IMG/VR virus record: IMGVR_UViG_3300025137_003799
Coordinates: 15,711 to 79,710 of that record
Strand: one strand, 5' to 3'
Length of the DNA stretch: 64,000 nucleotides
From: a virus
The translations under genes and the position numbers were made by a program. This document shows, piece by piece, positions 1 to 64,000 of this stretch; positions within the stretch are counted from its first letter, which is position 1; each line of letters begins with the position of its first letter. Under the pieces are notes generated by a model, which worked only from the letters and a program-made list of their open reading frames with translations, had not been told where the DNA came from and did no database searches.

Positions 1-931
1 TACTAAAATGAAGACTACGATTACTGTCATATTTATGATTTGTATCCTGTAAACTTTCTGGAAAGTTATAGAACTTTTCTGGATACCATAAGTTATTATA
101 CTGTATAAACTTAAAATCTCCTAGATAAAAATTGTCCTTTTCGAATCTAATTTCATTAAAGATACTTTTGTCTTTGAACATTCCCATCCTGTGTACACCA
201 TCTCTATAACTTAAATGTGGTAGCTCTAGTTTAAAGTCTGGATGTTTGATCTTCTGTAATTTGACACATGCCTTGTGAGCACCAGTGGCAAATGGGCTAA
301 AGTGATTATTTCCACTAACATCAACGCCTGACTTTGTTAGGGTGACATCACAATATTCAAGTTCAAATGTATCATGTCTAATTTGTGGAAACATATCACA
401 AAATTCTTCGGGTGTATCAACTTCAGTATAGGGTGCTGTCCAATGCCAGGGAGTCTGATCTAGTTCAGGATACCATATATAGAAACAACGTATAGTATCC
501 ATTGGTTGTAGGAATGAAATAATAAACTTCTTATCACTTCCTGGATGGCTCTGATATCCTCTACCACTTGTATATAATTGTATAGGTGCTTCCTGCCCGT
601 TAATTTTAATGTCTTTACTTAACCACAGTAATTTAAACAATTGATAACAGAGATAGATATCAGTATTACCTGTCCATTCTCTAGGCATACTTTTATTAAT
701 AAAATATTCTATTATAGACGGATCCATGTTACGAAATCTTTCTATCTTCTCAGACAATAAACGTATCATATCTCCATGTGTCTTACTTTTCGGATCGGCA
801 TCGAACAGTGAACGTAATTGTTTACCACTTGATTCAAATTTTACTACTTTTGCTCTACTAGTTCGATTGATCCAATCATAAAACTTATGTAGTGCCTCTA
901 AGTTTTTAGAGTTAATGCTTGACAAATACAT
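1..931 (-). CDS. hypothetical protein, 3'-partial (>=310 aa, MYLSSINSKNLEALHKFYDW...)
   Basis: Hand-translated: ATG at 931, frame stays open to the window edge; TATAAATA on the minus strand at 962-969; not in the supplied ORF track. Confidence 0.8.
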   Translation of the reverse strand, partial: MYLSSINSKNLEALHKFYDWINRTSRAKVVKFESSGKQLRSLFDADPKSKTHGDMIRLLSEKIERFRNMDPSIIEYFINKSMPREWTGNTDIYLCYQLFKLLWLSKDIKINGQEAPIQLYTSGRGYQSHPGSDKKFIISFLQPMDTIRCFYIWYPELDQTPWHWTAPYTEVDTPEEFCDMFPQIRHDTFELEYCDVTLTKSGVDVSGNNHFSPFATGAHKACVKLQKIKHPDFKLELPHLSYRDGVHRMGMFKDKSIFNEIRFEKDNFYLGDFKFIQYNNLWYPEKFYNFPESLQDTNHKYDSNRSLHFS

Positions 932-947
932 GGGAATCCTATATAAT
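919..947 (+). promoter_or_regulatory. sigma70-type promoter
   Basis: TTGACA(919-924)-N17-TATAAT(942-947), perfect consensus. Confidence 0.8.
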
Positions 948-953
948 AGATAG

Positions 954-969
954 TATAAATATATTTATA
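954..969. promoter_or_regulatory. back-to-back T4-type late promoters
   Basis: Perfect palindrome TATAAATATATTTATA, giving TATAAATA on both strands between divergent genes. Confidence 0.7.
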
Positions 970-989
970 TATCCCAAGGACACTCAAAT

Positions 990-1694
990 ATGCTAGACGT
1001 TTTTATGCTTACCTTTGGTGAGCCAGACGCAGATGCAAACTTCTCAACATTACAAGAAGTGGCGCCTCATGCACAACGCATTGATGGTATAGAAGGTTTG
1101 TTAAATGCACATAAAGCCTGTGCAGAAGCCTCCAAGACACAATATTTTTATGTATGTGATGCAGACTGTGTACTACAACCGAACTTTACATTTAAGTTTC
1201 AACCAGATCATAGAAAAGAAGCATACCCAGGTGTGCCGGAAACAGAATGTGTTTTTACATATCGTAGCCATAATCCTATTAATGATTTAATATATGGTTA
1301 TGGTGCTGTTAAGTTGTTCCCCAAAAAGAATCTATTACAAGTAGACGAATTTAAAGTTGATATGACTACGAGCATTGGTGCAAAGTTTAAGCCTATGTTT
1401 GAGATAAGTAATATTACACAGTTTAACACAGATCCTTTCAATAGTTGGAGAAGTGCCTTTCGTGAATGTACTAAGTTATCAAGTAATATTATAGATCATA
1501 ATAAACAAGTTGATGACGCATATAGATTAGAAGTATGGTGTACTCGTGGAGACAATCGTAAATACGGAGAGTATGCAGTATTAGGAGCACAACAAGGGCG
1601 TGACTTTGGAACACATTATAAAGGTAATACTGAAGCCCTAAGAAAAATAAACGATTGGAACTGGTTACAGGAGCAATTTAATGGAGCTATCTGA
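990..1694 (+). CDS. putative GT-A fold glycosyltransferase-like protein
   Basis: AHKACAE...YFYVCDADC (DxD after a hydrophobic strand), YGYGAVKLFP. Confidence 0.5.
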   Translation: MLDVFMLTFGEPDADANFSTLQEVAPHAQRIDGIEGLLNAHKACAEASKTQYFYVCDADCVLQPNFTFKFQPDHRKEAYPGVPETECVFTYRSHNPINDLIYGYGAVKLFPKKNLLQVDEFKVDMTTSIGAKFKPMFEISNITQFNTDPFNSWRSAFRECTKLSSNIIDHNKQVDDAYRLEVWCTRGDNRKYGEYAVLGAQQGRDFGTHYKGNTEALRKINDWNWLQEQFNGAI

Positions 1695-2655
1695 ATTTCA
1701 AAAAGAATACCATTGGATGTATGGACTAGGTGAATACTTTAATCACAAGGGTCCTGACTACGAAAAACGTTGGGATAATATACATAAAGCCCTATTTCAA
1801 AACAATTGGTATAGAAAAAGAGATATACTAATGGAACTTATTGCTATGGATAATAGCAATCCGACACATGTTAAGTCATGGATTAATTTACTTGCACATG
1901 AACATCTACCGGAAATTCAAATAAAGCCTCAATTAGTGGTAACATTAATGAGAAAACTTATGCATGAAGATCCAATGTTAGTTAGTATGGCTAGGTTTAT
2001 TAACCACTTTACTAGTGATGACGATACTCAGGCGGCTCATTTACCAGATCTAAATGACTTCCTAAGTAAAGGACAAGTACAAAGCAAACTGTGGATGGCT
2101 GATGCACTCAAAGATATATTTGATGAAGACGTGGGTAATGTAGTATTTTATGGTGGCTGGTATAACTTTTTTGCACACTTCCTATTCGAACACTTTAATG
2201 TCGATAACTGTTATAGTCTAGATCTGAATATGGAAACTGTTGAATCCAGTAAAAAGTTATATCAACATGAACATTCAAAAGGAAAGTTTCATCCTTACCA
2301 TGCAGATGTTACTAAAATTGCATGGAAGAATAATATGATGAACTTTAATGATTTAGCACCCAAAGAAGAAAAAGAAGATTACAAACAGTCAGACAAGTAT
2401 GACTTCAATGACATTCCTATTAACCTAGTTGTCAATACAAGTTGCGAACATATGGATGACAGTTGGTATGAGAACTTGCCAAAAGGTAAAGTAGTAGTGT
2501 TGCACACAAATGATTACTTTAGTAATCCACAACATATGAATTGTTGTGAAGATGTGGAGGCGGCTAAAGTAAAGTATCCTATGTCAGAGATATATTACGA
2601 AGGTAAACTAGATACACATTTATATAATAGGTTTATGCTAATCGGAAAGAAATAA
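1681..2655 (+). CDS. class I SAM-dependent methyltransferase-like protein
   Basis: VVFYGGWY motif I-like, SLDLN, ADVT, LVVNTSCEHM. Confidence 0.6.
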   Translation: MELSEFQKEYHWMYGLGEYFNHKGPDYEKRWDNIHKALFQNNWYRKRDILMELIAMDNSNPTHVKSWINLLAHEHLPEIQIKPQLVVTLMRKLMHEDPMLVSMARFINHFTSDDDTQAAHLPDLNDFLSKGQVQSKLWMADALKDIFDEDVGNVVFYGGWYNFFAHFLFEHFNVDNCYSLDLNMETVESSKKLYQHEHSKGKFHPYHADVTKIAWKNNMMNFNDLAPKEEKEDYKQSDKYDFNDIPINLVVNTSCEHMDDSWYENLPKGKVVVLHTNDYFSNPQHMNCCEDVEAAKVKYPMSEIYYEGKLDTHLYNRFMLIGKK

Positions 2656-2921
2656 TGGCCAAATGGTTTAGCTCAGACGAGTACTTAATTTATGAGACAA
2701 TGGATTTTACTAATATAAAAGAAGGACCTTTTGCTACATACGATGCAATTGCAAATATAGCCAGTCAGCTTTCACAGAATGGATTAAATAAGGGAGTAGA
2801 TTGGGAACTAACAGAAGTTGGCATTAATACAGATGCTCAACAGGAAATACAAATAGAGTTTAGACGAAGCGAAGATGCTATGCTAATTAAAATAAAAGGA
2901 CTAGAAAAAGTTCGTGGATGA
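2655..2921 (+). CDS. hypothetical protein
   Basis: ORF translationally coupled to both neighbours. Confidence 0.6.
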   Translation: MAKWFSSDEYLIYETMDFTNIKEGPFATYDAIANIASQLSQNGLNKGVDWELTEVGINTDAQQEIQIEFRRSEDAMLIKIKGLEKVRG

Positions 2922-3177
2922 AGAAGTTGAAATGACAATGCCTGAATTTGATGAGTACTTGGATACTCTAAAAGTTCGTGAGCTACAGAGGGAGGCGGCT
3001 AGAGCAATTAGTGTAATCCCTGCTGACAATGACAGCATCTATAAGTTTAACAAAGTTGCCTATCACAATAGTCACCTGTGGTATAAAGCAGTGATTAAAT
3101 ACTATGTAATGGAGTTTGGTGGAATGCCAAGTGAGATAGGTCCAGGCTCTGAAGTTGTATTTGTGGTAGATGACTAA
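2914..3177 (+). CDS. hypothetical protein
   Basis: ORF coupled to neighbours (TAATG overlap). Confidence 0.65.
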   Translation: MDEEVEMTMPEFDEYLDTLKVRELQREAARAISVIPADNDSIYKFNKVAYHNSHLWYKAVIKYYVMEFGGMPSEIGPGSEVVFVVDD

Positions 3178-4268
3178 TGTATAATTATGAAGATATAAGA
3201 GAAGTTCATTTGGAAGTTACACAACGTTGTAATGCGGCCTGTCCTATGTGTGATCGTAATGAGAATGGTGGTGCAGTTAACCAACACATTCGTGGCAATG
3301 AGAAAGAACTAAGGATTGAAGATATAAAGCAGATGTTCCCTCCTCATTTTATTGAACAACTAGGCACTATGTACATGTGTGGTAACTTGGGAGATCCTAT
3401 TAGTGCCAGAGATACATTGGAAATATTTAAGTATTTTAGAAAACATAATAGTCAAATGTGGTTAAGCATGAATACAAATGCAGGAGCCAAGAGTGCTGAG
3501 TGGTGGGGCGATGTAGCTAGAGCCATTGGTAGAATGGGTTGTGTTATTTTTAGTGTAGATGGACTTGAGAAAACTAATCATTTGTATAGACAGAATGTTA
3601 AGTGGGAATTCGTAGAACGTAATATGAAAGCCTTTATAGCCGCCGGTGGCAGAGCTAGATGGGATTATTTAATATTTGAACATTCAGAATGTGATGTAGA
3701 ACGTGCTGAACAACTTGCTAAAGAATGGGGTTGCGAACGTTTTATGAAGAAGAAAACTGGTAGATTCTTTAGTAGTGCTAAGAACAAAGGCAAAGAAACA
3801 CACCAAGCAGTGAATCGTAAAGGTGTACAAACAACTACACTAGCAAAGCCTAAGAAGAAAGAACATCTAAATAGAGCTATAGAAAAAGAAAAAGAGATAG
3901 AGAAAACATACGGAAGTATGATGGAATATTACAATAAGTGTGATATTGTATGTAAAGTAACTAAGAACAAAAGTATATTCGTGACAGCAGAAGGCTTAAT
4001 TATGCCGTGTTGTTGGACAGCCGGGCGTATGTATAAATGGTGGCAACCCGATCCTAAAGTAGAACAGGTATGGGACTTCATCGACAGAGCAGGCGGCAAA
4101 GAAGGAATCAGTGCTAAGATACATGGCATTGCAGGCGTTTTCGACAGTGGCATTATGCAAGACATTCAGCATAGTTGGAAACTAAATTCAATCAAAGAGG
4201 GCAAATTGGGTGTCTGCTCTCAAAAATGTGGGACAGAATTTGATCCATTTGCTGAACAGTTTAAATAA
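3177..4268 (+). CDS. radical SAM protein with C-terminal SPASM/twitch-like domain
   Basis: CNAACPMC; GNLGDP; NTN; FSVDG; C-terminal C...PCC...CSQKC. Confidence 0.9.
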   Translation: MYNYEDIREVHLEVTQRCNAACPMCDRNENGGAVNQHIRGNEKELRIEDIKQMFPPHFIEQLGTMYMCGNLGDPISARDTLEIFKYFRKHNSQMWLSMNTNAGAKSAEWWGDVARAIGRMGCVIFSVDGLEKTNHLYRQNVKWEFVERNMKAFIAAGGRARWDYLIFEHSECDVERAEQLAKEWGCERFMKKKTGRFFSSAKNKGKETHQAVNRKGVQTTTLAKPKKKEHLNRAIEKEKEIEKTYGSMMEYYNKCDIVCKVTKNKSIFVTAEGLIMPCCWTAGRMYKWWQPDPKVEQVWDFIDRAGGKEGISAKIHGIAGVFDSGIMQDIQHSWKLNSIKEGKLGVCSQKCGTEFDPFAEQFK

Positions 4269-4303
4269 AAGTGCATTTTTATTGCCTTTTAAGCAGATAA
4301 TGG

Positions 4304-4332
4304 TTGACAAAGTCTAAATAACATCATATACT
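4304..4332 (+). promoter_or_regulatory. sigma70-type promoter with TAAATA in spacer
   Basis: TTGACA-N17-TATACT; spacer contains TAAATA. Confidence 0.75.
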
Positions 4333-4366
4333 AAAACATAATACAAATTTAAAGGAGAACTCTAAC

Positions 4367-5119
4367 ATGAGTGCAACTAAAGACGTTATTCAAGATATCG
4401 TTAAAATGACAGCCGGTCTTGGCTTCATTAACGCAGTAAAAGTAACAGGTAATGATACCGAAACTACACTAGACGCTATGGATACAGAAAGAACTGTTAT
4501 CCTTAAGGCAAAACTACATAATACACTTCCTGAGTTTGCAGGTGAGTTTGGATTAGGTAACTTGGGCTTTTTATCCGGTGTTAGTGCATTGCCTAACTAC
4601 AAGGAAGATAGTGCAACTATTGACGTTGTAAGTAGAGAACGTAATGGTGTAAGTTCACCAGATCATCTAATGTTTAAGGACGCAGAAGGAAATACTGACC
4701 AGTATAGATTTATGTCCAAAGAGATTATTGATCAGAACTTACAAACTGTTAAGTTTAAAGGTACAGAGTGGGACGTTACTTTCGAACCTACTAAGGCAAA
4801 GGTAGCTGAACTACAAGCAGTAGCAGGTATCTATGGTGGTATTGAGCCTAACTTTACAGTTAAAACTCTAGATGGTAATCTAGAAATTACTGTTGGCGCC
4901 GCTGATGGTTCGTTTACAGGTAAACGTACATTCGCACAAAATGTAGATGGTGAACTTAACGAAGGTTATGCATGGCCACTTAATCAGGTACTAGCAATTC
5001 TAAAACTTGGAATGACAGGTACATGTGTATTCCAAATTAGTAAACGTGGTGCATTGCAAATTAGTATTGATACTGGCATTGGCAAGTATGACTATATCCT
5101 TCCAGCTCTAACGGTGTAA
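4367..5119 (+). CDS. DNA polymerase sliding clamp (T4 gp45-like)
   Basis: 250 aa, two-domain clamp-like pattern (EFGLGNL, ISKRGALQI..YDYILPA); strong RBS AAGGAG. Confidence 0.65.
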   Translation: MSATKDVIQDIVKMTAGLGFINAVKVTGNDTETTLDAMDTERTVILKAKLHNTLPEFAGEFGLGNLGFLSGVSALPNYKEDSATIDVVSRERNGVSSPDHLMFKDAEGNTDQYRFMSKEIIDQNLQTVKFKGTEWDVTFEPTKAKVAELQAVAGIYGGIEPNFTVKTLDGNLEITVGAADGSFTGKRTFAQNVDGELNEGYAWPLNQVLAILKLGMTGTCVFQISKRGALQISIDTGIGKYDYILPALTV

Positions 5120-5122
5120 TTA

Positions 5123-6625
5123 ATGGCTAATAAAATTAACTTAACAGAACGTAATAAAGACTATTCAATATTCTTACCGAGTATTAGTAGTTTTTATGAT
5201 CGTACTTTAAGTAGGTACAGACAGGATGGAGATAACTTCTTTCCTCCTGAACGTATTCCTGAAGGCTTTGAAAATGGTTTAGAAGGATGTGATTTCCTAA
5301 AAACTGATGCATACTACCAGTATAAATGGGGATTGTATTCGGCAGGTCATGCTCAACTGGATCTTAAAAAAGCTAATGATCATGATAGTATGGTACAGAA
5401 ACGTGAAAGAGATAAAACTTTTATCCTAGGCGATTCAGGTGGGTTTCAGATTATTAAAGGTGTTATCCAATGTGATTGGGATAACTTTAAAACAGATGAT
5501 AGCCTACGTCATACTATTTTAAACTGGTTGGAACATACGGCAGACTATAGTATGATACTTGATATTCCTACTATGGCGGCTAGTGAACCTTATAAACAAA
5601 AGACAGGTATACAAAACTTCGGTGAGTGTTTAGATTATACACTTCATAACTGTAATTGGTTTGTAAAGAACAGACAGGGTAAAACAAAATATCTAAATGT
5701 TCTACAAGGTCGTAACAAGAATGAAGCTGATACATGGATTGATGCAGTAAAGCATTTACCTTTTGAAGGTTATGCATTTGGTGGTGCTACTAAGTATGAT
5801 CTCAATATTATGTTACATCACTTACTAAAGTTGAGAGATGAAAAGAAACTAGATCAAGGCGTATGTGATGTATTACACTTCCTAGGTACAAGTAAACTAG
5901 ACTGGGCGGTAGCACTAACGGCAGTACAAAGAGCATTAAGAGAAACAGTTAATCCTGATATACAAGTTATGTTTGACTGTGCAAGTCCATTTATTGCGAC
6001 AGCAAAAGGACAAATGTACACACAACACGTTCATAAAAATGATCGATTTGGTTATGTAATGGATAGTGCAACAGATGATAAACGTCTAGCAGGAAGTAAT
6101 ATACAGTTTCCATGGTCAAGTCCTGTAGGTGATAGACTTAAAATGAAAGACATATGTTGGTATAAGCCAGGTATGTTAAACAAAATTGGTAAAGAAGGCA
6201 AAACAAGTTGGGATAGTTTAACTTATTTCTTATTGATGTCGCACAACGTTTACCAACACATTGAATCAGTACAAAGAGCTAACGAATTAACTGATGCTGC
6301 CAACATGATAAATACAGTTAACCACAAGCATTGGCGTAAATTAAAGAGTGCTAGTAAAGAAGAACAATTCTCACCATGGGTGCCTAGAAACATTCTGTAT
6401 ATTACACAGTTTATTGATCAATTATTTAAAAGTGAAACTCCTTATCAGATGTTACAAGAAGCGGCTCCAATGTTAGCAGACTTTAATGGTAAGAAGAGTT
6501 TGGCATCAAGTGCCGATAGTTTCAGCAGTTTGTTTGAAACAGAAGAAGTGCAAAGTGATGTGATTGGTGAATTCAGTACAGAGCAAGAAGACGAAGCAGA
6601 GGAGTTTCTGCAAGAAGTTTCATAG
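5123..6625 (+). CDS. dpdA: TGT-fold DNA 7-deazaguanine transglycosylase (DpdA-like)
   Basis: TGT motifs GDSGGFQ, LDIP, VLQG, AFGG, HFLG, FDCASP, HN; clustered with queD-like, folE and queE. Confidence 0.8.
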   Translation: MANKINLTERNKDYSIFLPSISSFYDRTLSRYRQDGDNFFPPERIPEGFENGLEGCDFLKTDAYYQYKWGLYSAGHAQLDLKKANDHDSMVQKRERDKTFILGDSGGFQIIKGVIQCDWDNFKTDDSLRHTILNWLEHTADYSMILDIPTMAASEPYKQKTGIQNFGECLDYTLHNCNWFVKNRQGKTKYLNVLQGRNKNEADTWIDAVKHLPFEGYAFGGATKYDLNIMLHHLLKLRDEKKLDQGVCDVLHFLGTSKLDWAVALTAVQRALRETVNPDIQVMFDCASPFIATAKGQMYTQHVHKNDRFGYVMDSATDDKRLAGSNIQFPWSSPVGDRLKMKDICWYKPGMLNKIGKEGKTSWDSLTYFLLMSHNVYQHIESVQRANELTDAANMINTVNHKHWRKLKSASKEEQFSPWVPRNILYITQFIDQLFKSETPYQMLQEAAPMLADFNGKKSLASSADSFSSLFETEEVQSDVIGEFSTEQEDEAEEFLQEVS

Positions 6626-6634
6626 GAGGAACAT

Positions 6635-6826
6635 ATGTCAATAGATAGTTTAAAAAACCATTTGAAGGCAATAGAAACCAAACACCGTAACATTGATACG
6701 ATTGTTAATGAAATGACTAAGGCTTTAACATGTGATGACCGCAAGTTAAAGAAACTAAAAACAGAAAAACTTAACTTAAAACAACAGATGATAAGGATCT
6801 CAAATGAGATACAACAAACTACTTGA
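6635..6826 (+). CDS. small coiled-coil protein (DUF465/YdcH-like)
   Basis: KHRNID...LKKLKTEKLNLK pattern; RBS AGGAGG. Confidence 0.6.
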   Translation: MSIDSLKNHLKAIETKHRNIDTIVNEMTKALTCDDRKLKKLKTEKLNLKQQMIRISNEIQQTT

Positions 6827-6851
6827 CAACAGTATTGTTTGTTGCTATACT
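6823..6851 (+). promoter_or_regulatory. sigma70-type promoter
   Basis: TTGACA-N17-TATACT. Confidence 0.75.
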
Positions 6852-6874
6852 AACAAATGTAGAAGGAGAATAAC

Positions 6875-7054
6875 ATGGCTACAAAAAAGATCAGACTAAC
6901 AGATGTAGACGCAGAAACAGAGGTTCCTGCAGTTACTTCAGCACCAGTAGAACTTGATAGTGCTTTCTGGCAGAAATATGCCGAGGCAATTGATTGGAAA
7001 CTTTGGGAAATTTTAAAACTACTTAGAGCACAAGCAGAAAAAGATAAGGAATAG
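6875..7054 (+). CDS. hypothetical 59-aa protein (MATKKIRLTDVDAE...IDWKLWEILK...)
   Basis: Hand-translated; RBS AAGGAG; fills the gap after the promoter. Confidence 0.75.
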   Translation: MATKKIRLTDVDAETEVPAVTSAPVELDSAFWQKYAEAIDWKLWEILKLLRAQAEKDKE

Positions 7055-7056
7055 TA

Positions 7057-7455
7057 ATGACTATTGAAATATCACAACGTCAGATTTGGGTAACATTTCA
7101 GAAAGAGGGTATACACTTATACCCTGCCGCAATTAATGATCCAGCACTGGCAACCGGTGGAGCCGATGATGTAAGTTTTCTAGGATATGCACACAGACAT
7201 ATCTTCCACTTTAGAGTAGCTATTGATGTCTTCCATGACGACAGGGATATTGAATTTATTCAGTTCAAACGTTGGCTGGAAAGTTTATATTCAGATGGCA
7301 CAATTGAACTTAACCATAAGTCATGTGAAATGATTGCAGAAGAATTAGCACAACAGATTCACACAAAATATCCTAACCGTTCTATTACAATTACTGTTGC
7401 TGAGGATAACGAGAACGGAGCAACACTAACCTTTAATCCCACAGAGGAAAAATAA
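7057..7455 (+). CDS. QueD-like T-fold protein (6-carboxytetrahydropterin synthase family)
   Basis: EGIHLYP, HRHIFHF, SCEMIA, VAEDNENG; context with folE, queE and dpdA. Confidence 0.75.
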   Translation: MTIEISQRQIWVTFQKEGIHLYPAAINDPALATGGADDVSFLGYAHRHIFHFRVAIDVFHDDRDIEFIQFKRWLESLYSDGTIELNHKSCEMIAEELAQQIHTKYPNRSITITVAEDNENGATLTFNPTEEK

Positions 7456-7456
7456 A

Positions 7457-7768
7457 ATGTCAAATGTATTCATTGGCGGAATTTATACACTAAGAGATAT
7501 TAAGTATGATCTACTTAAAATCATCGAGCCATATGATGGTGAAATGTATAATGAGAAGGAAACAGAAACAGTTACTAAATTGTTTACTGCCTTCTTAAGT
7601 GACTTGCAAAAAGCATACAAGTTACGAGAATTCCAAATAGAAGTAACTGATAAAACAAATGCAGTTACTTTTGATCTAACTATTAGGATTCATAGAGATC
7701 GTAGTCCTAAGAAGTTAAAGATACATGTGGGTCGTATGGTACACTTTAGAGATAGAGTGGCCGCATGA
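7457..7768 (+). CDS. hypothetical protein
   Basis: ORF within the deazaguanine operon, RBS GAGG. Confidence 0.65.
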   Translation: MSNVFIGGIYTLRDIKYDLLKIIEPYDGEMYNEKETETVTKLFTAFLSDLQKAYKLREFQIEVTDKTNAVTFDLTIRIHRDRSPKKLKIHVGRMVHFRDRVAA

Positions 7769-8811
7769 CAATCTACATTGTAGATATTGAGGCTGTGGAG
7801 AGTCGCTATACCGCTCAGTGGAAAAAGTTTCTGCCAGAGCAAATGAAAGCACACTTGGATACAACGGAAGTTGTAGTTATAAGTGGTGGTGAAGTTCCTC
7901 AGGCTACAACGCCTGGGGCTTTTCTTAACTTTGGAGGTACAAATGTATACAAAAGTAGCCAACTTATGCAGATCGCTACTATGGTTTGTAACGGAGATAT
8001 TAAAACTGGCGATTACTTTCTCTATACTGATGCTTGGAATCCTACTGTTATCCAACTCCGCTACATGGCTAGGCTTCTTGGGCTTGATATCCGCATTGGT
8101 GGCCTGTGGCATGCTGGTAGCTACGATCCTCAGGATTTTCTCGGTAGACTTATAGGAGATGAAGACTGGGTACGGAATGCAGAAGCAAGTATGTTTGACT
8201 GCTATGACGACAATTACTTTGCAACACAATTCCATGTAGACTTATTTAGAAAAAGTTTCCATGATGTAGATGAAGACAAAGTACAGATTGTTGGCTGGCC
8301 AATGGAATATTTAAAAGATGAAATTACGCCATTTGGTGGCAAGGATAAGTTTGATATGATCCTATTTCCACACAGAGTGGCACCGGAAAAACAAGTGGAT
8401 ATATTTAAAGATCTAGCACTACATATGCCTGACTATAGATTTGTAGTAGCACAAGAGTTTCCATTATCAAAAGAAGAATACCATAATTTACTAGCAACAA
8501 GTAGAATGGTTTTTAGTGCTAACCTACAGGAGACATTAGGAATTAGCTGGTACGAAGGTGCTTTAGTTGATACAATTCCATTTGTGCCTGATAGGCTTAG
8601 TTATAGCGAAATGGCTACACCAGAAGTATTATATCCAAGTGAATGGACAGAAGACTGGGATAGTTATATTGCGAACAGAGATAAGTTAATCGAACGTATG
8701 AGAGAAGTACTCGATTATCCAAACACACCTGAAGTCTGCAAAAACGTAGTTGATAAACTACAGGACTTCTTTAATGGAAAACAACTATACAATACAATAA
8801 AAGGAACATAG
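7765..8811 (+). CDS. GT-B (family 4-like) glycosyltransferase
   Basis: ILFPHRVAPEKQ and ETLGISWYEG (ExxG..xxE) signature. Confidence 0.75.
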   Translation: MTIYIVDIEAVESRYTAQWKKFLPEQMKAHLDTTEVVVISGGEVPQATTPGAFLNFGGTNVYKSSQLMQIATMVCNGDIKTGDYFLYTDAWNPTVIQLRYMARLLGLDIRIGGLWHAGSYDPQDFLGRLIGDEDWVRNAEASMFDCYDDNYFATQFHVDLFRKSFHDVDEDKVQIVGWPMEYLKDEITPFGGKDKFDMILFPHRVAPEKQVDIFKDLALHMPDYRFVVAQEFPLSKEEYHNLLATSRMVFSANLQETLGISWYEGALVDTIPFVPDRLSYSEMATPEVLYPSEWTEDWDSYIANRDKLIERMREVLDYPNTPEVCKNVVDKLQDFFNGKQLYNTIKGT

Positions 8812-8815
8812 TATA

Positions 8816-9508
8816 ATGACAAAGACTTCCGATAAAATTAAACAAAGACTTGAAGATAACAACGTTAGGTATTGGGCTAACGACAACATTGCTGATTACA
8901 TCGAAGAAGGTGAGAAACAAGCATTGATTGATGAGGCAGTACCTGCCTTTGAAAACGTATTACAAAGTTTACTTATTGATACAAAAACAGATCCTAACAG
9001 TATGGATACTGCAAGGCGTATGGCAAAAATGTATATCAATGAGATTATGTCTGGTAGATATGAGCAAATGCCTAACCCTAGTAGTTTTCCTAACTACATT
9101 GAAGGTGGCTATGAAGGTATGTTGGTAGTGAGAAGTGAGCTTACAAGTTTATGTTCGCATCATCATCAGACAGTAAAAGGCGTAGCATACATTGGTATTA
9201 TTGCAGGACCTAAACTATTGGGACTTAGTAAGTATTCAAGAATTGCACAATGGTGTGCAATGCGAGGCACACTACAAGAAGATCTAAATGTTATGATTGC
9301 CAATGAAATTCAGAAAGAAACTGGAACAGAACACGTTGGTGTTTATATCCAAGCAACACATGGTTGTTGTGAAAATAGAGGAATTAGAGCTCATAGTAGT
9401 TTAACACAAACAACAGTTCTACGTGGAGCATTTAAGGATGATCCATCAGTAAAGAAAGAATTTACTGACAATGTGAAACTACAACAAGAGTTTGCACAGA
9501 AAAATTAA
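8816..9508 (+). CDS. folE: GTP cyclohydrolase I
   Basis: SLCSHH, GLSKYSRI, LQE, HGCCENRG. Confidence 0.95.
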   Translation: MTKTSDKIKQRLEDNNVRYWANDNIADYIEEGEKQALIDEAVPAFENVLQSLLIDTKTDPNSMDTARRMAKMYINEIMSGRYEQMPNPSSFPNYIEGGYEGMLVVRSELTSLCSHHHQTVKGVAYIGIIAGPKLLGLSKYSRIAQWCAMRGTLQEDLNVMIANEIQKETGTEHVGVYIQATHGCCENRGIRAHSSLTQTTVLRGAFKDDPSVKKEFTDNVKLQQEFAQKN

Positions 9509-9520
9509 AGGAGGAACAAT

Positions 9521-9712
9521 ATGTTCTCAAGTATTAAAAATATGTTCAAGACAATTTTTGGCGGCAATGCTGAAACTGTGGAAAGCATAGACAAAGTAGA
9601 CAATCCAAATATGACTACACCTGTAGTTATTAAAGCCCCCAAGAAGCCTGCTCCCAAAAAGAAGGCGGCTCCTAAGAAAAAATCGACTGCTAAGAAAAAA
9701 GCAAAGTCGTAG
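9521..9712 (+). CDS. small protein with Lys/Ala/Pro-rich tail
   Basis: KAPKKPAPKKKAAPKKK; RBS AAGGAGG. Confidence 0.7.
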   Translation: MFSSIKNMFKTIFGGNAETVESIDKVDNPNMTTPVVIKAPKKPAPKKKAAPKKKSTAKKKAKS

Positions 9713-9723
9713 ATTTCCCCCCT

Positions 9724-9758
9724 GGTGAAGCCAGGGTAACAACTGGCTTCACCCTTTT
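9724..9758 (+). terminator. intrinsic terminator
   Basis: GGTGAAGCCAG/CTGGCTTCACC 11-bp stem followed by CTTTT. Confidence 0.7.
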
Positions 9759-9772
9759 AATTGGAGAAGAAT

Positions 9773-9988
9773 ATGAAAGACCCTGTTATACAAGATTTAG
9801 TAGACGAATTCTATCTAAACGTAGCTCAACTTAATAAGACTTGGGCTAAGTTAACAAGCAAAGGTGTATGGATTAATACACAAGTGGAAGGTGAACACAC
9901 TTTTGGTTCGCTAAAAGAGATTACTGTCTTAAAGGTAGAAGAGACAGTTGATTACTCAAAAACAAGGAAAACTAAAAATGGTAAATAA
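9773..9988 (+). CDS. hypothetical protein
   Basis: ATG after GGAGA. Confidence 0.6.
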   Translation: MKDPVIQDLVDEFYLNVAQLNKTWAKLTSKGVWINTQVEGEHTFGSLKEITVLKVEETVDYSKTRKTKNGK

Positions 9989-10502
9989 GGTTCATTATAC
10001 TTGGAAAGATATAGAACATATGATCCAGGTTATTAACAATCTAATGTTTATGGATGGCTGGAAGCCTGATTATGTTGTGGGATTAACACGTGGCGGGCTT
10101 GTTCCTGCTACAATCATTTCGAACATGACTAACATACCAATGTATGCACTTGATGTAAGATTTAGAGATACTGGTGGTAATTATACAGGTCCTGAGTCTA
10201 GTGGTTGGATGGCTTCAGATGCAAGAGGCGAAGGCCCTGCAGGAGTTACTGGTGATCACTACAAAAAGAACATACTTATTATTGATGATATCAATGACAC
10301 TGGCAAAACTCTACAGTGGATTAAAGAAGACTGGAAAACAGATTCTTCTTGGGGAGATAATGTGAGAACTGCCTGCTTAATTGATAATGCAGTAAGTGGC
10401 TTTGATAGTTTAGATTATACTGCACTTGAAATAAACAAAGAAGAAGATCCTGTTTGGATTGTATTCCCCTGGGAAGGCGAACGAGACTATGGGTGTACCT
10501 GA
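9978..10502 (+). CDS. type I phosphoribosyltransferase (xanthine/guanine PRT-like)
   Basis: VGLTRGGLVPA, ILIIDDINDTGKT, WIVFPWE. Confidence 0.85.
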   Translation: MVNKVHYTWKDIEHMIQVINNLMFMDGWKPDYVVGLTRGGLVPATIISNMTNIPMYALDVRFRDTGGNYTGPESSGWMASDARGEGPAGVTGDHYKKNILIIDDINDTGKTLQWIKEDWKTDSSWGDNVRTACLIDNAVSGFDSLDYTALEINKEEDPVWIVFPWEGERDYGCT

Positions 10503-10668
10503 TAAACTTTCAGTACCGGAAATGTATGAGAATATCAGTTTACGTTTAGAGATAATAAGTGAAATAATGGATGAACTACTAGAAGAATACCCCACTGAGC
10601 GACATAGAATACCAGTTGAAACAAGAGTACAACAAAAACTTATGCTCAGAAAACTAGCAGGAGAGTGA
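10489..10668 (+). CDS. hypothetical protein
   Basis: Short coupled ORF. Confidence 0.5.
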   Translation: MGVPDKLSVPEMYENISLRLEIISEIMDELLEEYPTERHRIPVETRVQQKLMLRKLAGE

Positions 10669-10669
10669 A

Positions 10670-11245
10670 ATGGCAAAAACATTTACTGTAGAAATATTTG
10701 GTTACGGTGCTGAAATGTGTGTCGGTAAAATTACTAAAGAACAATATGAGTTTTGGGAAGATCAAGATGAAGAGGTTACAATAAACCATGCATTTTGGGA
10801 TCCTTATGAAACAGACTCAGACGATGAACACCCTAACCCAATAACTGATGATGCTGATCCACGTTTCCTGGGATACTGGCATGAATGTGATGACATAGAA
10901 CATTGCAATGGTGCAATGTTTGATGGCCTAACTGTTGTTATAACAGATGAAGATGGCAAGGAAGTATATAACGAACACGATATCGAATGTGATTTTGAAC
11001 ACATTGATAAAGATGATCTAGAGCCTGGATACTATGTACATGGTTGGAGCTCAGAAAAAGGTGGATTCTTTACTGGTGAATTTGAAGCAGAAGAGTTTGA
11101 TATAACAAAGCTAACATTCTCAGGTACAGATATATTAGGCGACCAAATGGTTGATAGTGTCATGTATAATGATGAGTATATTGATAATGAAGGTGGTGAC
11201 ACTAGGGGCAAAGGTAGTGGAATCGAATTCTTTGAAGTTATCTAA
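10670..11245 (+). CDS. highly acidic hypothetical protein
   Basis: D/E-rich ORF, RBS AGGAG. Confidence 0.7.
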   Translation: MAKTFTVEIFGYGAEMCVGKITKEQYEFWEDQDEEVTINHAFWDPYETDSDDEHPNPITDDADPRFLGYWHECDDIEHCNGAMFDGLTVVITDEDGKEVYNEHDIECDFEHIDKDDLEPGYYVHGWSSEKGGFFTGEFEAEEFDITKLTFSGTDILGDQMVDSVMYNDEYIDNEGGDTRGKGSGIEFFEVI

Positions 11246-11804
11246 TAGTTATCCTAGAGGTAAATTAGAGGTAATTGCAGGGCCAATGTTCGCTGGAAAG
11301 AGTAGCGAACTACTAAAACGTCTACTATTCATTGAACATAGTGGATATAAAATAATAGCTTTAAAGCCAGTAGTAGACGATAGATACGATACCAAAAGCA
11401 TTGTAACTCATAACCAATTGAGTCACGATGCTATTTCTGTAATTGACTTAGAATTAGTCAAGGACAATTATACAATAAAACCATATAACTTCCATACTGT
11501 ATTCATAGATGAGGTACAGTTTTTCGATACCAAAGAAGCAGTATGGTTTGTAGAAGAAGGACTTAGGGAAGGCGTAAACTTTGTATGTGCTGGTTTAGAT
11601 CAGGACAGTAGAGGTGTTCCATTTGAGACAACGGCTAGACTATTAGCACTAGCTGATGAAGTTATTAAGATTACTGCTTTCTGTAATGTATGCGGACAGT
11701 CAGCAAGTAAAACACAAAGACTAAGGGATAGTGGAGGAAGAGTTGCTGTCGGCGGCGTTGGACAATATGAACCCAGATGTCATACACATTGGATAAGCAA
11801 ATAA
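11232..11804 (+). CDS. tdk: thymidine kinase
   Basis: GPMFAGKS, FIDEVQF, AGLD, CNVC...YEPRC; likely TTG start at 11232. Confidence 0.92.
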   Translation: MKLSNSYPRGKLEVIAGPMFAGKSSELLKRLLFIEHSGYKIIALKPVVDDRYDTKSIVTHNQLSHDAISVIDLELVKDNYTIKPYNFHTVFIDEVQFFDTKEAVWFVEEGLREGVNFVCAGLDQDSRGVPFETTARLLALADEVIKITAFCNVCGQSASKTQRLRDSGGRVAVGGVGQYEPRCHTHWISK

Positions 11805-11819
11805 CAAAAGGGAAATATA

Positions 11820-11984
11820 ATGGATACTAAAGAACAAGATGAGTACAAACGTCAAATACAGGAATACTTTGAAAAAGGTGGCAAGATAACTTATTGTGAA
11901 CCTGAAGCAAGAACGGCAGAAATAACTTACAAATTTCAACGTGGCAGAAAGAAAGCCCAACCCAAAGAGGAAGATTCCGAATGA
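11820..11984 (+). CDS. 54-aa protein with SutA RNAP-binding-domain-like motif
   Basis: Hand-translated MDTKEQDEYKRQIQEYFEKGGKITYCEPEAR... Confidence 0.6.
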   Translation: MDTKEQDEYKRQIQEYFEKGGKITYCEPEARTAEITYKFQRGRKKAQPKEEDSE

Positions 11985-12418
11985 GAATAGCAATCGGTAG
12001 TGACCATGGAGGTTACGAACTAAAACAAAAAATAAAAGAATATCTAAGTACAACTGAACATGCTTTTGTGGACTTAGGATGCACAGACGAAACCAGTGTA
12101 GACTATCCTGACTATGCAGAAAAGGTTGTACACTATGTATCACACAACGGATATGATTGTGGTGTATTGTTATGTGGCACAGGACAGGGTATGGCAATGT
12201 GTGCTAACAAACACAGAAAAATAAGAGCGGCATTGTGTACCGATATAAACATGGGAGAACTTGCACGTTCACACGGAAACTGCAATGTACTATGTATGGG
12301 TGGACGTATTACTGATCACACTCTTGCAATCGAAATACTAAAAAAGTTTATAGAAACAGAATTTGATGGTGGCAGACATCAAGACAGGATCTCAAAATTT
12401 AGTGAACATGTATTATGA
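11981..12418 (+). CDS. rpiB: ribose-5-phosphate isomerase B
   Basis: GSDHGG, DYPD, CGTGQG, ANK, FDGGRH. Confidence 0.95.
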   Translation: MRIAIGSDHGGYELKQKIKEYLSTTEHAFVDLGCTDETSVDYPDYAEKVVHYVSHNGYDCGVLLCGTGQGMAMCANKHRKIRAALCTDINMGELARSHGNCNVLCMGGRITDHTLAIEILKKFIETEFDGGRHQDRISKFSEHVL

Positions 12419-13173
12419 ACTATTGTATAGCAGTATTTGGTTGTGGCTTTGTTGGTGAAACTGTTGCTAAGTTTTTAGAAAAAAACCATGTAGAAGTTAT
12501 TAGAGTTGATCCAGAGTTGTATGCAAGTAACAATCCACAACAAGCAATAGAAGAAGCAGATGGTATTATTATAGCAGTACCAACACCCAGCAATAAAGAC
12601 GGAACATGTGATGATAGCATTGTGCAATCAGTAATGGAAGCAATTCCACTTGATCATAAGGTTTTACTTAAAAGCTCTGTAACGTTTGAATGTCTACGTG
12701 ACTATGAGGATAATGTAGTATACAATCCAGAGTTCCTACGTGAAGCATCAGCAGAAGAAGACTTCTATCAGCAGGAACAATTTATACTTGGACATAGGAA
12801 CAACAGAAAAGATGCTGAATGGTGGGAAGACTTGTTTAGTGAATGTTTTGGACATAAACTAAATACTGTATACTGTACTACGGAAGAAGCAAGTATGATA
12901 AAGTACACTCACAATGCCTTCCTAGCAACAAAGGTAGCATGGTTTCATGAACTATATGCAAATATGCCAGCTGGAATAGACTATAATAAAATAACAAAAG
13001 CTCTAGGTAATTTTAGTCGTATAGGTCCTGATATGATGAAGGCACCAAATGCACAAGGAAAACTAGGATATGGTGGAAGTTGTTTCCCTAAAGATGTTAA
13101 GGCACTAACGAAAGTTATTGATCATGACATATTAGAACAAGTTAAAAAGACAAATAGGAAACTAAATGGATAA
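12415..13173 (+). CDS. UDP-glucose/GDP-mannose dehydrogenase family protein (no C-terminal domain)
   Basis: GCGFVG, AVPTP, YNPEFLRE, KYTHNAFLA, GYGGSCFPKD. Confidence 0.85.
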   Translation: MNYCIAVFGCGFVGETVAKFLEKNHVEVIRVDPELYASNNPQQAIEEADGIIIAVPTPSNKDGTCDDSIVQSVMEAIPLDHKVLLKSSVTFECLRDYEDNVVYNPEFLREASAEEDFYQQEQFILGHRNNRKDAEWWEDLFSECFGHKLNTVYCTTEEASMIKYTHNAFLATKVAWFHELYANMPAGIDYNKITKALGNFSRIGPDMMKAPNAQGKLGYGGSCFPKDVKALTKVIDHDILEQVKKTNRKLNG

Positions 13174-13615
13174 GTTATTTTGTTTTGGATGTGATTCTAA
13201 TAAATGGCCTGATATAGTAGCAAAGGGTTTAGAGTTAGAATTAGTGCATAGTCGAGGTAATACTAATAAAGAAATATGGGAACGTGTTCAGTATTACTTC
13301 TTTAACCAAAAAACTACAAAAGATCTAGTTATAATACAATGGACTTACTTGGATAATCAATCCTTAGAATGTATTACTAATACTAACTTGTTAATACATC
13401 ATACAAATCTAATGCTTAACAAACATGGAATAGAAAACTATAACTTATTTGTTAGAAGTGGCTTTCCTAGAGAATTGTTTAATGATGTTCAGTTTTTAGA
13501 TTGCCGTAGAGATGAATGTTCAGAACAACAACACGGACAAAATGTACTAGAAGAAATAAAAAAGGCTAAAGAAACCTTGACAATGTATGTAAATAGTAGT
13601 ATAATGGAACAATAA
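13166..13615 (+). CDS. hypothetical protein (possible degenerate SGNH-like fold)
   Basis: LFCFGCD, DLVIIQWT. Confidence 0.45.
   Translation: MDKLFCFGCDSNKWPDIVAKGLELELVHSRGNTNKEIWERVQYYFFNQKTTKDLVIIQWTYLDNQSLECITNTNLLIHHTNLMLNKHGIENYNLFVRSGFPRELFNDVQFLDCRRDECSEQQHGQNVLEEIKKAKETLTMYVNSSIMEQ
13577..13605 (+). promoter_or_regulatory. sigma70-type promoter for queE-metK
   Basis: TTGACA-N17-TATAAT; TAAATA in spacer. Confidence 0.75.
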
Positions 13616-13634
13616 TAGTACAAAGGAATAATAA

Positions 13635-14531
13635 ATGAAATTACGTTATAGTGAAGCATTTTATAGTGTACAAGGCGAAGGTAAATATGTGGGAGTACCT
13701 AGTGTGTTTCTGCGTACATTCGGTTGTAATTTCCGTTGTATGAACTTTGGTTTAGGCAAACAAGAACCCAGTCGTGCAGAAAAACATGCACAAGGACAAA
13801 GGTACAATCAGGAAGTAAAAGATTTAATTAATGCAGGTGTACATGAAAATACTAAAGTATTTGAAGACTTGCCAATTATACACACAGGTTGCGATACATA
13901 TGCAAGTATCTATCCTGAGTTTAAACACTTTAATAGACAAGCAGAAGTTGAAGAAGTAGTAGAACATTTACTTAGTCTAACTCCTGAAGGCAGATGGACA
14001 ATGGATAATGGACAAGATGTGCATCTTATCCTCACAGGCGGTGAACCGTTGTTAGCATGGCAAAAATTATATATAGAATTATTTGAACACCCACGTATGA
14101 AGGATTTAAAAAATGTTACATTTGAAACAAATACTACACAATTGCTCCACAAAGATTTCAAGGAGTACCTCAACAATCAATCAAGGATTAGAGTCACTTG
14201 GTCTTGCTCCGCAAAGCTATCAGTTTCTGGGGAGTCTGAAGCAGACTGCATTAAGCCTAATGTGGCTACTGATTATGCTAGTGTATCTGGCAGTAACATT
14301 TATCTTAAATTTGTCGTGGGCGATAGGGCTGATATTGAAGAAGCTGGTCGAGCTGTTGAGACATTCCGTATGGGAGGTCTCGAGTGTCCAGTATATTGTA
14401 TGCCGCTTGGAGGACGTAGTGAAGAGTATAATCTCAACGTTCAAGAAGTCGCTGAAGTATGTATGGAACGGGGGTGGAGATTTACACCAAGACTCCACAT
14501 CAGTCTCTTCGGAAATGCCTGGGGAACCTAA
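13635..14531 (+). CDS. queE: 7-carboxy-7-deazaguanine synthase (radical SAM)
   Basis: EAFYSVQGEG..VFLRTFGCN, GCDT, TGGEP, ETN, RLH. Confidence 0.9.
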   Translation: MKLRYSEAFYSVQGEGKYVGVPSVFLRTFGCNFRCMNFGLGKQEPSRAEKHAQGQRYNQEVKDLINAGVHENTKVFEDLPIIHTGCDTYASIYPEFKHFNRQAEVEEVVEHLLSLTPEGRWTMDNGQDVHLILTGGEPLLAWQKLYIELFEHPRMKDLKNVTFETNTTQLLHKDFKEYLNNQSRIRVTWSCSAKLSVSGESEADCIKPNVATDYASVSGSNIYLKFVVGDRADIEEAGRAVETFRMGGLECPVYCMPLGGRSEEYNLNVQEVAEVCMERGWRFTPRLHISLFGNAWGT

Positions 14532-14604
14532 AATACACCCAAAAGTAGATAGAGCAAATAAGGCTCCAATTGATATGGACAAAGTTAGAAAGGCAGGTTA
14601 TTAA

Positions 14605-15753
14605 ATGACACGACAAAACGACTACATCTTCACTAGCGAAAGTGTTAGTGACGGTCATCCAGATAAAGTAGCAGATCAAATTTCAGATGCACTTGTTGAT
14701 GCTGGCCTGAAAGCAGGTGACGATACAACAAGGGTAGCAGTTGAAACACTAGTTACAACCAACTACGTTGTAGTAGCTGGAGAAGTAAAAAACTTTAACG
14801 TTACAAACGATGAAGTAGAACAAATTATTAGAGATAAAGTAAAAGAAATTGGTTATGAACAGGATGGATTCCATTGGAACAAATTAACTGTTGACAATAA
14901 AACAATCAATAACCAACTACATTCACAGAGTGCTGATATTGGTTTAGGTACAGATGACTTTGGAGCAGGCGATCAGGGTATTATGTTTGGTTATGCAACT
15001 AATGAAACAGAATCATTTATGCCAGCACCTATACATTACTCACATGAGATACTTAAAAATTTAAAAGCAAAAAGAGAAGATGGCTTTGAATATATGTTGC
15101 CTGATGCTAAGAGTCAGGTAAGTATAGAATACAGTGGTGGTAAGCCCAAACGTGTTGATCAAGTTGTTATTAGTAGTCAACATACTGAAGGTTTTCAACA
15201 CAGTATCAAGATGCCGTTAAAACAGGCGGCAGTAGAAGTATTGGGAGACTTAATAGATGAATTTACTATATTCCATCTTAATCCTACTGGCAATTTTGTC
15301 ATTGGTGGCCCTGATGGTGACACAGGAGTTACTGGTCGTAAAATTATCGTTGATACTTATGGCGGTTTCGCTCCTCATGGTGGCGGTGCTTTTAGTGGTA
15401 AAGACCCTACTAAAGTAGATCGTTCAGCGGCATATGTAGCCCGTTGGATTGCAAAGAATGTTGTAGCAGATAATATGGCAGACTGGTGTAGTATACAACT
15501 AAGTTATGCTATCGGCATAAAAGAACCCACAAGTATCTACATTGATTCAAACGGACATAATCGCAGTATACACAAGCATATTATAGATACTATTGATTTA
15601 ACACCTAAAGGTATTATTGATAGATTTGATATGTTTAATTTTAACGAATACAGTAAAAACTGTACATATGGACACTTTGGTAGCAAAGAAGTGCCGTGGG
15701 AAAAAATAGGATGGGACTCAAACAATGTTTACGAAATTAAAAAATATATTTAA
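14605..15753 (+). CDS. metK: S-adenosylmethionine synthetase
   Basis: FTSESVSDGHPDK, GAGDQG, GGGAFSGKDPTKVDRS. Confidence 0.97.
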   Translation: MTRQNDYIFTSESVSDGHPDKVADQISDALVDAGLKAGDDTTRVAVETLVTTNYVVVAGEVKNFNVTNDEVEQIIRDKVKEIGYEQDGFHWNKLTVDNKTINNQLHSQSADIGLGTDDFGAGDQGIMFGYATNETESFMPAPIHYSHEILKNLKAKREDGFEYMLPDAKSQVSIEYSGGKPKRVDQVVISSQHTEGFQHSIKMPLKQAAVEVLGDLIDEFTIFHLNPTGNFVIGGPDGDTGVTGRKIIVDTYGGFAPHGGGAFSGKDPTKVDRSAAYVARWIAKNVVADNMADWCSIQLSYAIGIKEPTSIYIDSNGHNRSIHKHIIDTIDLTPKGIIDRFDMFNFNEYSKNCTYGHFGSKEVPWEKIGWDSNNVYEIKKYI

Positions 15754-16024
15754 CTCTAAGAAGGCTGTTAAGAAAGCAGGTAAAACTGTATCTAAGGTCA
15801 GTGAAAAGGATCAAGCGACAGCAAAAGGCGAACCATATGTTAGAGTTGTTAATGTAGATCTTAATGAAGAAAATCCTAGTGATGGTTTCTTTGAACTGGA
15901 ATGGAACAAAATATTCGTAGATAAACTTAGGGAAAATGGCTATAGTGGAACTACTGAAGAAGAGATTGTTGACAGTTGGTTTACACAACTCTGCCGTAAC
16001 ATTGGCGATGCAGACGATTATTAA
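15725..16024 (+). CDS. conserved phage hypothetical protein
   Basis: ORF overlapping the metK end; FFELEWN...IVDSWF. Confidence 0.7.
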   Translation: MFTKLKNIFNSKKAVKKAGKTVSKVSEKDQATAKGEPYVRVVNVDLNEENPSDGFFELEWNKIFVDKLRENGYSGTTEEEIVDSWFTQLCRNIGDADDY

Positions 16025-16031
16025 AAAGTTC

Positions 16032-16060
16032 TTGACAACCGTGAATAACGGTGTTATTAT
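16032..16060 (+). promoter_or_regulatory. sigma70-type promoter
   Basis: TTGACA-N17-TATTAT. Confidence 0.7.
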
Positions 16061-16086
16061 CACAGTATAACAATAAGGGAACTAAC

Positions 16087-17079
16087 ATGGAAACCTATAT
16101 ACTAGTAGATACTGCTAATATGTTTATGAGAGCAAGACATGTCGTACGTGGTGATGATATGTATACTAAAATTGGTATGAGCTATCATATTATGTTTAAC
16201 AGTATTAATAAAACTTGGCGTGACCAGAATGGTAGTCATGTTGTTATTTGTTTAGAAGGACGTAGTTGGCGTAAAGACTTTTACGAGCCTTATAAACGTA
16301 ATAGAAAAGCAGTATTGGCGGCTAAGACAGATCGTGAACAAGAAGAAGATCAACAGTTCTGGGACGCCTTTGATGAGCTACAACATTTCTTCTTAGACAA
16401 GACTAACTGTACAGTATTACAACATGGGCAATGTGAAGCAGATGACTTTATTGCACGTTGGATACAGAATCATCCTGACGACAATCATATTATTGTTAGT
16501 AGTGATAGTGACTACTATCAGTTACTGAGTCCTAATGTTAAACAGTACAATGGTATTACACAAGAACTTATTACAACAGAAGGTATCTTTAATGACAAAG
16601 GTAAGCCTGTTATGGATAAGAAGACTAAGGAGCCTAAACAAATAGGCAATCCTGAGTGGTTATTGTTTGAGAAGTGTATACGTGGCGACAGTAGTGATAA
16701 TGTGTTTAGTGCTTATCCAGGTGCTCGTAAGAAAGGCACTAAGAATAAAATAGGACTAGAAGAAGCATTTGCAGATAAAGATGCAAAAGGCTTTAACTGG
16801 AATAACTTTATGCTACAACGTTGGTTAGATCATGAGAACGTAGAGCATCGTGTACTAGATGACTACAATCGTAATATGCACCTTATAGACTTAACTGCAC
16901 AACCTGAAGAAATTAAGACAGCTCTTGATGCCACAATTGTTAAACAAGTACAACGTGATAAGGTAGCACAGGTAGGTGTACACTTTATGAAGTTCTGTGG
17001 TAAACACAGTCTAGATAATATAAGTAAGAACCCAGGCGATCATGCCGTATATTTAAATGCAGGATATCAAAATGGATAA
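16087..17079 (+). CDS. rnh: T4-type RNase H / 5'-3' exonuclease (FEN family)
   Basis: LVD, SWRKDFY..YKRNR, EADD, SSDSD, GDSSDN. Confidence 0.88.
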   Translation: METYILVDTANMFMRARHVVRGDDMYTKIGMSYHIMFNSINKTWRDQNGSHVVICLEGRSWRKDFYEPYKRNRKAVLAAKTDREQEEDQQFWDAFDELQHFFLDKTNCTVLQHGQCEADDFIARWIQNHPDDNHIIVSSDSDYYQLLSPNVKQYNGITQELITTEGIFNDKGKPVMDKKTKEPKQIGNPEWLLFEKCIRGDSSDNVFSAYPGARKKGTKNKIGLEEAFADKDAKGFNWNNFMLQRWLDHENVEHRVLDDYNRNMHLIDLTAQPEEIKTALDATIVKQVQRDKVAQVGVHFMKFCGKHSLDNISKNPGDHAVYLNAGYQNG

Positions 17080-17344
17080 TATAAACTACCAAGACGCACT
17101 TAGTGAACTCAAGCAATCAATATGTGAAGTCACATTTACTAAGGTAAATGGCGATACTCGTATAATGACTTGCACATTACAAAAAGATCTTATTCCACAA
17201 GCAATAAAGAAAGATCCACTAACTGAAACAAAAGTTCGTGAGATCAATGAGAACTTTATTAGTGTGTGGGATATTAATGCAAAGGGCTGGCGTGGTTTTC
17301 GTGTAGCCAATATAATTGCATTCAAGCAAGTTGCTGATGTATAA
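17072..17344 (+). CDS. SH3/WYL-like beta-barrel phage protein
   Basis: VTFTKVNGDTRIMTCTL...VWD..KGWRGF. Confidence 0.65.
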   Translation: MDNINYQDALSELKQSICEVTFTKVNGDTRIMTCTLQKDLIPQAIKKDPLTETKVREINENFISVWDINAKGWRGFRVANIIAFKQVADV

Positions 17345-17840
17345 TGCTCAAGAAGTAATCAAAGGTAAATTTTGGATTGTAAATAGTGCTTACGGAAAAG
17401 TTGGCACTCTTCGCAAGACAGATGAAGCCTATGAGTTTTTTGATCAGACTACTTGTACAAAAAAGTTGTTGGATAGTCCCGACGAGTTATTTAAATTTTC
17501 ATCTACAGATAGAACTAATAAAGAAGAACAGGACGAGCTCAAAGTAAACGGCTTTCCCACTGGTTCATCCACGGCTGTGGAAGACACTCATGATGTATTA
17601 CCTGTATTTAGAAAGACAGTAACATCAAAAACTCTTCACGGAGCAGGATACTATATTGTAAAATTTGAAGGCATGGGTTGGCAATGGGCGTTCGCACCCA
17701 AGCTATCGACGTTGGATAAATACACATACGAAGGTCCTTACCTCACAGAATGGGAAATGAATTTGGAACTCCGTCGCAAAAAGAGAGAACCAAATGACGA
17801 ATACAATAAAATCAATAGGGACACTTTTCCTAATAGTTAG
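17337..17840 (+). CDS. hypothetical protein
   Basis: Coupled ORF. Confidence 0.65.
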   Translation: MYNAQEVIKGKFWIVNSAYGKVGTLRKTDEAYEFFDQTTCTKKLLDSPDELFKFSSTDRTNKEEQDELKVNGFPTGSSTAVEDTHDVLPVFRKTVTSKTLHGAGYYIVKFEGMGWQWAFAPKLSTLDKYTYEGPYLTEWEMNLELRRKKREPNDEYNKINRDTFPNS

Positions 17841-18939
17841 TGCGGTCAGTTTGATCAGCTACTATATTGGGATATATAACAAGCATCACCCCGACTTACA
17901 AAACCTTTCAACTAACGTTATGCTATCAACTGTTGTGGTACAAGTTACAACGGTAGATCCTGCTATGGAAAGATTAGCACGAGCTAGTGGACAAACAGGT
18001 TCTGGCTCAGGCTTCTTTGTAAAGGTTGACGATGAACATGCATGGGTTGTAACAAACCATCATGTTATAGAATCCTTCATGGCCTATCCAGACCAATTAG
18101 TAATAAATGTATTAACTGCTGATAGACCCTGGGTATACAATGCTGAGTTGATTGGTACTGATGTTTTGTCTGACATAGCAGTTTTAAAAATTAAGAAGAA
18201 GGATATGGAAGACAATTGGAAAGCATTAAAGTGGGCTGACGAAGATTCATATCTTGAAGGTGAACCTGTTTTAACAATAGGTCATGGGTTAAATTTGCAA
18301 TGGACAGTAACCACAGGTATTATATCAGCTTTAGACAGAATACAATTCCAACCATTACAATTTATGATGCAACATGACGCCGTCATTAATCAAGGTAATA
18401 GTGGTGGTCCACTAGTGAACTACTCAGGTGAAGTTGTAGGTGTTAACAATATGATTATTAGTCCAACTATCAACGGCTTTGGATCAAGAAAAGGCTGGGA
18501 TGGTATTGCTCTAGCGATTGCAGGCTGGCAGGCAGAAAGAGCAGTGAATAGTATATTAGATATAGGTAGAGTTGTTTATCCTAGATTTGATGGGTTTGCC
18601 ATTGTCAATCCTACTATTAAGGAAGCTCAACATGTACATAATACATTAGGAGCAAAACGTAGATCCTATGCAAAAATTTCTGACGTTGATGAGACAAAGG
18701 AAGCATATAAAAGTGGTATGCGAAATGGTGATATAATGACAGCAGTTGACGGTAAAGACGTTTGGGGATTAATTCACTTTATCAAAGCATGTATGCACAA
18801 ACAACCTGGAGATATTATTAAGATAACATTGTTGAGAGGTACAGAAAAATTTACTATAGATTATAAATTACTTACATTTCCAGATTCAGTTGAACCAAAA
18901 GAAGATAGTCGTATTAAGATATTGCCCGCTCCTAGGTAG
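17794..18939 (+). CDS. HtrA/DegP-family serine protease, N-terminal TM segment, one PDZ domain
   Basis: GSGSGF, TNHH, SDIAVLK, GNSGG, C-terminal PDZ-like GMRNGDIM. Confidence 0.9.
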   Translation: MTNTIKSIGTLFLIVSAVSLISYYIGIYNKHHPDLQNLSTNVMLSTVVVQVTTVDPAMERLARASGQTGSGSGFFVKVDDEHAWVVTNHHVIESFMAYPDQLVINVLTADRPWVYNAELIGTDVLSDIAVLKIKKKDMEDNWKALKWADEDSYLEGEPVLTIGHGLNLQWTVTTGIISALDRIQFQPLQFMMQHDAVINQGNSGGPLVNYSGEVVGVNNMIISPTINGFGSRKGWDGIALAIAGWQAERAVNSILDIGRVVYPRFDGFAIVNPTIKEAQHVHNTLGAKRRSYAKISDVDETKEAYKSGMRNGDIMTAVDGKDVWGLIHFIKACMHKQPGDIIKITLLRGTEKFTIDYKLLTFPDSVEPKEDSRIKILPAPR

Positions 18940-18971
18940 TATTCATTAAGTTAGTATTTAATTGCAAATGG

Positions 18972-18979
18972 TATAAATA
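18972..18979 (+). promoter_or_regulatory. T4-type late promoter
   Basis: Intergenic TATAAATA. Confidence 0.65.
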
Positions 18980-19001
18980 CTTGTACTAAATGGAGAACAA
19001 T

Positions 19002-19298
19002 ATGGCAAGACCTAAACCAACGATAATCTTAGACTACACAGATAAAACTTATAAGAGTGAACAAGTATTACAGGCTGACGCCATATATGCCGTTTTTTAT
19101 CAGGGTAATCCTATCAACTTGAGAACCCAACATAGTCTTATTAATTATCCAGGACCTAAATATAAAAAAGTATCATTTTCAAATAGTGGACATGCTTTTA
19201 ACCTAGCAGACAGACTAAACAAACAATTCAACTGTAATAAATTTACTGTTGTTAGATTAATACAGGGTGAAATTGTAACACGGAATGACAACAACTGA
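19002..19298 (+). CDS. conserved phage hypothetical protein
   Basis: MARPKP...GPKYKKVSFSN; RBS GGAGA. Confidence 0.75.
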   Translation: MARPKPTIILDYTDKTYKSEQVLQADAIYAVFYQGNPINLRTQHSLINYPGPKYKKVSFSNSGHAFNLADRLNKQFNCNKFTVVRLIQGEIVTRNDNN

Positions 19299-19590
19299 TT
19301 TACAGGATCAAATATTAAAATCGTTTGGACTGGAAAAAACAATGTTCAAACAAATGTTTTATAATAAAAAAACTCTCAGACTAACAAAACGTGGCAGAGA
19401 TATGTTAAAGGCGAAATATGCCTTTTGGATATTCGACGATCACGAAATGGTAAGTAAGGATAGTATTTCGTTACAACGTAAAATGACTTACCCTTATTTT
19501 ATGGACAAAAGAACGCTAATACTCTTTACTGAGGTAGATGCATTTATGGTCAAGATGGCGGGAGTTAAAGGATGGATAGATGGAAAATAA
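19285..19590 (+). CDS. hypothetical protein
   Basis: Coupled ORF, LRLTKRG. Confidence 0.65.
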   Translation: MTTTDLQDQILKSFGLEKTMFKQMFYNKKTLRLTKRGRDMLKAKYAFWIFDDHEMVSKDSISLQRKMTYPYFMDKRTLILFTEVDAFMVKMAGVKGWIDGK

Positions 19591-20785
19591 AATAGAGGAG
19601 TTGGGAGTACCAAAAAGTTTCTGCTTTGCTCCCTATACTAACTTAGATTTAGATCAAGACGGATCTTTCTATCCATGTTATAGAAGTAAAGTTAGACAGG
19701 GAAAATGGAAAGACGGCAAGGTAGTGGAAGCATACAATAACGAAAGTATGCAGGAACTTCGTGATGATCTATGGCACGGCAGAGAAAATGATAACTGTAT
19801 TCAATGTCATAGAAGAGAGTCTGAAGGACAAAGATCAACTAGACAACAATACAATGAAGATGTACTTGATAATCGTATTGAATCAACAGAGTTTGTTGAG
19901 AAAATTATAGACAATCATTTAGTTGCAAGAGTAGAAGATATACATACTATGGAAGTTCGTCCACATGGAATGTGTACAAATGCCTGTGCTCACTGTGATG
20001 AAAATAGCAGTAGCAGATGGATTGCCCTACAGGATCTTGACAATACACCTTTCCTAGAGAACTATAAAGATGAACCCAATGTATTGGATGATCTATATAA
20101 CAAAGCAACAAATTTAAAAGCCATACACTTTACAGGTGGCGAGCCTTTACTATATGAAAAGACACACCTACAACATTTACAAAACATACCCAATAAAGAA
20201 ACAGTTGAACTTAGGTATCACAGTTCCTTAAAAACTTTACCTGGAGATGACATACGTGAAATATGGAAAACATTTGGTCACGTTAAAATTTTCGTTAGTT
20301 TAGATACAAGTGAAAAGTTTTATGCATATTTTAGATGGGGAAGTAATTGGCCAACTACAATTGAAAACATAGAAGCAATACGAGATATAGTTGAAATACA
20401 GGCCACAATCACTGTCAATATATTAACAATGTTGGATATTGTTCCTCTTATAAACTACTTAGTTGACAATGATATTGGAATGAACTCAAGTTTTGTGGAT
20501 CCTCCACACCAGCTTAGTTGTGTTTATCTTCCAAATAAGTTAAAAGCAAGAGCATGTGGAGAACTAAATCAAGCTCGTTTTAAAGTACAACAATATAAAA
20601 CTCCAAAGCATATGAGACTAGCAACAAAATGGTTAGCAGAGATTCAAGAGTTTATGATGAGCCAGGATCATGGTAATAGTTGGCCGAAAGATACTATCAA
20701 TATGTTTAGAACCTTAGATCATGTATATGGATTATTAATTAAAAACTATGATGCAGATCTTGACTTTGCCGTGCCTGTAAAATGA
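19580..20785 (+). CDS. radical SAM protein with N-terminal SPASM/twitch-like domain
   Basis: FCFAPY..PC..CIQC, then CTNACAHC, TGGEP. Confidence 0.9.
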   Translation: MENKIEELGVPKSFCFAPYTNLDLDQDGSFYPCYRSKVRQGKWKDGKVVEAYNNESMQELRDDLWHGRENDNCIQCHRRESEGQRSTRQQYNEDVLDNRIESTEFVEKIIDNHLVARVEDIHTMEVRPHGMCTNACAHCDENSSSRWIALQDLDNTPFLENYKDEPNVLDDLYNKATNLKAIHFTGGEPLLYEKTHLQHLQNIPNKETVELRYHSSLKTLPGDDIREIWKTFGHVKIFVSLDTSEKFYAYFRWGSNWPTTIENIEAIRDIVEIQATITVNILTMLDIVPLINYLVDNDIGMNSSFVDPPHQLSCVYLPNKLKARACGELNQARFKVQQYKTPKHMRLATKWLAEIQEFMMSQDHGNSWPKDTINMFRTLDHVYGLLIKNYDADLDFAVPVK

Positions 20786-20943
20786 AAGAATATTTAAAAG
20801 ACTTTTGGTTTTGGTATAAAGACTTCGGTGTGAAGTACGGTTGGTTCTGGGCTTTTGGTTATGCAAGATTTAATGCATTATACTTTAATAGAAACGGCCA
20901 GTGGAAACGTAATACAAACGGAGAAATAAATGAAAACAAGTGA
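20782..20943 (+). CDS. 53-aa aromatic-rich peptide
   Basis: Hand-translated MKEYLKDFWFWYKDFGVKYGWFWAFGYARF...; ATGA overlap with the rSAM stop. Confidence 0.55.
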   Translation: MKEYLKDFWFWYKDFGVKYGWFWAFGYARFNALYFNRNGQWKRNTNGEINENK

Positions 20944-21019
20944 TTATGTCTTGCTTTATATCGTAAGTATTGCTATAATATATGCAAGTGTTGGAATTAT
21001 GATGGAGAATTACGGATGA
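20930..21019 (+). CDS. 29-aa hydrophobic peptide
   Basis: MKTSDYVLLYIVSIAIIYASVGIMMENYG; RBS GGAGA; ATGA overlap with the next gene. Confidence 0.5.
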   Translation: MKTSDYVLLYIVSIAIIYASVGIMMENYG

Positions 21020-21441
21020 AAGATAAATTTAAACAAGCATATATGGATGTCGCAGAACGGTTTGCACAATTAAGTACTGCTGAACGACTCCAAGTAGGTG
21101 CTATTGTAGTTAAAGATGATAGGATTATTAGCATTGGTTACAATGGAATGCCAAGTGGCTGGGATAATATATGTGAAGATGAAGTAGAAGAAAACAATAT
21201 TACACGCCTAGTAACTAAGACAGAAGTACTACATGCTGAAACAAATGCTATTTCAAAACTTGCTAGGAGTGTAGAAAGTGGAGAAGGAGCAACTATTTTT
21301 GTTACTCATGCACCCTGTATTGACTGTGCTAAGATGGTTTATCAAGCTGGTATCAGTACAATATACTACAAAAACGATTATCGTTCAGCTGGTGGGCTGG
21401 AATTCCTCAAAAAATGTGGATTAAAAGTAGAAAAGATTTAA
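21016..21441 (+). CDS. dCMP deaminase
   Basis: SIGYNG, HAE, PCIDC. Confidence 0.92.
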   Translation: MKDKFKQAYMDVAERFAQLSTAERLQVGAIVVKDDRIISIGYNGMPSGWDNICEDEVEENNITRLVTKTEVLHAETNAISKLARSVESGEGATIFVTHAPCIDCAKMVYQAGISTIYYKNDYRSAGGLEFLKKCGLKVEKI

Positions 21442-21520
21442 AAAGATTTACAAGTCCTTGTTATATAAGGTTTTTATTTAACAGTTTTAGGTTGACAGTA
21501 AGACGTTTTGGTGTTACTAT
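21441..21520 (+). promoter_or_regulatory. extended early promoter module
   Basis: TTGACA(21492)-N17-TACTAT; upstream CAAGTCCTTG; homologous to 61801-61904 on the minus strand. Confidence 0.7.
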
Positions 21521-21556
21521 CTATATATAAGCTAAAGAAACAAGGAGATGCTTTCA

Positions 21557-21901
21557 ATGACAAATGTACAACTAGACCAAATCCCAACTATTATCCAAGA
21601 AGCCAAAGAAGCCGCTTTTACAGCCGCTGATAAGTTTTTTAAAGAAAAACTAAACGGTCAGGACCAATATGCATGTGGATTTGCATGGGTTAACATTTAT
21701 GGTATTAAGATGAATACCAAAGTAGGTAAGGCTTTTAAAGAAGCAGGTCTTAGAAAAGACTACACAGGTGGTATTAATATGTGGAATCCATCAAAGTATG
21801 GTTGTCAAAATGTAGATACATTAGAAGCAGGTGCCCAAGCGGCCGCTGATGTGTTTAAAAAGTATGGCTTTAGAGCATATGCTGGTTCAAGGTTAGATTA
21901 A
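21557..21901 (+). CDS. conserved phage hypothetical protein
   Basis: ACGFAWV...YAGSRLD; RBS AAGGAG. Confidence 0.75.
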   Translation: MTNVQLDQIPTIIQEAKEAAFTAADKFFKEKLNGQDQYACGFAWVNIYGIKMNTKVGKAFKEAGLRKDYTGGINMWNPSKYGCQNVDTLEAGAQAAADVFKKYGFRAYAGSRLD

Positions 21902-21909
21902 TAAAAAGG

Positions 21910-21937
21910 TTGACAATACACTATTATAGTGTATACT
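21910..21937 (+). promoter_or_regulatory. sigma70-type promoter with palindromic spacer
   Basis: TTGACA-N16-TATACT; TACACTAT-T-ATAGTGTA inverted repeat. Confidence 0.7.
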
Positions 21938-21975
21938 TAAAATAAGAGTTAAGTTAATATTTCAGGAGAATGTAA

Positions 21976-23085
21976 ATGACTACAACAATTTCAGAAGCTC
22001 GTACTGTAAGAATTTCCGAAGCCAATCGACTTATTGTCAAGGCTTTTAGTAAGAAACGTCCTGTATTTTTATGGGGTCCTCCAGGTATTGGCAAGTCTGA
22101 ACTTGTTGATGGAATCGCTAAATCAGAAGTGCTGGGTAGAACGCTTGTTATTGACATGCGTCTTGCCCTTTTTGAGCCTACTGATCTGCGAGGGTATCCT
22201 GTTCCTGACGTAGCTAATGGTGTAATGCAATGGCTCCCCCCGGCTGATTTGCCCACACAGGAAACTGCTCAGGAATGGGATACTGTAATTTTATTCCTAG
22301 ACGAACTTAACTCAGCGGCTCCTAGCGTTCAAGCGGCCGCTTACCAGCTGATACTTAACAGACGTATTGGTCAGTATAAACTGCCAGAAAATGTTGTGGT
22401 AATTGCAGCAGGTAATCGTGAGACAGACAAAGGTGTTGCTTATAGAATGCCTAAGCCACTTGAGAACAGGTTTGTACACTTTGAGCTTCGTGTAGACTTT
22501 ACTGATTGGTTAAATTGGGCAGTAGATAACAATGTCAATGCTGATATAGTTGGTTACTTAACATTCGCTAAGAACGACTTATATAACTTTGATCCACAAA
22601 GTTCAAGCAGAGGATTCGCTACTCCTAGGGCATGGACTTTTGCAAGTGATCTATTAGAAGACGATGATCTTCCAGATAGTTTAACTACTGATCTAATTGC
22701 AGGTTGTGTAGGCGAGGGTGTAGCAATTAAGTTTATGGCACATAAAAAGATTGCAGGCGACTTGCCCAATCCAACTGATGTACTTGACGGTAAAATTAAG
22801 ACATTAGAAACTAAAGAAGTTAGTGCCATGTATGCTCTTGCAACCAGCCTATGTTATGAGTTGCGAGAAAGAAACCAACGTGGTGAAAAAGCTAAAAACT
22901 TAGATAGCTATCACAAGGCATTTAGTAACTTTATTGGCTTCATGCTAGATAATTTTGAGACTGAGATGACTGTTATGGCTAGTAGGATTGCTATGCAAAA
23001 CTATAAACTAGTTCCAAAGCAGGACAAAATTGAAAGATTTAATGAGTACTTTGAACGTTATGGTAGACTCGTACTTGACGCCTAA
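21976..23085 (+). CDS. MoxR-like AAA+ ATPase
   Basis: GPPGIGKS Walker A, LFLDE Walker B, AAGN, NRF, TPR. Confidence 0.88.
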   Translation: MTTTISEARTVRISEANRLIVKAFSKKRPVFLWGPPGIGKSELVDGIAKSEVLGRTLVIDMRLALFEPTDLRGYPVPDVANGVMQWLPPADLPTQETAQEWDTVILFLDELNSAAPSVQAAAYQLILNRRIGQYKLPENVVVIAAGNRETDKGVAYRMPKPLENRFVHFELRVDFTDWLNWAVDNNVNADIVGYLTFAKNDLYNFDPQSSSRGFATPRAWTFASDLLEDDDLPDSLTTDLIAGCVGEGVAIKFMAHKKIAGDLPNPTDVLDGKIKTLETKEVSAMYALATSLCYELRERNQRGEKAKNLDSYHKAFSNFIGFMLDNFETEMTVMASRIAMQNYKLVPKQDKIERFNEYFERYGRLVLDA

Positions 23086-23392
23086 ACTGAAGGAGGGAGA
23101 GACAATTGATCTTTCCCTTTTTCAACCACGTGAACGGGTTAGTATTCGTTTATATGGATTAGTGAATAAGGACTGGACACCCCAGGATGTATTTGAATAT
23201 AAAACCAAATGGAAGCCAGAAGCAGAAGTGGTAAATATTAGAGGTAACTTAGACAAAGCCCAAGCCTGGTGTAAGACACATTTATATATGCAGGATTGGG
23301 ATATAGTAAAACATGCAATGCCAGACGATAGTCACAATGTTTTATTTAAAAATGCCAAAGAAGCAATGCTATTTAGGTTAAGTTTAGGTTGA
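23060..23392 (+). CDS. hypothetical protein
   Basis: ORF between the ATPase and the VWA gene. Confidence 0.6.
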   Translation: MVDSYLTPKLKEGETIDLSLFQPRERVSIRLYGLVNKDWTPQDVFEYKTKWKPEAEVVNIRGNLDKAQAWCKTHLYMQDWDIVKHAMPDDSHNVLFKNAKEAMLFRLSLG

Positions 23393-23417
23393 CAAGTATA
23401 CAATTAGATAGTATACT
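23389..23417 (+). promoter_or_regulatory. sigma70-type promoter
   Basis: TTGACA-N17-TATACT; AGTATAC/GTATACT inverted repeat. Confidence 0.7.
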
Positions 23418-23446
23418 ATAGGTAGAATTAAAGAACAGGAGTTCAT

Positions 23447-24655
23447 ATGTTAAAGACTGCAGAAGAACGTATTACACAAAGTAGGGTTAGGTTATTATTA
23501 ACTAAGCCATTCTTTGGTACATTGGCTACTAGATTGCGTCTACAGGAAGTTGAATCTATTCCTACTGCTGGTACAGACGGTAGGCATTTCTACTTCAATA
23601 GAGAATTTATTAATCGTTTAGACGAAGGTGAACTTGATTTCCTAGTTGGACATGAAGTATTACATTGTGTATATGATCATATGCAGGCACGTGGTGATAG
23701 AAACCATGTACTGTATAATATTGCATGTGATTTTAATATTAATATGGAACTTATTACACAGAATATTGGTAAACTAATTGGTGAAGATAAACTAAACGGC
23801 GGCAAGCCTTGTTTAGATTGGAAATACCAGGGCAAGAACAGTTACGAGATTTACGATGAATTATTCCAGAGTGCAGAAGACGGCGGAACAGACGATCTAG
23901 CAGGTATGGACATTCATTTTGATGGTGAAGATGGTGACGGTGAAGGCTCTGGATATAAAGATGGTAATGGTAATCCTATTAAAGGTATGTCAGAAGAAGA
24001 AAAGAAGGCGTTAGGCGACGAGATAAAGCAGGCTGTTATTAATGCAGCTCAGGGTGCAGGACAAGAAGTACCAGAGACTATTAAACGTATGGTAGCAGAG
24101 TTGACAGCACCTAAGCTGGACTGGACAGATGTACTTCGTGTAAGTATTGAAAGCAGTCTAAAGAACGACTTTACTTTTTTAAGACCAAGTAAGCGTTCTG
24201 GAGAAGTTATTTTTCCAGGTATGAACAAAGACGAGATGTTGAATATTGCTATTGCACTTGATATGTCTGGTTCAATTGCTGATAGTGTTGCAAAGGAAAT
24301 GCTTAGTGAAGTACAAGGCATTATGGGACAATATAGTGATTATAAGATTACTGTATTCTGTTTTGATACTGGTGTATATAATGTAGATACGTTCTCAAGT
24401 GATGACGGACGTTTAATTACAGAGTATGATTTAGCTGGTGGTGGTGGAACAGACTTTGATGTAGTATATAAGTATATGGAACAACAAGGTCTTGAACCTG
24501 ATCAGCTTATTATGTTTACAGATGGTTATCCGTGGGGTAGTTGGGGAAATCCAGACTACTGTGATACACTATTTGTTATTCATGGTGATGAACAAAAACA
24601 AATTACTGCACCGTTTGGTATGACAGTACATTATGATACTGCATCAACAAGTTAA
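23447..24655 (+). CDS. metallopeptidase-VWA domain protein (DUF2201-like)
   Basis: TAGTDG, HEVLH, MIDAS DMSGS, GGGGTDF, FTDG. Confidence 0.85.
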   Translation: MLKTAEERITQSRVRLLLTKPFFGTLATRLRLQEVESIPTAGTDGRHFYFNREFINRLDEGELDFLVGHEVLHCVYDHMQARGDRNHVLYNIACDFNINMELITQNIGKLIGEDKLNGGKPCLDWKYQGKNSYEIYDELFQSAEDGGTDDLAGMDIHFDGEDGDGEGSGYKDGNGNPIKGMSEEEKKALGDEIKQAVINAAQGAGQEVPETIKRMVAELTAPKLDWTDVLRVSIESSLKNDFTFLRPSKRSGEVIFPGMNKDEMLNIAIALDMSGSIADSVAKEMLSEVQGIMGQYSDYKITVFCFDTGVYNVDTFSSDDGRLITEYDLAGGGGTDFDVVYKYMEQQGLEPDQLIMFTDGYPWGSWGNPDYCDTLFVIHGDEQKQITAPFGMTVHYDTASTS

Positions 24656-24744
24656 GGAATGACACAATTAAAATTATTAAAAATAGTGGTAGTCTAAGTG
24701 AAACAGATTTAGGACTACTACAAGGAACAGATCTTCTATTAAAC

Positions 24745-24957
24745 ATGATGAGGAATAGAAGATTAATTATGATTGATCATGGTAAAGAAATTGACTGGTT
24801 AAAACTAATGGAAAATGTTAGTGGCCTTTACCATATCAGACGTATTGATAGTGATAAACTATTTCAATGCTGGTTCGAATCACCTATAGATATGGAACAG
24901 TTCGAAAAGAACTTGTATCTAGCAAAATTAGGTGATGTGAGCAATATTGTAGTCTAA
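24745..24957 (+). CDS. hypothetical protein (true start may be upstream)
   Basis: Frame open back to 24637 without an ATG. Confidence 0.55.
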   Translation: MMRNRRLIMIDHGKEIDWLKLMENVSGLYHIRRIDSDKLFQCWFESPIDMEQFEKNLYLAKLGDVSNIVV

Positions 24958-25023
24958 TGGAACTATCCATAGGCATAAATAAACATAGCAGTTAATTATA
25001 ATTCATATTAAAGGAGAAACAAA

Positions 25024-25335
25024 ATGACTGAAGACAACTCGACAACAATGCCCGCAGACGCAAAAGAAATACCAGCCGATGCAAAAATGATGAATTCACC
25101 AGTGAATGGTGAGCCAATCCCAATCTCATTAACAGGTGGAGACCTAACGTTAATCGCTAACGTAATTGATTTAGCAGTACAACGTGGCGCATATAAAGGC
25201 GCAGAAGCTCAAACAGTTGGTGCGGCTTTTAACAAGCTGATATCAATTATTCAAGCAATCACTCCTGCCCAACCGGCAGCAGAAGGTGATGCGCCAACAA
25301 CAGAAGCGCCTGCAGAAGGTACTTCAAAGGAGTAA
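25024..25335 (+). CDS. hypothetical protein, late-promoter driven
   Basis: CATAAATA at 24974, RBS AAGGAG. Confidence 0.75.
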   Translation: MTEDNSTTMPADAKEIPADAKMMNSPVNGEPIPISLTGGDLTLIANVIDLAVQRGAYKGAEAQTVGAAFNKLISIIQAITPAQPAAEGDAPTTEAPAEGTSKE

Positions 25336-25340
25336 TAGAA

Positions 25341-25943
25341 ATGGCAAATATTAAACATGTAGGACAATTAAAATCATCAGGGAGACGATGTATTGTTGTC
25401 TTCAGAGAAGTTCCAGATCAGATAGATCATTGTTTAGTCGTTGATACAGATGCATTAGCAGACTGGATGCACGACGATATGATCAATGCAGTTGAGTCCC
25501 CCGGTGCTCAGGAAAGTGGAAACTTTTACGAGTACGCTCAAAGAACTATGTTCACTGATGGTAGTAATATGCTACAATCACTACACGCGAAGGGCTTGTT
25601 AATGAAACAACCTATTACCAATATTCTAATGACACCTAACGGATCAGTTAGTATTGGACTGGATGAACTGAATAAAATGATTTCAGAACAGACTAGTGGA
25701 GCACCAAGTGTAGCACCGCCTGTTGATCCAGCAGACTTAACTATGGCAGGCAAAGGTGAAAATCCAATCGCCAATACAGTGGCACAACCACAGGCACCAA
25801 TTGATGACACAGCAATGGCACAAGGTTTATTGAATCAGGCCGCATCCTTTGAGAATGAAGCAAAGGCTCTCAGAGAACAAGCATTTGAAATGTCTCCTTC
25901 ACTAAAGCCAAAAAGAGGCAGGCCTTCTAAAGCAAAAGTATAA
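25341..25943 (+). CDS. conserved phage hypothetical protein with C-terminal KRGRP (AT-hook-like) motif
   Basis: KHVGQ...VVFREVP; PKRGRPSK. Confidence 0.75.
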   Translation: MANIKHVGQLKSSGRRCIVVFREVPDQIDHCLVVDTDALADWMHDDMINAVESPGAQESGNFYEYAQRTMFTDGSNMLQSLHAKGLLMKQPITNILMTPNGSVSIGLDELNKMISEQTSGAPSVAPPVDPADLTMAGKGENPIANTVAQPQAPIDDTAMAQGLLNQAASFENEAKALREQAFEMSPSLKPKRGRPSKAKV

Positions 25944-25964
25944 CTTAATATTTGTTAAGATTTA

Positions 25965-25998
25965 GAGAGTCCGATTGCATCACTGTGGTTGGGCTCTT
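25965..25998 (+). terminator. G-U-rich RNA hairpin (possible terminator or processing site)
   Basis: GAGAGTCCGATTGCA-tcac-TGTGGTTGGGCTCTT. Confidence 0.45.
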
Positions 25999-26041
25999 GC
26001 CTTGAAAAGAATAAATACAAGTGTGCAAAGGAGTACACCAA

Positions 26042-26347
26042 ATGGCAATCATAAGAAAAGATAGATCATTCGACAAGATTTTTGATGAAGTAACACTAGA
26101 AAAAATACCAATGCATTATATATTAGAGGTTAGATTACACCTAGCTGATGGAACAAGTATAGATCTAGACAGAAGTAAGGTAGTACATCTTAGGGATCCT
26201 AGTGAAATTACTCAAATGGTAGGCAGAACAGATGTAACTGATGTAGCAATTAGTTTAGACTATGAGAATATTAAAAAGGATATCAGTAATAAAGTTAAAG
26301 GTGTATTGGGTACGTTCTTTAAAGAAGATAAAGAGGAACCAAAATGA
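26042..26347 (+). CDS. hypothetical protein
   Basis: RBS AAGGAG; AATAAATA upstream. Confidence 0.7.
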   Translation: MAIIRKDRSFDKIFDEVTLEKIPMHYILEVRLHLADGTSIDLDRSKVVHLRDPSEITQMVGRTDVTDVAISLDYENIKKDISNKVKGVLGTFFKEDKEEPK

Positions 26348-27027
26348 GTAATGAATATGTAAGTCCTCTAGCGACTCAGGAATATAAAGGTCCTGGAGAC
26401 TACTTGGGTGCAATAAAAGAACACTTTGACAAACAGAATTATTCAAGAGAACGATGGGCTACGCATTCAGAAAGTAGCCATAATCTAATACCTTATGTAA
26501 ACAATTTAAAACCAAATCTAGTATTAGATATTGGTTGTGGCACAAATCCATACAAAGGAGAAATTGATAATCTTATTGGAATGGATCTTGGGAATTATCC
26601 TGAAGCTGATATTAACCTGAGTTGCAATAGAGTACATGAACTAGGTATTTTTCAGCCGGGTTGTGCTGATGTAGTAATGGCTCTAGGTTCAATTAACTTT
26701 GGATCATTTGAAGATATTAAAAGACAGATCAGTATATGTATTGATTGGTGTAAACCTGGCGGACAACTTATAATGAGATGTAGATTAGGAAAAGATAATC
26801 CAAGGAACAGAAATAATGATAGACATCTATTTAAAACGTTTAATCAACATCCTTGGAAATGGGATCAAATATATGAGATCACTGAACTCTGGAAAGACCG
26901 TGTAGAATTTTTACACGAGCCAATACCAGAAACAGCCGCTGGAGGCGATACTAATGGCGCTGGGCATGGTAAGCCTGATCCTAATAGAAATATAGACTTA
27001 GCAGTCTGGTACTGGAGAAAACTATGA
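26344..27027 (+). CDS. class I SAM-dependent methyltransferase
   Basis: VLDIGCGTN, DVVMALGSINF, KPGG. Confidence 0.8.
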   Translation: MSNEYVSPLATQEYKGPGDYLGAIKEHFDKQNYSRERWATHSESSHNLIPYVNNLKPNLVLDIGCGTNPYKGEIDNLIGMDLGNYPEADINLSCNRVHELGIFQPGCADVVMALGSINFGSFEDIKRQISICIDWCKPGGQLIMRCRLGKDNPRNRNNDRHLFKTFNQHPWKWDQIYEITELWKDRVEFLHEPIPETAAGGDTNGAGHGKPDPNRNIDLAVWYWRKL

Positions 27028-28172
27028 AAATAAATGATATACTTTATGAAGCATTACCGCCTGATGACAACCCTTTTGGAGACGACAAAAGATCTCAGAA
27101 AGATAAAGAAAAAGCGGCATATATGGCTAGTCTTACAAAGGTCGCAACGTGGATGGGTCCAAACAGTAAAACTTGGAATGATGCATCAAACAAACTAGCA
27201 ATTAAGATGTACAAACAAGGATACAATCCTAAAGAAATATGGGGAATAACACAAAACATAATGGGAACAGATGGTCATTGGCGCCAAGAAATAGATGATA
27301 GTGGATCTCGTCTAATTCCAAATGCTAAAGGTGATACTATGGGAGATCAGATATATCACCCTGAACTTTATAAAGCATATCCAGGAATGAGAGACATACC
27401 AATTGATGCAAATTGGGACAACAGAGGATCTAGTGCTGGAGGAATGGTAAGTAATGGTAAAATTTATATTGGAAGTTACTACTCAGATGATAAAACTAAA
27501 ATTGAAGACAGACGAAGACTTGGAACAGGAAATCACGAATGGGGTCATGTAATTCAAAATAAATTTGAACCAAAATTTAGTGACGGAGACAATCCAAGGA
27601 CAGACTTAATTACAACAGTTGCTAGACAAAATAATATTACTCCTGATGCGGCATACAACGCCAAGGGCGGTGAGCATATGACTAGTGCTTCTGAGGTTAG
27701 ACATGATATGTCAAAGTCGGAGAGAGCAGCTACATTTCCTGACTTAACTCAGGGTGCAGACTTTAATCCTGCAAAAAGAATTACTATAGATAAAACTGAT
27801 AAAGTTCCAGCATTTGACTATAACAATCCAAACAAAAATAGAAATGCAATTAAAGGTGTTAGTGGTCCGCTCAAGGATATAGGCCTGGGAACGAAGCATG
27901 TAACGTTTGATAATCCACATCTTACTGACATATATCGAGATCCTAGCAAAGCTGATCTTGACAAAATTAGACGAGATTTAGCAGGAGGCAATACCTCAGG
28001 CAGTGGAGGCTCAGGTGCAGGCGGAACCAAACCTATAAAGAGACCCACTGGAAATAAAAAAATAAAGTATGGTGGAAAAGGTAAAAACGGTCTAGGAACA
28101 ATGACAAGTACGGGCCAAGTATTAGATTGGAAACCTAAATCAGACGCTCCACCAGGAGCAGACGGCAAATGA
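27024..28172 (+). CDS. LPD23-like / HExxH metallopeptidase protein, possible internal head protein
   Basis: GTDGHWRQEIDD, HPELYKAYP, HEWGH; N-terminus MKINDILYE; Gly-rich linker. Confidence 0.55.
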   Translation: MKINDILYEALPPDDNPFGDDKRSQKDKEKAAYMASLTKVATWMGPNSKTWNDASNKLAIKMYKQGYNPKEIWGITQNIMGTDGHWRQEIDDSGSRLIPNAKGDTMGDQIYHPELYKAYPGMRDIPIDANWDNRGSSAGGMVSNGKIYIGSYYSDDKTKIEDRRRLGTGNHEWGHVIQNKFEPKFSDGDNPRTDLITTVARQNNITPDAAYNAKGGEHMTSASEVRHDMSKSERAATFPDLTQGADFNPAKRITIDKTDKVPAFDYNNPNKNRNAIKGVSGPLKDIGLGTKHVTFDNPHLTDIYRDPSKADLDKIRRDLAGGNTSGSGGSGAGGTKPIKRPTGNKKIKYGGKGKNGLGTMTSTGQVLDWKPKSDAPPGADGK

Positions 28173-28360
28173 AAATAGATGATATTCTTAAATTACCCAG
28201 TATAAAAATCGGAGACGAGATCATGGTGGGTAAATTTAAGAATCGTAAAGCAGTAGTTACTGGATTTACAAAAGATGAAAATAATCAGCCTGTTTTAAAA
28301 ACAACCAAAGGCGACCAAAAACTATTTAAACCAAGGATAGTTAAACTAATGGATAAGTAA
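28169..28360 (+). CDS. small SH3/KOW-like hypothetical protein
   Basis: IKIGDEIMVGKFKN. Confidence 0.6.
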   Translation: MKIDDILKLPSIKIGDEIMVGKFKNRKAVVTGFTKDENNQPVLKTTKGDQKLFKPRIVKLMDK

Positions 28361-28361
28361 A

Positions 28362-28607
28362 ATGAAATTAGACTTACATGGCTATAGAGTCCACGATGCC
28401 TGGCATAAATTTAAATTACATATACTAGAATGTTACCATTATAAATATAAGCACACAACAATTGTAACAGGTCACGGCAAAATCTCTGAGGAGATTAAAG
28501 ACTGGTGTGTAGCCAGTCCTTACGTCAGACATGTAGAACGAATGTCCCCAAATACTGGAGCATATAAATTAACTTTCTGGAAACAGAAGAGCGGATACAA
28601 TAAATGA
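28362..28607 (+). CDS. Smr-domain protein
   Basis: LDLHGY, IVTGHG, NTGA. Confidence 0.75.
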   Translation: MKLDLHGYRVHDAWHKFKLHILECYHYKYKHTTIVTGHGKISEEIKDWCVASPYVRHVERMSPNTGAYKLTFWKQKSGYNK

Positions 28608-28870
28608 ATTTCTTTAAAAAAGCAAAACATCATCTAGCCGTAGAAACAGGCTGGGGTTACTGGTACCACTTGTGGCATAGTCTAAAAAATAGTTGGACTC
28701 TACTTGTGATTGTTTTTAAAAGTACCGTACATGGATTTTGTCCATGGATATGGAAAGCAGATGCTCCACTTGGTGTTATTAAATTATACCATCAGATTAT
28801 GAAGATAGATCATATTAACAAACAAGATAAACTGAGGCAAAAACCAAAAAATGAACGATACCGAGATTAA
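28604..28870 (+). CDS. hypothetical protein (His/Trp-rich)
   Basis: HHL...GYWYHLWHS...VHGFCPW. Confidence 0.6.
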   Translation: MNFFKKAKHHLAVETGWGYWYHLWHSLKNSWTLLVIVFKSTVHGFCPWIWKADAPLGVIKLYHQIMKIDHINKQDKLRQKPKNERYRD

Positions 28871-29429
28871 ACTTTTAACATTATTGAGTAGTTACGGTGA
28901 CATAGTTGAACTTGATTGGAAGTTCGATACTGATGCTGTGATTAAAGAACTACAGCAGAGTTCCTGGATAGAAGGAACACATGGCAAACGTGCTATTAAC
29001 TTAACTGGTCCAATAGAAGATATAGGACTGGAAGCAAAAGACAAGCATGATGCAGATCAACCAATTAATACAAACTGTACTCCGGGTATTCTCCCATTCT
29101 TTAACAAGTGGGAGAAGTTAGCACGTTGTAGAGCAGTTGAACTAAGTGCAGGTAGTTACTTTAAAATGCATCGAGATGCACATAAGATGCGTCCACAGAT
29201 GCGTGTATTCATTCCACTTAACAAGGTAGATGTACATGAATGGAATTTTATATACAATACAGAGCGTGTACTGTTTAAGCCAGGCGTTCCTTATATACTA
29301 AACACTCGCAAACAACATGGCAGTTTTGCATTTGAAGGCGGAATATATCATGTGTTGATGAGTATCTACATAACTGAACACAATGTAAAAACTGTTATGA
29401 ATATGTTACCTAACTGCAAGGAATACTAA
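28851..29429 (+). CDS. 2OG-Fe(II) oxygenase (Asp/Asn beta-hydroxylase-like)
   Basis: HRD...RVFIPL...NTRKQH. Confidence 0.75.
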   Translation: MNDTEIKLLTLLSSYGDIVELDWKFDTDAVIKELQQSSWIEGTHGKRAINLTGPIEDIGLEAKDKHDADQPINTNCTPGILPFFNKWEKLARCRAVELSAGSYFKMHRDAHKMRPQMRVFIPLNKVDVHEWNFIYNTERVLFKPGVPYILNTRKQHGSFAFEGGIYHVLMSIYITEHNVKTVMNMLPNCKEY

Positions 29430-30610
29430 TGGATATTTGTATTGTAGGTGGCGGCACAGCAGGATGGATGACAGCAAGTTATCTAGCAAGTGTACTACCT
29501 GATAATATAACATTAATTGAAAGCCGTGATATACCAATTATTGGTGTAGGCGAGAGTACTGTTCCTAGTTTTACTGATTTTGTAAAAACTGTAGGGCTAA
29601 CAGAACAAGATCTATTTAACATTGGCAGTATTAGAAAATATACAGCAAAACATTGTGACTGGCCACGAAAAGGTAAGGATTGGTTCCATCATTTTATCTT
29701 TGATAAAACAGAAGAACAAGAACAACTACAGTGGTTAGAGAACTTGGAACTACCTGATAAGCATTGGAGACATAGTTATCATATTGATGCTACTAAGTTT
29801 AGTAGTCTATTACGTGAACGCTTTGTGGATAAGATAGACCATAATTATGATACTATTAAAAGAGTGGTATATACAGAATCCGGAATCACAAGACTTATAG
29901 GTGAAGAACGTGAATATACTGCTGACTTGTTTATAGATTGTAGTGGACTTAAACAAATACTTCTCAAAAACTTTACAAATTTAACAGAATCAAACAACAG
30001 TCTAATAAACAATAAAGCATGGGCTGGACATGCCGATTACACAGACCAAGCAGGACCAGTCTATTATACTAGAACATTTGCCATGGATGCAGGATGGCAA
30101 TGGAATATATGCTTACAAGACAGAGCAGGCTGTGGGTATGTTTTTAATGATCAACATATTGATAGTTATACAGCTAGAAAAGAATTTATAGATAAGTGTC
30201 CATTTAATCTAAGAAGAGACACACTTAAACTAATTGACTTTAAAAGCAAATGGAATACAAATCCATGGTGTAGTAATGTAGTAGCCATTGGACTTAGTGC
30301 AGGGTTCTTAGAGCCCCTAGAGAGTCAGAGCATATTCCTAACACAGATGCAGGTTCAAATGCTATGTAGACTTATAAACAAAAACAACAATAAAAAATTA
30401 TTCAATAAGTTTTGGAATATGATGATTAGACATATTGCTAAGTACCTGGAACTACATTATACTCTAAGTAGTAGAACAGATACATCATACTGGAGAAGTT
30501 TCAATAAAACAGATACAGTTGTATATAAACATTCATATAGTCCTCTCTTTCATGAGTATGGGCATTCAGCAATAGCAGAGGCATATGGAGGAAAGTTGGT
30601 TAAACAATGA
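29429..30610 (+). CDS. flavin-dependent tryptophan halogenase-like protein
   Basis: GGGTAGW, IGVGEST, K, FIDCSG, GWQWNI, GFLEPLES. Confidence 0.88.
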   Translation: MDICIVGGGTAGWMTASYLASVLPDNITLIESRDIPIIGVGESTVPSFTDFVKTVGLTEQDLFNIGSIRKYTAKHCDWPRKGKDWFHHFIFDKTEEQEQLQWLENLELPDKHWRHSYHIDATKFSSLLRERFVDKIDHNYDTIKRVVYTESGITRLIGEEREYTADLFIDCSGLKQILLKNFTNLTESNNSLINNKAWAGHADYTDQAGPVYYTRTFAMDAGWQWNICLQDRAGCGYVFNDQHIDSYTARKEFIDKCPFNLRRDTLKLIDFKSKWNTNPWCSNVVAIGLSAGFLEPLESQSIFLTQMQVQMLCRLINKNNNKKLFNKFWNMMIRHIAKYLELHYTLSSRTDTSYWRSFNKTDTVVYKHSYSPLFHEYGHSAIAEAYGGKLVKQ

Positions 30611-31560
30611 AAAAGAACACAGGAAAAAATTGGTACTCAGGTGATAGTGTAAAAGATCTTGTCGATAATGTAGATGCTGACAAGCAGATAAAAGTACAAG
30701 GCGACACTAACACAGATTCAAACTACGAAGATGAAATGTATAGTGCAGAACAAATGGAACGTCAGAAGGATATGGATAACATATTTAAAGTGGATGGTGT
30801 ACCAAGTCGTTGGCAACACAATAAACTTAGAAGCACCTGGCATTTTGATCCATTCGAGGATCCTAACGAACAGAGCTTCGTAGTACCCTGTAGATTTGAA
30901 GGCGACTTTAGTGTTGCTATTAACTATGCTCTACAGGAAGCAAAAGAGATGACGATAGGAAACTATCGTAGTCGTAACGACAGTAAACAAGATAAAGATA
31001 TGCATGATGGAGAAATCATTGATGCGGTCAACGCCAGTGGTAAAGATGATGTTAGTTGTATGTTCTATGACAAAGTAGTTCGCACAAAATTTAATAAAGA
31101 CACAGGCGAAAAGCAAGTATTAGAGAATCGTATACCTGAATATGATATACTTTTTAATGTTATTAAAGAGCTTGATGTAGATGTTCATCAGAGTCGTTTA
31201 CACATACAAAGACTAAGCCAAGTAACACCCATACATATTGACAATCAGATGCGTTATGCTCGTCCAGGCTGGGATAAGGTATGGAGAGAAGCTGGTGCAG
31301 ATAAGAATCCACTAAAGTTACGCAGGTTCCTTATACATCTACAAGACTGGACACAAGGACATGTATGGCAGTTTGGCAATACATATCATCAGGGGTATCA
31401 AGCAGGCACAGTAACAACTTATGACTGGTGTAACATGCCACATGGTACTGCAAACTTTAGTTTTATACCCAGAGTTACATTCCAAATCACAGGGTTTGTG
31501 TCTGAAAAAACACAATGGATGATTGATAATCCAGATCCAAACAGAGTTATAAGTGTTTAA
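30607..31560 (+). CDS. cupin/2OG-Fe(II) oxygenase-like protein
   Basis: HIDN...RFLIHLQDW..G..QFGN...PHGTAN..R..FQITG. Confidence 0.65.
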   Translation: MKKNTGKNWYSGDSVKDLVDNVDADKQIKVQGDTNTDSNYEDEMYSAEQMERQKDMDNIFKVDGVPSRWQHNKLRSTWHFDPFEDPNEQSFVVPCRFEGDFSVAINYALQEAKEMTIGNYRSRNDSKQDKDMHDGEIIDAVNASGKDDVSCMFYDKVVRTKFNKDTGEKQVLENRIPEYDILFNVIKELDVDVHQSRLHIQRLSQVTPIHIDNQMRYARPGWDKVWREAGADKNPLKLRRFLIHLQDWTQGHVWQFGNTYHQGYQAGTVTTYDWCNMPHGTANFSFIPRVTFQITGFVSEKTQWMIDNPDPNRVISV

Positions 31561-31891
31561 AAGATTCCGCAAATGGTTCAATATAGACCATGTTGTGGAT
31601 ATGACTGTCGATCTGTTCTTAATCCTATTTGATGTACTAACATCACCTATACTAATTGTTGTTAGATTGACACGTTGGATAATAGGCAAGTACTTGTTGG
31701 ATGGGTTGAAAAACAAAATAAAAAGACTAATACATTGGACAAAGGGTAAACCAGCACTACTACAAATTGTAATCTGGACAACAACCCTATGTGTATCACT
31801 ATTAATTCTTACATTGATGTGGTTCTTTGGACAAGCAATTACAGAACTTGCTCAGGAAATGTGGGGCCATCAAGGATTAGATATAGAATGA
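31553..31891 (+). CDS. putative membrane protein
   Basis: Two hydrophobic segments. Confidence 0.6.
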   Translation: MFKRFRKWFNIDHVVDMTVDLFLILFDVLTSPILIVVRLTRWIIGKYLLDGLKNKIKRLIHWTKGKPALLQIVIWTTTLCVSLLILTLMWFFGQAITELAQEMWGHQGLDIE

Positions 31892-32676
31892 ATCTAGAAG
31901 ACTATACAGAATACAAGCATAAGAATTTTCCAGCTACTAAAAAGGACGCTAGAGTGCCAGGTGAAACACTATTGTGGTATGGCAAGGACCAGCAGGAAAA
32001 GGATAAGACTCCGGAAGTCATGACGCTACACTTAGAACAGTCAAGGGATTGGACTGATGTAGATATTAGTTATGCTTGGAATAGCCTGGGTTATCGTGGC
32101 CCAGAGCCAGACTATACAGCAAACAAGAAGATACTACTAGCAGGCGGTTCAATGTTAATGGGCGTTGGTTTACCTATTGAAGAAACACTACCAGTAGTAC
32201 TAGCCAAACATTTTAATGCAGACTATCTAAACTTGAGTGACTATGATAGCCTAACAGAAATAACTGCACCTTTGGAGCAATTAGGTGTTGACTATGATCC
32301 TGACTATGTTATAATAGGGGATACAAGATTTGTAGTTGAAAATAATTGGCTTATGGCATTCATAAAACAGAAACTAAAACTACATGGCGTTGACATTCGC
32401 AGAGAAGATTTACAATTTTTCCAACAAGCGTTTGACAATACAAACCATAGTGTACTCACAGTATACAATGGATTCATACAAAATTTATTTCCTAAAGCAA
32501 AGGTATTATTCCTTATTGCTCCTAGGAAAAACTTTAACTTTGATACAGGGTTTGAGAATCAACTAACTATAAGCAAAGACTATATGGTTGATTTAAGCAG
32601 AGACAATGCACACCCTGGACCAAATTCAATAATAACAATAGCAAAAGAAATAATTAGGAGACTAGAAGATGGTTGA
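31888..32676 (+). CDS. SGNH-hydrolase-like protein
   Basis: NSLGYRG, LAGGS, C-terminal DNAHPG. Confidence 0.5.
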   Translation: MNLEDYTEYKHKNFPATKKDARVPGETLLWYGKDQQEKDKTPEVMTLHLEQSRDWTDVDISYAWNSLGYRGPEPDYTANKKILLAGGSMLMGVGLPIEETLPVVLAKHFNADYLNLSDYDSLTEITAPLEQLGVDYDPDYVIIGDTRFVVENNWLMAFIKQKLKLHGVDIRREDLQFFQQAFDNTNHSVLTVYNGFIQNLFPKAKVLFLIAPRKNFNFDTGFENQLTISKDYMVDLSRDNAHPGPNSIITIAKEIIRRLEDG

Positions 32677-33352
32677 TAAGCAGTATATTTTAACTGTGGG
32701 TATCGCTGGAAGTAGGTGGGGAAGAGTAGAATCAGTACTATGTAATACACATAATCACTTGATTGACAGTAGTTCATGGCGAGAATACAATATGGACAAT
32801 CCAAAAAACAACACAGGACATATGCATGCCTTTTGGGGGCCATATAATAGACTGGGTGAACAGTTTGATCAGTTGGAGTTACTTGGTGTAGAACAGTTTA
32901 GACATCAAATGGATAAAGAGTTTGATGCGACAAATCCTGCACCATATAGATTTATACGTTGTCATTGGTTTTGTTATCAACTAGAATGGTTAGTAAAAAA
33001 TTGTCCTGACATGTGGCTATTGTTTGTATTTCGCGAGCCTGAAATGAGTTTACGTTGGTGGTATGAAAGTGGCGGTTGGGATATCAGTTATCCTAATTAC
33101 AAATGGTATGGATCAGAGGCTGTGTTAGAACGACAGGTTCACGTGGAAAATAAATATATGCATAAATTCATAAAAGACAGAGGACTTGAATTTGATTATT
33201 CATTAGCAGATGCAGACAAGTGGTATGCAAAGCATATGCCTGAACTAGGAGATTTATCCGGAACAGACTGGGCAGCGGCCGCACAAGCAGATGGATTGGA
33301 TAATACACTATACCCAATACTTTACAAAGGAAACAAAGATGCTAAAAACTAG
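32669..33352 (+). CDS. sulfotransferase-like P-loop protein (paralog A)
   Basis: VGIAGSRW, RCH, FVFREP; paralog of 34330. Confidence 0.45.
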   Translation: MVDKQYILTVGIAGSRWGRVESVLCNTHNHLIDSSSWREYNMDNPKNNTGHMHAFWGPYNRLGEQFDQLELLGVEQFRHQMDKEFDATNPAPYRFIRCHWFCYQLEWLVKNCPDMWLLFVFREPEMSLRWWYESGGWDISYPNYKWYGSEAVLERQVHVENKYMHKFIKDRGLEFDYSLADADKWYAKHMPELGDLSGTDWAAAAQADGLDNTLYPILYKGNKDAKN

Positions 33353-34340
33353 ACAAGGGCGTATTAGATATACAGAAACAATAGAGGAATTGTTACGAGA
33401 AGGCAGCAATAGGATGCCTGAAAGCCAACATGATCGCAAGCCAGCTGATGGTAAAATTAAATTTGACAACATAGACTTTAGAGGTGCTGACTTATCTAAT
33501 ATGAAATTTGATGGTTTACTATTTGATGAATGTGACTTTACAGGAGCAAACCTAACAAACACAGAATTTTATAAGTGTGGTATGAGAAGTTCTATACTAC
33601 ACAGAGTTGTAGCAGATGGTGCCAGCTTTATTAATGTTAACATGCGAGAAAGTAAATTTACAGAAGCATATTGTATAGGTGCTAACTTCGAAGCATGTAA
33701 TATGTTACATACTAATATGTGGGACACAAACCTGAATTACGCAACAATAATCGGAAACGATATGCGTAAAGTTAATTTGCGTGACTGCCGTATCAAACAT
33801 GCAGTAATGAAAAACAACAAACTACGTGGTGCTAATTTACGTGATGTGCAGTTTACATGGACAAATGGTATCCCACGTTTCTTTTATGATAGTAAGATAA
33901 ACTTTGAACAAGCTGATCCAGAAGATTGGTTTTATGGTTATAAACTAGCGGCGGCAGATGGTAAAGGTATATATCATCCTGCAATTAAGTATAGTGTTGG
34001 TAAAGTATTTGACGCAGAGTATCAGGATTCAGATCCAGAAAAACATATTCCGATTAGTAAAAAATATAATAGTGGTATTGCACTAGCACCCTTGGATTGG
34101 ATCCTACGTGAATGGGTACTATGTGGTGGCTATGGAGATTACCAAGCATTCCGTTGTAAGTTCCAAGCTAAAGATGTAATTGAGAACGAAGGCAATACTA
34201 AGTTTAATGTTCGTAAAATGGAAGTTGTGGAACAAGTTGACTTGGCACCATTTTATGCAGAGATTTCAGAGGATATTGGATATCATACAGGCGGAACAGC
34301 GTCTGCTATTGATGACTTTAGAATTAGTGATGAGCAGTAA
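33339..34340 (+). CDS. pentapeptide-repeat protein with additional C-terminal domain
   Basis: DFRGADLSN, DFTGANLTN, ANFEA, ANLRD repeats. Confidence 0.85.
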   Translation: MLKTRQGRIRYTETIEELLREGSNRMPESQHDRKPADGKIKFDNIDFRGADLSNMKFDGLLFDECDFTGANLTNTEFYKCGMRSSILHRVVADGASFINVNMRESKFTEAYCIGANFEACNMLHTNMWDTNLNYATIIGNDMRKVNLRDCRIKHAVMKNNKLRGANLRDVQFTWTNGIPRFFYDSKINFEQADPEDWFYGYKLAAADGKGIYHPAIKYSVGKVFDAEYQDSDPEKHIPISKKYNSGIALAPLDWILREWVLCGGYGDYQAFRCKFQAKDVIENEGNTKFNVRKMEVVEQVDLAPFYAEISEDIGYHTGGTASAIDDFRISDEQ

Positions 34341-34980
34341 TATTTGGTTTACCGGCGTACCCGGTAGTAAATGGAGCGGAGTTGATATACAACTTCGCAA
34401 CATGCTACCATGTGATCGTACAGACGAAACTCCTGATAGAGTACACTATCACAGAGTTAATACCCCAGGCGATAAGAACAATGGACATCGTGGAAGTTAT
34501 TGGGGACCAGGCATGGGTTGTGGTGAACATTGGACTAACTTAAACCACTTAACAAAAGAAAGTTTAGAGACAGACATTGAAGACGTATTCTATGGTGAAG
34601 GCTATAGAATACTTAAAAGTCACTTCTTTGCTAGACACCATAACCTAGATTACATATGGAATACCTTTAAAAATGATTGGATGATTTTATTATATAGGGA
34701 ATCACAATCCAGTTTTAGTTGGTGGGCTAATGTTATGGATTTCGGTGAAGGACATTATCCAGACTACACACCGGGATATAAAGATTATAATACTATGCGT
34801 CCAAAGTTGTTTGAAGAGAACGAAGCAATATTTCATTTTGGATTAAAGATGGGTATGCAGTTTAAAAAATGGGATCCAAAAACAAGTGTAGATATGATTC
34901 CAGGATTTGATGCGGCCGCGGCTGCAGAAATAAATAAAAGTGCTGACGATGTATATGTTGCAGTTGCGAGGATAGAGTGA
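34330..34980 (+). CDS. sulfotransferase-like P-loop protein (paralog B)
   Basis: TGVPGSKW, LKSH, LLYRE; paralog of 32669. Confidence 0.45.
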   Translation: MSSNIWFTGVPGSKWSGVDIQLRNMLPCDRTDETPDRVHYHRVNTPGDKNNGHRGSYWGPGMGCGEHWTNLNHLTKESLETDIEDVFYGEGYRILKSHFFARHHNLDYIWNTFKNDWMILLYRESQSSFSWWANVMDFGEGHYPDYTPGYKDYNTMRPKLFEENEAIFHFGLKMGMQFKKWDPKTSVDMIPGFDAAAAAEINKSADDVYVAVARIE

Positions 34981-35510
34981 ACTTAGAACGTTATGGAGAT
35001 ATAATTGAACTGGACTACCAAGTCGATTGTGATTCAGCAATTGCTGAATTAAGAGCAATGGATAACTGGAAGCCAGAAAAGACACGTCACTGTCTTGATT
35101 TTCTTGGCGATATAGATCGTTCACAAAATGATACCATTACTCCCGAACTAAACAGTAATGCAGAACGTTGTCCAACAATTAAAAGTGCTATTGAATTATT
35201 TACAGGACATCACAAAGCTAGAGTACAATGGATTGATGCAGGTGGATTCTTCCAACCACATCGAGATCATATGGGTGGTGGACAGGCTTATAGAGTATTC
35301 ATAGCCCTGAACAATACAACCAGAGACAAGTATGCATTTTTCTATGAGGATAAAATTATACAGTTTAAGCCCGGTGTTCCCTATATTATAAATACCGCGA
35401 AAGTACATGGAGCAATGAGCTTTGCAGATGAAACATATCATCTGCTCATGACAGTTAGAAAAACAGAAGAATCTGTAAAAAACATTATAGGAATGTTAAC
35501 GTTCAAATGA
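34977..35510 (+). CDS. 2OG-Fe(II) oxygenase (Asp/Asn beta-hydroxylase-like)
   Basis: PHRD, FKPGVPYIINTAKVH; paralog of 28851. Confidence 0.75.
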   Translation: MNLERYGDIIELDYQVDCDSAIAELRAMDNWKPEKTRHCLDFLGDIDRSQNDTITPELNSNAERCPTIKSAIELFTGHHKARVQWIDAGGFFQPHRDHMGGGQAYRVFIALNNTTRDKYAFFYEDKIIQFKPGVPYIINTAKVHGAMSFADETYHLLMTVRKTEESVKNIIGMLTFK

Positions 35511-35525
35511 TAGGAGCCTTTAATA

Positions 35526-36230
35526 ATGACTAGCCCATTTAAAATACCATACCATTTTGATAATTTCAAAGTAGACGAAGAAGGCGACTATAGTAAAATT
35601 ATTGGTATATTTAAAGGAGACTGGAGCGAGGATATTGCTACAGCAAGAAAAATAGGTACTGTACCACAAAGATATAATGAGCAGGAATATGGACATGCAG
35701 CCAACGAAGCCAGTGCTGGTCATAAAGACGAAGATGCTGATAATCCAAATGGACAGCCTGAAGCAGTTATGTTTACTAAAGTAAACTTCGATAAACACCC
35801 AGGTGCTTGTCCTGTGTTTGAGAAAATTGTAAACTTCCTAAAGATGGATCACACTAAAAAATTAACACAAAAGTTTAATGATCAGCTTCCAAACAATCAG
35901 TTAATGATACATATTGACAACCTACCTGGAATGCCTAGAGCAGATCGTGTACTTAACAATCCAGACTTTAAACTACAGGATCCTGATAAACTACGTTTTC
36001 TAATTATGATGGAAGACTGGCAACCCGGACAAATGGTGCAGTTTGGTAATAAGATTTATTCACAATGGAGAGCCGGAACAGCAATCACTTGGGAATGGAG
36101 CACGTTGCCACATGCTACTTGGAATGGCAGTTGGTTTAATCGAGGAGCTCTACAACTAACTGGTAGTGCAACACCTGAGACATGGGATATTATTCGCAAT
36201 GGATCAGCAGACACAATCTATAACATATAA
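35526..36230 (+). CDS. cupin/2OG-Fe(II) oxygenase-like protein
   Basis: HIDN...RFLIMMEDW..QFGN...PHATWN; paralog of 30607. Confidence 0.65.
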   Translation: MTSPFKIPYHFDNFKVDEEGDYSKIIGIFKGDWSEDIATARKIGTVPQRYNEQEYGHAANEASAGHKDEDADNPNGQPEAVMFTKVNFDKHPGACPVFEKIVNFLKMDHTKKLTQKFNDQLPNNQLMIHIDNLPGMPRADRVLNNPDFKLQDPDKLRFLIMMEDWQPGQMVQFGNKIYSQWRAGTAITWEWSTLPHATWNGSWFNRGALQLTGSATPETWDIIRNGSADTIYNI

Positions 36231-36233
36231 ATA
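36226..36233 (+). promoter_or_regulatory. T4-type late promoter heading the radical SAM array
   Basis: TATAAATA. Confidence 0.6.
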
Positions 36234-36275
36234 CAACTATAGCGTTCAGACGAACTTGAACATTTAGGAAAAATA

Positions 36276-37685
36276 ATGCCAGATCACAAATTACCAAGTG
36301 ATACATTCTGTATCTTACCTTGGATTCACTTATCCACACGCCCAGACGGAAGTATGAGAGTTTGTTGTACAGCAAACGCATCAAGTGTTGGAGCAACTAA
36401 CGACAAAGAACATGGAGGCAGAGTTGGTATCATTAAAACAGAAGATGGTAAACCTGCGAACCTAAATACAAGTGACTTGGAAAGCTCTTGGAACAACACA
36501 TATTATCGTAGTGTAAGAAAAATGATGATGAACGGTGAAAAGCCTAGTAGTTGTCTAAAATGTTATAAAGAAGAAGCGGCTGGTCATAGATCAAAACGTC
36601 AATGGGAAACAGAATATTGGCTCAACAATGGTATTAACATTGACGAACTAATGGGAGAAACATATGATGATGGATCAACAAACAGTAAACTACGCTATAT
36701 AGATATTCGTATGGGCACCAAGTGCCAACTAGGTTGTGTTATGTGTTCACCACATGATTCAAGTGGTTGGGTTAAAGACTGGAAAGGCCTATATCCAAAA
36801 ATTACTAACGAGTCACTAAAAGAAACTATGAATTGGGACGCCAAAGGTAAAACTTTTGGTGCTAGTTATAACTGGCATAAGGACAATGAAATATTCTGGG
36901 AGCAGTTTTATAAACAGATCCCACATATGCGTCAGCTATATTTTGCTGGTGGTGAATCAACAGTTATTGAGGAACACTATGATATCCTAGATAAAGTTAT
37001 TGAAATGGGATACGCAGGTGAAATGGAAGTGCGTTATAATTCAAACGGAATTGAAATACCTGATAGATTATTAGAACAATGGTCACACTTTAAACTAGTA
37101 CGTTTTCATTATTCAATTGATAGTATTGGTGCTATGAATGATTATATTCGTTATCCAAGTGTATGGGAACATCAGCTAAAAATGTTTAAGAAACTGGATG
37201 AAGAAACAACTAATAATGTTGAAGTAACAATTGCTTGTGCCGTTAATGCTCTCAACATCCATTACATTCCAGACTTCTTAAAATGGAAACTAACACAAAA
37301 CTTCCATAAAATTAACATGTGGCCATTTGGTGCAGGCGGTATTAACTACCACTTTGTATACTGGCCTCCACACCTAAACGTCAAAGTTTTACCTCGTGAA
37401 TTCTTAGATAAAACTGAAAAGAAGTATGAGGAGTTTATTGAATGGTGGACTGAGAACTATGAACTAGGAGTTCCTGTTTGGCACAAAGGTAAAGTATCAC
37501 GTGAGAAATGGTTAGACGCCGCCTATGGTGTTAAACGTCTGCGTGGCATGGTTAACTTTGCACGTTCAGAAGATTGGACTAGAAGACTTCCTGAATTTAG
37601 AGAATACTTGACTAAGCTAGATGCAATGCGTGGAACAGACTTCCGTAAGACATTCCCAGACATGGCTTTTTTATTAGATGAGTAA
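36276..37685 (+). CDS. radical SAM protein, N-terminal SPASM/twitch-like domain
   Basis: FCILPW..RVCC..CLKC; CQLGCVMC; AGGE. Confidence 0.9.
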   Translation: MPDHKLPSDTFCILPWIHLSTRPDGSMRVCCTANASSVGATNDKEHGGRVGIIKTEDGKPANLNTSDLESSWNNTYYRSVRKMMMNGEKPSSCLKCYKEEAAGHRSKRQWETEYWLNNGINIDELMGETYDDGSTNSKLRYIDIRMGTKCQLGCVMCSPHDSSGWVKDWKGLYPKITNESLKETMNWDAKGKTFGASYNWHKDNEIFWEQFYKQIPHMRQLYFAGGESTVIEEHYDILDKVIEMGYAGEMEVRYNSNGIEIPDRLLEQWSHFKLVRFHYSIDSIGAMNDYIRYPSVWEHQLKMFKKLDEETTNNVEVTIACAVNALNIHYIPDFLKWKLTQNFHKINMWPFGAGGINYHFVYWPPHLNVKVLPREFLDKTEKKYEEFIEWWTENYELGVPVWHKGKVSREKWLDAAYGVKRLRGMVNFARSEDWTRRLPEFREYLTKLDAMRGTDFRKTFPDMAFLLDE

Positions 37686-38229
37686 GACAGTATTAGTAGT
37701 AGCATTAGAGTCAGAGCTACCTCCAGTAGATAGATTAGATATTAGATATTCAGGCGTTGGTAAAGTCAACGCCGCCTATACCACTATGAAGGCCATTGGA
37801 GATGGTGCAACAAGAATTATTAACTTTGGTACTGCTGGACTAGTAAGTAATAAAGACCTAGTGGGTAAATTAGCACATATAGATGTAATACTACAGCGAG
37901 ATATGATTGCAGAACCACAAGCACCACGTGGAGTAACACCCTTTGATACAGATGAAAGAACAAGTGGTGCAATTATGTTGGATACAAATACCAATATAAC
38001 GCTGGGTACTGGCGATAGTTTTGTACAGGAAACAGATGAATGGTTTAACTACAGTAATATTGATCTAGTTGATATGGAGGCGTTTGCTATTGCAAAAGTT
38101 TGTATATCAGAAGGTGTTAAGTTTGAATGTCTAAAGTGGGTTAGTGACTTTGCAGATGAAAATGCCGCAGAGTCCTGGGAACAAAATCAGAGTGATGGTA
38201 AAGACGCTATGATGCGTTGGTTGGAGTAG
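37678..38229 (+). CDS. 5'-methylthioadenosine/SAH nucleosidase family protein
   Basis: GVGKVNAA, INFGTAG, TGDSF, DMEAFA, VSD. Confidence 0.85.
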   Translation: MSKTVLVVALESELPPVDRLDIRYSGVGKVNAAYTTMKAIGDGATRIINFGTAGLVSNKDLVGKLAHIDVILQRDMIAEPQAPRGVTPFDTDERTSGAIMLDTNTNITLGTGDSFVQETDEWFNYSNIDLVDMEAFAIAKVCISEGVKFECLKWVSDFADENAAESWEQNQSDGKDAMMRWLE

Positions 38230-38231
38230 TC

Positions 38232-39455
38232 ATGGAAGATAGTTTTTGCGTTGCTCCATTTGTTCAAGCATGTTTAAACACAAAAGGTGAAACTAGGCCT
38301 TGTTGTAACTATGCACCATCATATAAACCAGAAGATCATACCACAGGAAATATTAATACAGACGGTGGATTAACAAACGCAATACAAAGCCATGGCATGG
38401 TGAAATTACGTGAACAATTCCTTAAAGGTGAAAAGCCTGATTTATGTGTTAAATGCTGGAAAGAAGAAGAGCAACATGGTAAAGACTGGTCAATGCGATC
38501 AACCTATAACTTGCGGTATGAGGATTATATCAAAGAAAACAATGAAAAGTTTACTAAAGATTTTTTTAGTTTAAAATATTTAGAAACTGGATTCGGTAAT
38601 TTCTGTAACTTATCCTGTAAGATGTGTCTACCAGCAGTAAGCAGTACTATGTTTAGTATTATCAATGCTGGCAAGAAAAACAAGTTTATTGAAGGTTACC
38701 TAAAAGATATAAGTTACATTGATACTGATATAACAGGCCTTGATTATATCAAACTTGTAGGTGGTGAGCCTATGATGGAACGTAAACATGATCAGTTATT
38801 AGAACAGTTGCTAAAAGAACATCCTAACCCAGGCAATATAACCATATGTTATTTCACAAACACAACAAAGAAGCCTAGTCAACGTGTTGTTGATATGTGG
38901 AGTCAGTTCAAAAAAATAGAATTAAACTATAGTATAGATGGATTTGGTGAAGTTAATGAGTACCAAAGACCAGGAAATTATGTATGGCAAGACGTTGAAA
39001 ACGTACTTGACTATTATCAAGAACTAAGTAAAACAATAAATATCGAACAAAAAATTACTAGTACGATTACAGCTATTAATGTAATGTCAGTAGAGCGTCT
39101 ATGGAAATGGGTTCATCATAAATGGGGGCCAAAAATTTACTATAACTGTCAGTTAGCTCATCAGCCTCTATATCTAAACCTTCAACATCTACATCCAGAT
39201 CTAAAACAAAAGATTCGTGATAGACTAACATCAATAGACCTAACCCTTTATGAACCACTTCCAGGAACTAAGACTGTAGGTATTTTCCATCATGATATAG
39301 AGCATAAAGTTTTTATTAAAAGTGTTTTAAATGTAATGGCACAAGATACAGAGCATAACTTTACACTGGATGACATAGCACAACAAAACCAGTTTAATTT
39401 AATATCTAAATACTTCAACCATTCTAAGGATTGGCTACATGAAGAATATTCCTGA
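38232..39455 (+). CDS. radical SAM protein, N-terminal SPASM/twitch-like domain
   Basis: FCVAPF..RPCC..CVKC; CNLSCKMC; GGEP. Confidence 0.9.
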   Translation: MEDSFCVAPFVQACLNTKGETRPCCNYAPSYKPEDHTTGNINTDGGLTNAIQSHGMVKLREQFLKGEKPDLCVKCWKEEEQHGKDWSMRSTYNLRYEDYIKENNEKFTKDFFSLKYLETGFGNFCNLSCKMCLPAVSSTMFSIINAGKKNKFIEGYLKDISYIDTDITGLDYIKLVGGEPMMERKHDQLLEQLLKEHPNPGNITICYFTNTTKKPSQRVVDMWSQFKKIELNYSIDGFGEVNEYQRPGNYVWQDVENVLDYYQELSKTINIEQKITSTITAINVMSVERLWKWVHHKWGPKIYYNCQLAHQPLYLNLQHLHPDLKQKIRDRLTSIDLTLYEPLPGTKTVGIFHHDIEHKVFIKSVLNVMAQDTEHNFTLDDIAQQNQFNLISKYFNHSKDWLHEEYS

Positions 39456-40581
39456 AACAGCATGTAGTTTATTATGGACTCACATTGCCCTTGACATGGA
39501 GGGCGATGTTATGCCCTGTTGTAGATTCCACGTAGATGCTACTGAAAGACAGGATCCAAGACGTGTTCCTAATATGGGAGGCTGGAGAAAGCCCGGTATC
39601 CCAAATATAGATAATGGGTTACACCAAGCATTTACAGGCATAGAGTTTCAAAAAATGCGAGAGAAAATGTTAGCAGGTAAGAAGCTCGAAGGTTGTACTA
39701 AGTGTTGGGACATTGAAGAATCTGGAAGTATGAGTCCACGTAATTTTTGGAACAAAAGATTTAAACACCTAATAGGTGAAGAACCAAAGCTAAAATTTTT
39801 AGAGATTGGTTTTTCAACACATTGTAACTTGGCTTGCAGAATGTGTTCACCTGCTTACAGTAGTAAATGGCACAATATAGCATTTCCAGGAACAAGTGTG
39901 CCTGTGGGATTCAAGGATTATATAAAGAAGTTAGGTACTGCTGATCTTAGCGGAGTAGAAACTATTAAGTTTGTTGGTGGAGAGCCAATGATGGATAAAA
40001 ACCATGATGCATTTATTCTAAGCCTAGAAGAGTTTGGTATTGATTTATCTAAACTACAATTAAATTATCATACAAATGCTACAATCCGTGCTAGTAAAAA
40101 AGTAATAGAGGTATGGAAACGTGTAAAGAAAGTTGTACTATGTCTAAGTATAGATGGAGTTGGTGAAGTTAATGAGTATCAGAGACCCGGACACAAATGG
40201 GCAGACTTAGATGCTAACGTTGACTGGTATACAAATTTAGGTTTGAGTAATATAGTTATGGAATGTCATACAGTTGTCACACGTTTTAATATATTTCATT
40301 TAAAAGAATTAACTGAGTGGCAGTCAACAAAACAATTCAGAGATACAACATTCGATCCCACTAACTTTCCAGTATATCTAAGTATTAGACAATTTGATGC
40401 AGAGAAAAAACAACGAGCTTTTAGCTTACTGGATGAAGTATTCGGTGATGCTGATGTATCAAATCATATGAGAAAGAAACTGCAACAGGAACCTGTTGAT
40501 GATGAAGATGATGAATACATGATAGAGACAATGAAACCATTGGATGAATATTTTAATCAAGATACTAGGAGTAAGTTATGA
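39439..40581 (+). CDS. radical SAM protein, N-terminal SPASM/twitch-like domain
   Basis: ACSLLW..PCC..CTKC; CNLACRMC; GGEP. Confidence 0.9.
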   Translation: MKNIPETACSLLWTHIALDMEGDVMPCCRFHVDATERQDPRRVPNMGGWRKPGIPNIDNGLHQAFTGIEFQKMREKMLAGKKLEGCTKCWDIEESGSMSPRNFWNKRFKHLIGEEPKLKFLEIGFSTHCNLACRMCSPAYSSKWHNIAFPGTSVPVGFKDYIKKLGTADLSGVETIKFVGGEPMMDKNHDAFILSLEEFGIDLSKLQLNYHTNATIRASKKVIEVWKRVKKVVLCLSIDGVGEVNEYQRPGHKWADLDANVDWYTNLGLSNIVMECHTVVTRFNIFHLKELTEWQSTKQFRDTTFDPTNFPVYLSIRQFDAEKKQRAFSLLDEVFGDADVSNHMRKKLQQEPVDDEDDEYMIETMKPLDEYFNQDTRSKL

Positions 40582-41843
40582 GTAAGGGAGGATTTTGTGC
40601 CCTACCTTTTGTACAGTACTCAACTTATAACGGTGGACGTTATAGGCTATGTTGTATGGCGGCAGAACCTGAAGTAACAGTTAACCAAGAAGAACTAGGC
40701 ATAGCAGGAACATGGAACCACGACTATATTAAAGATGTTCGCAAACGTTTAACAAACGATGAATGGTTGCCTGAATGTGGTGAATGTTTACGGCTAGAAC
40801 GTAATGGAATAGTAAGCTCACGTCAATGGGAAAATGAACAGTGGGCAGATGTAATTGACGAAGTGGTGGCTGACGCTTCCGTTAACGATTGGGAGGTTGA
40901 ACAACCTTTACAATTTGATTTTAGGCTTGGCAATTTATGTAATCTACAATGCCAGATGTGTAATAAAGAAGCATCACATCTAGTAAGTGTGGAACGTGGC
41001 AAAATGGTTAAAGAAGGACTGGGGGCCAACCACCCTGATTGGCACGGCAATATTGCAGAAAAGAAGGAAGCCCTTCTTCAACCTGGAATAGACTGGACGA
41101 GTTTTGAGGATATGGTAGTGAAGGCTCGTAAAATTAAAATGATCGGTGGAGAGCCTACAGTAAGTCCTGATATGTTTAAGCTCTTAGATAAGGCCGTTGA
41201 TTCCGGACACGCATCACATATAGAACTTAGCTTCTATACTAATATGACTAACATGCAGGATAAGTGGTTAGAACAGCTAGGTAAGTTTGAGAAGGTGATA
41301 ATAAACTGTTCCTTGGAGGGCATGGAGGACATGAATGACTACCTACGTCCGCCTTCCAAGTGGACTAGTGTATGGAAAAACTTTGACAAGTTAGTCAAGT
41401 ATTCAAATACAAAAGCAGGTAAGAATATTAAAGTTAGAGTGACAACAGTTAATCAGATAACAAACGCATTACATATTGTTCCATTCTGGCGTATGATGCA
41501 CAATTATCAGATGGAACATGATAGAGGTATAGCAATGAGTACCAATCAACTTATTGAACCAAACTACTATAGTATGCAGTACGCACCACAATGGTTGCGT
41601 GATGAACAAAGCAAACAGGTAGAAGAATTTTTAACAGAGATTGATAACTCACCACACTTCACAGACTATGAAGAGCCTCTTAGAGAGATGATTGCCTTTT
41701 CAAATGATAGTGATCATGTATACAATCCAAACATTATAAAACAATATGTTAGGGTTACTGAAAGTTATGATATATTTAGAGGACATGATGTAATGAAGGT
41801 TGCTCCGGAGTTTAAGAGGCTTAAAGATGAAATTCGGATTTAA
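40578..41843 (+). CDS. radical SAM protein, N-terminal SPASM/twitch-like domain
   Basis: FCALPF..RLCC..CGEC; CNLQCQMC; GGEP. Confidence 0.9.
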   Translation: MSKGGFCALPFVQYSTYNGGRYRLCCMAAEPEVTVNQEELGIAGTWNHDYIKDVRKRLTNDEWLPECGECLRLERNGIVSSRQWENEQWADVIDEVVADASVNDWEVEQPLQFDFRLGNLCNLQCQMCNKEASHLVSVERGKMVKEGLGANHPDWHGNIAEKKEALLQPGIDWTSFEDMVVKARKIKMIGGEPTVSPDMFKLLDKAVDSGHASHIELSFYTNMTNMQDKWLEQLGKFEKVIINCSLEGMEDMNDYLRPPSKWTSVWKNFDKLVKYSNTKAGKNIKVRVTTVNQITNALHIVPFWRMMHNYQMEHDRGIAMSTNQLIEPNYYSMQYAPQWLRDEQSKQVEEFLTEIDNSPHFTDYEEPLREMIAFSNDSDHVYNPNIIKQYVRVTESYDIFRGHDVMKVAPEFKRLKDEIRI

Positions 41844-43020
41844 AAGTTATAACAGTTGGGATCCACTTAAAAAAGTTCTAGTGGGCAGTACATTTAAGAC
41901 AGACTTTTTTGCAGATCTTCCTGACAAAAAAGTTGCTGATACATTATCTAGAGTTAATGAAGAAACACATGAGGACTTAGAACAACTTGTTACTATACTC
42001 AAAGGCGAAGGTGTAGAGACATATAGAATGCCTGATACACTCCTTACTCCCGGAGGACAGACAGCAACTAGTGTAAATCAATTTGTTGAGGTAGGTCATC
42101 AAATTCCCAAACCTTTACATACACCACGTGATGATTTTTTCGTATTAGGTGAAACATTTATATATGGAAAGCCTTTTGTAAGAATGAATGACGTAAACTG
42201 GCAAATGCCCTGGACAGGGTGTGAGGATTATGTCCAAGTATTTTTTGATAAGGATAGTCCTCTATGTCTAGGAGATAAGAACTCAGAAGTTCTTAAGTCT
42301 TTTGACGGAGCATGTATTATGCGAGCCGGTAGAGATATTACAATGGATGTAAATTCAAGTGCAGGCAAAGTATTTCAACAGGATTGGTTACCCAAGTTTA
42401 ACAATATAAACAATACAAACTTCAGAGCTCATACGGTTGGCATGGGAAGACATACAGACGGAGTTATGAATCTATTACGACCTGGACTCATTATATCTGC
42501 ACAATATATACAAAATTATCATCTAACATATCCTGATTGGGACGTTTTTTATGTACCAAAGCCAATGGATAATCCCTATGTGGATGCATTTAAACAAATG
42601 AAACGTGACAGACGAGAACGTGCAAAGAATTATTGGATCCCTACAGAAGAAGGTAATGATGCACTACATCAGTTTATTGACCTATGGTTCAAGGATGGTG
42701 TGGGTAGTGTATTTGAAACAAACTTTGATGTTAATATCCTAAGTCTAGATCAGGATACTATTATTACATGTGGTAAGAATAGTGATGTGGAAAAGAGATT
42801 ATGGAATGATTACGGTATAAAAACAATTGTATCACCACTACGTCACAGATGGTTTTGGGACGGTGGCATACATTGTGTTACTAGTGACTTGTATCGTGAA
42901 GGAACATGTGAAGACTATTGGCCTACAAGAGGCGATACATTCTTAAATTTTGAGGAAGAAGAATTAATTAATAACGGAGCAAAGGTCCGAGACGAATGGC
43001 GAGATATTAACTTTACATAA
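41827..43020 (+). CDS. amidinotransferase (AGAT/StrB1 pentein family)
   Basis: SWDPLKKVLVG, PRD, FDG, HTDG, GGIHC. Confidence 0.82.
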   Translation: MKFGFKSYNSWDPLKKVLVGSTFKTDFFADLPDKKVADTLSRVNEETHEDLEQLVTILKGEGVETYRMPDTLLTPGGQTATSVNQFVEVGHQIPKPLHTPRDDFFVLGETFIYGKPFVRMNDVNWQMPWTGCEDYVQVFFDKDSPLCLGDKNSEVLKSFDGACIMRAGRDITMDVNSSAGKVFQQDWLPKFNNINNTNFRAHTVGMGRHTDGVMNLLRPGLIISAQYIQNYHLTYPDWDVFYVPKPMDNPYVDAFKQMKRDRRERAKNYWIPTEEGNDALHQFIDLWFKDGVGSVFETNFDVNILSLDQDTIITCGKNSDVEKRLWNDYGIKTIVSPLRHRWFWDGGIHCVTSDLYREGTCEDYWPTRGDTFLNFEEEELINNGAKVRDEWRDINFT

Positions 43021-43951
43021 TATCTTGATAATTCATGTGAAGATTATTTTTATAGTACTGATACATAATATCTTCAGCTTCAGTTAGTACAGGATCAGTA
43101 CGTTTACCCCATACAACTTCTGCAGTCCATTTACCATGTGCTTTGTCTTGAATAGTATATGTACCTAAGTCTGGAAATACTCCACTATCAATAACCGTTA
43201 CTGATTCATGATGCTTACTTGCATATTTTAGGATCTTGCTGGGATCCTGTCGCCAATCTGTGTGATATATGTTTTTATAGCCATGAGCAACAAGCCACGC
43301 TTCTGTTAGATTTCCCATACGCAAACCCAACTTTGCGTAATGACTGTCATCATGTTTGTGATTATGTATAAGCCAAGCTGGTTGATTTTCATCATAATGT
43401 GCTACAGTCTTATGTCTACGTTTACCCACACGGAATAGTATACTACGTTTAAGTGTTGATAAAGGTTCTACAATATGCCAACTAAAAGGATCAGCACATA
43501 TAAAATAAGCACTATTAACTCTGTTGGGTATTTGTAATACAGGATTACATTGTCTATCTAAAATTTGCACACCCTGATCACTGTCATCTAAATATACTTG
43601 ACTAGTAATTAACCAACGAAAGTTTTTTAGATCATTATGTGTCTCTAAATGACTACCGGGTTCATCCATATGAAAGTTAGTATAGTGATGATCATGTGAA
43701 TAGTCCGGTGAACCCAGGAACTCCCATTTCAAAGTGTCCAGCATTTCATACTTAACAAAACTTAGGAAGTCTATGTCTTGTACAGGTGCTGAATAATTAC
43801 CCCATAAACTGCTTTCATGCTCACTTGCTTGTGGATTTGCACAATGCTCGCGAATATATTGTTCAGGGTAGTTGTCATAATACCTTTGCAGGTAATTGAC
43901 ATGCATGAATCTATTCGTCAGGCTGTACTTGTATGGTTTCTTGTAGTGCAA
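43013..43951 (-). CDS. 2OG-Fe(II) oxygenase with C-terminal extension
   Basis: LETHND, QVYL, SWH, R. Confidence 0.7.
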   Translation of the reverse strand: MHYKKPYKYSLTNRFMHVNYLQRYYDNYPEQYIREHCANPQASEHESSLWGNYSAPVQDIDFLSFVKYEMLDTLKWEFLGSPDYSHDHHYTNFHMDEPGSHLETHNDLKNFRWLITSQVYLDDSDQGVQILDRQCNPVLQIPNRVNSAYFICADPFSWHIVEPLSTLKRSILFRVGKRRHKTVAHYDENQPAWLIHNHKHDDSHYAKLGLRMGNLTEAWLVAHGYKNIYHTDWRQDPSKILKYASKHHESVTVIDSGVFPDLGTYTIQDKAHGKWTAEVVWGKRTDPVLTEAEDIMYQYYKNNLHMNYQDIM

Positions 43952-44774
43952 CTATTCTATCCTTAAGGCATAATTCCGGTTTTAGTAAACTTTCTCTTAC
44001 AATGTCTGCTTCATAACATTGTAGTTTTGATCCAAATACTACTTGGTGCGTGATCCATTGTGCGTTAAAGAACCATATATCACCCGGATCGAATGTAATA
44101 TAATGTAGAGGATGATGGAACTGATCCCATCCTTTATCATTCCAAACGCATTTGTCTCTGATACCAGTTATAAATTTTTTTACATCTACTTCTGTTAGGC
44201 CTGCCAGTTCACATTCCTCATAATATTCTTGCCATAACTGTTCAACTGTGGGACCAAATGTTAAGATTCTAGGACGCTGATAATCCAAGTTTAGGAACAT
44301 ACGAATTTGTTGTTCATCACCAGTATGCTCTTCATCTAATTCATCTAGATGTAGTTTGTTTTCAACTAACATATTATAGCGGTGGCTCAGCATCTCATCT
44401 GTTGTTTTATAGCGAGGAAACAATTGATCAAATAACATTGACCATCCAACTGTTGACATTTTATGTCTGTTGTGAAACTCATCAATTTGTTTTTTATCCC
44501 AACCACGTTCTTCTTCAAGTCTAGTTCTATTCTTAATATGGCTGTTATACCAGGGCATGATCCATTTGTTTCCTTCGATTACCCAGTCTTCTAACTGATC
44601 GTAGTACTTGTAATCTACTCCGGATACTTTTAGACCTTTAATAACTACTGGCCATCCACTTTCAAAGGCAGTATATAATTCTTCACTGTCAGCAATTTCG
44701 CTTATGTCTTCGATATTAAATATCTTGACTTTGAAAGCCTCTCCTGCTATAGTATCTAAAGCAACTCTAGTCAT
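43911..44774 (-). CDS. Kdo-hydroxylase (KdoO)-like Fe(II)/2OG dioxygenase
   Basis: LHLD, RMFLNLD..PRI, FDPGDIWF, HQVVFG; RBS GGAGA. Confidence 0.6.
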   Translation of the reverse strand: MTRVALDTIAGEAFKVKIFNIEDISEIADSEELYTAFESGWPVVIKGLKVSGVDYKYYDQLEDWVIEGNKWIMPWYNSHIKNRTRLEEERGWDKKQIDEFHNRHKMSTVGWSMLFDQLFPRYKTTDEMLSHRYNMLVENKLHLDELDEEHTGDEQQIRMFLNLDYQRPRILTFGPTVEQLWQEYYEECELAGLTEVDVKKFITGIRDKCVWNDKGWDQFHHPLHYITFDPGDIWFFNAQWITHQVVFGSKLQCYEADIVRESLLKPELCLKDRIVALQETIQVQPDE

Positions 44775-44798
44775 CGTTTTCTCCATGTTTTTTGGTAG

Positions 44799-44838
44799 CA
44801 TAAATATTTATGTTAATACAAAACTCCCATCTTGTCAA
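44799..44838. promoter_or_regulatory. divergent promoter: palindromic late promoters plus minus-strand sigma70 promoter
   Basis: Palindrome CATAAATATTTATG (44799-44812); minus-strand TTGACA(44838)-N17-TAACAT. Confidence 0.6.
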
Positions 44839-44855
44839 CCGGAAAGGTAATTTTT

Positions 44856-45926
44856 ATGAATCCTATTAATGCTTGGAGTGAGTTCCAACCACTGAAACGT
44901 GTGGTTTTAGGATCTCCGTTCCCACCAGAAACATTTGATTGGCACAAGGACGAACAAACTCGCAGAGTTATGCGACAGATCTTTGAAGAGACAGCCGAGG
45001 ACATTAATGTGCTACAGGATATTCTAGAGGCTAGAGGCGTAGAAGTTGTACGTCCTAAGAATATATTTACAATCACTGGTGAAGAACAAATACTATTACC
45101 CTGGATGCATTGTGGCTTTCCTAACCATCCATTAATGCCACGTGATACTCTAATGCCATATGGCAATACAATCTTCGAGTGTTACACGGGTAGCGACAAT
45201 AGGTATTTTGAGAACTTAGCATATTACGAACATTGTAGTCAATGGTTTCGTGACGGTGCTGATTGGGTTAGTATGCCAGGAGCTCTAGTAGAAAGTGGTA
45301 AGAAGTATGACTACTTTGTTGCTAATAACCGAATACTTTTTCATGCGGCTAATATGATTAAGTGTGGACGTCACGTTTTGTTTAGCCAACCCTATGAGGG
45401 AGACAATAAACGTGGTAAGGGAACTGAACTGGGCCGTGAATGGATTCAACGTGAAATAAAGTTGCGATATCCAGATACACAATTTTTGGACATTCCAGTC
45501 GGAGGACACATTGATGGTAAAATAGCTTTACTAAAACCTGGCGTACTAATGACCTGGAATAAAAACTGGGTACCAGACGAAATGAAAAACTGGCACATCA
45601 TTGAAGTAGATGATGATCATGACATGCCAGAGGATTTTGTTAATACTCGTAAGCAAAGATTCTATACAGACTATGTAGAAAAGTGGCTAACGCATTGGGT
45701 AGGGTATGCAGATGAAAGTGTGTTTGACGTAAATTGTTTGACTTTAGACGAAAAACATGTTATAATGACTGGTAAGAACTCTGTCGTAGAACGACAGTTA
45801 GAGAAGTTAGGTATAACAGTAATTCACTGGCGTTTCCGCCACCAATACTTCTGGGACGGTGGAATACATTGCTTAACAAGTGATGTACGACGTGAAGGAG
45901 ATTGTGAGGATTATATAAATGGATGA
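44856..45926 (+). CDS. amidinotransferase (pentein family), second paralog
   Basis: EFQPLKRVVLG, PRD, HIDG, WDGGIHC. Confidence 0.82.
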   Translation: MNPINAWSEFQPLKRVVLGSPFPPETFDWHKDEQTRRVMRQIFEETAEDINVLQDILEARGVEVVRPKNIFTITGEEQILLPWMHCGFPNHPLMPRDTLMPYGNTIFECYTGSDNRYFENLAYYEHCSQWFRDGADWVSMPGALVESGKKYDYFVANNRILFHAANMIKCGRHVLFSQPYEGDNKRGKGTELGREWIQREIKLRYPDTQFLDIPVGGHIDGKIALLKPGVLMTWNKNWVPDEMKNWHIIEVDDDHDMPEDFVNTRKQRFYTDYVEKWLTHWVGYADESVFDVNCLTLDEKHVIMTGKNSVVERQLEKLGITVIHWRFRHQYFWDGGIHCLTSDVRREGDCEDYING

Positions 45927-46032
45927 AGTTATACTGTGGGAACACAGAAAGACATTGTTGAAGTGGATATGTATTAATAATTATTCACCTCGTCATGCAT
46001 ATTTAATTTTAATGGAGAAGGAACATGGGTGA
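45919..46032 (+). CDS. 37-aa hypothetical peptide
   Basis: Hand-translated MDEVILWEHRKTLLKWICINNYSPRHAY...; overlaps both neighbours. Confidence 0.4.
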   Translation: MDEVILWEHRKTLLKWICINNYSPRHAYLILMEKEHG

Positions 46033-46252
46033 AGTATTAAACTTCAAACCTAAAGAAATAGTATATATACTAAACTTTGTGAGCCCACATCCGATACGCA
46101 TGAATAAGGATGGAAGTGAAAGAATTAGACTAACACTTAATCGCAAAGACTTTACTACTGGAATCGGACAAGCATGGGTTCCAGCAATTAATAAACGTAT
46201 GGCAAAAGAGAAACTGTCGGACATGATTGATGTCTTGGAGTGGCTTGATTGA
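46025..46252 (+). CDS. hypothetical protein
   Basis: RBS GGAGAAGG. Confidence 0.6.
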   Translation: MGEVLNFKPKEIVYILNFVSPHPIRMNKDGSERIRLTLNRKDFTTGIGQAWVPAINKRMAKEKLSDMIDVLEWLD

Positions 46253-47499
46253 CATATAGAAATAAGTTTCTAGATAATACAGCACTACCAACTTGTTTAG
46301 CACCCTGGCACACACTAACGGTGAAGTGGGGAGGTAACGTTGTACCTGATATTATATATAAAAATAAGTTGGGTAATATAAACAAGCAAACTCTACAAGA
46401 GATACTTGAAGGTGATGCTGCTCGCGAGCTACGAACTGCACATCGAAATAGACAGATTCCAGATGTATGCAAAGGGTGTGCATCAAAAGAAAAGTCCGGC
46501 AGATCAAGACGTATGTTCTTCTGGGATAAACTTGATTGGGACGTTAGAATCCGCAGTAAGAATTTACAAGTGGATGATGTGCCTGATATTCGTTATCTAG
46601 ACTTTACAGTTTCAAATAAATGTAATTTAAAATGTATACATTGTAATCCTTTTGTGTCAACAGGCTGGACTAAAGATGGTAAAAAATTAAATAAAGAAAT
46701 GCCTGAGTATTGGGAGAAAACACAGATAGGTTTTCATGGAGCTGAAACAACCTTCATGGATAATTTGTTTGCTAATCCTGAATACTTCCGTAACCTACAA
46801 TGGGTTGCACTACGTGGCGGTGAGCCACTTTATGATGAACGTTGTATAGAGATCCTACAATGGTTTGTTGATGCTGGTCTAAGTCATAAAATTATGCTGG
46901 ACATATCAACTAACGCAACAGTATTCAATGATAACTTCCGTATATTGTTTGCACAGTTTAAACATGTTGAACTAATGGTTAGTGTGGAAGCAACAGATGA
47001 ATTATATAGTATAATTCGAGGTGACACACATACATGGACGGATCTATTACAAAACATAGAACAATTTTATGAGATAGAAAACTTGGAAATGGTTTTTGCT
47101 GTCACAGTTATGATTACCAATGTATTTGATTTACCAAATGTTTGGAAGTGGTTCAATAAATACCATGCAACTCGAGCAAGTATAAGTATGAGTAACGTTG
47201 TGGTTAACCCTACATATCTAAATATAGCAAACATGCCAGACAATTTAAAACAACAAGCACTGGAGAAGATAAAAGAAATACCCAGTGAAGCTATCTGGCC
47301 TGAAGGCAGTTACCATGCAGAAGAATTTGAATATCAAACTGGCATTGATGATATTCGTAAAGGACTACAAAGTGCTACAGCAGACGACAAACAATGGCAA
47401 TACTTCCTAAAGTATACAGATGATTTAGATCGTTTAAGAAATACTGATACATTAAAATTAATAAAGGAGATACAAGATGTCAGACAAAACAGTTACTAA
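46249..47499 (+). CDS. radical SAM protein, degenerate N-terminal auxiliary domain
   Basis: CLAPW..PDII (no CC)..CKGC; CNLKCIHC; GGEP. Confidence 0.9.
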   Translation: MTYRNKFLDNTALPTCLAPWHTLTVKWGGNVVPDIIYKNKLGNINKQTLQEILEGDAARELRTAHRNRQIPDVCKGCASKEKSGRSRRMFFWDKLDWDVRIRSKNLQVDDVPDIRYLDFTVSNKCNLKCIHCNPFVSTGWTKDGKKLNKEMPEYWEKTQIGFHGAETTFMDNLFANPEYFRNLQWVALRGGEPLYDERCIEILQWFVDAGLSHKIMLDISTNATVFNDNFRILFAQFKHVELMVSVEATDELYSIIRGDTHTWTDLLQNIEQFYEIENLEMVFAVTVMITNVFDLPNVWKWFNKYHATRASISMSNVVVNPTYLNIANMPDNLKQQALEKIKEIPSEAIWPEGSYHAEEFEYQTGIDDIRKGLQSATADDKQWQYFLKYTDDLDRLRNTDTLKLIKEIQDVRQNSY

Positions 47500-47671
47500 T
47501 CGTATGGCAGAATTAATGCAACCAATAGATCAACAAATTATGATGTGTGATGATAGAAATGATACACTAATGTTAGCATGTGCTATGTTGGAAAGATGCA
47601 AAACGATTCTAGATTACTCAATCGGTAAAGAAGGCCGTAGAGATATTATATCAGGAGCAAACGAAAGGTGA
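47477..47671 (+). CDS. hypothetical protein
   Basis: RBS AAGGAG; PIDQQIMMCD. Confidence 0.7.
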   Translation: MSDKTVTNRMAELMQPIDQQIMMCDDRNDTLMLACAMLERCKTILDYSIGKEGRRDIISGANER

Positions 47672-48570
47672 ATCCAGACTTCCATAATCATGGCAATAGT
47701 ATATGGAACCAACCATTTATTGACCATTTAAATGAGAACTTTTGGCCCACAATAGATCCGGCACACTTGCCACAAGAAGCTGATAAATTTTTAGAACTAT
47801 ATCCAGAATGGATTTCATCAAGTAAATTAAATCAGTTCCGTGGAATGGAAGGCTTTGAACATCGGTTTGTGAGTCTGGGAGCAACACAGGGTTTGGACTG
47901 GTGGCATTACTGGTGCATGGCAAACGGATATCGTCTGCGTATGTACAGAGGAGAATATCCATATAATAGAGATGTATTATTGGAAGGACAATGGACACAT
48001 GATCGCTTTATTGGTGATCGTCCACTAGCAAAGGGAGATGCTGTTATAGTTAGTCTGCCCTTTAGTGGTTCAGGTCGCAAGCCTACTGAGTGGAAAAATT
48101 TAATTGCTACATGCAATGAGAATAATATTCCTGTATTTGTTGATTGTGCTTGGTTCGGAACATGTACAGATATTGAAGTTAAACTAAATCAAGATTGTAT
48201 TAAAATGGTTGCATTTTCAACAACCAAAGGGTTGAGTTGTGGTAACTGGCGTGCAGGCATAGTCTTTAGTAGATTAAATGAAGGTAGTTTAGCAGTACAA
48301 ACAGAATGGCATCACGGTATCCATTTAAATTGTGCTATTGCAAATAGTTTAATGGAAAACTTTTCACCAGATACCATGCCTAAGAAGTACGCAGAAGCTC
48401 ATACAGCCGTATGTGATCACTATGGACTAGCAACTACTAATACAATACATATAGCACAAGCACCAATGACAGAAGACTGGAACCAATTCAGTAGAGACGG
48501 TGCATTTAATCGTGTTAATATACGAGACGCATTAAAAAGGTATAAGAAGAATGGCACGTTTGCCCAATAA
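47668..48570 (+). CDS. PLP-dependent fold-type I enzyme (aminotransferase-like)
   Basis: GATQ, VFVDCAW (PLP Asp), FSTTKG (Schiff-base Lys), RAG. Confidence 0.65.
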   Translation: MNPDFHNHGNSIWNQPFIDHLNENFWPTIDPAHLPQEADKFLELYPEWISSSKLNQFRGMEGFEHRFVSLGATQGLDWWHYWCMANGYRLRMYRGEYPYNRDVLLEGQWTHDRFIGDRPLAKGDAVIVSLPFSGSGRKPTEWKNLIATCNENNIPVFVDCAWFGTCTDIEVKLNQDCIKMVAFSTTKGLSCGNWRAGIVFSRLNEGSLAVQTEWHHGIHLNCAIANSLMENFSPDTMPKKYAEAHTAVCDHYGLATTNTIHIAQAPMTEDWNQFSRDGAFNRVNIRDALKRYKKNGTFAQ

Positions 48571-49867
48571 CGCATGTGCGTATCCATTTAAAGCAGTAAT
48601 GTTAATGCATGGACAACCTGCGACTCCTTGTTGTAGGTTCCATAGCCGTTTTATTGAAGATATAGATACAAAAGAGCTGGGCATAGCAATGGGTGGTACT
48701 GAGCGTGGCATCAATAATGATTTTATTAAGGTTATGCGTGGTCGTTTGCGTATGGATTTAAAAGAATATACGGATGATACATTCAAAGAGATACGTGAAA
48801 CTATGATGCGTAATGAATGGCACCCGGGTTGCTTTAAATGTAAGACAGATGAAGAAACAAAAGGACATTCAATGCGTACAGAAGCGAATGCTTTCTTTAC
48901 AGACTTTACAGATCAAACTCAACTACAGTATGTTGAAATAACTGTGGGTCGCAAGTGTAACCTAAAGTGTATGAGTTGTGGTCCGGAATATTCAACAAGA
49001 TGGGACGAAGATGCACTAAAGTTTCCTGAATTGGGTGTGTCACAGACTGATGTAGAACTTATGAAGAAGATCAATGAGGTTGATTTAGATGTAATAAAGC
49101 CGGAAACATTTAAAGACGTTAAGTATATCAAAGTAACAGGTGGTGAACCATTCCTACATCAACAGTTCCTGGATTTTATTGTTCGTTTAGCAGATTCAGG
49201 AGTTAGTACTAATATACACCTTGAGATATTTACAAATTGTACATGGTGGCCTAAAAAAACTGACTATGATGCACTAGCAACGTTTAGAAAGATTACTATT
49301 TGTCCAAGTATAGATGGCATAGGTGCTGTTAATGATGTATTAAGATTCCCCAGCAAGTGGGATAAGGTTGAAGCTACACTTGACAAGTGGATTGCAATGC
49401 GAGAACAGAATTCATGGGAACGTATTGAGATTAAAACAGCAACAACAATTAATGTAATCAATGCTCCCTATATGTATGAGTTTATGTTGTGGGCTAGGCA
49501 AGTTAAAAAGATTGGTGTTACCCTACAGACTGTTTATGAACCACATTACCTAAGTATACTTCACTGGCCTGACTGGTATAAAGAAAATTTGAAATATACA
49601 GTTAACAGTCAGTTCACAGAATACTTTGCTAATGACAAACACACCCAAAAACTAAAAAAGCTACTGTTGAACCTATGCAAACCCACAGGTGTTGAAGATC
49701 GTAGTTTTGAATATACTAATACAATTAAAAAATTATTAAGACACAGAAAGATACTTGATTTAGAAACAATTAGAAAATTTAAAGATCTAGTTGAGCTTGA
49801 TGCAACGCCTATTCCTGAATGGGGGCCGGGTAGTCGTTCAGATTGGAAAGGCAGAGGTAATGCATAA
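48551..49867 (+). CDS. radical SAM protein, N-terminal SPASM/twitch-like domain
   Basis: CAYPF..PCC..CFKC; CNLKCMSC; TGGEP. Confidence 0.9.
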   Translation: MARLPNNACAYPFKAVMLMHGQPATPCCRFHSRFIEDIDTKELGIAMGGTERGINNDFIKVMRGRLRMDLKEYTDDTFKEIRETMMRNEWHPGCFKCKTDEETKGHSMRTEANAFFTDFTDQTQLQYVEITVGRKCNLKCMSCGPEYSTRWDEDALKFPELGVSQTDVELMKKINEVDLDVIKPETFKDVKYIKVTGGEPFLHQQFLDFIVRLADSGVSTNIHLEIFTNCTWWPKKTDYDALATFRKITICPSIDGIGAVNDVLRFPSKWDKVEATLDKWIAMREQNSWERIEIKTATTINVINAPYMYEFMLWARQVKKIGVTLQTVYEPHYLSILHWPDWYKENLKYTVNSQFTEYFANDKHTQKLKKLLLNLCKPTGVEDRSFEYTNTIKKLLRHRKILDLETIRKFKDLVELDATPIPEWGPGSRSDWKGRGNA

Positions 49868-51068
49868 GTCAAAAACATTTTGCATGTTGCCTTTCATACA
49901 CATATACGGCTCAGCTGGTGGAAACCTAGTACCCTGTTGTGAAGCACAGGAAACTCCTCTAAACAATCCAGGCGAGTCTGCTGAGTTGGCCTGGAATAAC
50001 GAAAACTATAGAGAATTACGCAGAGCTCTTTCAAATGATGAACGCCCGGAACGTTGTCAGGTGTGTTGGCACAATGAAGACAGTGGTATTGTAAGTAATC
50101 GTCAGCAATGGGAAAAAGATAATTGGGATATGTATAGTGAAACTGTTGACGTACAAGCAGACTATTCAGTACTCAACAAACCAACATGGATAGAACTTAA
50201 GGTAAGTAACTTCTGTAACCTAAAATGTATTATGTGTTCAACTCATTCAAGTTATAAACGTGTACAGGACTTGGATATTATAAGCAAGTATCAGAAGGAT
50301 GGTCACGAAACACGTCTACTTCGCCCTACGGCGCTCATTGACAGTATTAGTGATTGGAGTGACATCTGGAGTACAGTCAAAGTACTGCAATTTACAGGTG
50401 GTGAACCTATTATTAATGAAGAACACTATACCCTATTGGCATCAATTCCAGCAGAACACAAACGAAATATAAAGCTACGTTATGCAACAAACATAAGCCA
50501 TATTAAATTTAAAAAACATGATTTAATTAAAATATGGAGTGAATTCAAACATGTTAACATTAAAGTAAGCATGGACGGTGTGGGATCAGTGTATGATTAT
50601 ATACGACAGGACGGTTCCTGGGATACAGTCTATGCTAATATGCTAACACTATCAACTATAGACACAATTGATTTGGCTGTGGGAATCACAGTACAAGCAC
50701 ACAACATATATCATATGCCGGAGTTCTACAAGTTCTGGAGTGAATCACCTATTGATCTAATGTTTATTACTGCTAATATACTACATACTCCAAAATATTT
50801 AAGTCCTGCCTTATGGCCAGACGAATATAGAGTAGCAATAATACAGAAATTAATATCAGCATTACCGGAGTTTCCGGAAATGAAACGATTTATAACATAT
50901 ATGAATAACAACTCAGAATATAATCCCGTGGGTTATGCTCGCATGCGAAAGTATACTCGTGATTTAGAAAATAGATATACAAAATCAACTACACTAAAGA
51001 GTATGATTAAAGACCATCTAAAAATTAGTTTAGAAGGCATGGACAAAGTTCAGGAGCGTATTCAATAA
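49860..51068 (+). CDS. radical SAM protein, N-terminal SPASM/twitch-like domain
   Basis: FCMLPF..PCC..CQVC; CNLKCIMC; TGGEP. Confidence 0.9.
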   Translation: MHKSKTFCMLPFIHIYGSAGGNLVPCCEAQETPLNNPGESAELAWNNENYRELRRALSNDERPERCQVCWHNEDSGIVSNRQQWEKDNWDMYSETVDVQADYSVLNKPTWIELKVSNFCNLKCIMCSTHSSYKRVQDLDIISKYQKDGHETRLLRPTALIDSISDWSDIWSTVKVLQFTGGEPIINEEHYTLLASIPAEHKRNIKLRYATNISHIKFKKHDLIKIWSEFKHVNIKVSMDGVGSVYDYIRQDGSWDTVYANMLTLSTIDTIDLAVGITVQAHNIYHMPEFYKFWSESPIDLMFITANILHTPKYLSPALWPDEYRVAIIQKLISALPEFPEMKRFITYMNNNSEYNPVGYARMRKYTRDLENRYTKSTTLKSMIKDHLKISLEGMDKVQERIQ

Positions 51069-52492
51069 TGCAACGAGGACAGAAAGCCTGGGACTATAGT
51101 CATACAGAACATGCATATCCGGTTGTTCATGTGTTCCAACCTGCTAACAAAGATCTAAATAAATGGCCCATACTTAAACAAAAGCTGGGCCTAGTACAAC
51201 AAGTGGAAAGTAATAATCATTTAAGAGGTGGCGTTGTAAATCTTTACAACACTATGGAAACAAGTTGGATAGTTGCTATGCATAAAATGGGCTACCGTTA
51301 TGCATGTATATGGTTTGATGGTGCTTGGGCTGATACACATGATTTTAATTTAGCACTACTTACAGAAATAGATAGATTAAATAAAACAGAATGGTTAGCC
51401 GCCGGACAAATACAAGCAAGAGATGATGAATACCCTTTCTTTACTCGTAACTGTGTACTACTAAACATTGCTACTTGGATGGCACAGGATCAACCCAATC
51501 CACATGTACAGCCTCCAGTCTATCCCAACTACATTGTAGTTGATGGCTTTGAAGATTCATGTTACAGTCTAGTGGAAGCAGAACCTACAGATCTAAGCTG
51601 GATGATATTTAATAAAGCTCAGCATTTTGCCAACGCTTGGATTGCCTGGAGTTTGAGACGACATCTAACAGTACCCGGACTAAGTGATGACTTTGCAGAT
51701 ACAATTACATTTACTCGTCCTATAAATGGTACAGATGAATTTCAGAAGGGTATTAGTGGAGAAGCATATGATCCAGAGCCTCTGAGCCACAGAGCCAAGT
51801 ATATGTGCAAACGATTAACTGATGTATCATCACCCATATACTTTGTTAACACTGAAAACTCAAGACCCGAAACAGTTGACTCACTAGTGGGTAGTAACTT
51901 TGAACAGTATGTAGGACCCTGTGCTGGTTTTAAATTATTATATTATGCATACAAGTATGGTGTTTCAGAATCAACAGAGTTTTTATTCTATGACTTTGAT
52001 CCAGATAGTGTGAAGTTTAAACAGGATACGCTTGAACATTGGACGGGCGATAACTTTGTTGCTTGGGTTAAGCAGTGGATATCAGCACACCCTGGAGTTA
52101 ACACAGAGCTTGAACATCAAGTACAGGAAAAGTGGGCGACTACGCTGGAACAGTTCGGTGGAGAATCAAGTTTCAAACGCTTCTGGGCAAGAGTACAGTC
52201 AGCTAAGTGGCAATGTTGTCAAGTGGATCTAATTAACGATTACCAACAGTTGGTAAATACTATGCAACACAAAAGAACATTCTTTTGGAGTAGTAATATC
52301 TATAGTTACATGCCAATTAAACTCTCCAGTGACAGCTTTGCAATGGAAAATAGTTTTATTAATATAATTAAAACGCTTAACACTAAACCCGACAGTTGGT
52401 TTAGTGGAACAGACATCAATGACAATGATCTAATGTGTCCAAGTACCGCAATACTAAGTGTACAGGACAACAACAATATAGGATTCGAATAA
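51068..52492 (+). CDS. two-domain hypothetical protein (paralog of 52496)
   Basis: WFDGAW, LLNI..W, YFVNTE, PCAG, YDFD, SNIY. Confidence 0.7.
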   Translation: MQRGQKAWDYSHTEHAYPVVHVFQPANKDLNKWPILKQKLGLVQQVESNNHLRGGVVNLYNTMETSWIVAMHKMGYRYACIWFDGAWADTHDFNLALLTEIDRLNKTEWLAAGQIQARDDEYPFFTRNCVLLNIATWMAQDQPNPHVQPPVYPNYIVVDGFEDSCYSLVEAEPTDLSWMIFNKAQHFANAWIAWSLRRHLTVPGLSDDFADTITFTRPINGTDEFQKGISGEAYDPEPLSHRAKYMCKRLTDVSSPIYFVNTENSRPETVDSLVGSNFEQYVGPCAGFKLLYYAYKYGVSESTEFLFYDFDPDSVKFKQDTLEHWTGDNFVAWVKQWISAHPGVNTELEHQVQEKWATTLEQFGGESSFKRFWARVQSAKWQCCQVDLINDYQQLVNTMQHKRTFFWSSNIYSYMPIKLSSDSFAMENSFINIIKTLNTKPDSWFSGTDINDNDLMCPSTAILSVQDNNNIGFE

Positions 52493-52495
52493 TAA

Positions 52496-53959
52496 ATGGA
52501 AATGAATATACACTTTAAAGATGAAGGTAAAGAAATAATACACGTCTTTACAGGAACAGGTGACGGTGCTGAAACAGAACCTGAACTAACTGCACACTTA
52601 AGACAGATACTAAAAATAAAACTAACTAATTCTTGTGACTACAGTTGGTGTGAGCTGGGTGATCCCTATAACAAATCCTGGATTAAACATCTAGCTAACT
52701 TGGGATACCACTTAGCAGTTGTATGGTATGATGGTGCATGGCCAGAGAGTTCAGATTTAGAAACAGAACTAAAGAGTTGGTGGGCTAAACAAAGCATTTC
52801 AGATACTCCCTGGGTGTTTAGTGGACAATTAATATATAGAGCTGATCGCGAACGTCCTGACTATCCACATGTATATCCGGGTTGTGCTATTATTAATCTA
52901 CAGGAATACTTAGTAGCAGGCGAACCCAGTCCTTTATTCTTTGATACAGCAACTCGTATGCCTTGCTTTCGTCTAAGTGGTGAAAATATACATGATGATT
53001 ATACTCCAACTTGGATTGAGCGTGATGCGGGCGAGCTGTCAAAAGAATCACATACCTTTCCCGGAACATATCTGGATCATCTAATACCAAACAGTTTAGT
53101 AAAAGATTATAGAGTAATTAACTTACCACAGGCCATACGTAGAAATATGCACAGTTGTTATCCTGAAGATGATATTGAATCAACTAAGAAATGGTTATTG
53201 GATCCGGACTTTTTAAAAGACAAAACACCACAAGAAGTAAAGGAGTTTGGCTATACCCTACCGGAAGACAAAATGGAATTGTATGGTTACAAGATACAAC
53301 AGTTTCAAGTACTGTATGTTACCAACACAGAGAATGTACCCAAGCGAGATAGTGAACTTGATTCAGTAGGCTTTACTAAACATGTTGTACCCTGTGCCGG
53401 ATTACATCAGTTCTGGCATTTGTTACAGGATCAGGATACTCTAAGTTCAGTACTATGGTATGACTTTAATCCCTATGCAATTCAATGGACAGAGATGATC
53501 CTAATGGAATGGGACGGCAGAGACTTTGTTAAGTTTTATGAAGATAATATTTCACGAATCATTTCAGATGGTGTTATTGCTGAGGACTGTGTTATATTTA
53601 ATCCTGAACTATATCATGAACTAGTAGCGACTATAGGAGAAGATTCAACAGGACAATTACAGGGTTGGGATTATATACAGAGTCTAGATCATGACTTTTT
53701 AGAGTGTGACATAGTAAATAACTGGAGAGAGTTTTGTGAAACAATTGGTTATAACAATCGTTTGTTTCTACAGTTAACAAATATCTGGCAATATGAAAGT
53801 AATTATTTAAATACAACGGCACTACAAGCACAGACAAGTTTTTTAAATATAATTAAAACGCTGTTGGATACAAATTTAGATGTTTATTTTACTGGCAACT
53901 CACCGGGAGGACAACATTTTACTTACGCTAATATGCGATTACATAGGAGTATACTATAA
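52496..53959 (+). CDS. two-domain hypothetical protein (paralog of 51068)
   Basis: WYDGAW, IINL, YVTNTE, PCAG, YDFN, TNIW. Confidence 0.7.
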   Translation: MEMNIHFKDEGKEIIHVFTGTGDGAETEPELTAHLRQILKIKLTNSCDYSWCELGDPYNKSWIKHLANLGYHLAVVWYDGAWPESSDLETELKSWWAKQSISDTPWVFSGQLIYRADRERPDYPHVYPGCAIINLQEYLVAGEPSPLFFDTATRMPCFRLSGENIHDDYTPTWIERDAGELSKESHTFPGTYLDHLIPNSLVKDYRVINLPQAIRRNMHSCYPEDDIESTKKWLLDPDFLKDKTPQEVKEFGYTLPEDKMELYGYKIQQFQVLYVTNTENVPKRDSELDSVGFTKHVVPCAGLHQFWHLLQDQDTLSSVLWYDFNPYAIQWTEMILMEWDGRDFVKFYEDNISRIISDGVIAEDCVIFNPELYHELVATIGEDSTGQLQGWDYIQSLDHDFLECDIVNNWREFCETIGYNNRLFLQLTNIWQYESNYLNTTALQAQTSFLNIIKTLLDTNLDVYFTGNSPGGQHFTYANMRLHRSIL

Positions 53960-54696
53960 TGTGGTATGAAGGAGACATACAAAAATTTGAAGATGTAAAT
54001 GAAGAAACTGTATTATTCTTTATGGAGAACGAACACCTAAAACCAAAATTTGCTGGTGTTGATAATAGTGAACTATTACTAAAATCTGATGATTTGAATA
54101 CTATAGGTGATGTTACAAACTATCCCTGGGCACCTGTTGATATCGCAGTACCCTGGAAAGAAATATTTGACGAAGCGAATCATTTGTTGTATACTAGTTG
54201 TTATACACTACACCGTCCCGATTCAAGTGGCTGGTTAAGTTTGTGTATGTATGGTATGAGTTCAGTACATACAAATGTTCCGGAAGACTATGGACTACCG
54301 GATAGTGCTGAGAATGATTTGAGCGATTGGACAGATATATCAAAATTTTGTCCTCGTACTAAGGAATGGATGCAGGATGAAATGTTGTATGAACGTTTTA
54401 GTCGTGTACGTTTCATGGCAGTATTACCGGGAGGATGGTTGGCTCCGCATGCGGATAAAGACACCATGGGTTTCGGTGCTACCAATGTGGCAATTAATAA
54501 TCCAGATGGTTGTGGATTAGTAATGGAAGACTGGGGTACGTTGCCTTTTACTCCGGGTTCAGTATTTAAAATTAATACTGGATACAAACATGCAGTATGG
54601 AATAGAAGCGAGGAACCTCGTATACATATGATATTTGATGGCGACCCAAGTGACGACTTTAAAAGAAAGGTCAATACTGGCTATGCCGGAATGTAA
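53959..54696 (+). CDS. 2OG-Fe(II) oxygenase (Asp/Asn beta-hydroxylase-like)
   Basis: RVRFM..PGG..PHAD; HAVWNRSEEPRIHMI. Confidence 0.8.
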   Translation: MWYEGDIQKFEDVNEETVLFFMENEHLKPKFAGVDNSELLLKSDDLNTIGDVTNYPWAPVDIAVPWKEIFDEANHLLYTSCYTLHRPDSSGWLSLCMYGMSSVHTNVPEDYGLPDSAENDLSDWTDISKFCPRTKEWMQDEMLYERFSRVRFMAVLPGGWLAPHADKDTMGFGATNVAINNPDGCGLVMEDWGTLPFTPGSVFKINTGYKHAVWNRSEEPRIHMIFDGDPSDDFKRKVNTGYAGM

Positions 54697-55657
54697 GATT
54701 TTTGATCACGGAGTTTGTGTAGGGCCAACAGGTGCAGTTAGGCCTTGTTGTGCTTTTATGACACAGGGCATTCCAAATATGCGGTGGGAAGAAAATTGGA
54801 GACCTCGACATGATGCTTGGCGAGAAAAATCAAAAACTACATGGCTTGATCAATGTATAGAATGTAAACAGGATGAAGAAATAAATGGTCACAGTCTACG
54901 CATGTACTACAATGAAGAACTGGAATACGCTGAAGGTATTAAGTATTGGGATTTAAAAATTAACAATACATGCAATCTAGCTTGTAGAATGTGTGATCCA
55001 ACTTCATCAAGTATCTGGCAACAGATAGCAATAAACGATCCGGACAGGCAACTAGCTTCACATTATCACAACAAAGTAGATGGAAAGTGGCATAAGGAAG
55101 CAAAAGACTTTTTATATAGAATGGTTGACGCAAGTCACGTAAAGTTTACAGGTGGAGAACCATTTCTAATACCACAAGTTAAGAAAATTATTGAAGGGCT
55201 AATAGATATGGACGTTGCGGCCGCTGTTAACCTACAATTAATTACAAACGGTACACACAATATATCAAAATGGAACCATTTGTTTGCGGAATTCAAAAGA
55301 GTAAATATAAGTATAAGTTTAGATGCTATCGGAAAACGTTACGAATATATCCGTCCGGGTGCTTCGTGGGAACAAGTTAGCACTAATGTACTGGATTGGA
55401 ATGCTTCAAAAGGTAAAAATAGTAACATATGGATTACAGCCCTACCAATGATTTTAAATAAAGATCATTTATGGCAAGTAGAAGAATGGTGTAGCAAAAA
55501 TAAATTAAATTTTGGGGCAGCATCACCTTGTATTAATCCAGCGTTTTTACGCACTACAGCGTGGGACGATCCAAAATTAAGAGTTAAGTTTATAGAACAA
55601 ATGGAAATATTGGACAAAATACACAACACCAACTGGAGAGACTTCGTAAATGAGTAA
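54683..55657 (+). CDS. radical SAM protein, N-terminal SPASM/twitch-like domain
   Basis: C..RPCC..CIEC; CNLACRMC; TGGEP. Confidence 0.9.
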   Translation: MPECKIFDHGVCVGPTGAVRPCCAFMTQGIPNMRWEENWRPRHDAWREKSKTTWLDQCIECKQDEEINGHSLRMYYNEELEYAEGIKYWDLKINNTCNLACRMCDPTSSSIWQQIAINDPDRQLASHYHNKVDGKWHKEAKDFLYRMVDASHVKFTGGEPFLIPQVKKIIEGLIDMDVAAAVNLQLITNGTHNISKWNHLFAEFKRVNISISLDAIGKRYEYIRPGASWEQVSTNVLDWNASKGKNSNIWITALPMILNKDHLWQVEEWCSKNKLNFGAASPCINPAFLRTTAWDDPKLRVKFIEQMEILDKIHNTNWRDFVNE

Positions 55658-56861
55658 AAAATTACCAAGTGATACATTTTGCGTTTTACCTTTTATGCAC
55701 GCCGCAGTAAGTCCTACTGGCAGTTTTAGAGTATGTTGTAATAGTAATCCTAAAAATAATAAAATTATGAAAACTCCCGAGAAGGAGTTTAAAATGTTTA
55801 GAGATGATATTAACGAAGCATGGAACTCAGCAGACTATAAAAAGATTCGTAAGGAATTTATAGCTGGTGAACGTCCTGAAACATGTCAACGTTGTTTTAG
55901 AGAAGAAGATGCAGGCATACGTTCACCACGTATAGGTTACAATGAAAAGTGGTGGCGAGATGATGTACAAGTAGCAGAGGAAATACCTTTAGATGTACGT
56001 TATGTTGATATACGATTAGGTAATTTGTGTAATTTAAAATGTCGTATGTGTAATCCCTGGAGCTCAAGTATGTGGGTTAAGGATTGGAATAAGATTGTAG
56101 ACACAGCAGAACTGGCACCTAACGAACCACTTAGTGATAAAGATTTATCCTGGATGGGACAGCTGGGTGAGTGGCCAGATCGTGAACAGACAGGTGTTAA
56201 CTTTGTTGAAATAGCAAGTACTATTAAAGAAATATATTTAACTGGCGGTGAACCCACACTAGCCACAAGTCAGTATGCACTATTTGATTATTGTATTAAA
56301 AATGATCTAGCCGCCGGCATTAAATTAAAATATAATACTAATTTAACAAATGTACCGGACAAAATGATTGATTATTGGAGTCACTTTAAAGGCGTACAAC
56401 TTAATGCAAGTATTGATGCAACAGGTGCCCGTGACAGATACATTCGTTATCCCAGCAGTTGGAAACGTATTGTGGAAATCTTTGACAAACTAAACGCTCT
56501 ACCCAATGTAGCAATGCAGATACATTGTACAGTTCAGGGACTAAACATGTGTGCAATGCCAGAACTATTGGATTGGATTAAGAGCAAGGGATTACGAGAT
56601 GATCAGATATATTTAAATATATTAAATCATCCAGAAAGTATGAATATACGAACCCTTCCTCATGAACTGAAGGTAATGGCAGAAAATAGCCTACAGGACT
56701 ACTTGCACATACCAAAAGTATCTGATACAATCAAGTATATGTGGGCAGAAGACTGGCATGAGAAACGCTGGAAAGAGTTTGTAGCGTTTAATACCAAAGC
56801 AGATGAATTACAAAAAGGAAATCTATTGGAAGTATGTCCGGAGTTTGCTGGGCATGTCTGA
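55650..56861 (+). CDS. radical SAM protein, N-terminal SPASM/twitch-like domain
   Basis: FCVLPF..RVCC..CQRC; CNLKCRMC; TGGEP. Confidence 0.9.
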   Translation: MSKKLPSDTFCVLPFMHAAVSPTGSFRVCCNSNPKNNKIMKTPEKEFKMFRDDINEAWNSADYKKIRKEFIAGERPETCQRCFREEDAGIRSPRIGYNEKWWRDDVQVAEEIPLDVRYVDIRLGNLCNLKCRMCNPWSSSMWVKDWNKIVDTAELAPNEPLSDKDLSWMGQLGEWPDREQTGVNFVEIASTIKEIYLTGGEPTLATSQYALFDYCIKNDLAAGIKLKYNTNLTNVPDKMIDYWSHFKGVQLNASIDATGARDRYIRYPSSWKRIVEIFDKLNALPNVAMQIHCTVQGLNMCAMPELLDWIKSKGLRDDQIYLNILNHPESMNIRTLPHELKVMAENSLQDYLHIPKVSDTIKYMWAEDWHEKRWKEFVAFNTKADELQKGNLLEVCPEFAGHV

Positions 56862-58005
56862 TACATATTGCAATGAGCCCTGGAGAACCGCACACTATGA
56901 TGAAGTGGGTAAGCTAGGACCTTGTTGTACATATAGAGGTAAACGTCCCGACTTTACTAAAATAGATGACTACTGGTCAAGTGAGTGGTTACGAGACTTT
57001 CGTGAGAAATTAGGTACAGGCATAAAAGAAGAGGGTTGCTTTAACTGTTGGCGTAAGGAAGATCGTGGAGAATACAGCCAGAGAACAGATAAAAATAGAC
57101 GCCACGGCTATATAGATAAACCCAAACTAGAGGAATTGTTTTTAAGTTTTGGAAATATATGTAATAAAAGTTGTGGTGTATGTAGACCCAGTCGTAGCCA
57201 TTTAATTGCAAAAGAATATAAGTCAATACCCAAAGACAATAATTGGTTATTAACTTTACCCGGTAACAAAACACAGAAAGTTCTTAGTGATAAAAAATAT
57301 TCAGGACATTACTTAGAGCATTTTGAGGATTATAAGTCAGCACTTGAGTCAGCCGATACAATTTATTTGGATGGTGGTGAACCTTTTATTGTTAGTCAGT
57401 GTACAGAAATACTGGAATACTTAATTGCAAAAGGTATGACACATAAGAAGATCAAAGCCGGAACAAACGGTTCAGTTACTGATAGTCAGTTGGAACTACT
57501 GAGTAAATTTAAGTCAGTTAGTTTCCATTTAAGTATAGACGGTATAGAAGAATTATATCCAGTTGTACGCCCGCCACATGATTGGCAATGGTTCCTGGAT
57601 AGTCAGTCACGTATACAGAAGTATCCACGTATGAATATTACATATGCCTGTGTTATTCATGCATTTAATATACATCAGTTACCTCGTATGGTTCGTTACT
57701 TTATAGATCAAAGACGAGTCCATGCTAAGACACATATATTCTTTAGTCAGATAAATTCAAACAAACATTTAGAACCTAGTGTTGTACCAATAGAAGTTAT
57801 GAACCAGACGATAAAAGAATTAAAATTAATTGTTAAAACTTCAACAAATGACGACAAGCGACAAGTTAAACAGATGATTCAACATTTGGAAATGCAGTTA
57901 CAAAAAGATGATCCTGATGTTAAAAAGAGCTTTGATCTTTATTGCGATACATTTTCAAAAATAAAGAATATTAAATACGGAGAACATATACCGTGGATCG
58001 CATGA
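56854..58005 (+). CDS. radical SAM protein, N-terminal SPASM/twitch-like domain
   Basis: YCNEPW..PCC..CFNC; CNKSCGVC; GGEP. Confidence 0.9.
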   Translation: MSDTYCNEPWRTAHYDEVGKLGPCCTYRGKRPDFTKIDDYWSSEWLRDFREKLGTGIKEEGCFNCWRKEDRGEYSQRTDKNRRHGYIDKPKLEELFLSFGNICNKSCGVCRPSRSHLIAKEYKSIPKDNNWLLTLPGNKTQKVLSDKKYSGHYLEHFEDYKSALESADTIYLDGGEPFIVSQCTEILEYLIAKGMTHKKIKAGTNGSVTDSQLELLSKFKSVSFHLSIDGIEELYPVVRPPHDWQWFLDSQSRIQKYPRMNITYACVIHAFNIHQLPRMVRYFIDQRRVHAKTHIFFSQINSNKHLEPSVVPIEVMNQTIKELKLIVKTSTNDDKRQVKQMIQHLEMQLQKDDPDVKKSFDLYCDTFSKIKNIKYGEHIPWIA

Positions 58006-58562
58006 AGGATAAACGTATTATAGCAACAGGTAACCCAGAGTTTGGTGTTGCAAGTGAGATTGCACAACGCTGGCCACAGACTCAATTTGTAGGCAGAACC
58101 ACCTGGGGGTACGATTTATGTCAAGACAGCTACAAAAACAAGTTAGCCGAAAAGGCGTCTAACTATGACGTTTTTATTAACTCTAGTGCATTATGGCACT
58201 ACCACCAGACTATGCTACTAGATGTAGTGTATAAAATGCAATTGCGACTCGGCAATCGACTACATATTGTGTCTTTGGGAAGCACTACTGATCGAACTAC
58301 CAAAGGCTCAGACTGGCATTATCAACAGGAAAAGAAGGCTCTACGTTCAACAAGCAATGCATTAGGGCTTAAGAGCATATGGACAGGAGGTCCTAAAGTA
58401 AGTTACGTTACGTTCGGTACTCTGGACAACAACCAACACAAGCACCCTGACAGACGTTGTATGAGCTTGGCAGAGGCTGTTGATTGTATAGAGTATGTAC
58501 TAACAGCACCGGATCATCTATGTATTAATGAACTTAGTGTTGATCCTATACAAGTAAAATAA
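57993..58562 (+). CDS. short-chain dehydrogenase/reductase-like protein
   Basis: IATGN..GVA, DVFINS, LGS, YQQEK (YxxxK). Confidence 0.7.
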   Translation: MDRMKDKRIIATGNPEFGVASEIAQRWPQTQFVGRTTWGYDLCQDSYKNKLAEKASNYDVFINSSALWHYHQTMLLDVVYKMQLRLGNRLHIVSLGSTTDRTTKGSDWHYQQEKKALRSTSNALGLKSIWTGGPKVSYVTFGTLDNNQHKHPDRRCMSLAEAVDCIEYVLTAPDHLCINELSVDPIQVK

Positions 58563-58572
58563 GGAAAATAAA

Positions 58573-58743
58573 TTGACTCAAGATGAATATAAACCAACTA
58601 ACTGCCAAAACTGTGGAGCCTATTCCCATTGTGGCAGTACCTTTTGGAGAGACGAAAAAGACTACAATGGTGAATGGTATCAAATAAAAGTTTGTGAACA
58701 TTGCCGTTGTTCAGAATGTGTACCGAAAGCAGTATGGACCTAA
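58573..58743 (+). CDS. 56-aa Cys-rich putative Zn-binding protein
   Basis: Hand-translated from TTG after AAGGA: CQNC..HC...CEHCRCSEC. Confidence 0.65.
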   Translation: MTQDEYKPTNCQNCGAYSHCGSTFWRDEKDYNGEWYQIKVCEHCRCSECVPKAVWT

Positions 58744-59435
58744 TAATTAAATCAATTAAATATACCAATATACTTGAAAGCTGGCAAAAGCTCTGGCCAG
58801 ATCGAGAACCCCAAACCCAAGCCTATTCATCCATGTTAATGAATGGAGGGCATGATCCTGAAATTAAAAATACATTTAAATGGACGGCTTATGGAGTATA
58901 TGATTACGATAAATGTGTGGCTGTGAACGCAGGACATAAAAGTTCAAAACGAGACTACAGAACTCGTGGACTCTGGGTAGATGAAACACATCGTGGCAGA
59001 GGTATTGCGAAGATGATGTTTGATAAATTAGAACATCAAGCTAAGAGTGAATGTTGTAGATGGTTGTGGAGTTATCCCAGACTTGCGGCCTTGCCTGCTT
59101 ATATCAACAGTGGCTACGTTCCTTTTGGTAAGCCTGAACATGGGGAGTTCGATCAATGTACTAGAGCCCGTAAGGATCTAAGTTACTTAACTACTACAGT
59201 ATGGAGTGTGGATAACAATCCTTGTGAAAGTCAGCAGTGGGTAGAAGCAGTTGATGAACTAGATAAAAAGGGATTTTTATTGGGACAAAATGAACAAGTA
59301 CGTGGTAATTATATACACATAACACAACATTGGGTTAATGAATTATATGCAACGCCAATGGTTGGTGTAAAGAACTTTATGGATCCTACTGAACGTGTAT
59401 ATGGAGAGATAAACAATCCCATACATGTTTTATAA
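58734..59435 (+). CDS. GNAT acetyltransferase
   Basis: RGLWVDETHRGRGIA; ALPAY..GY. Confidence 0.8.
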   Translation: MDLIIKSIKYTNILESWQKLWPDREPQTQAYSSMLMNGGHDPEIKNTFKWTAYGVYDYDKCVAVNAGHKSSKRDYRTRGLWVDETHRGRGIAKMMFDKLEHQAKSECCRWLWSYPRLAALPAYINSGYVPFGKPEHGEFDQCTRARKDLSYLTTTVWSVDNNPCESQQWVEAVDELDKKGFLLGQNEQVRGNYIHITQHWVNELYATPMVGVKNFMDPTERVYGEINNPIHVL

Positions 59436-59882
59436 TTACATTATATCCTGAGCCCAATCACAATCAGCAAAGCCTGATTGTTCACACCAACGTATAAACA
59501 ATCCAACTTCTCTACCATGTGCTTCTATTTCCCAGGGTAAATCATAATAGTCCACATCACCTTTAACAATAGTAGATTTCCAGCGATGACGTTGTGGTTT
59601 TATTTCAAATAATTCACCACGACTATACTGTTTAACGTGTACCATTTCATGTGCAACAGTTTCACAGAAGCGTCTTAGTCCCTGACGCTTGTCTATTTCA
59701 ACAGAATATTCATTTTTATTAACATATAAACAATAACCAAGTGCTCCTTCACACTTGTTTAATTGAATATCTATATCAAGATTCTTCTTACGTGGCATTA
59801 ATTTAGCAATCGAAAACTCTGCAATTGATTGACAAAGTTCTCGTTGTTGTTTAGTACCACCTGATACTTGAATATCAATCAT
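59436..59882 (-). CDS. HExxH metallopeptidase-like phage protein
   Basis: HEMVHVKQ, PWEIEA. Confidence 0.75.
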   Translation of the reverse strand: MIDIQVSGGTKQQRELCQSIAEFSIAKLMPRKKNLDIDIQLNKCEGALGYCLYVNKNEYSVEIDKRQGLRRFCETVAHEMVHVKQYSRGELFEIKPQRHRWKSTIVKGDVDYYDLPWEIEAHGREVGLFIRWCEQSGFADCDWAQDIM

Positions 59883-60127
59883 TATGATATCTTGCCAGCT
59901 TCAAAGTCTGTAATAAAATTTTGTTCTTCCTGACTGAACTCATGTGCCTTGGGACCAAACAGAACACCCACATGGGTAAGCCTACCACCTAGTTCACTCA
60001 TTTTATTAAACAGTTTATCATCCTGAACAGTTACGGCGGCGTCCATCATTGCACGACCAATGTCGCCAAGATCACGTTCTCCCTGAGTAAGTTCAAAGAA
60101 ATTAGGTTCTATAGTTATACTTTTCAT
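59882..60127 (-). CDS. hypothetical protein
   Basis: TAATG-coupled ORF. Confidence 0.65.
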   Translation of the reverse strand: MKSITIEPNFFELTQGERDLGDIGRAMMDAAVTVQDDKLFNKMSELGGRLTHVGVLFGPKAHEFSQEEQNFITDFEAGKIS

Positions 60128-60408
60128 TAGTTTACTCCCAAATAATCTTTTTTAAGTATTTCCATTTGTTCAACGGCATTAGGATACTTTTCCAGTAAAT
60201 CCATTTCATCTTTATAACATTCCACAATGTTATATATAGTCTTTACTAGACTAATTTTATTAACTGGAAACGGACCTGACTTAGTATAAGCAATCATTTC
60301 CTGCAACTCAGCTTCAGCGGCACTAATTGAATCGTGCTTGCCAGTTTCATACTCCACATTAACACTATCTTCTTTTACTATTCCAGTAATTTGTATCATT
60401 TTTTTCAT
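60127..60408 (-). CDS. hypothetical protein
   Basis: RBS AGGAG. Confidence 0.65.
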   Translation of the reverse strand: MKKMIQITGIVKEDSVNVEYETGKHDSISAAEAELQEMIAYTKSGPFPVNKISLVKTIYNIVECYKDEMDLLEKYPNAVEQMEILKKDYLGVN

Positions 60409-60515
60409 TAACTTCTCCTGTTGTTATTGAGAATGGCGTTTCGATCTCGGCATGCATTTGTTTTAATCGAATACCTTAGCCTACCCTTAAAGCCTTTGTA
60501 GGTACCAAGTTGCAT

Positions 60516-60920
60516 TTAACTTCCTGTTACAAGAGCAAGACTACCATCAGCCTGCATCTCAAAATCTTCAATATAACGATGATGTGTGCCACTTTGTCTA
60601 ATACAACTATCAGCGGCAAACCACAAATCTTTTACACTACCACTTGGTGCAAACATAGAAACTTCAGCCCAACATGTATTATTATGAAGATCATCCATTG
60701 TAGCTTCAGGCATAATATACTTGTAAGTAACCTTGTATTGTTTATCTTCTAATACAAGTTCATCAGCTAACATTAGGCCGTTACCTATATGTAGGCTCCA
60801 TGTTGACTCCATACCAAGCTCTGTAGACATTTTGTCAAAATGATCGATTGCTTTAAAAAACAAACTATCTTCTTCTCTTTCCATTATAAGCTGGGCAGCG
60901 GCTTCTTGAATATTTGACAT
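60516..60920 (-). CDS. hypothetical early protein
   Basis: Directly downstream of a promoter cassette; HHRYIEDF. Confidence 0.7.
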   Translation of the reverse strand: MSNIQEAAAQLIMEREEDSLFFKAIDHFDKMSTELGMESTWSLHIGNGLMLADELVLEDKQYKVTYKYIMPEATMDDLHNNTCWAEVSMFAPSGSVKDLWFAADSCIRQSGTHHRYIEDFEMQADGSLALVTGS

Positions 60921-60925
60921 TGTAA

Positions 60926-60978
60926 CTCCTAATTTCTAATTATGTATAGAGTATAGCACCATTATGTCTTGGTGTCAA
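60926..60978 (-). repeat. promoter+RBS cassette, copy 1
   Basis: TTGACA-N17-TATACT...AGGAG; 50/53 identical to 61801-61853. Confidence 0.85.
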
Positions 60979-60981
60979 CCT

Positions 60982-61206
60982 TTATTTGTCGGTTATTTCG
61001 ATTAATTTTAATTCTTTTCCACCTAATTCTCTGAGCTGACACTTGAATTCATACATACTATTGTGACCCTCATATTTTGTTAGGCAATCACGAGCAGTAA
61101 TTTTTTTCCATAGAACCTTTTGACCACTTGGATAAGTGATCTCATAAGTTCTTAATTTTTTATCCCAGGACTTTGGAGCCCCTTCTTTCATATAAGTAAC
61201 AGTCAT
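60982..61206 (-). CDS. hypothetical protein
   Basis: Coupled ORF. Confidence 0.6.
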   Translation of the reverse strand: MTVTYMKEGAPKSWDKKLRTYEITYPSGQKVLWKKITARDCLTKYEGHNSMYEFKCQLRELGGKELKLIEITDK

Positions 61207-61430
61207 TATGAATAGTACCTATCAGCAATACTTAAACATTCATCGTTTACGGCTTCATAGAAAGCATCAGGATTTTGGTCTTGCAATTCACATAACTGCT
61301 CATCAGTTAACGGTTGCTTTGTATTGGCAAACTTTGCTTCACTAATATAAGCATCAACGAAATCTGGATAATCTTTCATATCTAAACCATCTACTTCTAC
61401 ATCGATTACTTTTAAATTATTTAATTTCAT
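61206..61430 (-). CDS. conserved phage hypothetical protein
   Basis: DYPDFVDAYI; RBS AGGAG. Confidence 0.7.
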   Translation of the reverse strand: MKLNNLKVIDVEVDGLDMKDYPDFVDAYISEAKFANTKQPLTDEQLCELQDQNPDAFYEAVNDECLSIADRYYS

Positions 61431-61447
61431 ATAATATCTCCTAATAT

Positions 61448-61795
61448 CTAATTAATTATTTTTTGTTCTTTGGCGGCTTGTAAAATCATTGGAGTAAACA
61501 TTTCTTCTACTGTTTTTTCTGCTTGGTCCCAGGATATCTCGCCTTGCGGTGTAGGTGAATAACCATCAAACATTCTTCTAAACTCACCTCTTCTGTTACA
61601 AAGGCCATTGTTAAAAAGATCATATGCACAATTTTGTGCTCTTCTAAACTTATCTAAGTACTTGTTAGTTGTTCTTGAATTAGCACACTTACCTTCCATT
61701 GGAAGTAAAGTATTAAGTTCATCTGCTAAATGTTTAAAACCTGAGTTAACACCCCAACTACAACTAAACAACTCTTCTTGATAACCTTTGTACAT
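61448..61795 (-). CDS. conserved phage hypothetical protein
   Basis: YDLFNNGLCN; RBS AGGAG. Confidence 0.7.
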   Translation of the reverse strand: MYKGYQEELFSCSWGVNSGFKHLADELNTLLPMEGKCANSRTTNKYLDKFRRAQNCAYDLFNNGLCNRRGEFRRMFDGYSPTPQGEISWDQAEKTVEEMFTPMILQAAKEQKIIN

Positions 61796-61800
61796 ATTTT

Positions 61801-61853
61801 CTCCTAATTTCTAATTATGTATAGATTATAGCACCAATACGTCTTGGTGTCAA
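61801..61853 (-). repeat. promoter+RBS cassette, copy 2
   Basis: TTGACA-N17-TATAAT...AGGAG. Confidence 0.85.
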
Positions 61854-61854
61854 G

Positions 61855-61884
61855 AAAAAAACGCAGAATAAAATCCTGCGTTTT
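61855..61884 (-). terminator. intrinsic terminator
   Basis: AAAACGCAG...CTGCGTTTTTTT on the minus strand. Confidence 0.65.
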
Positions 61885-61919
61885 CAATGACTTAACAAAT
61901 CTTTTGAATTAAATTTGAA

Positions 61920-62333
61920 TTAAACACCATTCTCTGGTTCTGGCATTATATCATCTTCACCTTCTGGATCCATATGAGTATGTGGTTCAGCACCACCTTC
62001 ATGTGAATGCTCCATACCGTCTTCATGTATATGGTGCTCTTCCATAATATAGTTTGTACTTGCTGGCTGATAGTCTTCTGGCATTGCACAATCATAGTTG
62101 CACTCTTCTTCGTTAACATATGCCCACGTCATTGCGGCATTGTTTACTGCTTGTGCTTCTATATGAGCTGATAGTTGCTCCATTAGGTTTCTTGCTGAGC
62201 TACGTCTGTCTAGTTCGATTCCCATTGCTCTGCCTTCCATCTCTAACATCATTTTTACTTCTGCTTCCATGGCTGAAGCGTTTCTTTGCATGTCTTCCAA
62301 CATGCTTACCATTGATTCACTGTGATGATACAT
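61920..62333 (-). CDS. acidic, Met-rich protein with His-rich C-terminal motif
   Basis: HHIHEDGMEHSHEGGAEPHTH; TAAATA at 62376-62381 upstream. Confidence 0.7.
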   Translation of the reverse strand: MYHHSESMVSMLEDMQRNASAMEAEVKMMLEMEGRAMGIELDRRSSARNLMEQLSAHIEAQAVNNAAMTWAYVNEEECNYDCAMPEDYQPASTNYIMEEHHIHEDGMEHSHEGGAEPHTHMDPEGEDDIMPEPENGV

Positions 62334-62393
62334 TTTATATTCTCCCCTGGTTTATATAATTAGTTTTATCAATACTATTTACCGTTAATTCAT

Positions 62394-62421
62394 AAAAAAT
62401 GCACCCATAAGAGGGTGCATT
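62394..62421 (-). terminator. intrinsic terminator
   Basis: AATGCACCC-tcttat-GGGTGCATT followed by a T run. Confidence 0.8.
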
Positions 62422-62436
62422 CTGTCCTTAAAGTGT

Positions 62437-62550
62437 TTAGGAACTTGCAAGTGATAACCGACTGCGATTAAGCAGAATACGGTTCATTTTAGCAATTTTT
62501 CTTAAGTGGCTAAAACGAGCAAGTATCCAATGATGTCTATAATTCATCAT
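62437..62550 (-). CDS. 37-aa basic peptide (MMNYRHHWILARFSHLRKIAKMNRILLNRSRLSLASS)
   Basis: RBS AAGGAG, upstream TATAAATA (62626-62633), downstream terminator. Confidence 0.55.
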   Translation of the reverse strand: MMNYRHHWILARFSHLRKIAKMNRILLNRSRLSLASS

Positions 62551-62628
62551 GAGTCTCCTTCCATTGTTAACCATCTTTTAACCCATGATGTATGGGCCAC
62601 TTTATAACCATGTGAATGGTATATGTAT

Positions 62629-63696
62629 TTATACAGTATACGGATCTAAATCTAGATATTTCCCCCATTCACTATAGTAGTGTCGCATACCAACTTCATC
62701 ATGTATCGTTGCATTTTCATGTCTACCATGTAGTATACGGCGAGCTTCTGTGCCTTCTCGCATTGTAGTACCCTGACCTGTTACGCCAATTAGATCTTCG
62801 TGTAGGTTACGCCCAAAAGGTCCCCAGATTGAATTATGATGTTTAATTCTAGTCTGTCTTTCTTCTGGAGTATCTTTAACTAATCCATACCCACGAAACT
62901 CAATAAGAACTTTGTTGCAACCTAAGGGAGTAACTGAATCAGATCTATATGCTGAACCACGTAGATTAAAGTTAAAGCCAGGAAATAAATCCACCATATA
63001 CCATTGATTAGGTGGTAGGTTAGGGAAACTTAAATCTCCTCTGTCTTCAAAGCCATCATACTCTTCGTAGTTTACAGTAAATGAACTTACGTTTACATGT
63101 CCATTGTCAAAGGCAATATTCTTTCTAGCAAAATATTCATCATTAAATCCTGATACTCTATTAAAATAATGCATAAAGTCATGATAAAATTCTGAATTAG
63201 TATCATGCCATAGTTTATAATTTGTATCTATAACTGCTTTGTGGTAATGGAACACTTCCATTTCTTCTGTATCAATAGCTTCTGCAATACAATCAAATGC
63301 TCCTGCAGTCCATTGTTCTACATCCATTGTTGGGTTTGTATTTAGAGTAGTCCATACCATACCACCATGCTTAACTTCTGTAGGCAATGGCGTATAGTCT
63401 GACATTAGGAATTCTACTCTAGTCATTGTTCCTGAAGGTGTATTAAACTTACCTGTATTCAAGTAGGATTTAATTGAATCTCCATTATTAATAGCAATAA
63501 CATTAAAGCCTGCAATTTGTGTTGTTCTAAAATTACCTGCTTTTGGCATTTCTGATTTGTGACACATAGGTACCCAAACCTTTGAAAAGATTTGTTCCTG
63601 TTCTTGTGCAAATATTTCTGGTGAATTGTAGGCTGTACTACTAATTGATTCTATATTTGGTTGTGCTAACCAATTCTTATGATTTCTTGGTGGCAT
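62629..63696 (-). CDS. aromatic ring-hydroxylating oxygenase alpha-subunit-like protein lacking Rieske ligands
   Basis: YNSPEIFAQEQEQIF..W..H.SE; NYKL..EFYHDFMH; LFP; ED; no CxH/CxxH. Confidence 0.75.
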   Translation of the reverse strand: MPPRNHKNWLAQPNIESISSTAYNSPEIFAQEQEQIFSKVWVPMCHKSEMPKAGNFRTTQIAGFNVIAINNGDSIKSYLNTGKFNTPSGTMTRVEFLMSDYTPLPTEVKHGGMVWTTLNTNPTMDVEQWTAGAFDCIAEAIDTEEMEVFHYHKAVIDTNYKLWHDTNSEFYHDFMHYFNRVSGFNDEYFARKNIAFDNGHVNVSSFTVNYEEYDGFEDRGDLSFPNLPPNQWYMVDLFPGFNFNLRGSAYRSDSVTPLGCNKVLIEFRGYGLVKDTPEERQTRIKHHNSIWGPFGRNLHEDLIGVTGQGTTMREGTEARRILHGRHENATIHDEVGMRHYYSEWGKYLDLDPYTV

Positions 63697-63778
63697 ATTA
63701 AAACTCCTTGTATAATATATTTACTTAATAATATACTATAAAAGGAGTAAAGTCTAATAGTTTGTGTCTATGTACTAA

Positions 63779-64000
63779 TTAGTCTGCTCTAACACCCTGA
63801 CCATAATCTATTACAACAGGAAACCTAGGAACGCCATCATTTGACAGTTCAAAGTATCTACATGTTGCCCACGTAGGCTTGTCTGCAGTTTCCAACAACT
63901 CTTTTAACTGTGCTTGATTACCTCTTACTCCTGAACCAAACTGTGTTCCGTCTGCAAGTTCTAATACAAACCTTTTAGCATAGCCTGTCCATGCTCCCTG
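63779..64000 (-). CDS. ATP-dependent DNA ligase, C-terminal OB domain (5'-partial)
   Basis: Hand-translated ...ATCRYFELSNDGVPRFPV... Confidence 0.85.
   Translation of the reverse strand, partial: QGAWTGYAKRFVLELADGTQFGSGVRGNQAQLKELLETADKPTWATCRYFELSNDGVPRFPVVIDYGQGVRAD

Follow-up and report, generated by a model that had tools for sequence, protein, structure and literature searches.

Radical SAM paralogs with an N-terminal twitch domain in a giant phage and in Bdellovibrionota, and their possible role in the tailoring of a sugar-type substrate

Introduction

The prototype of a twitch enzyme, the 2-deoxy-scyllo-inosamine dehydrogenase BtrN (PDB 4M7T), carries its twitch domain behind the radical SAM core. 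Its auxiliary cluster is ligated by four cysteines and the enzyme catalyses the two-electron oxidation of a secondary alcohol, which is next transaminated (PMC9012708). A permuted architecture, where this domain precedes the core, is not new but already curated at NCBI in the family NF033640 (N_Twi_rSAM, "twitch domain-containing radical SAM protein"), whose name denotes an N-terminal twitch. This 'subfamily' model, with a curated cut-off of 170 bits, has no assigned function, and as far as our literature searches showed, where no functional study was found, the family has not been functionally characterised. Multiple radical SAM genes have been described in the Campylobacter phages CP220 and CPt10, which contain 11-12 of them (Timms et al. 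2010, PMC2853527). In the cultured phage CP220, a module located behind the baseplate genes comprises five radical SAM genes, a putative amidinotransferase and two nucleotide-diphospho-sugar transferase-like proteins (PMC2853527). In the cultured Synechococcus phage S-SCSM2R, an amidinotransferase gene adjoins KdsA and KdsB. Here we have analysed a window of 64,000 nucleotides, a fragment from an uncultured giant phage, whose preliminary description had proposed eleven open reading frames with an N-terminal cysteine block followed by CX3CX2C and GGE motifs.

Results

The eleven reading frames are found as proposed, all uninterrupted and on the plus strand. They are listed below, together with a radical SAM enzyme of canonical order, with their scores against NF033640.

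19580..20785, + strand: N_Twi_rSAM paralog, 401 aa; 229.4 bits; apart from the main island
36276..37685, + strand: N_Twi_rSAM paralog, 469 aa; 409.2 bits, top family match
38232..39455, + strand: N_Twi_rSAM paralog, 407 aa; 256.5 bits; SPASM at residues 6-76
39439..40581, + strand: N_Twi_rSAM paralog, 380 aa; 247.6 bits
40578..41843, + strand: N_Twi_rSAM paralog, 421 aa; 297.9 bits
46249..47499, + strand: N_Twi_rSAM paralog, 416 aa; 250.5 bits; SPASM 42.8 bits
48551..49867, + strand: N_Twi_rSAM paralog, 438 aa; 231.7 bits; syntenic orthologues 45-56% identical
49860..51068, + strand: N_Twi_rSAM paralog, 402 aa; 317.2 bits; orthologues 64-73% identical
54683..55657, + strand: N_Twi_rSAM paralog, 324 aa; 170.4 bits, borderline
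55650..56861, + strand: N_Twi_rSAM paralog, 403 aa; 380.4 bits; used for modelling
56854..58005, + strand: N_Twi_rSAM paralog, 383 aa; 220.9 bits
3177..4268, + strand: canonical-order radical SAM enzyme with C-terminal PCC...CxxxC block; 40.7 bits, core only

All eleven proteins exceed the curated cut-off of NF033640 (170-409 bits) over nearly the full length of the model, and 14 control genomes contained no protein that reached it. For the frames at 38217, 49791, 54635 and 56803, the longest version begins upstream of the ATGs chosen in the preliminary description, whose start codons are nevertheless reasonable, since in the respective proteins the alignment to the model begins between residues 1 and 12. 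Numbered as in the 55650 protein, C11, C79, C82, C127, C131, C134 and G199-G200-E201 are invariant in all paralogs and C29 is conserved in ten of eleven. The described cysteine block with its CC pair holds overall but not for the proteins at 46249, which contains Asp-Ile instead of CC, and at 19580, where a single cysteine is found (PCY). As members of NF033640, the proteins share its N-terminal twitch domain, CX3CX2C core and helical tail and show no structural difference, except for the 46249 orthogroup, in which the second cysteine ligand of the twitch domain is replaced by Asp. This replacement is kept in the 14 viral family rows fetched, some of them from duplicate loci, and in two bacterial orthologues; the orthologues in loci L001-L015 are 62-67% identical. 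The short 54683 protein contains a truncated hairpin (C-x9-CC) and has orthologues of 36-50% identity, and in the 19580 protein SPASM (residues 15-77) is followed by Radical_SAM, with CX3CX2C at residue 132. The canonical order noted for the 3177 protein was confirmed (CX3CX2C at residue 18; C255/C259, PCC278-279 and C347/C351 C-terminal); its score, confined to the core, rules it out as a member of NF033640. It is 43-45% identical to Bdellovibrionota genes adjoining 36276 orthologues.

The identity of the N-terminal cysteine block as a twitch/SPASM-type domain is reflected in its relationship to BtrN. Pfam places SPASM (PF13186) at the N-terminus, before Radical_SAM, in seven of ten proteins scanned, and a search of the PDB with a profile of this domain gave BtrN as sole match (E 2.9e-4). 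The four conserved cysteines of the domain align to C169, C187, C232 and C235 of BtrN, the ligands of its auxiliary [4Fe-4S] cluster; cysteine conservation was seen over 290 family matches from the fetched loci. They are spaced C-x17-C-x~45-60-C-x2-C within about 100 residues, followed by the CX3CX2C/GGE core and a helical tail. The permuted architecture is therefore real, the twitch domain that BtrN carries at its C-terminus having its homologue here in the N-terminal residues. The similarity to BtrN, including its four cysteines, is confined to the twitch domain (E about 3e-4), whereas the core is closer to other enzymes: in an AF2 model of the 55650 protein (pLDDT 94.3), residues 115-368 match anSME, BlsE and SkfB at Z 12-13, and its closest fold relatives include the peptide- or protein-modifying enzymes anSME, SkfB, SuiB and CteB.

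The paralogs are strongly diverged, with pairwise identities of 21-33%, and in a tree of the fetched loci only, seven of the eleven each fall into their own clade together with bacterial members, the clade exclusive to the 40578 paralog holding 28 of them. The 36276 protein shares 61-62% identity with genes of the Bdellovibrionota loci L022, L023, L026 and L032, and the identity of the 55650 protein to its orthologues is 62-78% for 15 viral loci and about 40% for Bdellovibrionota. Related IMG/VR phage contigs carry 5-18 family copies each and the chromosomes of five Bdellovibrionota genomes 11-19, some as tandem arrays with housekeeping genes on the same contigs. The family is present in 45 of 201 sampled Bdellovibrionota genomes compared to 3 of 301 Pseudomonadota, and about 8,000 representatives at 50% identity match at E <= 1e-30. 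The low identity between paralogs, the clades shared with bacteria and the Bdellovibrionota arrays argue for a diversification that is older than this phage lineage, contrary to the earlier proposal of an expansion within it. The bacterial carriers are predatory Bdellovibrio-like bacteria.

The island also contains conserved partner genes, which are listed here together with three genes located elsewhere in the window.

990..2655, + strand: two genes, 990-1694 and 1681-2655; homologues flank 36276-type radical SAM genes in Bdellovibrionota
14605..15753, + strand: S-adenosylmethionine synthetase (MetK); three of three Pfam S-AdoMet_synt domains; 46-55% identity to bacterial MetK
37678..38229, + strand: MTA/SAH (5'-deoxyadenosine) nucleosidase homologue between radical SAM genes; Pfam PNP_UDP_1, E 1.6e-16
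41827..43020, + strand: amidinotransferase paralog 1; C-terminal GGIHC motif kept
43911..44801, - strand: KdoO-like Fe(II)/2OG dioxygenase
44856..45926, + strand: amidinotransferase paralog 2; catalytic Cys aligned in PDB matches
47668..48570, + strand: short PLP-dependent (fold type I) aminotransferase-like protein, from its motif and weak aminotransferase matches
51068..52492, + strand: two-domain protein, GT-A-like N-half and class I methyltransferase-like C-half; AF2 pLDDT 81
52496..53959, + strand: paralog of 51068; 21% identity in alignment
53959..54696, + strand: Asp/Asn beta-hydroxylase-family (AspH-like) cupin oxygenase; Pfam PF05118, E 2.6e-12
57993..58562, + strand: conserved partner, 189 aa; kept in 12 viral and 3 bacterial loci

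All 35 PDB matches of the 37678 protein are MTA/SAH or aminofutalosine nucleosidases (best E 8.4e-8). The amidinotransferases are paralogs that match the same bacterial genes; the 44856 protein, 46% identical to genes in loci L020 and L085, matches HsvA (E 8e-26), the inosamine-phosphate amidinotransferase StrB1 (E 3e-21), SxtG and AGAT in the PDB. The Kdo hydroxylase KdoO (5y9i) is the sole match of the 43911 family profile, and a weak one (E 2.3e-4), with HxD and distal His aligned and H151, D153 and H252 invariant; the ESM Atlas places the protein at 0.96 to clusters of PF11004, a family not reported for it by the Pfam search. In the 47668 protein, with homologues in 15 viral and 11 bacterial loci, no variation was seen among 19 homologues at D159, S184-x-x-K187 and R195, and aminotransferase matches over this stretch are weak. 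In VIA-align, residues 15-250 of the 51068 protein match GT-A enzymes at a middling Z of 9-10.7 and residues 252-474 Rossmann methyltransferase-type folds at Z 12.8 and 9.4. Counterparts of the 53959 hydroxylase are kept in 15 viral and 6 bacterial loci, and 52496 homologues are fused to such a hydroxylase in the bacterial loci L020 and L052 and in a 688-aa cluster of the ESM Atlas. Homologues of the 990-1694 and 1681-2655 genes were found by tblastn next to a radical SAM gene in 8 and 9 bacterial loci, their products having no match in Pfam or the PDB. The 57993 protein and about ten island ORFs have no match in Pfam or PHROG. Neither a nucleotide-sugar synthase, a flippase nor a classical glycosyltransferase was found inside the island, nor did its gaps contain a small ORF conserved in related loci as candidate for a precursor peptide.

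Counterparts of this cassette are found in Bdellovibrionota chromosomes. In the Pseudobdellovibrionaceae MAG contig that holds locus L020, for example, relatives of the 40578, 46249, 48551, 49860, 54683 and 55650 paralogs are found together with an amidinotransferase and a PLP enzyme (46% identity each), a KdoO-like protein, a hydroxylase and a GT-A/MT-like protein, and the same contig encodes Ppk, PEPCK and ETF-QO. It differs from the phage in its GC content (about 50% compared to 37%) and in the fusion of the hydroxylase with the GT-A/MT-like domain, which in the phage are encoded by separate genes. The module of CP220 is analogous: its amidinotransferase shares 24% identity with the 44856 protein, but the radical SAM proteins contain an N-terminal core with none reaching the NF033640 cut-off (best 30.9 bits), and the hosts and lineages of CP220 and CPt10 are unrelated to those of this phage.

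Discussion

We somewhat favour the view that the array belongs to a multi-step, oxygen-independent tailoring pathway acting on a sugar-type substrate, whose class is taken from the gene neighbours only. Most characterised SPASM/twitch enzymes modify peptides or proteins, and PF05118 enzymes hydroxylate protein residues. The paralogs might thus be maturases introducing cross-links, epimerisations or oxidations into ribosomal peptides, virion or host proteins, with the AspH-like and GT-A-like proteins hydroxylating and glycosylating the same protein by a logic resembling that of collagen LH3. Such a role would agree with the top fold matches of the core to anSME, SkfB, SuiB and CteB, with the PF05118 match at 53959, the occurrence of hydroxylase fusions to GT-A-like domains and the finding that some bacterial arrays consist almost only of radical SAM genes and stand alone without adjoining sugar genes. 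The lysyl hydroxylase/glycosyltransferase LH3 also ranks top in Foldseek for the 51068 model, though with a TM of 0.2. We consider it unlikely, as RRE/PqqD-like domains are absent, the N-terminus being a twitch domain instead, as no small ORF from the island gaps is conserved, and as the conserved partners, namely amidinotransferases, a PLP enzyme and a KdoO-like hydroxylase, belong to the usual repertoire of small-molecule or sugar chemistry.

The same partners could serve the synthesis of a free guanidino metabolite of aminocyclitol or aminoglycoside-like type, a diffusible streptidine-like compound such as a toxin or signal instead of a glycan decoration. For this, a cyclitol would be oxidised as by BtrN, transaminated and then amidinated in the manner of StrB1. 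The relation of the N-domain to BtrN, the StrB1 match of the 44856 protein and the adjacent PLP enzyme fit this route, and a similar trio in S-SCSM2R has been read by its authors as antibiotic-synthesis genes (PMC12801897). However, neither a sugar-phosphate cyclase nor an inositol-phosphate synthase, a kinase or an exporter was found among the annotatable ORFs, the top amidinotransferase match is HsvA and not StrB1, the PLP enzyme belongs to a short class I/II-like type and not to the DegT/BtrS type, and the GT-A-like and KdoO-like partners point to attached sugars, which together make such a metabolite quite improbable. An extension of the phage DNA-modification chemistry, or an action on nucleotides, appears very improbable. 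Although a 7-deazaguanine locus, comprising FolE and a DpdA/TGT-like gene (the DSGGFQ-containing ORF at 5123), is present in the window, as are dCMP deaminase and thymidine kinase, and although the core matches the nucleotide-acting viperin and MoaA, among others, in its fold, the array is located about 30 kb from the 7-deazaguanine genes, nucleotide genes adjoin radical SAM genes in none of 17 viral or 76 bacterial loci, and only housekeeping genes border the arrays of Bdellovibrionota.

In the proposed sugar-tailoring pathway, each enzyme would contain two [4Fe-4S] clusters and cleave SAM, supplied by MetK, to a 5'-deoxyadenosyl radical, which would abstract a specific hydrogen atom from a substrate common to all copies. 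This substrate may be a glycan or an ulosonic acid resembling Kdo. The electron of the substrate radical would be transferred to the auxiliary cluster, as in the two-electron oxidations of BtrN/anSME-type enzymes, whereas some copies may instead epimerise or dehydrate. The resulting keto groups might be transaminated by the PLP enzyme, a neighbour whose conservation recalls the logic of BtrN, and amidinated by the amidinotransferases, with the hydroxylases and transferase-like proteins adding further groups and the nucleosidase removing inhibitory 5'-deoxyadenosine.

The cassette is common to the phage and to chromosomal Bdellovibrionota loci. As judged from sequence comparison, its eleven radical SAM enzymes are ancient paralogs, most of which each form a separate orthogroup conserved in contigs of related jumbo phages, in Bdellovibrionota chromosomes or in both. 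This separate conservation of most copies fits the earlier suggestion, which we regard as plausible, that every paralog has a site or substrate of its own.

Eleven radical SAM proteins with an N-terminal twitch domain

The eleven radical SAM ORFs of the window (starting at 19580, 36276, 38232, 39439, 40578, 46249, 48551, 49860, 54683, 55650 and 56854) are all intact, and in every one of them an N-terminal block of cysteines precedes the CX3CX2C motif of the SAM cluster, which is in turn followed by the GGE motif involved in SAM binding. Both motifs are invariant across the eleven proteins and were found in all 119 viral family entries fetched. Membership of the NCBIfam family NF033640 (N_Twi_rSAM, 'twitch domain-containing radical SAM protein') was defined by a whole-protein score above its curated cut-off of 170 bits, which is exceeded by all eleven proteins (170.4–409.2 bits), most narrowly by 54683 (170.4 bits), whereas 14 control genomes contain no protein that the same model scores above this value. 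The feature noticed in the preliminary description is thus real and does not reflect a chance pattern. The ORF at 3177 was also described correctly, as a radical SAM protein with the canonical domain order, its PCC...CxxxC block being C-terminal; this protein falls outside NF033640.

The same description had interpreted the N-terminal cysteine block as a twitch/SPASM-type domain placed before the core, and this reading of the fold proved correct. In the protein encoded at 55650, C11, C29, C79 and C82 stand ahead of the SAM-cluster residues C127, C131 and C134, and Pfam SPASM (PF13186) matches the first 60–90 residues, before Radical_SAM, in seven of the ten proteins scanned. Positions 6–81 of a whole-family profile match residues 166–236 of BtrN, the prototype twitch enzyme (PDB 4M7T), which is also the sole match (E 2.9e-4) among 177,635 distinct PDB sequences for a profile of the N-terminal domain only, built from 18 sequences of the window and of bacteria. 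The four conserved cysteines align exactly with C169, C187, C232 and C235 of BtrN, which we take to be the ligands of its auxiliary cluster, and they are kept in essentially every full-length member when all fetched loci, with 290 matches to the family, are considered, the orthogroup of 46249 being the exception. An AlphaFold (AF2) model of the 55650 protein (pLDDT 94.3, pTM 0.89) contains a beta-hairpin (residues 17–20 and 25–27) between C11 and C29 and helices ahead of C79 and C82, a hairpin followed by helices being the order of elements of a twitch domain. The core of this model (residues 115–368) resembles anSME, BlsE and SkfB with Z scores of 12–13, in comparisons by sequential aligners (Foldseek and VIA-align) that matched the core alone.

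The auxiliary [4Fe-4S] cluster of BtrN is ligated by four cysteines (PMC9012708), and at the level of sequence all four ligand positions of BtrN-type dehydrogenases are aligned and conserved in the proteins described here. SPASM and twitch domains are described as C-terminal (PMC9012708, PMC9477430). Some members of the SPASM/twitch megacluster are noted to carry additional cysteines N-terminal to the barrel (PMC9477430, the RadicalSAM.org paper). The eleven proteins thus differ from the SPASM/twitch subgroup (SFLD 17) as it is usually defined in the location of the auxiliary domain, which is found at residues ~1–100 before the core instead of at the C-terminus, whereas the homology of the domain itself holds.

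In the exceptional protein encoded at 46249–47499, Asp-Ile takes the place of the Cys-Cys pair of all other members, with the Asp replacing the residue equivalent to C29, the second predicted ligand of the twitch cluster. This variant is kept in the window, in 14 viral entries and in two bacterial orthologues from Bdellovibrionota, and it represents a conserved change of a predicted ligand rather than decay. The pattern suggests an auxiliary cluster that may either be ligated by Asp or contain an open site. The orthogroup is a natural variant in which to study how auxiliary-cluster ligation tunes function.

Genomic setting

The window comprises bases 15711–79710 of an IMG/VR contig of 79.7 kb, for which CheckV estimates a completeness of 22%, thus suggesting a full phage genome of roughly 350 kb. 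Its GC content is about 0.36–0.37, almost every gene before position 59.4 kb is on the plus strand, no tRNA genes were found within it, and megablast searches of the island, the cluster containing the radical SAM genes and their partners, gave no match to cultured phages.

Several other genes of the window were annotated. A nucleotide block at 5123–14531 encodes a TGT/DpdA-like ORF (with a DSGGFQ motif and no Pfam match), GTP cyclohydrolase I, a phosphoribosyltransferase, thymidine kinase and RpiB, together with a truncated gene resembling UDP-glucose/GDP-mannose dehydrogenases. A MoxR-type AAA ATPase followed by a DUF2201 metallopeptidase/VWA protein (21976–24655) forms a CobS/CobT-like pair, as is frequent in large marine phages. 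The product of 27024–28172 combines an LPD23 domain (large polyvalent protein associated) with an HEWGH motif resembling a zinc peptidase site. Just upstream of the radical SAM island, a gene of the flavin-dependent tryptophan-halogenase family (29429–30610; PF04820, E 3.6e-82) and a pentapeptide-repeat protein (33291–34340) sit among about ten ORFs without Pfam or PHROG match, and on the minus strand, 62629–63696 shows a weak match to the catalytic domain only of a Rieske-oxygenase alpha-subunit (PF00848).

Size, age and distribution of the family

The N-terminal-twitch architecture is already catalogued by NCBI as the curated family NF033640, and our literature search found no paper naming or studying it. 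A profile of the eleven paralogs retrieved 8,046 representatives (clusters at 50% identity) at E <= 1e-30 among 1.84 billion, the top matches of which are proteins of ~800 residues with two complete N_Twi_rSAM units in tandem. The family is thus large, catalogued and functionally unstudied.

The preliminary description had proposed an expansion within this phage lineage, which is contradicted by the age and distribution of the paralogs. These share 21–33% identity with the 55650 protein. Syntenic orthologues of 46249, 48551, 49860, 54683, 55650 and 56854, with identities of 36–78%, occur in 15 related IMG/VR loci; those of 56854 are confined to three of these loci. When 233 distinct members were placed in a maximum-likelihood tree, seven of the paralogs of the window each fell into a clade of their own alongside bacterial sequences, 56854 belongs to a small clade of four, and 19580, 38232 and 39439 have no close relative among the fetched loci, which left out their region. 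Related partial phage contigs hold 5, 13, 13, 15 and 18 copies of the family, and a 344-kb contig encodes a 90% relative of the 55650 protein. T4 Gp23 found no match in five related contigs, all of them partial. The cultured Ralstonia phage RsoM2USA (344 kb) contains two true members of NF033640 (316 and 305 bits), whose genes span 126888–128168 and 217357–218661 of its record.

Outside phages, the best 76 cellular loci, at one genome per species, are overwhelmingly from Bdellovibrionota. Members above the cut-off were found in 45 of 201 sampled genomes of this phylum compared to 3 of 301 from Pseudomonadota, with the seed genome among those counted. Five Bdellovibrionota genomes contain 11–19 copies each, in some cases as tandem, translationally coupled arrays. 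The possibility that the bacterial matches are mis-binned phage contigs can be dismissed, in light of 16 copies on a closed, single-chromosome Bdellovibrionota assembly of 1.9 Mb and of arrays that are flanked by housekeeping genes (Mfd, NuoH, GlmM, FtsH and sigma-70); the contig of another locus (L020), whose GC content is uniform at 50%, encodes Ppk, PEPCK, ETF-QO and peptidases. The bacterial arrays are thus chromosomal. A recent phage-specific gene burst was likewise rejected on account of the low identity of the paralogs and of clades that mix phages and bacteria, so that the expansion can be called neither recent nor specific to phages.

On the 1.9-Mb Bdellovibrionales chromosome, six overlapping, translationally coupled N_Twi_rSAM genes are arranged in tandem (L068:1320–9257) within an 11.6-kb locus. 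After them come a further radical SAM gene and one resembling asparagine synthase, and the locus contains no genes for sugar metabolism or transfer. An assignment of the phage host from MetK was discarded, as its 46–55% identity to MetK of Bdellovibrionota is at a generic level.

Conserved neighbours of the radical SAM genes

In the related loci, conservation extends to the neighbours of the radical SAM genes. The genes relevant for the following argument are listed below.

Neighbouring genes of the radical SAM enzymes in the window (start positions, or coordinates with strand where the gene is on the minus strand)
14605: MetK
37678: MTA/SAH nucleosidase homologue, wedged between radical SAM genes
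41827 and 44856: amidinotransferases with an aligned catalytic Cys; PDB matches HsvA (E 8e-26), StrB1 (3e-21), SxtG and AGAT
43911–44801 (-): KdoO-like family; sole PDB relative the Kdo 3-hydroxylase KdoO (E 2.3e-4), conserved H-x-D...H motif with H, D and H invariant
47668: short protein resembling PLP enzymes of fold type I; D, S-x-x-K and R invariant
51068 and 52496: paralogs; in the model of 51068, N-terminal half GT-A-like (Z 9–10.7), C-terminal half a methyltransferase-like Rossmann fold (Z 12.8)
53959: oxygenase of the Asp/Asn beta-hydroxylase family

The KdoO-like gene and the gene at 43013–43951 run in the direction opposite to that of the other island genes. Both belong to the island ORFs that match neither PHROG nor Pfam, along with 28851, 30607, 31789, 32669, 34180, 34977, 35526 and 57993.

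In Bdellovibrionota, a hydroxylase domain of the 53959 type and a GT-A/methyltransferase-like domain of the 52496 type are fused in single proteins of 740–748 residues (L020:14993–17236 and L052:1716–3938), and a similar fused cluster of hydroxylase and 52496-like domain is found in the ESM Atlas. The bacterial fusion implies that the phage genes 53959 and 52496 are functionally linked. The 36276 protein is 61–62% identical to products of Bdellovibrionota genes that adjoin homologues of 990, 1681 and 3177, and this set of four genes, found together in the bacteria, is spread over 33 kb in the phage. The families of 990 and 1681 have no Pfam or PDB match, and their DGDN and GxGxG-like motifs provide a hint only. 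The presence of MetK and of the MTA/SAH nucleosidase homologue fits a heavy turnover of SAM. In E. coli, this nucleosidase also clears 5'-deoxyadenosine, an inhibitory by-product of radical SAM enzymes.

Candidate substrate and chemistry

In light of the observed family membership, domain homology, conservation and composition of the cassette, we consider it somewhat probable that the eleven proteins are two-cluster radical SAM enzymes working on a shared sugar-type substrate together with their conserved partners. Each enzyme would hold two [4Fe-4S] clusters and abstract a specific hydrogen from this common substrate, and the four-Cys auxiliary cluster would accept an electron, as has been proposed for BtrN (PMC9012708). 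Because a PLP enzyme and amidinotransferases are constant partners, some of the steps would be explained most simply as a conversion from alcohol to keto group, amine and guanidine. As genomic context, these neighbours would fit a possible BtrN-type two-electron oxidation of a secondary alcohol in an aminocyclitol or sugar.

Among the partners, the KdoO-like and GT-A-like proteins favour a sugar, which may be an ulosonic acid, over a peptide. Gene neighbourhoods in two cultured phages point the same way. Behind its baseplate genes, Campylobacter phage CP220 encodes an amidinotransferase and two proteins resembling nucleotide-sugar transferases together with radical SAM proteins (PMC2853527), although, unlike the eleven paralogs, these radical SAM proteins show the canonical order, and no CP220 protein lies above the NF033640 cut-off. 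In Synechococcus phage S-SCSM2R, which encodes no member of the family, an amidinotransferase adjoins KdsA and KdsB, and preparations of virions contained this protein (PMC12801897).

That the substrate is a peptide or protein would agree with the nearest folds of the core, which modify peptides and proteins, and with some bacterial arrays that lack sugar genes close by. It nevertheless appears unlikely, as neither Pfam nor NCBIfam reports an RRE (PqqD-like) domain and no small ORF in the intergenic gaps is conserved in related loci, although precursors may be encoded elsewhere. It is also quite unlikely that the enzymes make a free aminocyclitol-like metabolite, since the annotatable ORFs include no cyclase, kinase or exporter for such a pathway. 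A modification of DNA or nucleotides, in favour of which no conserved linkage speaks, we regard as highly improbable.

Extending the preferred reading of a shared sugar-type substrate, the cassette might constitute an undescribed kind of glycan editing, in which at least ten oxygen-independent radical SAM steps, each carried out by a dedicated N-terminal-twitch enzyme, would turn an acidic sugar, whether Kdo-like or of another kind, into a structure decorated with amino and guanidino groups. Jumbo phages and Bdellovibrionota, unrelated predators of Gram-negative cells, would both have kept it because it remodels or masks the cell envelope or virion surface during attack. We consider this extended proposal conceivable, though doubtful.

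Biological implications

The phages devote 15–30 kb to 11–18 such enzymes and in addition encode their own SAM synthetase and a nucleosidase that would clear 5'-deoxyadenosine, an outlay from which the gain must be substantial, and the same toolkit is present in predatory bacteria. As a cultured carrier, RsoM2USA offers a tractable system for the chemistry of the family. The discovery of the substrate would assign a chemistry to thousands of NF033640 proteins and could uncover modified sugars or metabolites of a new class in the interactions of viruses with their hosts and of predators with their prey in the ocean.

Follow-up and report, generated by a model that had tools for sequence, protein, structure and literature searches.

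A radical SAM gene block common to a marine jumbo phage and Bdellovibrionota, and its possible role in sugar tailoring

The window analyzed here, 64,000 nucleotides of an uncultured marine jumbo phage (positions 15,711 to 79,710 of IMG/VR virus record IMGVR_UViG_3300025137_003799), contains a conserved core of genes at ∼34.2–58.6 kb with 10 anciently diverged radical SAM enzymes. The same gene set is found in predatory Bdellovibrio-type bacteria. We tentatively read this core as one horizontally shared multistep pathway that may tailor a sugar-like unit.

A reading made from sequence alone (the sequence-only reading) had assigned the genes to a phage, which is borne out by the source record and by the terminase of the window's relatives (55.6% identity to that of jumbo phage PA5oct). 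CheckV completeness estimates for contigs of this lineage imply a genome of ∼360 kb. The same reading had described positions 26344–59435 as one nearly contiguous, translationally coupled island. Indeed, 26 of the 34 gene junctions overlap or abut, and none of the 35 island ORFs matches an NRPS, PKS, transporter, or regulator family in Pfam. It had omitted two genes on the minus strand, as well as an LPD23 protein, an Smr domain, a DUF6356, and a pentapeptide-repeat protein (Pfam). The composition of the island is uneven along its length: positions 34180–58562 are conserved in relatives, whereas the left third and the final GNAT gene are not. These variable parts are as follows.

26344–27027, plus strand: methyltransferase-like ORF (motif-I-like VLDIGCG, read by eye)
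27024–28870, plus strand: LPD23-domain protein, Smr domain, and DUF6356, non-biosynthetic ORFs (Pfam)
28851–29429, plus strand: cupin A1 (HxD..H), paralog of 34977 (34% identity); no HMM match
29429–30610, plus strand: flavin-dependent (tryptophan-type) halogenase, a 393-aa short form (Pfam Trp_halogenase, E 3.6e-82)
30607–31560, plus strand: cupin B1 (HxD..H), paralog of 35526 (28% identity); no HMM match
31789–32676, plus strand: putative SGNH-like ORF
32669–33352, plus strand: putative P-loop/“sulfotransferase-like” ORF, paralog of 34180
33291–34340, plus strand: pentapeptide-repeat protein (Pfam Pentapeptide_4, E 1e-24)
58701–59435, plus strand: GNAT acetyltransferase (Pfam), specific to the window's phage

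The LPD23 and DUF6356 ORFs are unmatched in the viral relatives, and the pentapeptide-repeat protein was not found there. The Smr ORF (43–57%) and the 26344 ORF (a weak partial match, 31–36%) have matches at other places. The halogenase, a correct call whose PDB matches are tryptophan halogenases including VirX1, has a homologue only in relative G003, at 30% identity and in a different place. The GNAT, likewise correctly named, occurs in 0 of 17 viral loci. Homologues of cupin A1 were seen in loci L028, L090, and L048. The ORFs at 26344, 31789, and 32669 have no Pfam or PHROG match; the methyltransferase, SGNH-like, and both “sulfotransferase-like” calls are motif readings with neither HMM nor PDB matches behind them. 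The proposal of one multistep system is not supported for the left third (26344–34180), halogenase included, or for the GNAT. The core, in contrast, comprises the following genes.

34180–36230, plus strand: start of the conserved core, with a “sulfotransferase-like” ORF (34180–34980), cupin A2 (34977–35510), and cupin B2 (35526–36230); no HMM matches
36276–37685, plus strand: radical SAM enzyme 1, N-terminal-twitch (NF033640 E 2e-122)
37678–38229, plus strand: MTA/SAH-type nucleosidase (PNP_UDP_1 E 1.6e-16), expected to remove 5′-deoxyadenosine and SAH
38217–41843, plus strand: radical SAM enzymes 2, 3, and 4 (38217–39455, 39439–40581, and 40578–41843; NF033640 E 5e-76, 2e-73, and 1e-88)
41800–43020, plus strand: amidinotransferase with canonical Asp-His-Cys triad (phmmer matches AGAT, SxtG, HsvA)
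43013–44801, minus strand: two HxD..H cupins (43013–43951 and 43911–44801), the second KdoO-like
44832–45926, plus strand: amidinotransferase-fold variant, His replacing the catalytic Asp (HsvA E 7e-26, StrB1, SxtG)
46249–47499, plus strand: radical SAM enzyme 5, twitch domain without the CC ligand pair (NF033640 E 3e-74)
47668–48570, plus strand: short fold-type-I PLP enzyme, aminotransferase-like (Aminotran_1_2 E 3e-4)
48551–51068, plus strand: radical SAM enzymes 6 and 7 (48551–49867 and 49791–51068; NF033640)
51068–53959, plus strand: two paralogous two-domain proteins (starts 51068 and 52496), predicted GT-A glycosyltransferase fold, then class-I methyltransferase fold
53959–54696, plus strand: AspH/LpxO-family Fe(II)/2OG oxygenase (Pfam Asp_Arg_Hydrox E 2.6e-12)
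54635–58005, plus strand: radical SAM enzymes 8, 9, and 10 (54635–55657, 55650–56861, and 56803–58005; NF033640 E 8e-50, 1e-113, and 3e-65)
57993–58562, plus strand: SDR-like short Rossmann protein (motif basis), end of the conserved core

All 10 radical SAM genes lie where they had been placed. Each matches Pfam Radical_SAM, nine above the 29.5-bit curated cut-off and 48551 at 27.9 bits, and each exceeds the curated cut-off of NCBIfam NF033640 (170 bits; E 8e-50 to 2e-122), with 54635 borderline at 170.1 bits. In the NF033640 layout, an auxiliary Fe-S “twitch” domain is N-terminal to the radical SAM core. An N-terminal Cys motif, CX3CX2C, and GGEP are common to the 10 ORFs and an 11th paralog outside the island, and identity among the 10 is 21–32%. 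Foldseek (E ≤ 1e-3) found no solved structure matching an NF033640 protein, and our literature search found no characterized member, substrate, or structure. The fold neighbors of the radical SAM core (BlsE, Z 10.2; anSME, 9.9; SkfB, 9.6; viperin, 9.2) are non-discriminating. Further related genes lie elsewhere in the window.

990–4268, plus strand: satellite mini-cluster of two unknown ORFs, an 87-aa ORF, and a radical SAM enzyme whose twitch/SPASM domain is C-terminal
14605–15753, plus strand: SAM synthetase, MetK (tblastn, 45–49% identity to annotated MetK genes)
19580–20785, plus strand: 11th N-terminal-twitch radical SAM paralog (NF033640 above cut-off at G000:35323–36441, and paralogy)

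In other loci, homologues of all the satellite-cluster genes stand next to genes for N-terminal-twitch radical SAM enzymes, and the start of the phage contig carries a carbamoyltransferase homologue.

The partner enzymes are assigned with differing firmness. Both amidinotransferases hold at the fold level, with phmmer matches to HsvA, StrB1, SxtG, and AGAT (E down to 7e-26), enzymes whose substrates are small-molecule amines; the alignment of 41800 retains the FD, H.D, and HC motifs. The nucleosidase is confirmed by Pfam, and NCBIfam nucleosidase models match it below their cut-offs. The PLP enzyme is called on a single weak match, and the SDR-like protein by motif, with no HMM or PDB match. 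Seven HxD..H oxygenases had been proposed. An HMM supports the AspH-type protein at 53959; in the other six (28851, 30607, 34977, 35526, 43013, and 43911) the motif is visible, with no HMM or PDB match. The L033 orthologue of 43911 weakly matches Kdo_hydroxy (E 1e-3). The previously unannotated 51068 family was modeled with AF2 (pLDDT 84.5) and searched with Foldseek against PDB and BFVD. VIA Z-scores of 8–10.3 against GT-A enzymes, modestly above background, and 9–12.6 against methyltransferases suggest a GT-A glycosyltransferase fold joined to a methyltransferase fold.

Across relatives G001–G003 the block 34180–58562 is syntenic at 40–83% amino acid identity. Radical SAM enzyme 36276 (80–83%), the SDR-like protein (76–79%), cupin 43911 (61–65%), cupin B2 (62%), and the 34180 ORF (54–57%) are all retained, the last two in preserved order. 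The segment 46249–57993 persists in 15 of the 17 viral loci.

Among cellular genomes, the nearest copies lie on Bdellovibrionota chromosomes, in multi-paralog clusters. NF033640-type radical SAM genes occur in 74 of 75 Bdellovibrionota loci (∼2.8 copies each), accompanied within 10 kb, a co-location that does not prove a single pathway, by orthologues of the PLP enzyme (13 loci, identity up to 46%), the SDR-like protein (9 loci), and the amidinotransferase (4 loci, ≤46% identity; those of 44832 in L033 and L036 at 46%), as well as of the cupins, the 51068 family, and a 3177-type radical SAM protein (34 loci). Additional genes in bacterial loci encode GT2 enzymes (15 loci), a GT1/28 enzyme, a NodU/CmcH-type carbamoyltransferase, and an ABC ATPase. 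In L033 (16993–19419) and L079 (2395–4596), an AspH cupin is fused to a following 51068-type protein. One bacterial array precedes a 470-aa protein in which a pilin-type N_methyl motif is weakly matched.

Radical SAM paralogs 40578, 46249, 48551, 49791, and 55650 each cluster with specific bacterial sequences (support 0.83–1.0), and 36276 has orthologues in L036 and L107 (59–61% identity); 38217 and 39439 are a duplicate pair on the phage side. Because several of the phage paralogs each pair with a separate orthologue in bacteria, their divergence predates the exchange between phage and bacterium. The orthologues also share quirks: 46249 has lost the CC pair, as have its orthologues in G001 and in Bdellovibrionota, and the Asp-to-His change of 44832 is kept in phage and bacteria. 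Retention in viral loci, recurrence of the gene set in Bdellovibrionota, paralog-by-paralog orthology, and these common quirks argue for a single system in 34180–58562, the part of the island for which the original proposal is supported.

Late expression had been inferred from promoters at 36226 and 44799. The first site is an exact TATAAATA, whereas that near 44799 reads CATAAATA. The window shows no enrichment of TATAAATA (7 observed versus 9.9 expected), and conservation of the 36226 site was looked for in relatives and not found, so the proposed timing is not upheld. Two relatives retain an ATAAATA box that lies upstream of the amidinotransferase gene.

For the core we infer the following type of substrate and order of steps. 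The 10 N-terminal-twitch enzymes would each probably catalyze a different radical step (dehydrogenation, epimerization, deoxygenation, or rearrangement, each begun by hydrogen abstraction) on one small polar scaffold, most likely a sugar, cyclitol, or nucleotide-sugar-derived unit. The remaining enzymes would then act at the keto and hydroxyl groups so created: the PLP enzyme by transamination, the two amidinotransferase-fold enzymes by addition of guanidino groups, the cupin/2OG oxygenases by hydroxylation, and the SDR-like protein by reduction. The two GT-A/methyltransferase proteins may then transfer and methylate the unit. MetK, a likely supplier of SAM, and the embedded nucleosidase, which would clear 5′-deoxyadenosine and SAH, form a plausible supply chain for such a pathway. 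Sugar-type chemistry is suggested by the HsvA, StrB1, SxtG, and AGAT matches, by the GT-A and methyltransferase folds, by the GT2, GT1/28, carbamoyltransferase, and ABC ATPase genes of the bacterial loci, and by the two GT-A-like proteins and PAP2 phosphatase of the Campylobacter phage CP220 module. A macromolecular acceptor, as opposed to a free metabolite, had been proposed in the sequence-only reading and would fit the GT-A/methyltransferase proteins and the absent exporter.

Several observations count against sugar tailoring. A sugar-activating nucleotidyltransferase, a scaffold synthase, a flippase, and a polymerase are all missing from the cluster. By its weak match, the PLP enzyme belongs to class I/II and not to the DegT type, the usual class of sugar aminotransferases. 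Radical SAM enzymes with an auxiliary cluster (SPASM/twitch) most commonly mature peptides, and AspH-family oxygenases often target protein residues. The non-discriminating radical SAM neighbors, the modest GT-A Z-scores, and the HMM-less cupin, “sulfotransferase,” SGNH, and SDR labels also weigh against it.

Some of these points would suit a post-translational modification system, an unlikely alternative, in which the radical SAM enzymes would be maturases of the RiPP or anSME kind, working on a protein of the virion or the host. Residues would be hydroxylated by AspH-type and other cupins, the hydroxyl groups so formed would be glycosylated and methylated by the GT-A/methyltransferase proteins (LH3/PLOD logic), and side-chain amines would be modified by the amidinotransferase-fold enzymes. 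The N-terminal radical SAM domain matches Pfam SPASM, weak NCBIfam side matches point to many peptide maturases, and fold neighbors include anSME, SkfB, CteB, and SuiB; the bacterial AspH cupin fusions, human LH3 among the fold matches of the GT-A/methyltransferase protein, and the pilin-like protein after one array point the same way. However, we found no conserved short precursor-like ORF (relatives do not conserve the small ORFs of the window, and none lies beside the bacterial arrays), and Pfam reported no PqqD/RRE domain. Moreover, amidinotransferases of known substrate and NodU-type carbamoyltransferases act on small molecules.

Rather improbable is a free small molecule (a guanidino/amino sugar, or an aminoglycoside- or saxitoxin-type cyclitol) that phage and predatory bacteria would use in or against the host or prey cell, unattached to a macromolecule. 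The enzyme list (twitch radical SAM, aminotransferase, amidinotransferase, carbamoyltransferase, SDR, hydroxylases, and possibly a sulfotransferase) does match streptidine-, butirosin-, and saxitoxin-type tailoring sets, and two kinds of predator of Gram-negative cells have the system in common, but the phage block lacks a scaffold synthase, kinase, phosphatase, or exporter, the GT-A proteins suggest transfer to an acceptor, and nothing links the cluster to toxicity.

It is more improbable that there is no single pathway, the region being a hypervariable one that gathers unrelated auxiliary genes while radical SAM paralogs diversify independently, a process already proposed for the radical SAM cassettes of pelagimyophage variable islands. 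The non-conserved left third and GNAT, a paralog number that varies among relatives (up to ∼18 copies per contig above the NF033640 cut-off), and radical SAM cassettes that come and go in a pelagimyophage hypervariable island (PMC7029224) are set against a core that keeps its gene order and content in 15 of the 17 viral loci (37–79% identity), and one-to-one bacterial orthology with conserved, orthologue-specific active-site changes argues for fixed, distinct roles. Hypermodification of phage DNA or nucleotides, extending a putative DpdA/QueD/FolE/QueE-type (7-deazaguanine) locus at 5123–14531, is very improbable despite viperin and BlsE among the fold neighbors and CP220, which may also combine its radical SAM and amidinotransferase cluster with modified DNA, since the two modules are ∼20 kb apart, most ORFs overlapping that locus are unmatched in cluster-bearing Bdellovibrionota loci (sole matches: 8816–9508 in one locus and 12415–13173 in three, at 23–24% identity), and the bacterial GT2 enzymes and ABC ATPase point to envelope glycans.

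Among known systems, NCBIfam NF033640, “twitch domain-containing radical SAM protein” (N_Twi_rSAM), covers all 10 ORFs and 19580–20785 above its cut-off, as a sequence model only. RiPP SPASM/twitch maturases and anSME share a SPASM-homologous auxiliary Fe-S domain and similar structural cores, but the window's domain order is reversed, and no RRE domain or conserved precursor gene was found. Human LH3/PLOD3, a hydroxylase-glycosyltransferase, resembles the bacterial fusions at the fold level only, in joining a 2OG oxygenase to GT-A; the fusions differ in domain order, in an AspH-type rather than lysyl hydroxylase-type oxygenase, and in an extra methyltransferase domain. In aminocyclitol and aminoglycoside logic, a BtrN-type twitch radical SAM dehydrogenase is followed by an aminotransferase and the StrB1 amidinotransferase. 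The window likewise combines one-auxiliary-cluster radical SAM enzymes, a PLP aminotransferase-like enzyme, and StrB1-related amidinotransferases, but it lacks an inositol-phosphate or 2-deoxy-scyllo-inosose synthase, a DegT-type aminotransferase, a kinase, and a phosphatase; its twitch domain is N-terminal, and its paralogs number at least 10, far more than such pathways use.

Campylobacter phages CP220 and CPt10 carry a cluster of 10–12 genes with five radical SAM genes, a “glycine amidinotransferase,” and GT-A-like proteins, judged exchangeable and left without a function (Timms et al. 2010, PMC2853527). This module is smaller than the window's block, and its description contains no Bdellovibrionota link; the amidinotransferases share just 22–24% identity, and the radical SAM proteins of CP220 are conventional in domain order and unmatched by an N-terminal-twitch query at E ≤ 1e-5. 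Uncultured marine myophages are similarly rich in radical SAM genes, with 12 in one T4-like genome and cassettes noted in variable islands (Zaragoza-Solas 2020, PMC7029224; Nishimura 2017, PMC5332604). Those studies give gene counts, without family assignment, partner enzymes, bacterial counterpart, or mechanism, and the window's lineage is set apart from such phages by its PA5oct-like terminase and the genome size implied by CheckV.

The radical SAM tailoring cluster at 34180-58562 is real; it is conserved, its size is unusual, and it has a counterpart in bacteria. Its gene order is kept in three related viral contigs at 40-83% amino acid identity, and the run 46249-57993 is complete in 15 of the 17 viral loci that were fetched around the orthologue of ORF 55650 (ORFs are named by their start positions). 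ORF calling gives 35 ORFs from 26344 to 59435, two of them on the − strand and the rest on the + strand, and neighboring genes overlap or abut at 26 of the 34 junctions. The sequence-only reading treated this whole interval as one island. Synteny bears this out for 34180-58562, whereas the boundary was drawn too wide on the left, where the ORFs of 26344-34180 are absent from the relatives or displaced in them. Three core genes have a diverged second copy in this left flank (28851/34977, 30607/35526, and 32669/34180). To the right of the core, the GNAT label of 58701-59435 is confirmed by a Pfam match, and the gene occurs in 0 of the 17 viral loci.

Further genes inside the island and beyond it are as follows.
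Inside the island: an LPD23 protein, a Smr domain, DUF6356, and a pentapeptide-repeat protein (Pfam)
990-4268: mini-cluster of two unknown ORFs (990-2655), an 87-aa ORF (2914-3177), and radical SAM gene 3177
3177-4268: radical SAM enzyme whose auxiliary domain (twitch/SPASM) is C-terminal, as is usual
14605-15753: MetK (SAM synthetase), 45-49% identity to annotated MetK genes
Bases 74-1603 of G000, the window's own contig, upstream of the window (locus L027): 509-aa carbamoyltransferase homologue, 30-35% identity

Homologues of all genes in 990-4268 adjoin N-terminal-twitch radical SAM genes in other loci; the system therefore reaches past 26344-59435. The 509-aa ORF resembles NodU/CmcH-type carbamoyltransferase genes that lie inside radical SAM clusters of Bdellovibrionota.

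The IMG/VR record of the window (79.7 kb) is 22% complete according to CheckV, and the cluster-bearing relatives are contigs of 110-205 kb at 31-56% completeness, figures that imply genomes of roughly 360 kb for these relatives. Two of these relatives carry a large terminase subunit. The terminase of the related viral contig G004 is 55.6% identical to that of the Pseudomonas jumbo phage PA5oct, with T4-like phages matched more distantly. Contigs that are near-identical or 90-93% identical to the window come from marine and viral-fraction metagenomes. Given the virus record, the PA5oct-like terminase, and the origin of these contigs, it is reasonable to call the cluster phage-encoded. A megablast search with 20 kb of sequence returned no match among isolated phages, and Pfam models of T4 gp23 and the T4 portal found no match in five related contigs, where control models were likewise silent.

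Ten radical SAM proteins had been read from the sequence, and all ten ORFs are recovered by Pfam Radical_SAM as well as by NF033640, the NCBIfam model of twitch domain-containing radical SAM proteins, in which an auxiliary Fe-S domain precedes the core. Scores range from 170.1 to 409 bits against the curated cut-off of 170 bits, 54635 being borderline. An eleventh copy at 19580-20785 scores 229 bits, and up to about 18 copies above the cut-off are found per relative contig. The ten paralogs share 21-32% pairwise identity. In an alignment of the 11 paralogs, the CX3CX2C motif of the SAM cluster and the GGE motif are invariant (Cys-127, Cys-131, Cys-134, Gly-199, Gly-200, and Glu-201), as are the auxiliary-cluster cysteines Cys-11, Cys-79, and Cys-82 ahead of the core, whereas Cys-29 is present in 10 of 11. 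Pfam SPASM matches fall at residues ∼10-95 in seven ORFs. The protein encoded by 46249-47499 is without the CC pair, a source of auxiliary-cluster ligands, and reads VVPDIIY instead; the same loss is seen in the orthologue from the related contig G001 and in two Bdellovibrionota orthologues.

A structure model of the radical SAM protein (pLDDT 77) gave no match to the PDB in Foldseek at E ≤ 1e-3, and phmmer with 55650 against the PDB returned nothing meaningful. The predicted core is equally close to BlsE, anSME, SkfB, and viperin, all of them tied radical SAM cores, so that the fold does not reveal the substrate. The family comprises 8,085 clusters (50% identity) at E ≤ 1e-30 in 1.84 billion representatives, and literature searches by family name or by Bdellovibrio, radical SAM, and SPASM found no characterized NF033640 member. 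Two full N-terminal-twitch radical SAM units stand in tandem in about 30 of the 150 best-scoring family representatives, proteins of 750-1,400 residues, which hints that the paralogs may work in pairs.

When an alignment of 55650 orthologues was used as a pattern to scan 185,579 species genomes, 75 loci were returned, the large majority from Bdellovibrionota (Bdellovibrionales, Bacteriovoracaceae, Pseudobdellovibrionaceae, and Oligoflexia). Several of these loci are on megabase contigs or complete chromosomes, and one cluster abuts EF-G. Whole-genome searches found 7-16 family copies per genome of 1.9-3 Mb, partly in tandem arrays of six to seven genes. The family is present in 31 of 151 sampled Bdellovibrionota genomes; of 151 genomes sampled from the phylum to which a Poseidonocella isolate belongs, 2 have it, one being the query genome itself. 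A 1.9-Mb Bdellovibrionales chromosome (G009; loci L103-L105) holds sixteen copies, some of them in arrays of six to seven adjacent genes that have IS-like fragments, an AsnB-type amidotransferase, and a radical SAM gene of another type at their flanks.

The bacterial loci share more than the radical SAM family. They hold orthologues of the 44832 amidinotransferase and of the PLP enzyme (46% identity each), together with the 43911 cupin, the AspH cupin, the 51068/52496 family, the SDR-like protein, the 3177-type radical SAM enzyme, and the unknown ORFs of 990-2655. Additional genes in these loci encode GT2 and GT1/28 proteins, a NodU/CmcH carbamoyltransferase, and an ABC ATPase. In a maximum likelihood tree of 210 family members, 46249, 48551, 49791, 55650, and 40578 each group with specific bacterial sequences (support 0.83-1.0). 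This paralog-specific grouping and the shared peculiarities, namely the loss of the CC pair in 46249 and an active-site histidine in 44832, indicate that the paralogs diverged before the transfer. The sequences therefore suggest that each paralog already had a fixed role of its own when the block passed between phage and bacterium.

Both proteins labeled amidinotransferases have that fold, but 44832 is a variant of it and not a canonical member, because its catalytic aspartate is replaced. 44832 matches HsvA with an E-value of 7e-26 over residues 28-362, and 41800 has an amidinotransferase match (E 1.5e-9) that is strongest at the C terminus; the Pfam ADI match falls below its cut-off, and the NCBIfam search gave no match. 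In both proteins, the motifs GGIHC and H(I/T)D align with catalytic residues of AGAT, HsvA, and StrB1. The catalytic aspartate (Asp-254 of AGAT, in FDAA) is kept in 41800 as FDGA, whereas 44832 reads FHAA, with histidine at a position where AGAT, HsvA, StrB1, and SxtG have aspartate. This exchange is conserved in phage and Bdellovibrionota orthologues (loci L033, L036, and L052 and the related contigs G001-G003). 44832 is the better conserved of the two proteins and keeps the catalytic histidine and cysteine, and the conserved exchange suggests an altered chemistry.

For the two paralogs 51068 and 52496, neither Pfam nor PHROGs gave a match, and no homologue with a name was found. Comparison of a predicted model of 51068 (pLDDT 84.5) with known structures supports a new annotation, a putative GT-A glycosyltransferase fold followed by a putative methyltransferase fold. 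Residues 14-250 resemble GT-A glycosyltransferases with moderate scores (Z 8.1-10.3): majastridin (10.3), mimivirus R699 (9.8), Manic Fringe (9.7), LH3/ColGalT1 (8.8), and PBCV-1 A64R (8.1). Viral structure matches agree (GT25, GT2, and Fringe-like). Residues 250-461 resemble class-I SAM methyltransferases, with a Leptospira protein at Z 12.6 and the OvoA methyltransferase domain, PNMT, and CheR at about 9-10. A WFDG segment is conserved in the family, and in Bdellovibrionota the GT-A/methyltransferase module is fused behind an AspH-type cupin. An hhalign comparison of the 51068 family with the 766-aa protein encoded after the 55650 orthologue of locus L030 showed the two to be unrelated.

The remaining labels fared unevenly. 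The flavin halogenase (29429-30610) is well supported by Pfam Trp_halogenase (277 bits; cut-off 21) and has an N-terminal GGGTAGW of the FAD-binding GxGxxG type. It has 393 residues compared with 497-554 for its PDB homologues, the match stops near chain residue 410-440, and the architecture of about 500-550 residues that includes the substrate-binding module is not found in it. Tryptophan halogenases of solved structure, the cyanophage VirX1 included, thus exceed this protein, which is encoded in the non-conserved part, by about 100-150 residues. The MTA/SAH nucleosidase belongs to the PNP_UDP_1 superfamily but not at equivalog level (best NCBIfam score 87.9 bits; cut-off 129). Among the HxD..H oxygenases, 53959 is assigned to the AspH family by Pfam; the six other cupins show the motif in their translations and are without HMM or PDB support. 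The same applies to the sulfotransferase, SGNH, SDR, and methyltransferase labels. The PLP enzyme 47668 gave only a weak class I/II aminotransferase match. No match was returned by NCBIfam for the PLP enzyme, the cupins, and the SDR-like ORF or by PHROGs for ten unannotated ORFs, and phmmer against the PDB gave nothing meaningful for 47668, 43911, 57993, and 53959.

The cluster had been described as a late-expressed assembly line that decorates a macromolecule. Decoration of a macromolecule is plausible; late expression is unsupported, since the T4-type late promoter octamer TATAAATA is not enriched in the window (7 observed versus 9.9 expected). Of the two promoters proposed, the one at 36226 is an exact TATAAATA, but the site is not conserved in relatives, and the one near 44799 reads CATAAATA. 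An ATAAATA...TTTATG box at 44795-44815, in the divergent intergenic region upstream of 44832, is conserved in the related contigs G002 and G003. Near-identical short contigs cover the cluster in one sequencing run whose library type is ambiguous (RNA or not).

The enzyme set, its companions in the bacterial loci, and the carbamoyltransferase homologue of the phage suggest the tailoring of a sugar-like compound. We tentatively favor a stepwise tailoring of a sugar-like unit and its subsequent transfer, a reading about which we are slightly more doubtful than confident. The radical SAM enzymes would abstract hydrogen from this unit, the aminotransferase-like, amidinotransferase, hydroxylase, and reductase-like proteins would perform other phage steps, and the GT-A/methyltransferase proteins would transfer the tailored unit. 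The solved relatives of the amidinotransferases all use small amines. MetK, which probably supplies the radical SAM enzymes, and the embedded nucleosidase are in keeping with a high consumption of SAM and with the need to remove 5′-deoxyadenosine. Against this reading, an activating or scaffold-forming enzyme is absent, the type of the PLP enzyme is not that of sugar aminotransferases, and auxiliary-cluster radical SAM and AspH enzymes often act on proteins.

Modification of a protein or peptide is unlikely. As candidate RiPP precursors, the ORFs of 37-75 residues in the window gaps (28169, 46025, 47477, and 58573) have no conserved counterpart in either relatives or bacteria. Nothing convincing lies beside the bacterial arrays, which have IS fragments instead. 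Short or divergent peptides could escape both searches. Pfam lists no RRE/PqqD-like domain in any ORF, a search that a divergent RRE could escape. The gap that separates the SDR-like gene from the GNAT gene contains a cysteine-rich ORF of 56 residues (eight cysteines; 58573-58743), and the relatives do not conserve it. A free metabolite as the product is quite unlikely. That the genes form no single pathway is very unlikely, and we consider the divergence of the paralogs before transfer the strongest argument for one pathway over a heap of auxiliary genes. Modification of nucleic acids is highly improbable.

The tailoring of a sugar-like unit can be extended to a bolder proposal, which we regard as doubtful: marine jumbo phages and predatory Bdellovibrionota would share an undescribed radical SAM-driven pathway, in which at least ten enzymes of the N-terminal-twitch family assemble a sugar-like compound or glycoconjugate rich in amino, guanidino, and hydroxyl groups, and both predators use this product in the takeover or remodeling of Gram-negative cells. 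If true, both the enzyme chemistry and the class of product would be new.

Phage clusters with many radical SAM genes have been remarked upon since 2010, and we know of none for which a product or role has been found. The present locus gives this problem a defined shape, with a stable core gene set, a large family, and partner enzymes that point to amino, guanidino, and glycosyl chemistry. Some of the predatory bacteria among the Bdellovibrionota can be cultivated, which may open the bacterial counterpart to genetics. Solving the cluster could bring to light new radical chemistry, and likewise a novel metabolite or a novel decoration of the envelope or the virion, which would bear on how phages and hosts, and predators and prey, interact in the ocean.

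Comparable gene sets are known from other phages. In the Campylobacter phages CP220 and CPt10, five radical SAM genes and an amidinotransferase gene belong to clusters described as exchangeable (Timms et al. 2010, PMC2853527), one T4-like environmental genome has 12 radical SAM genes (Nishimura et al. 2017, PMC5332604), and variable islands of pelagimyophages contain radical SAM cassettes (Zaragoza-Solas et al. 2020, PMC7029224); none of the three studies assigned a function to these clusters. The CP220 amidinotransferase shares 22-24% identity with the phage protein 44832. In the radical SAM proteins of CP220, the domains follow the conventional order, in contrast to the N-terminal twitch found here.
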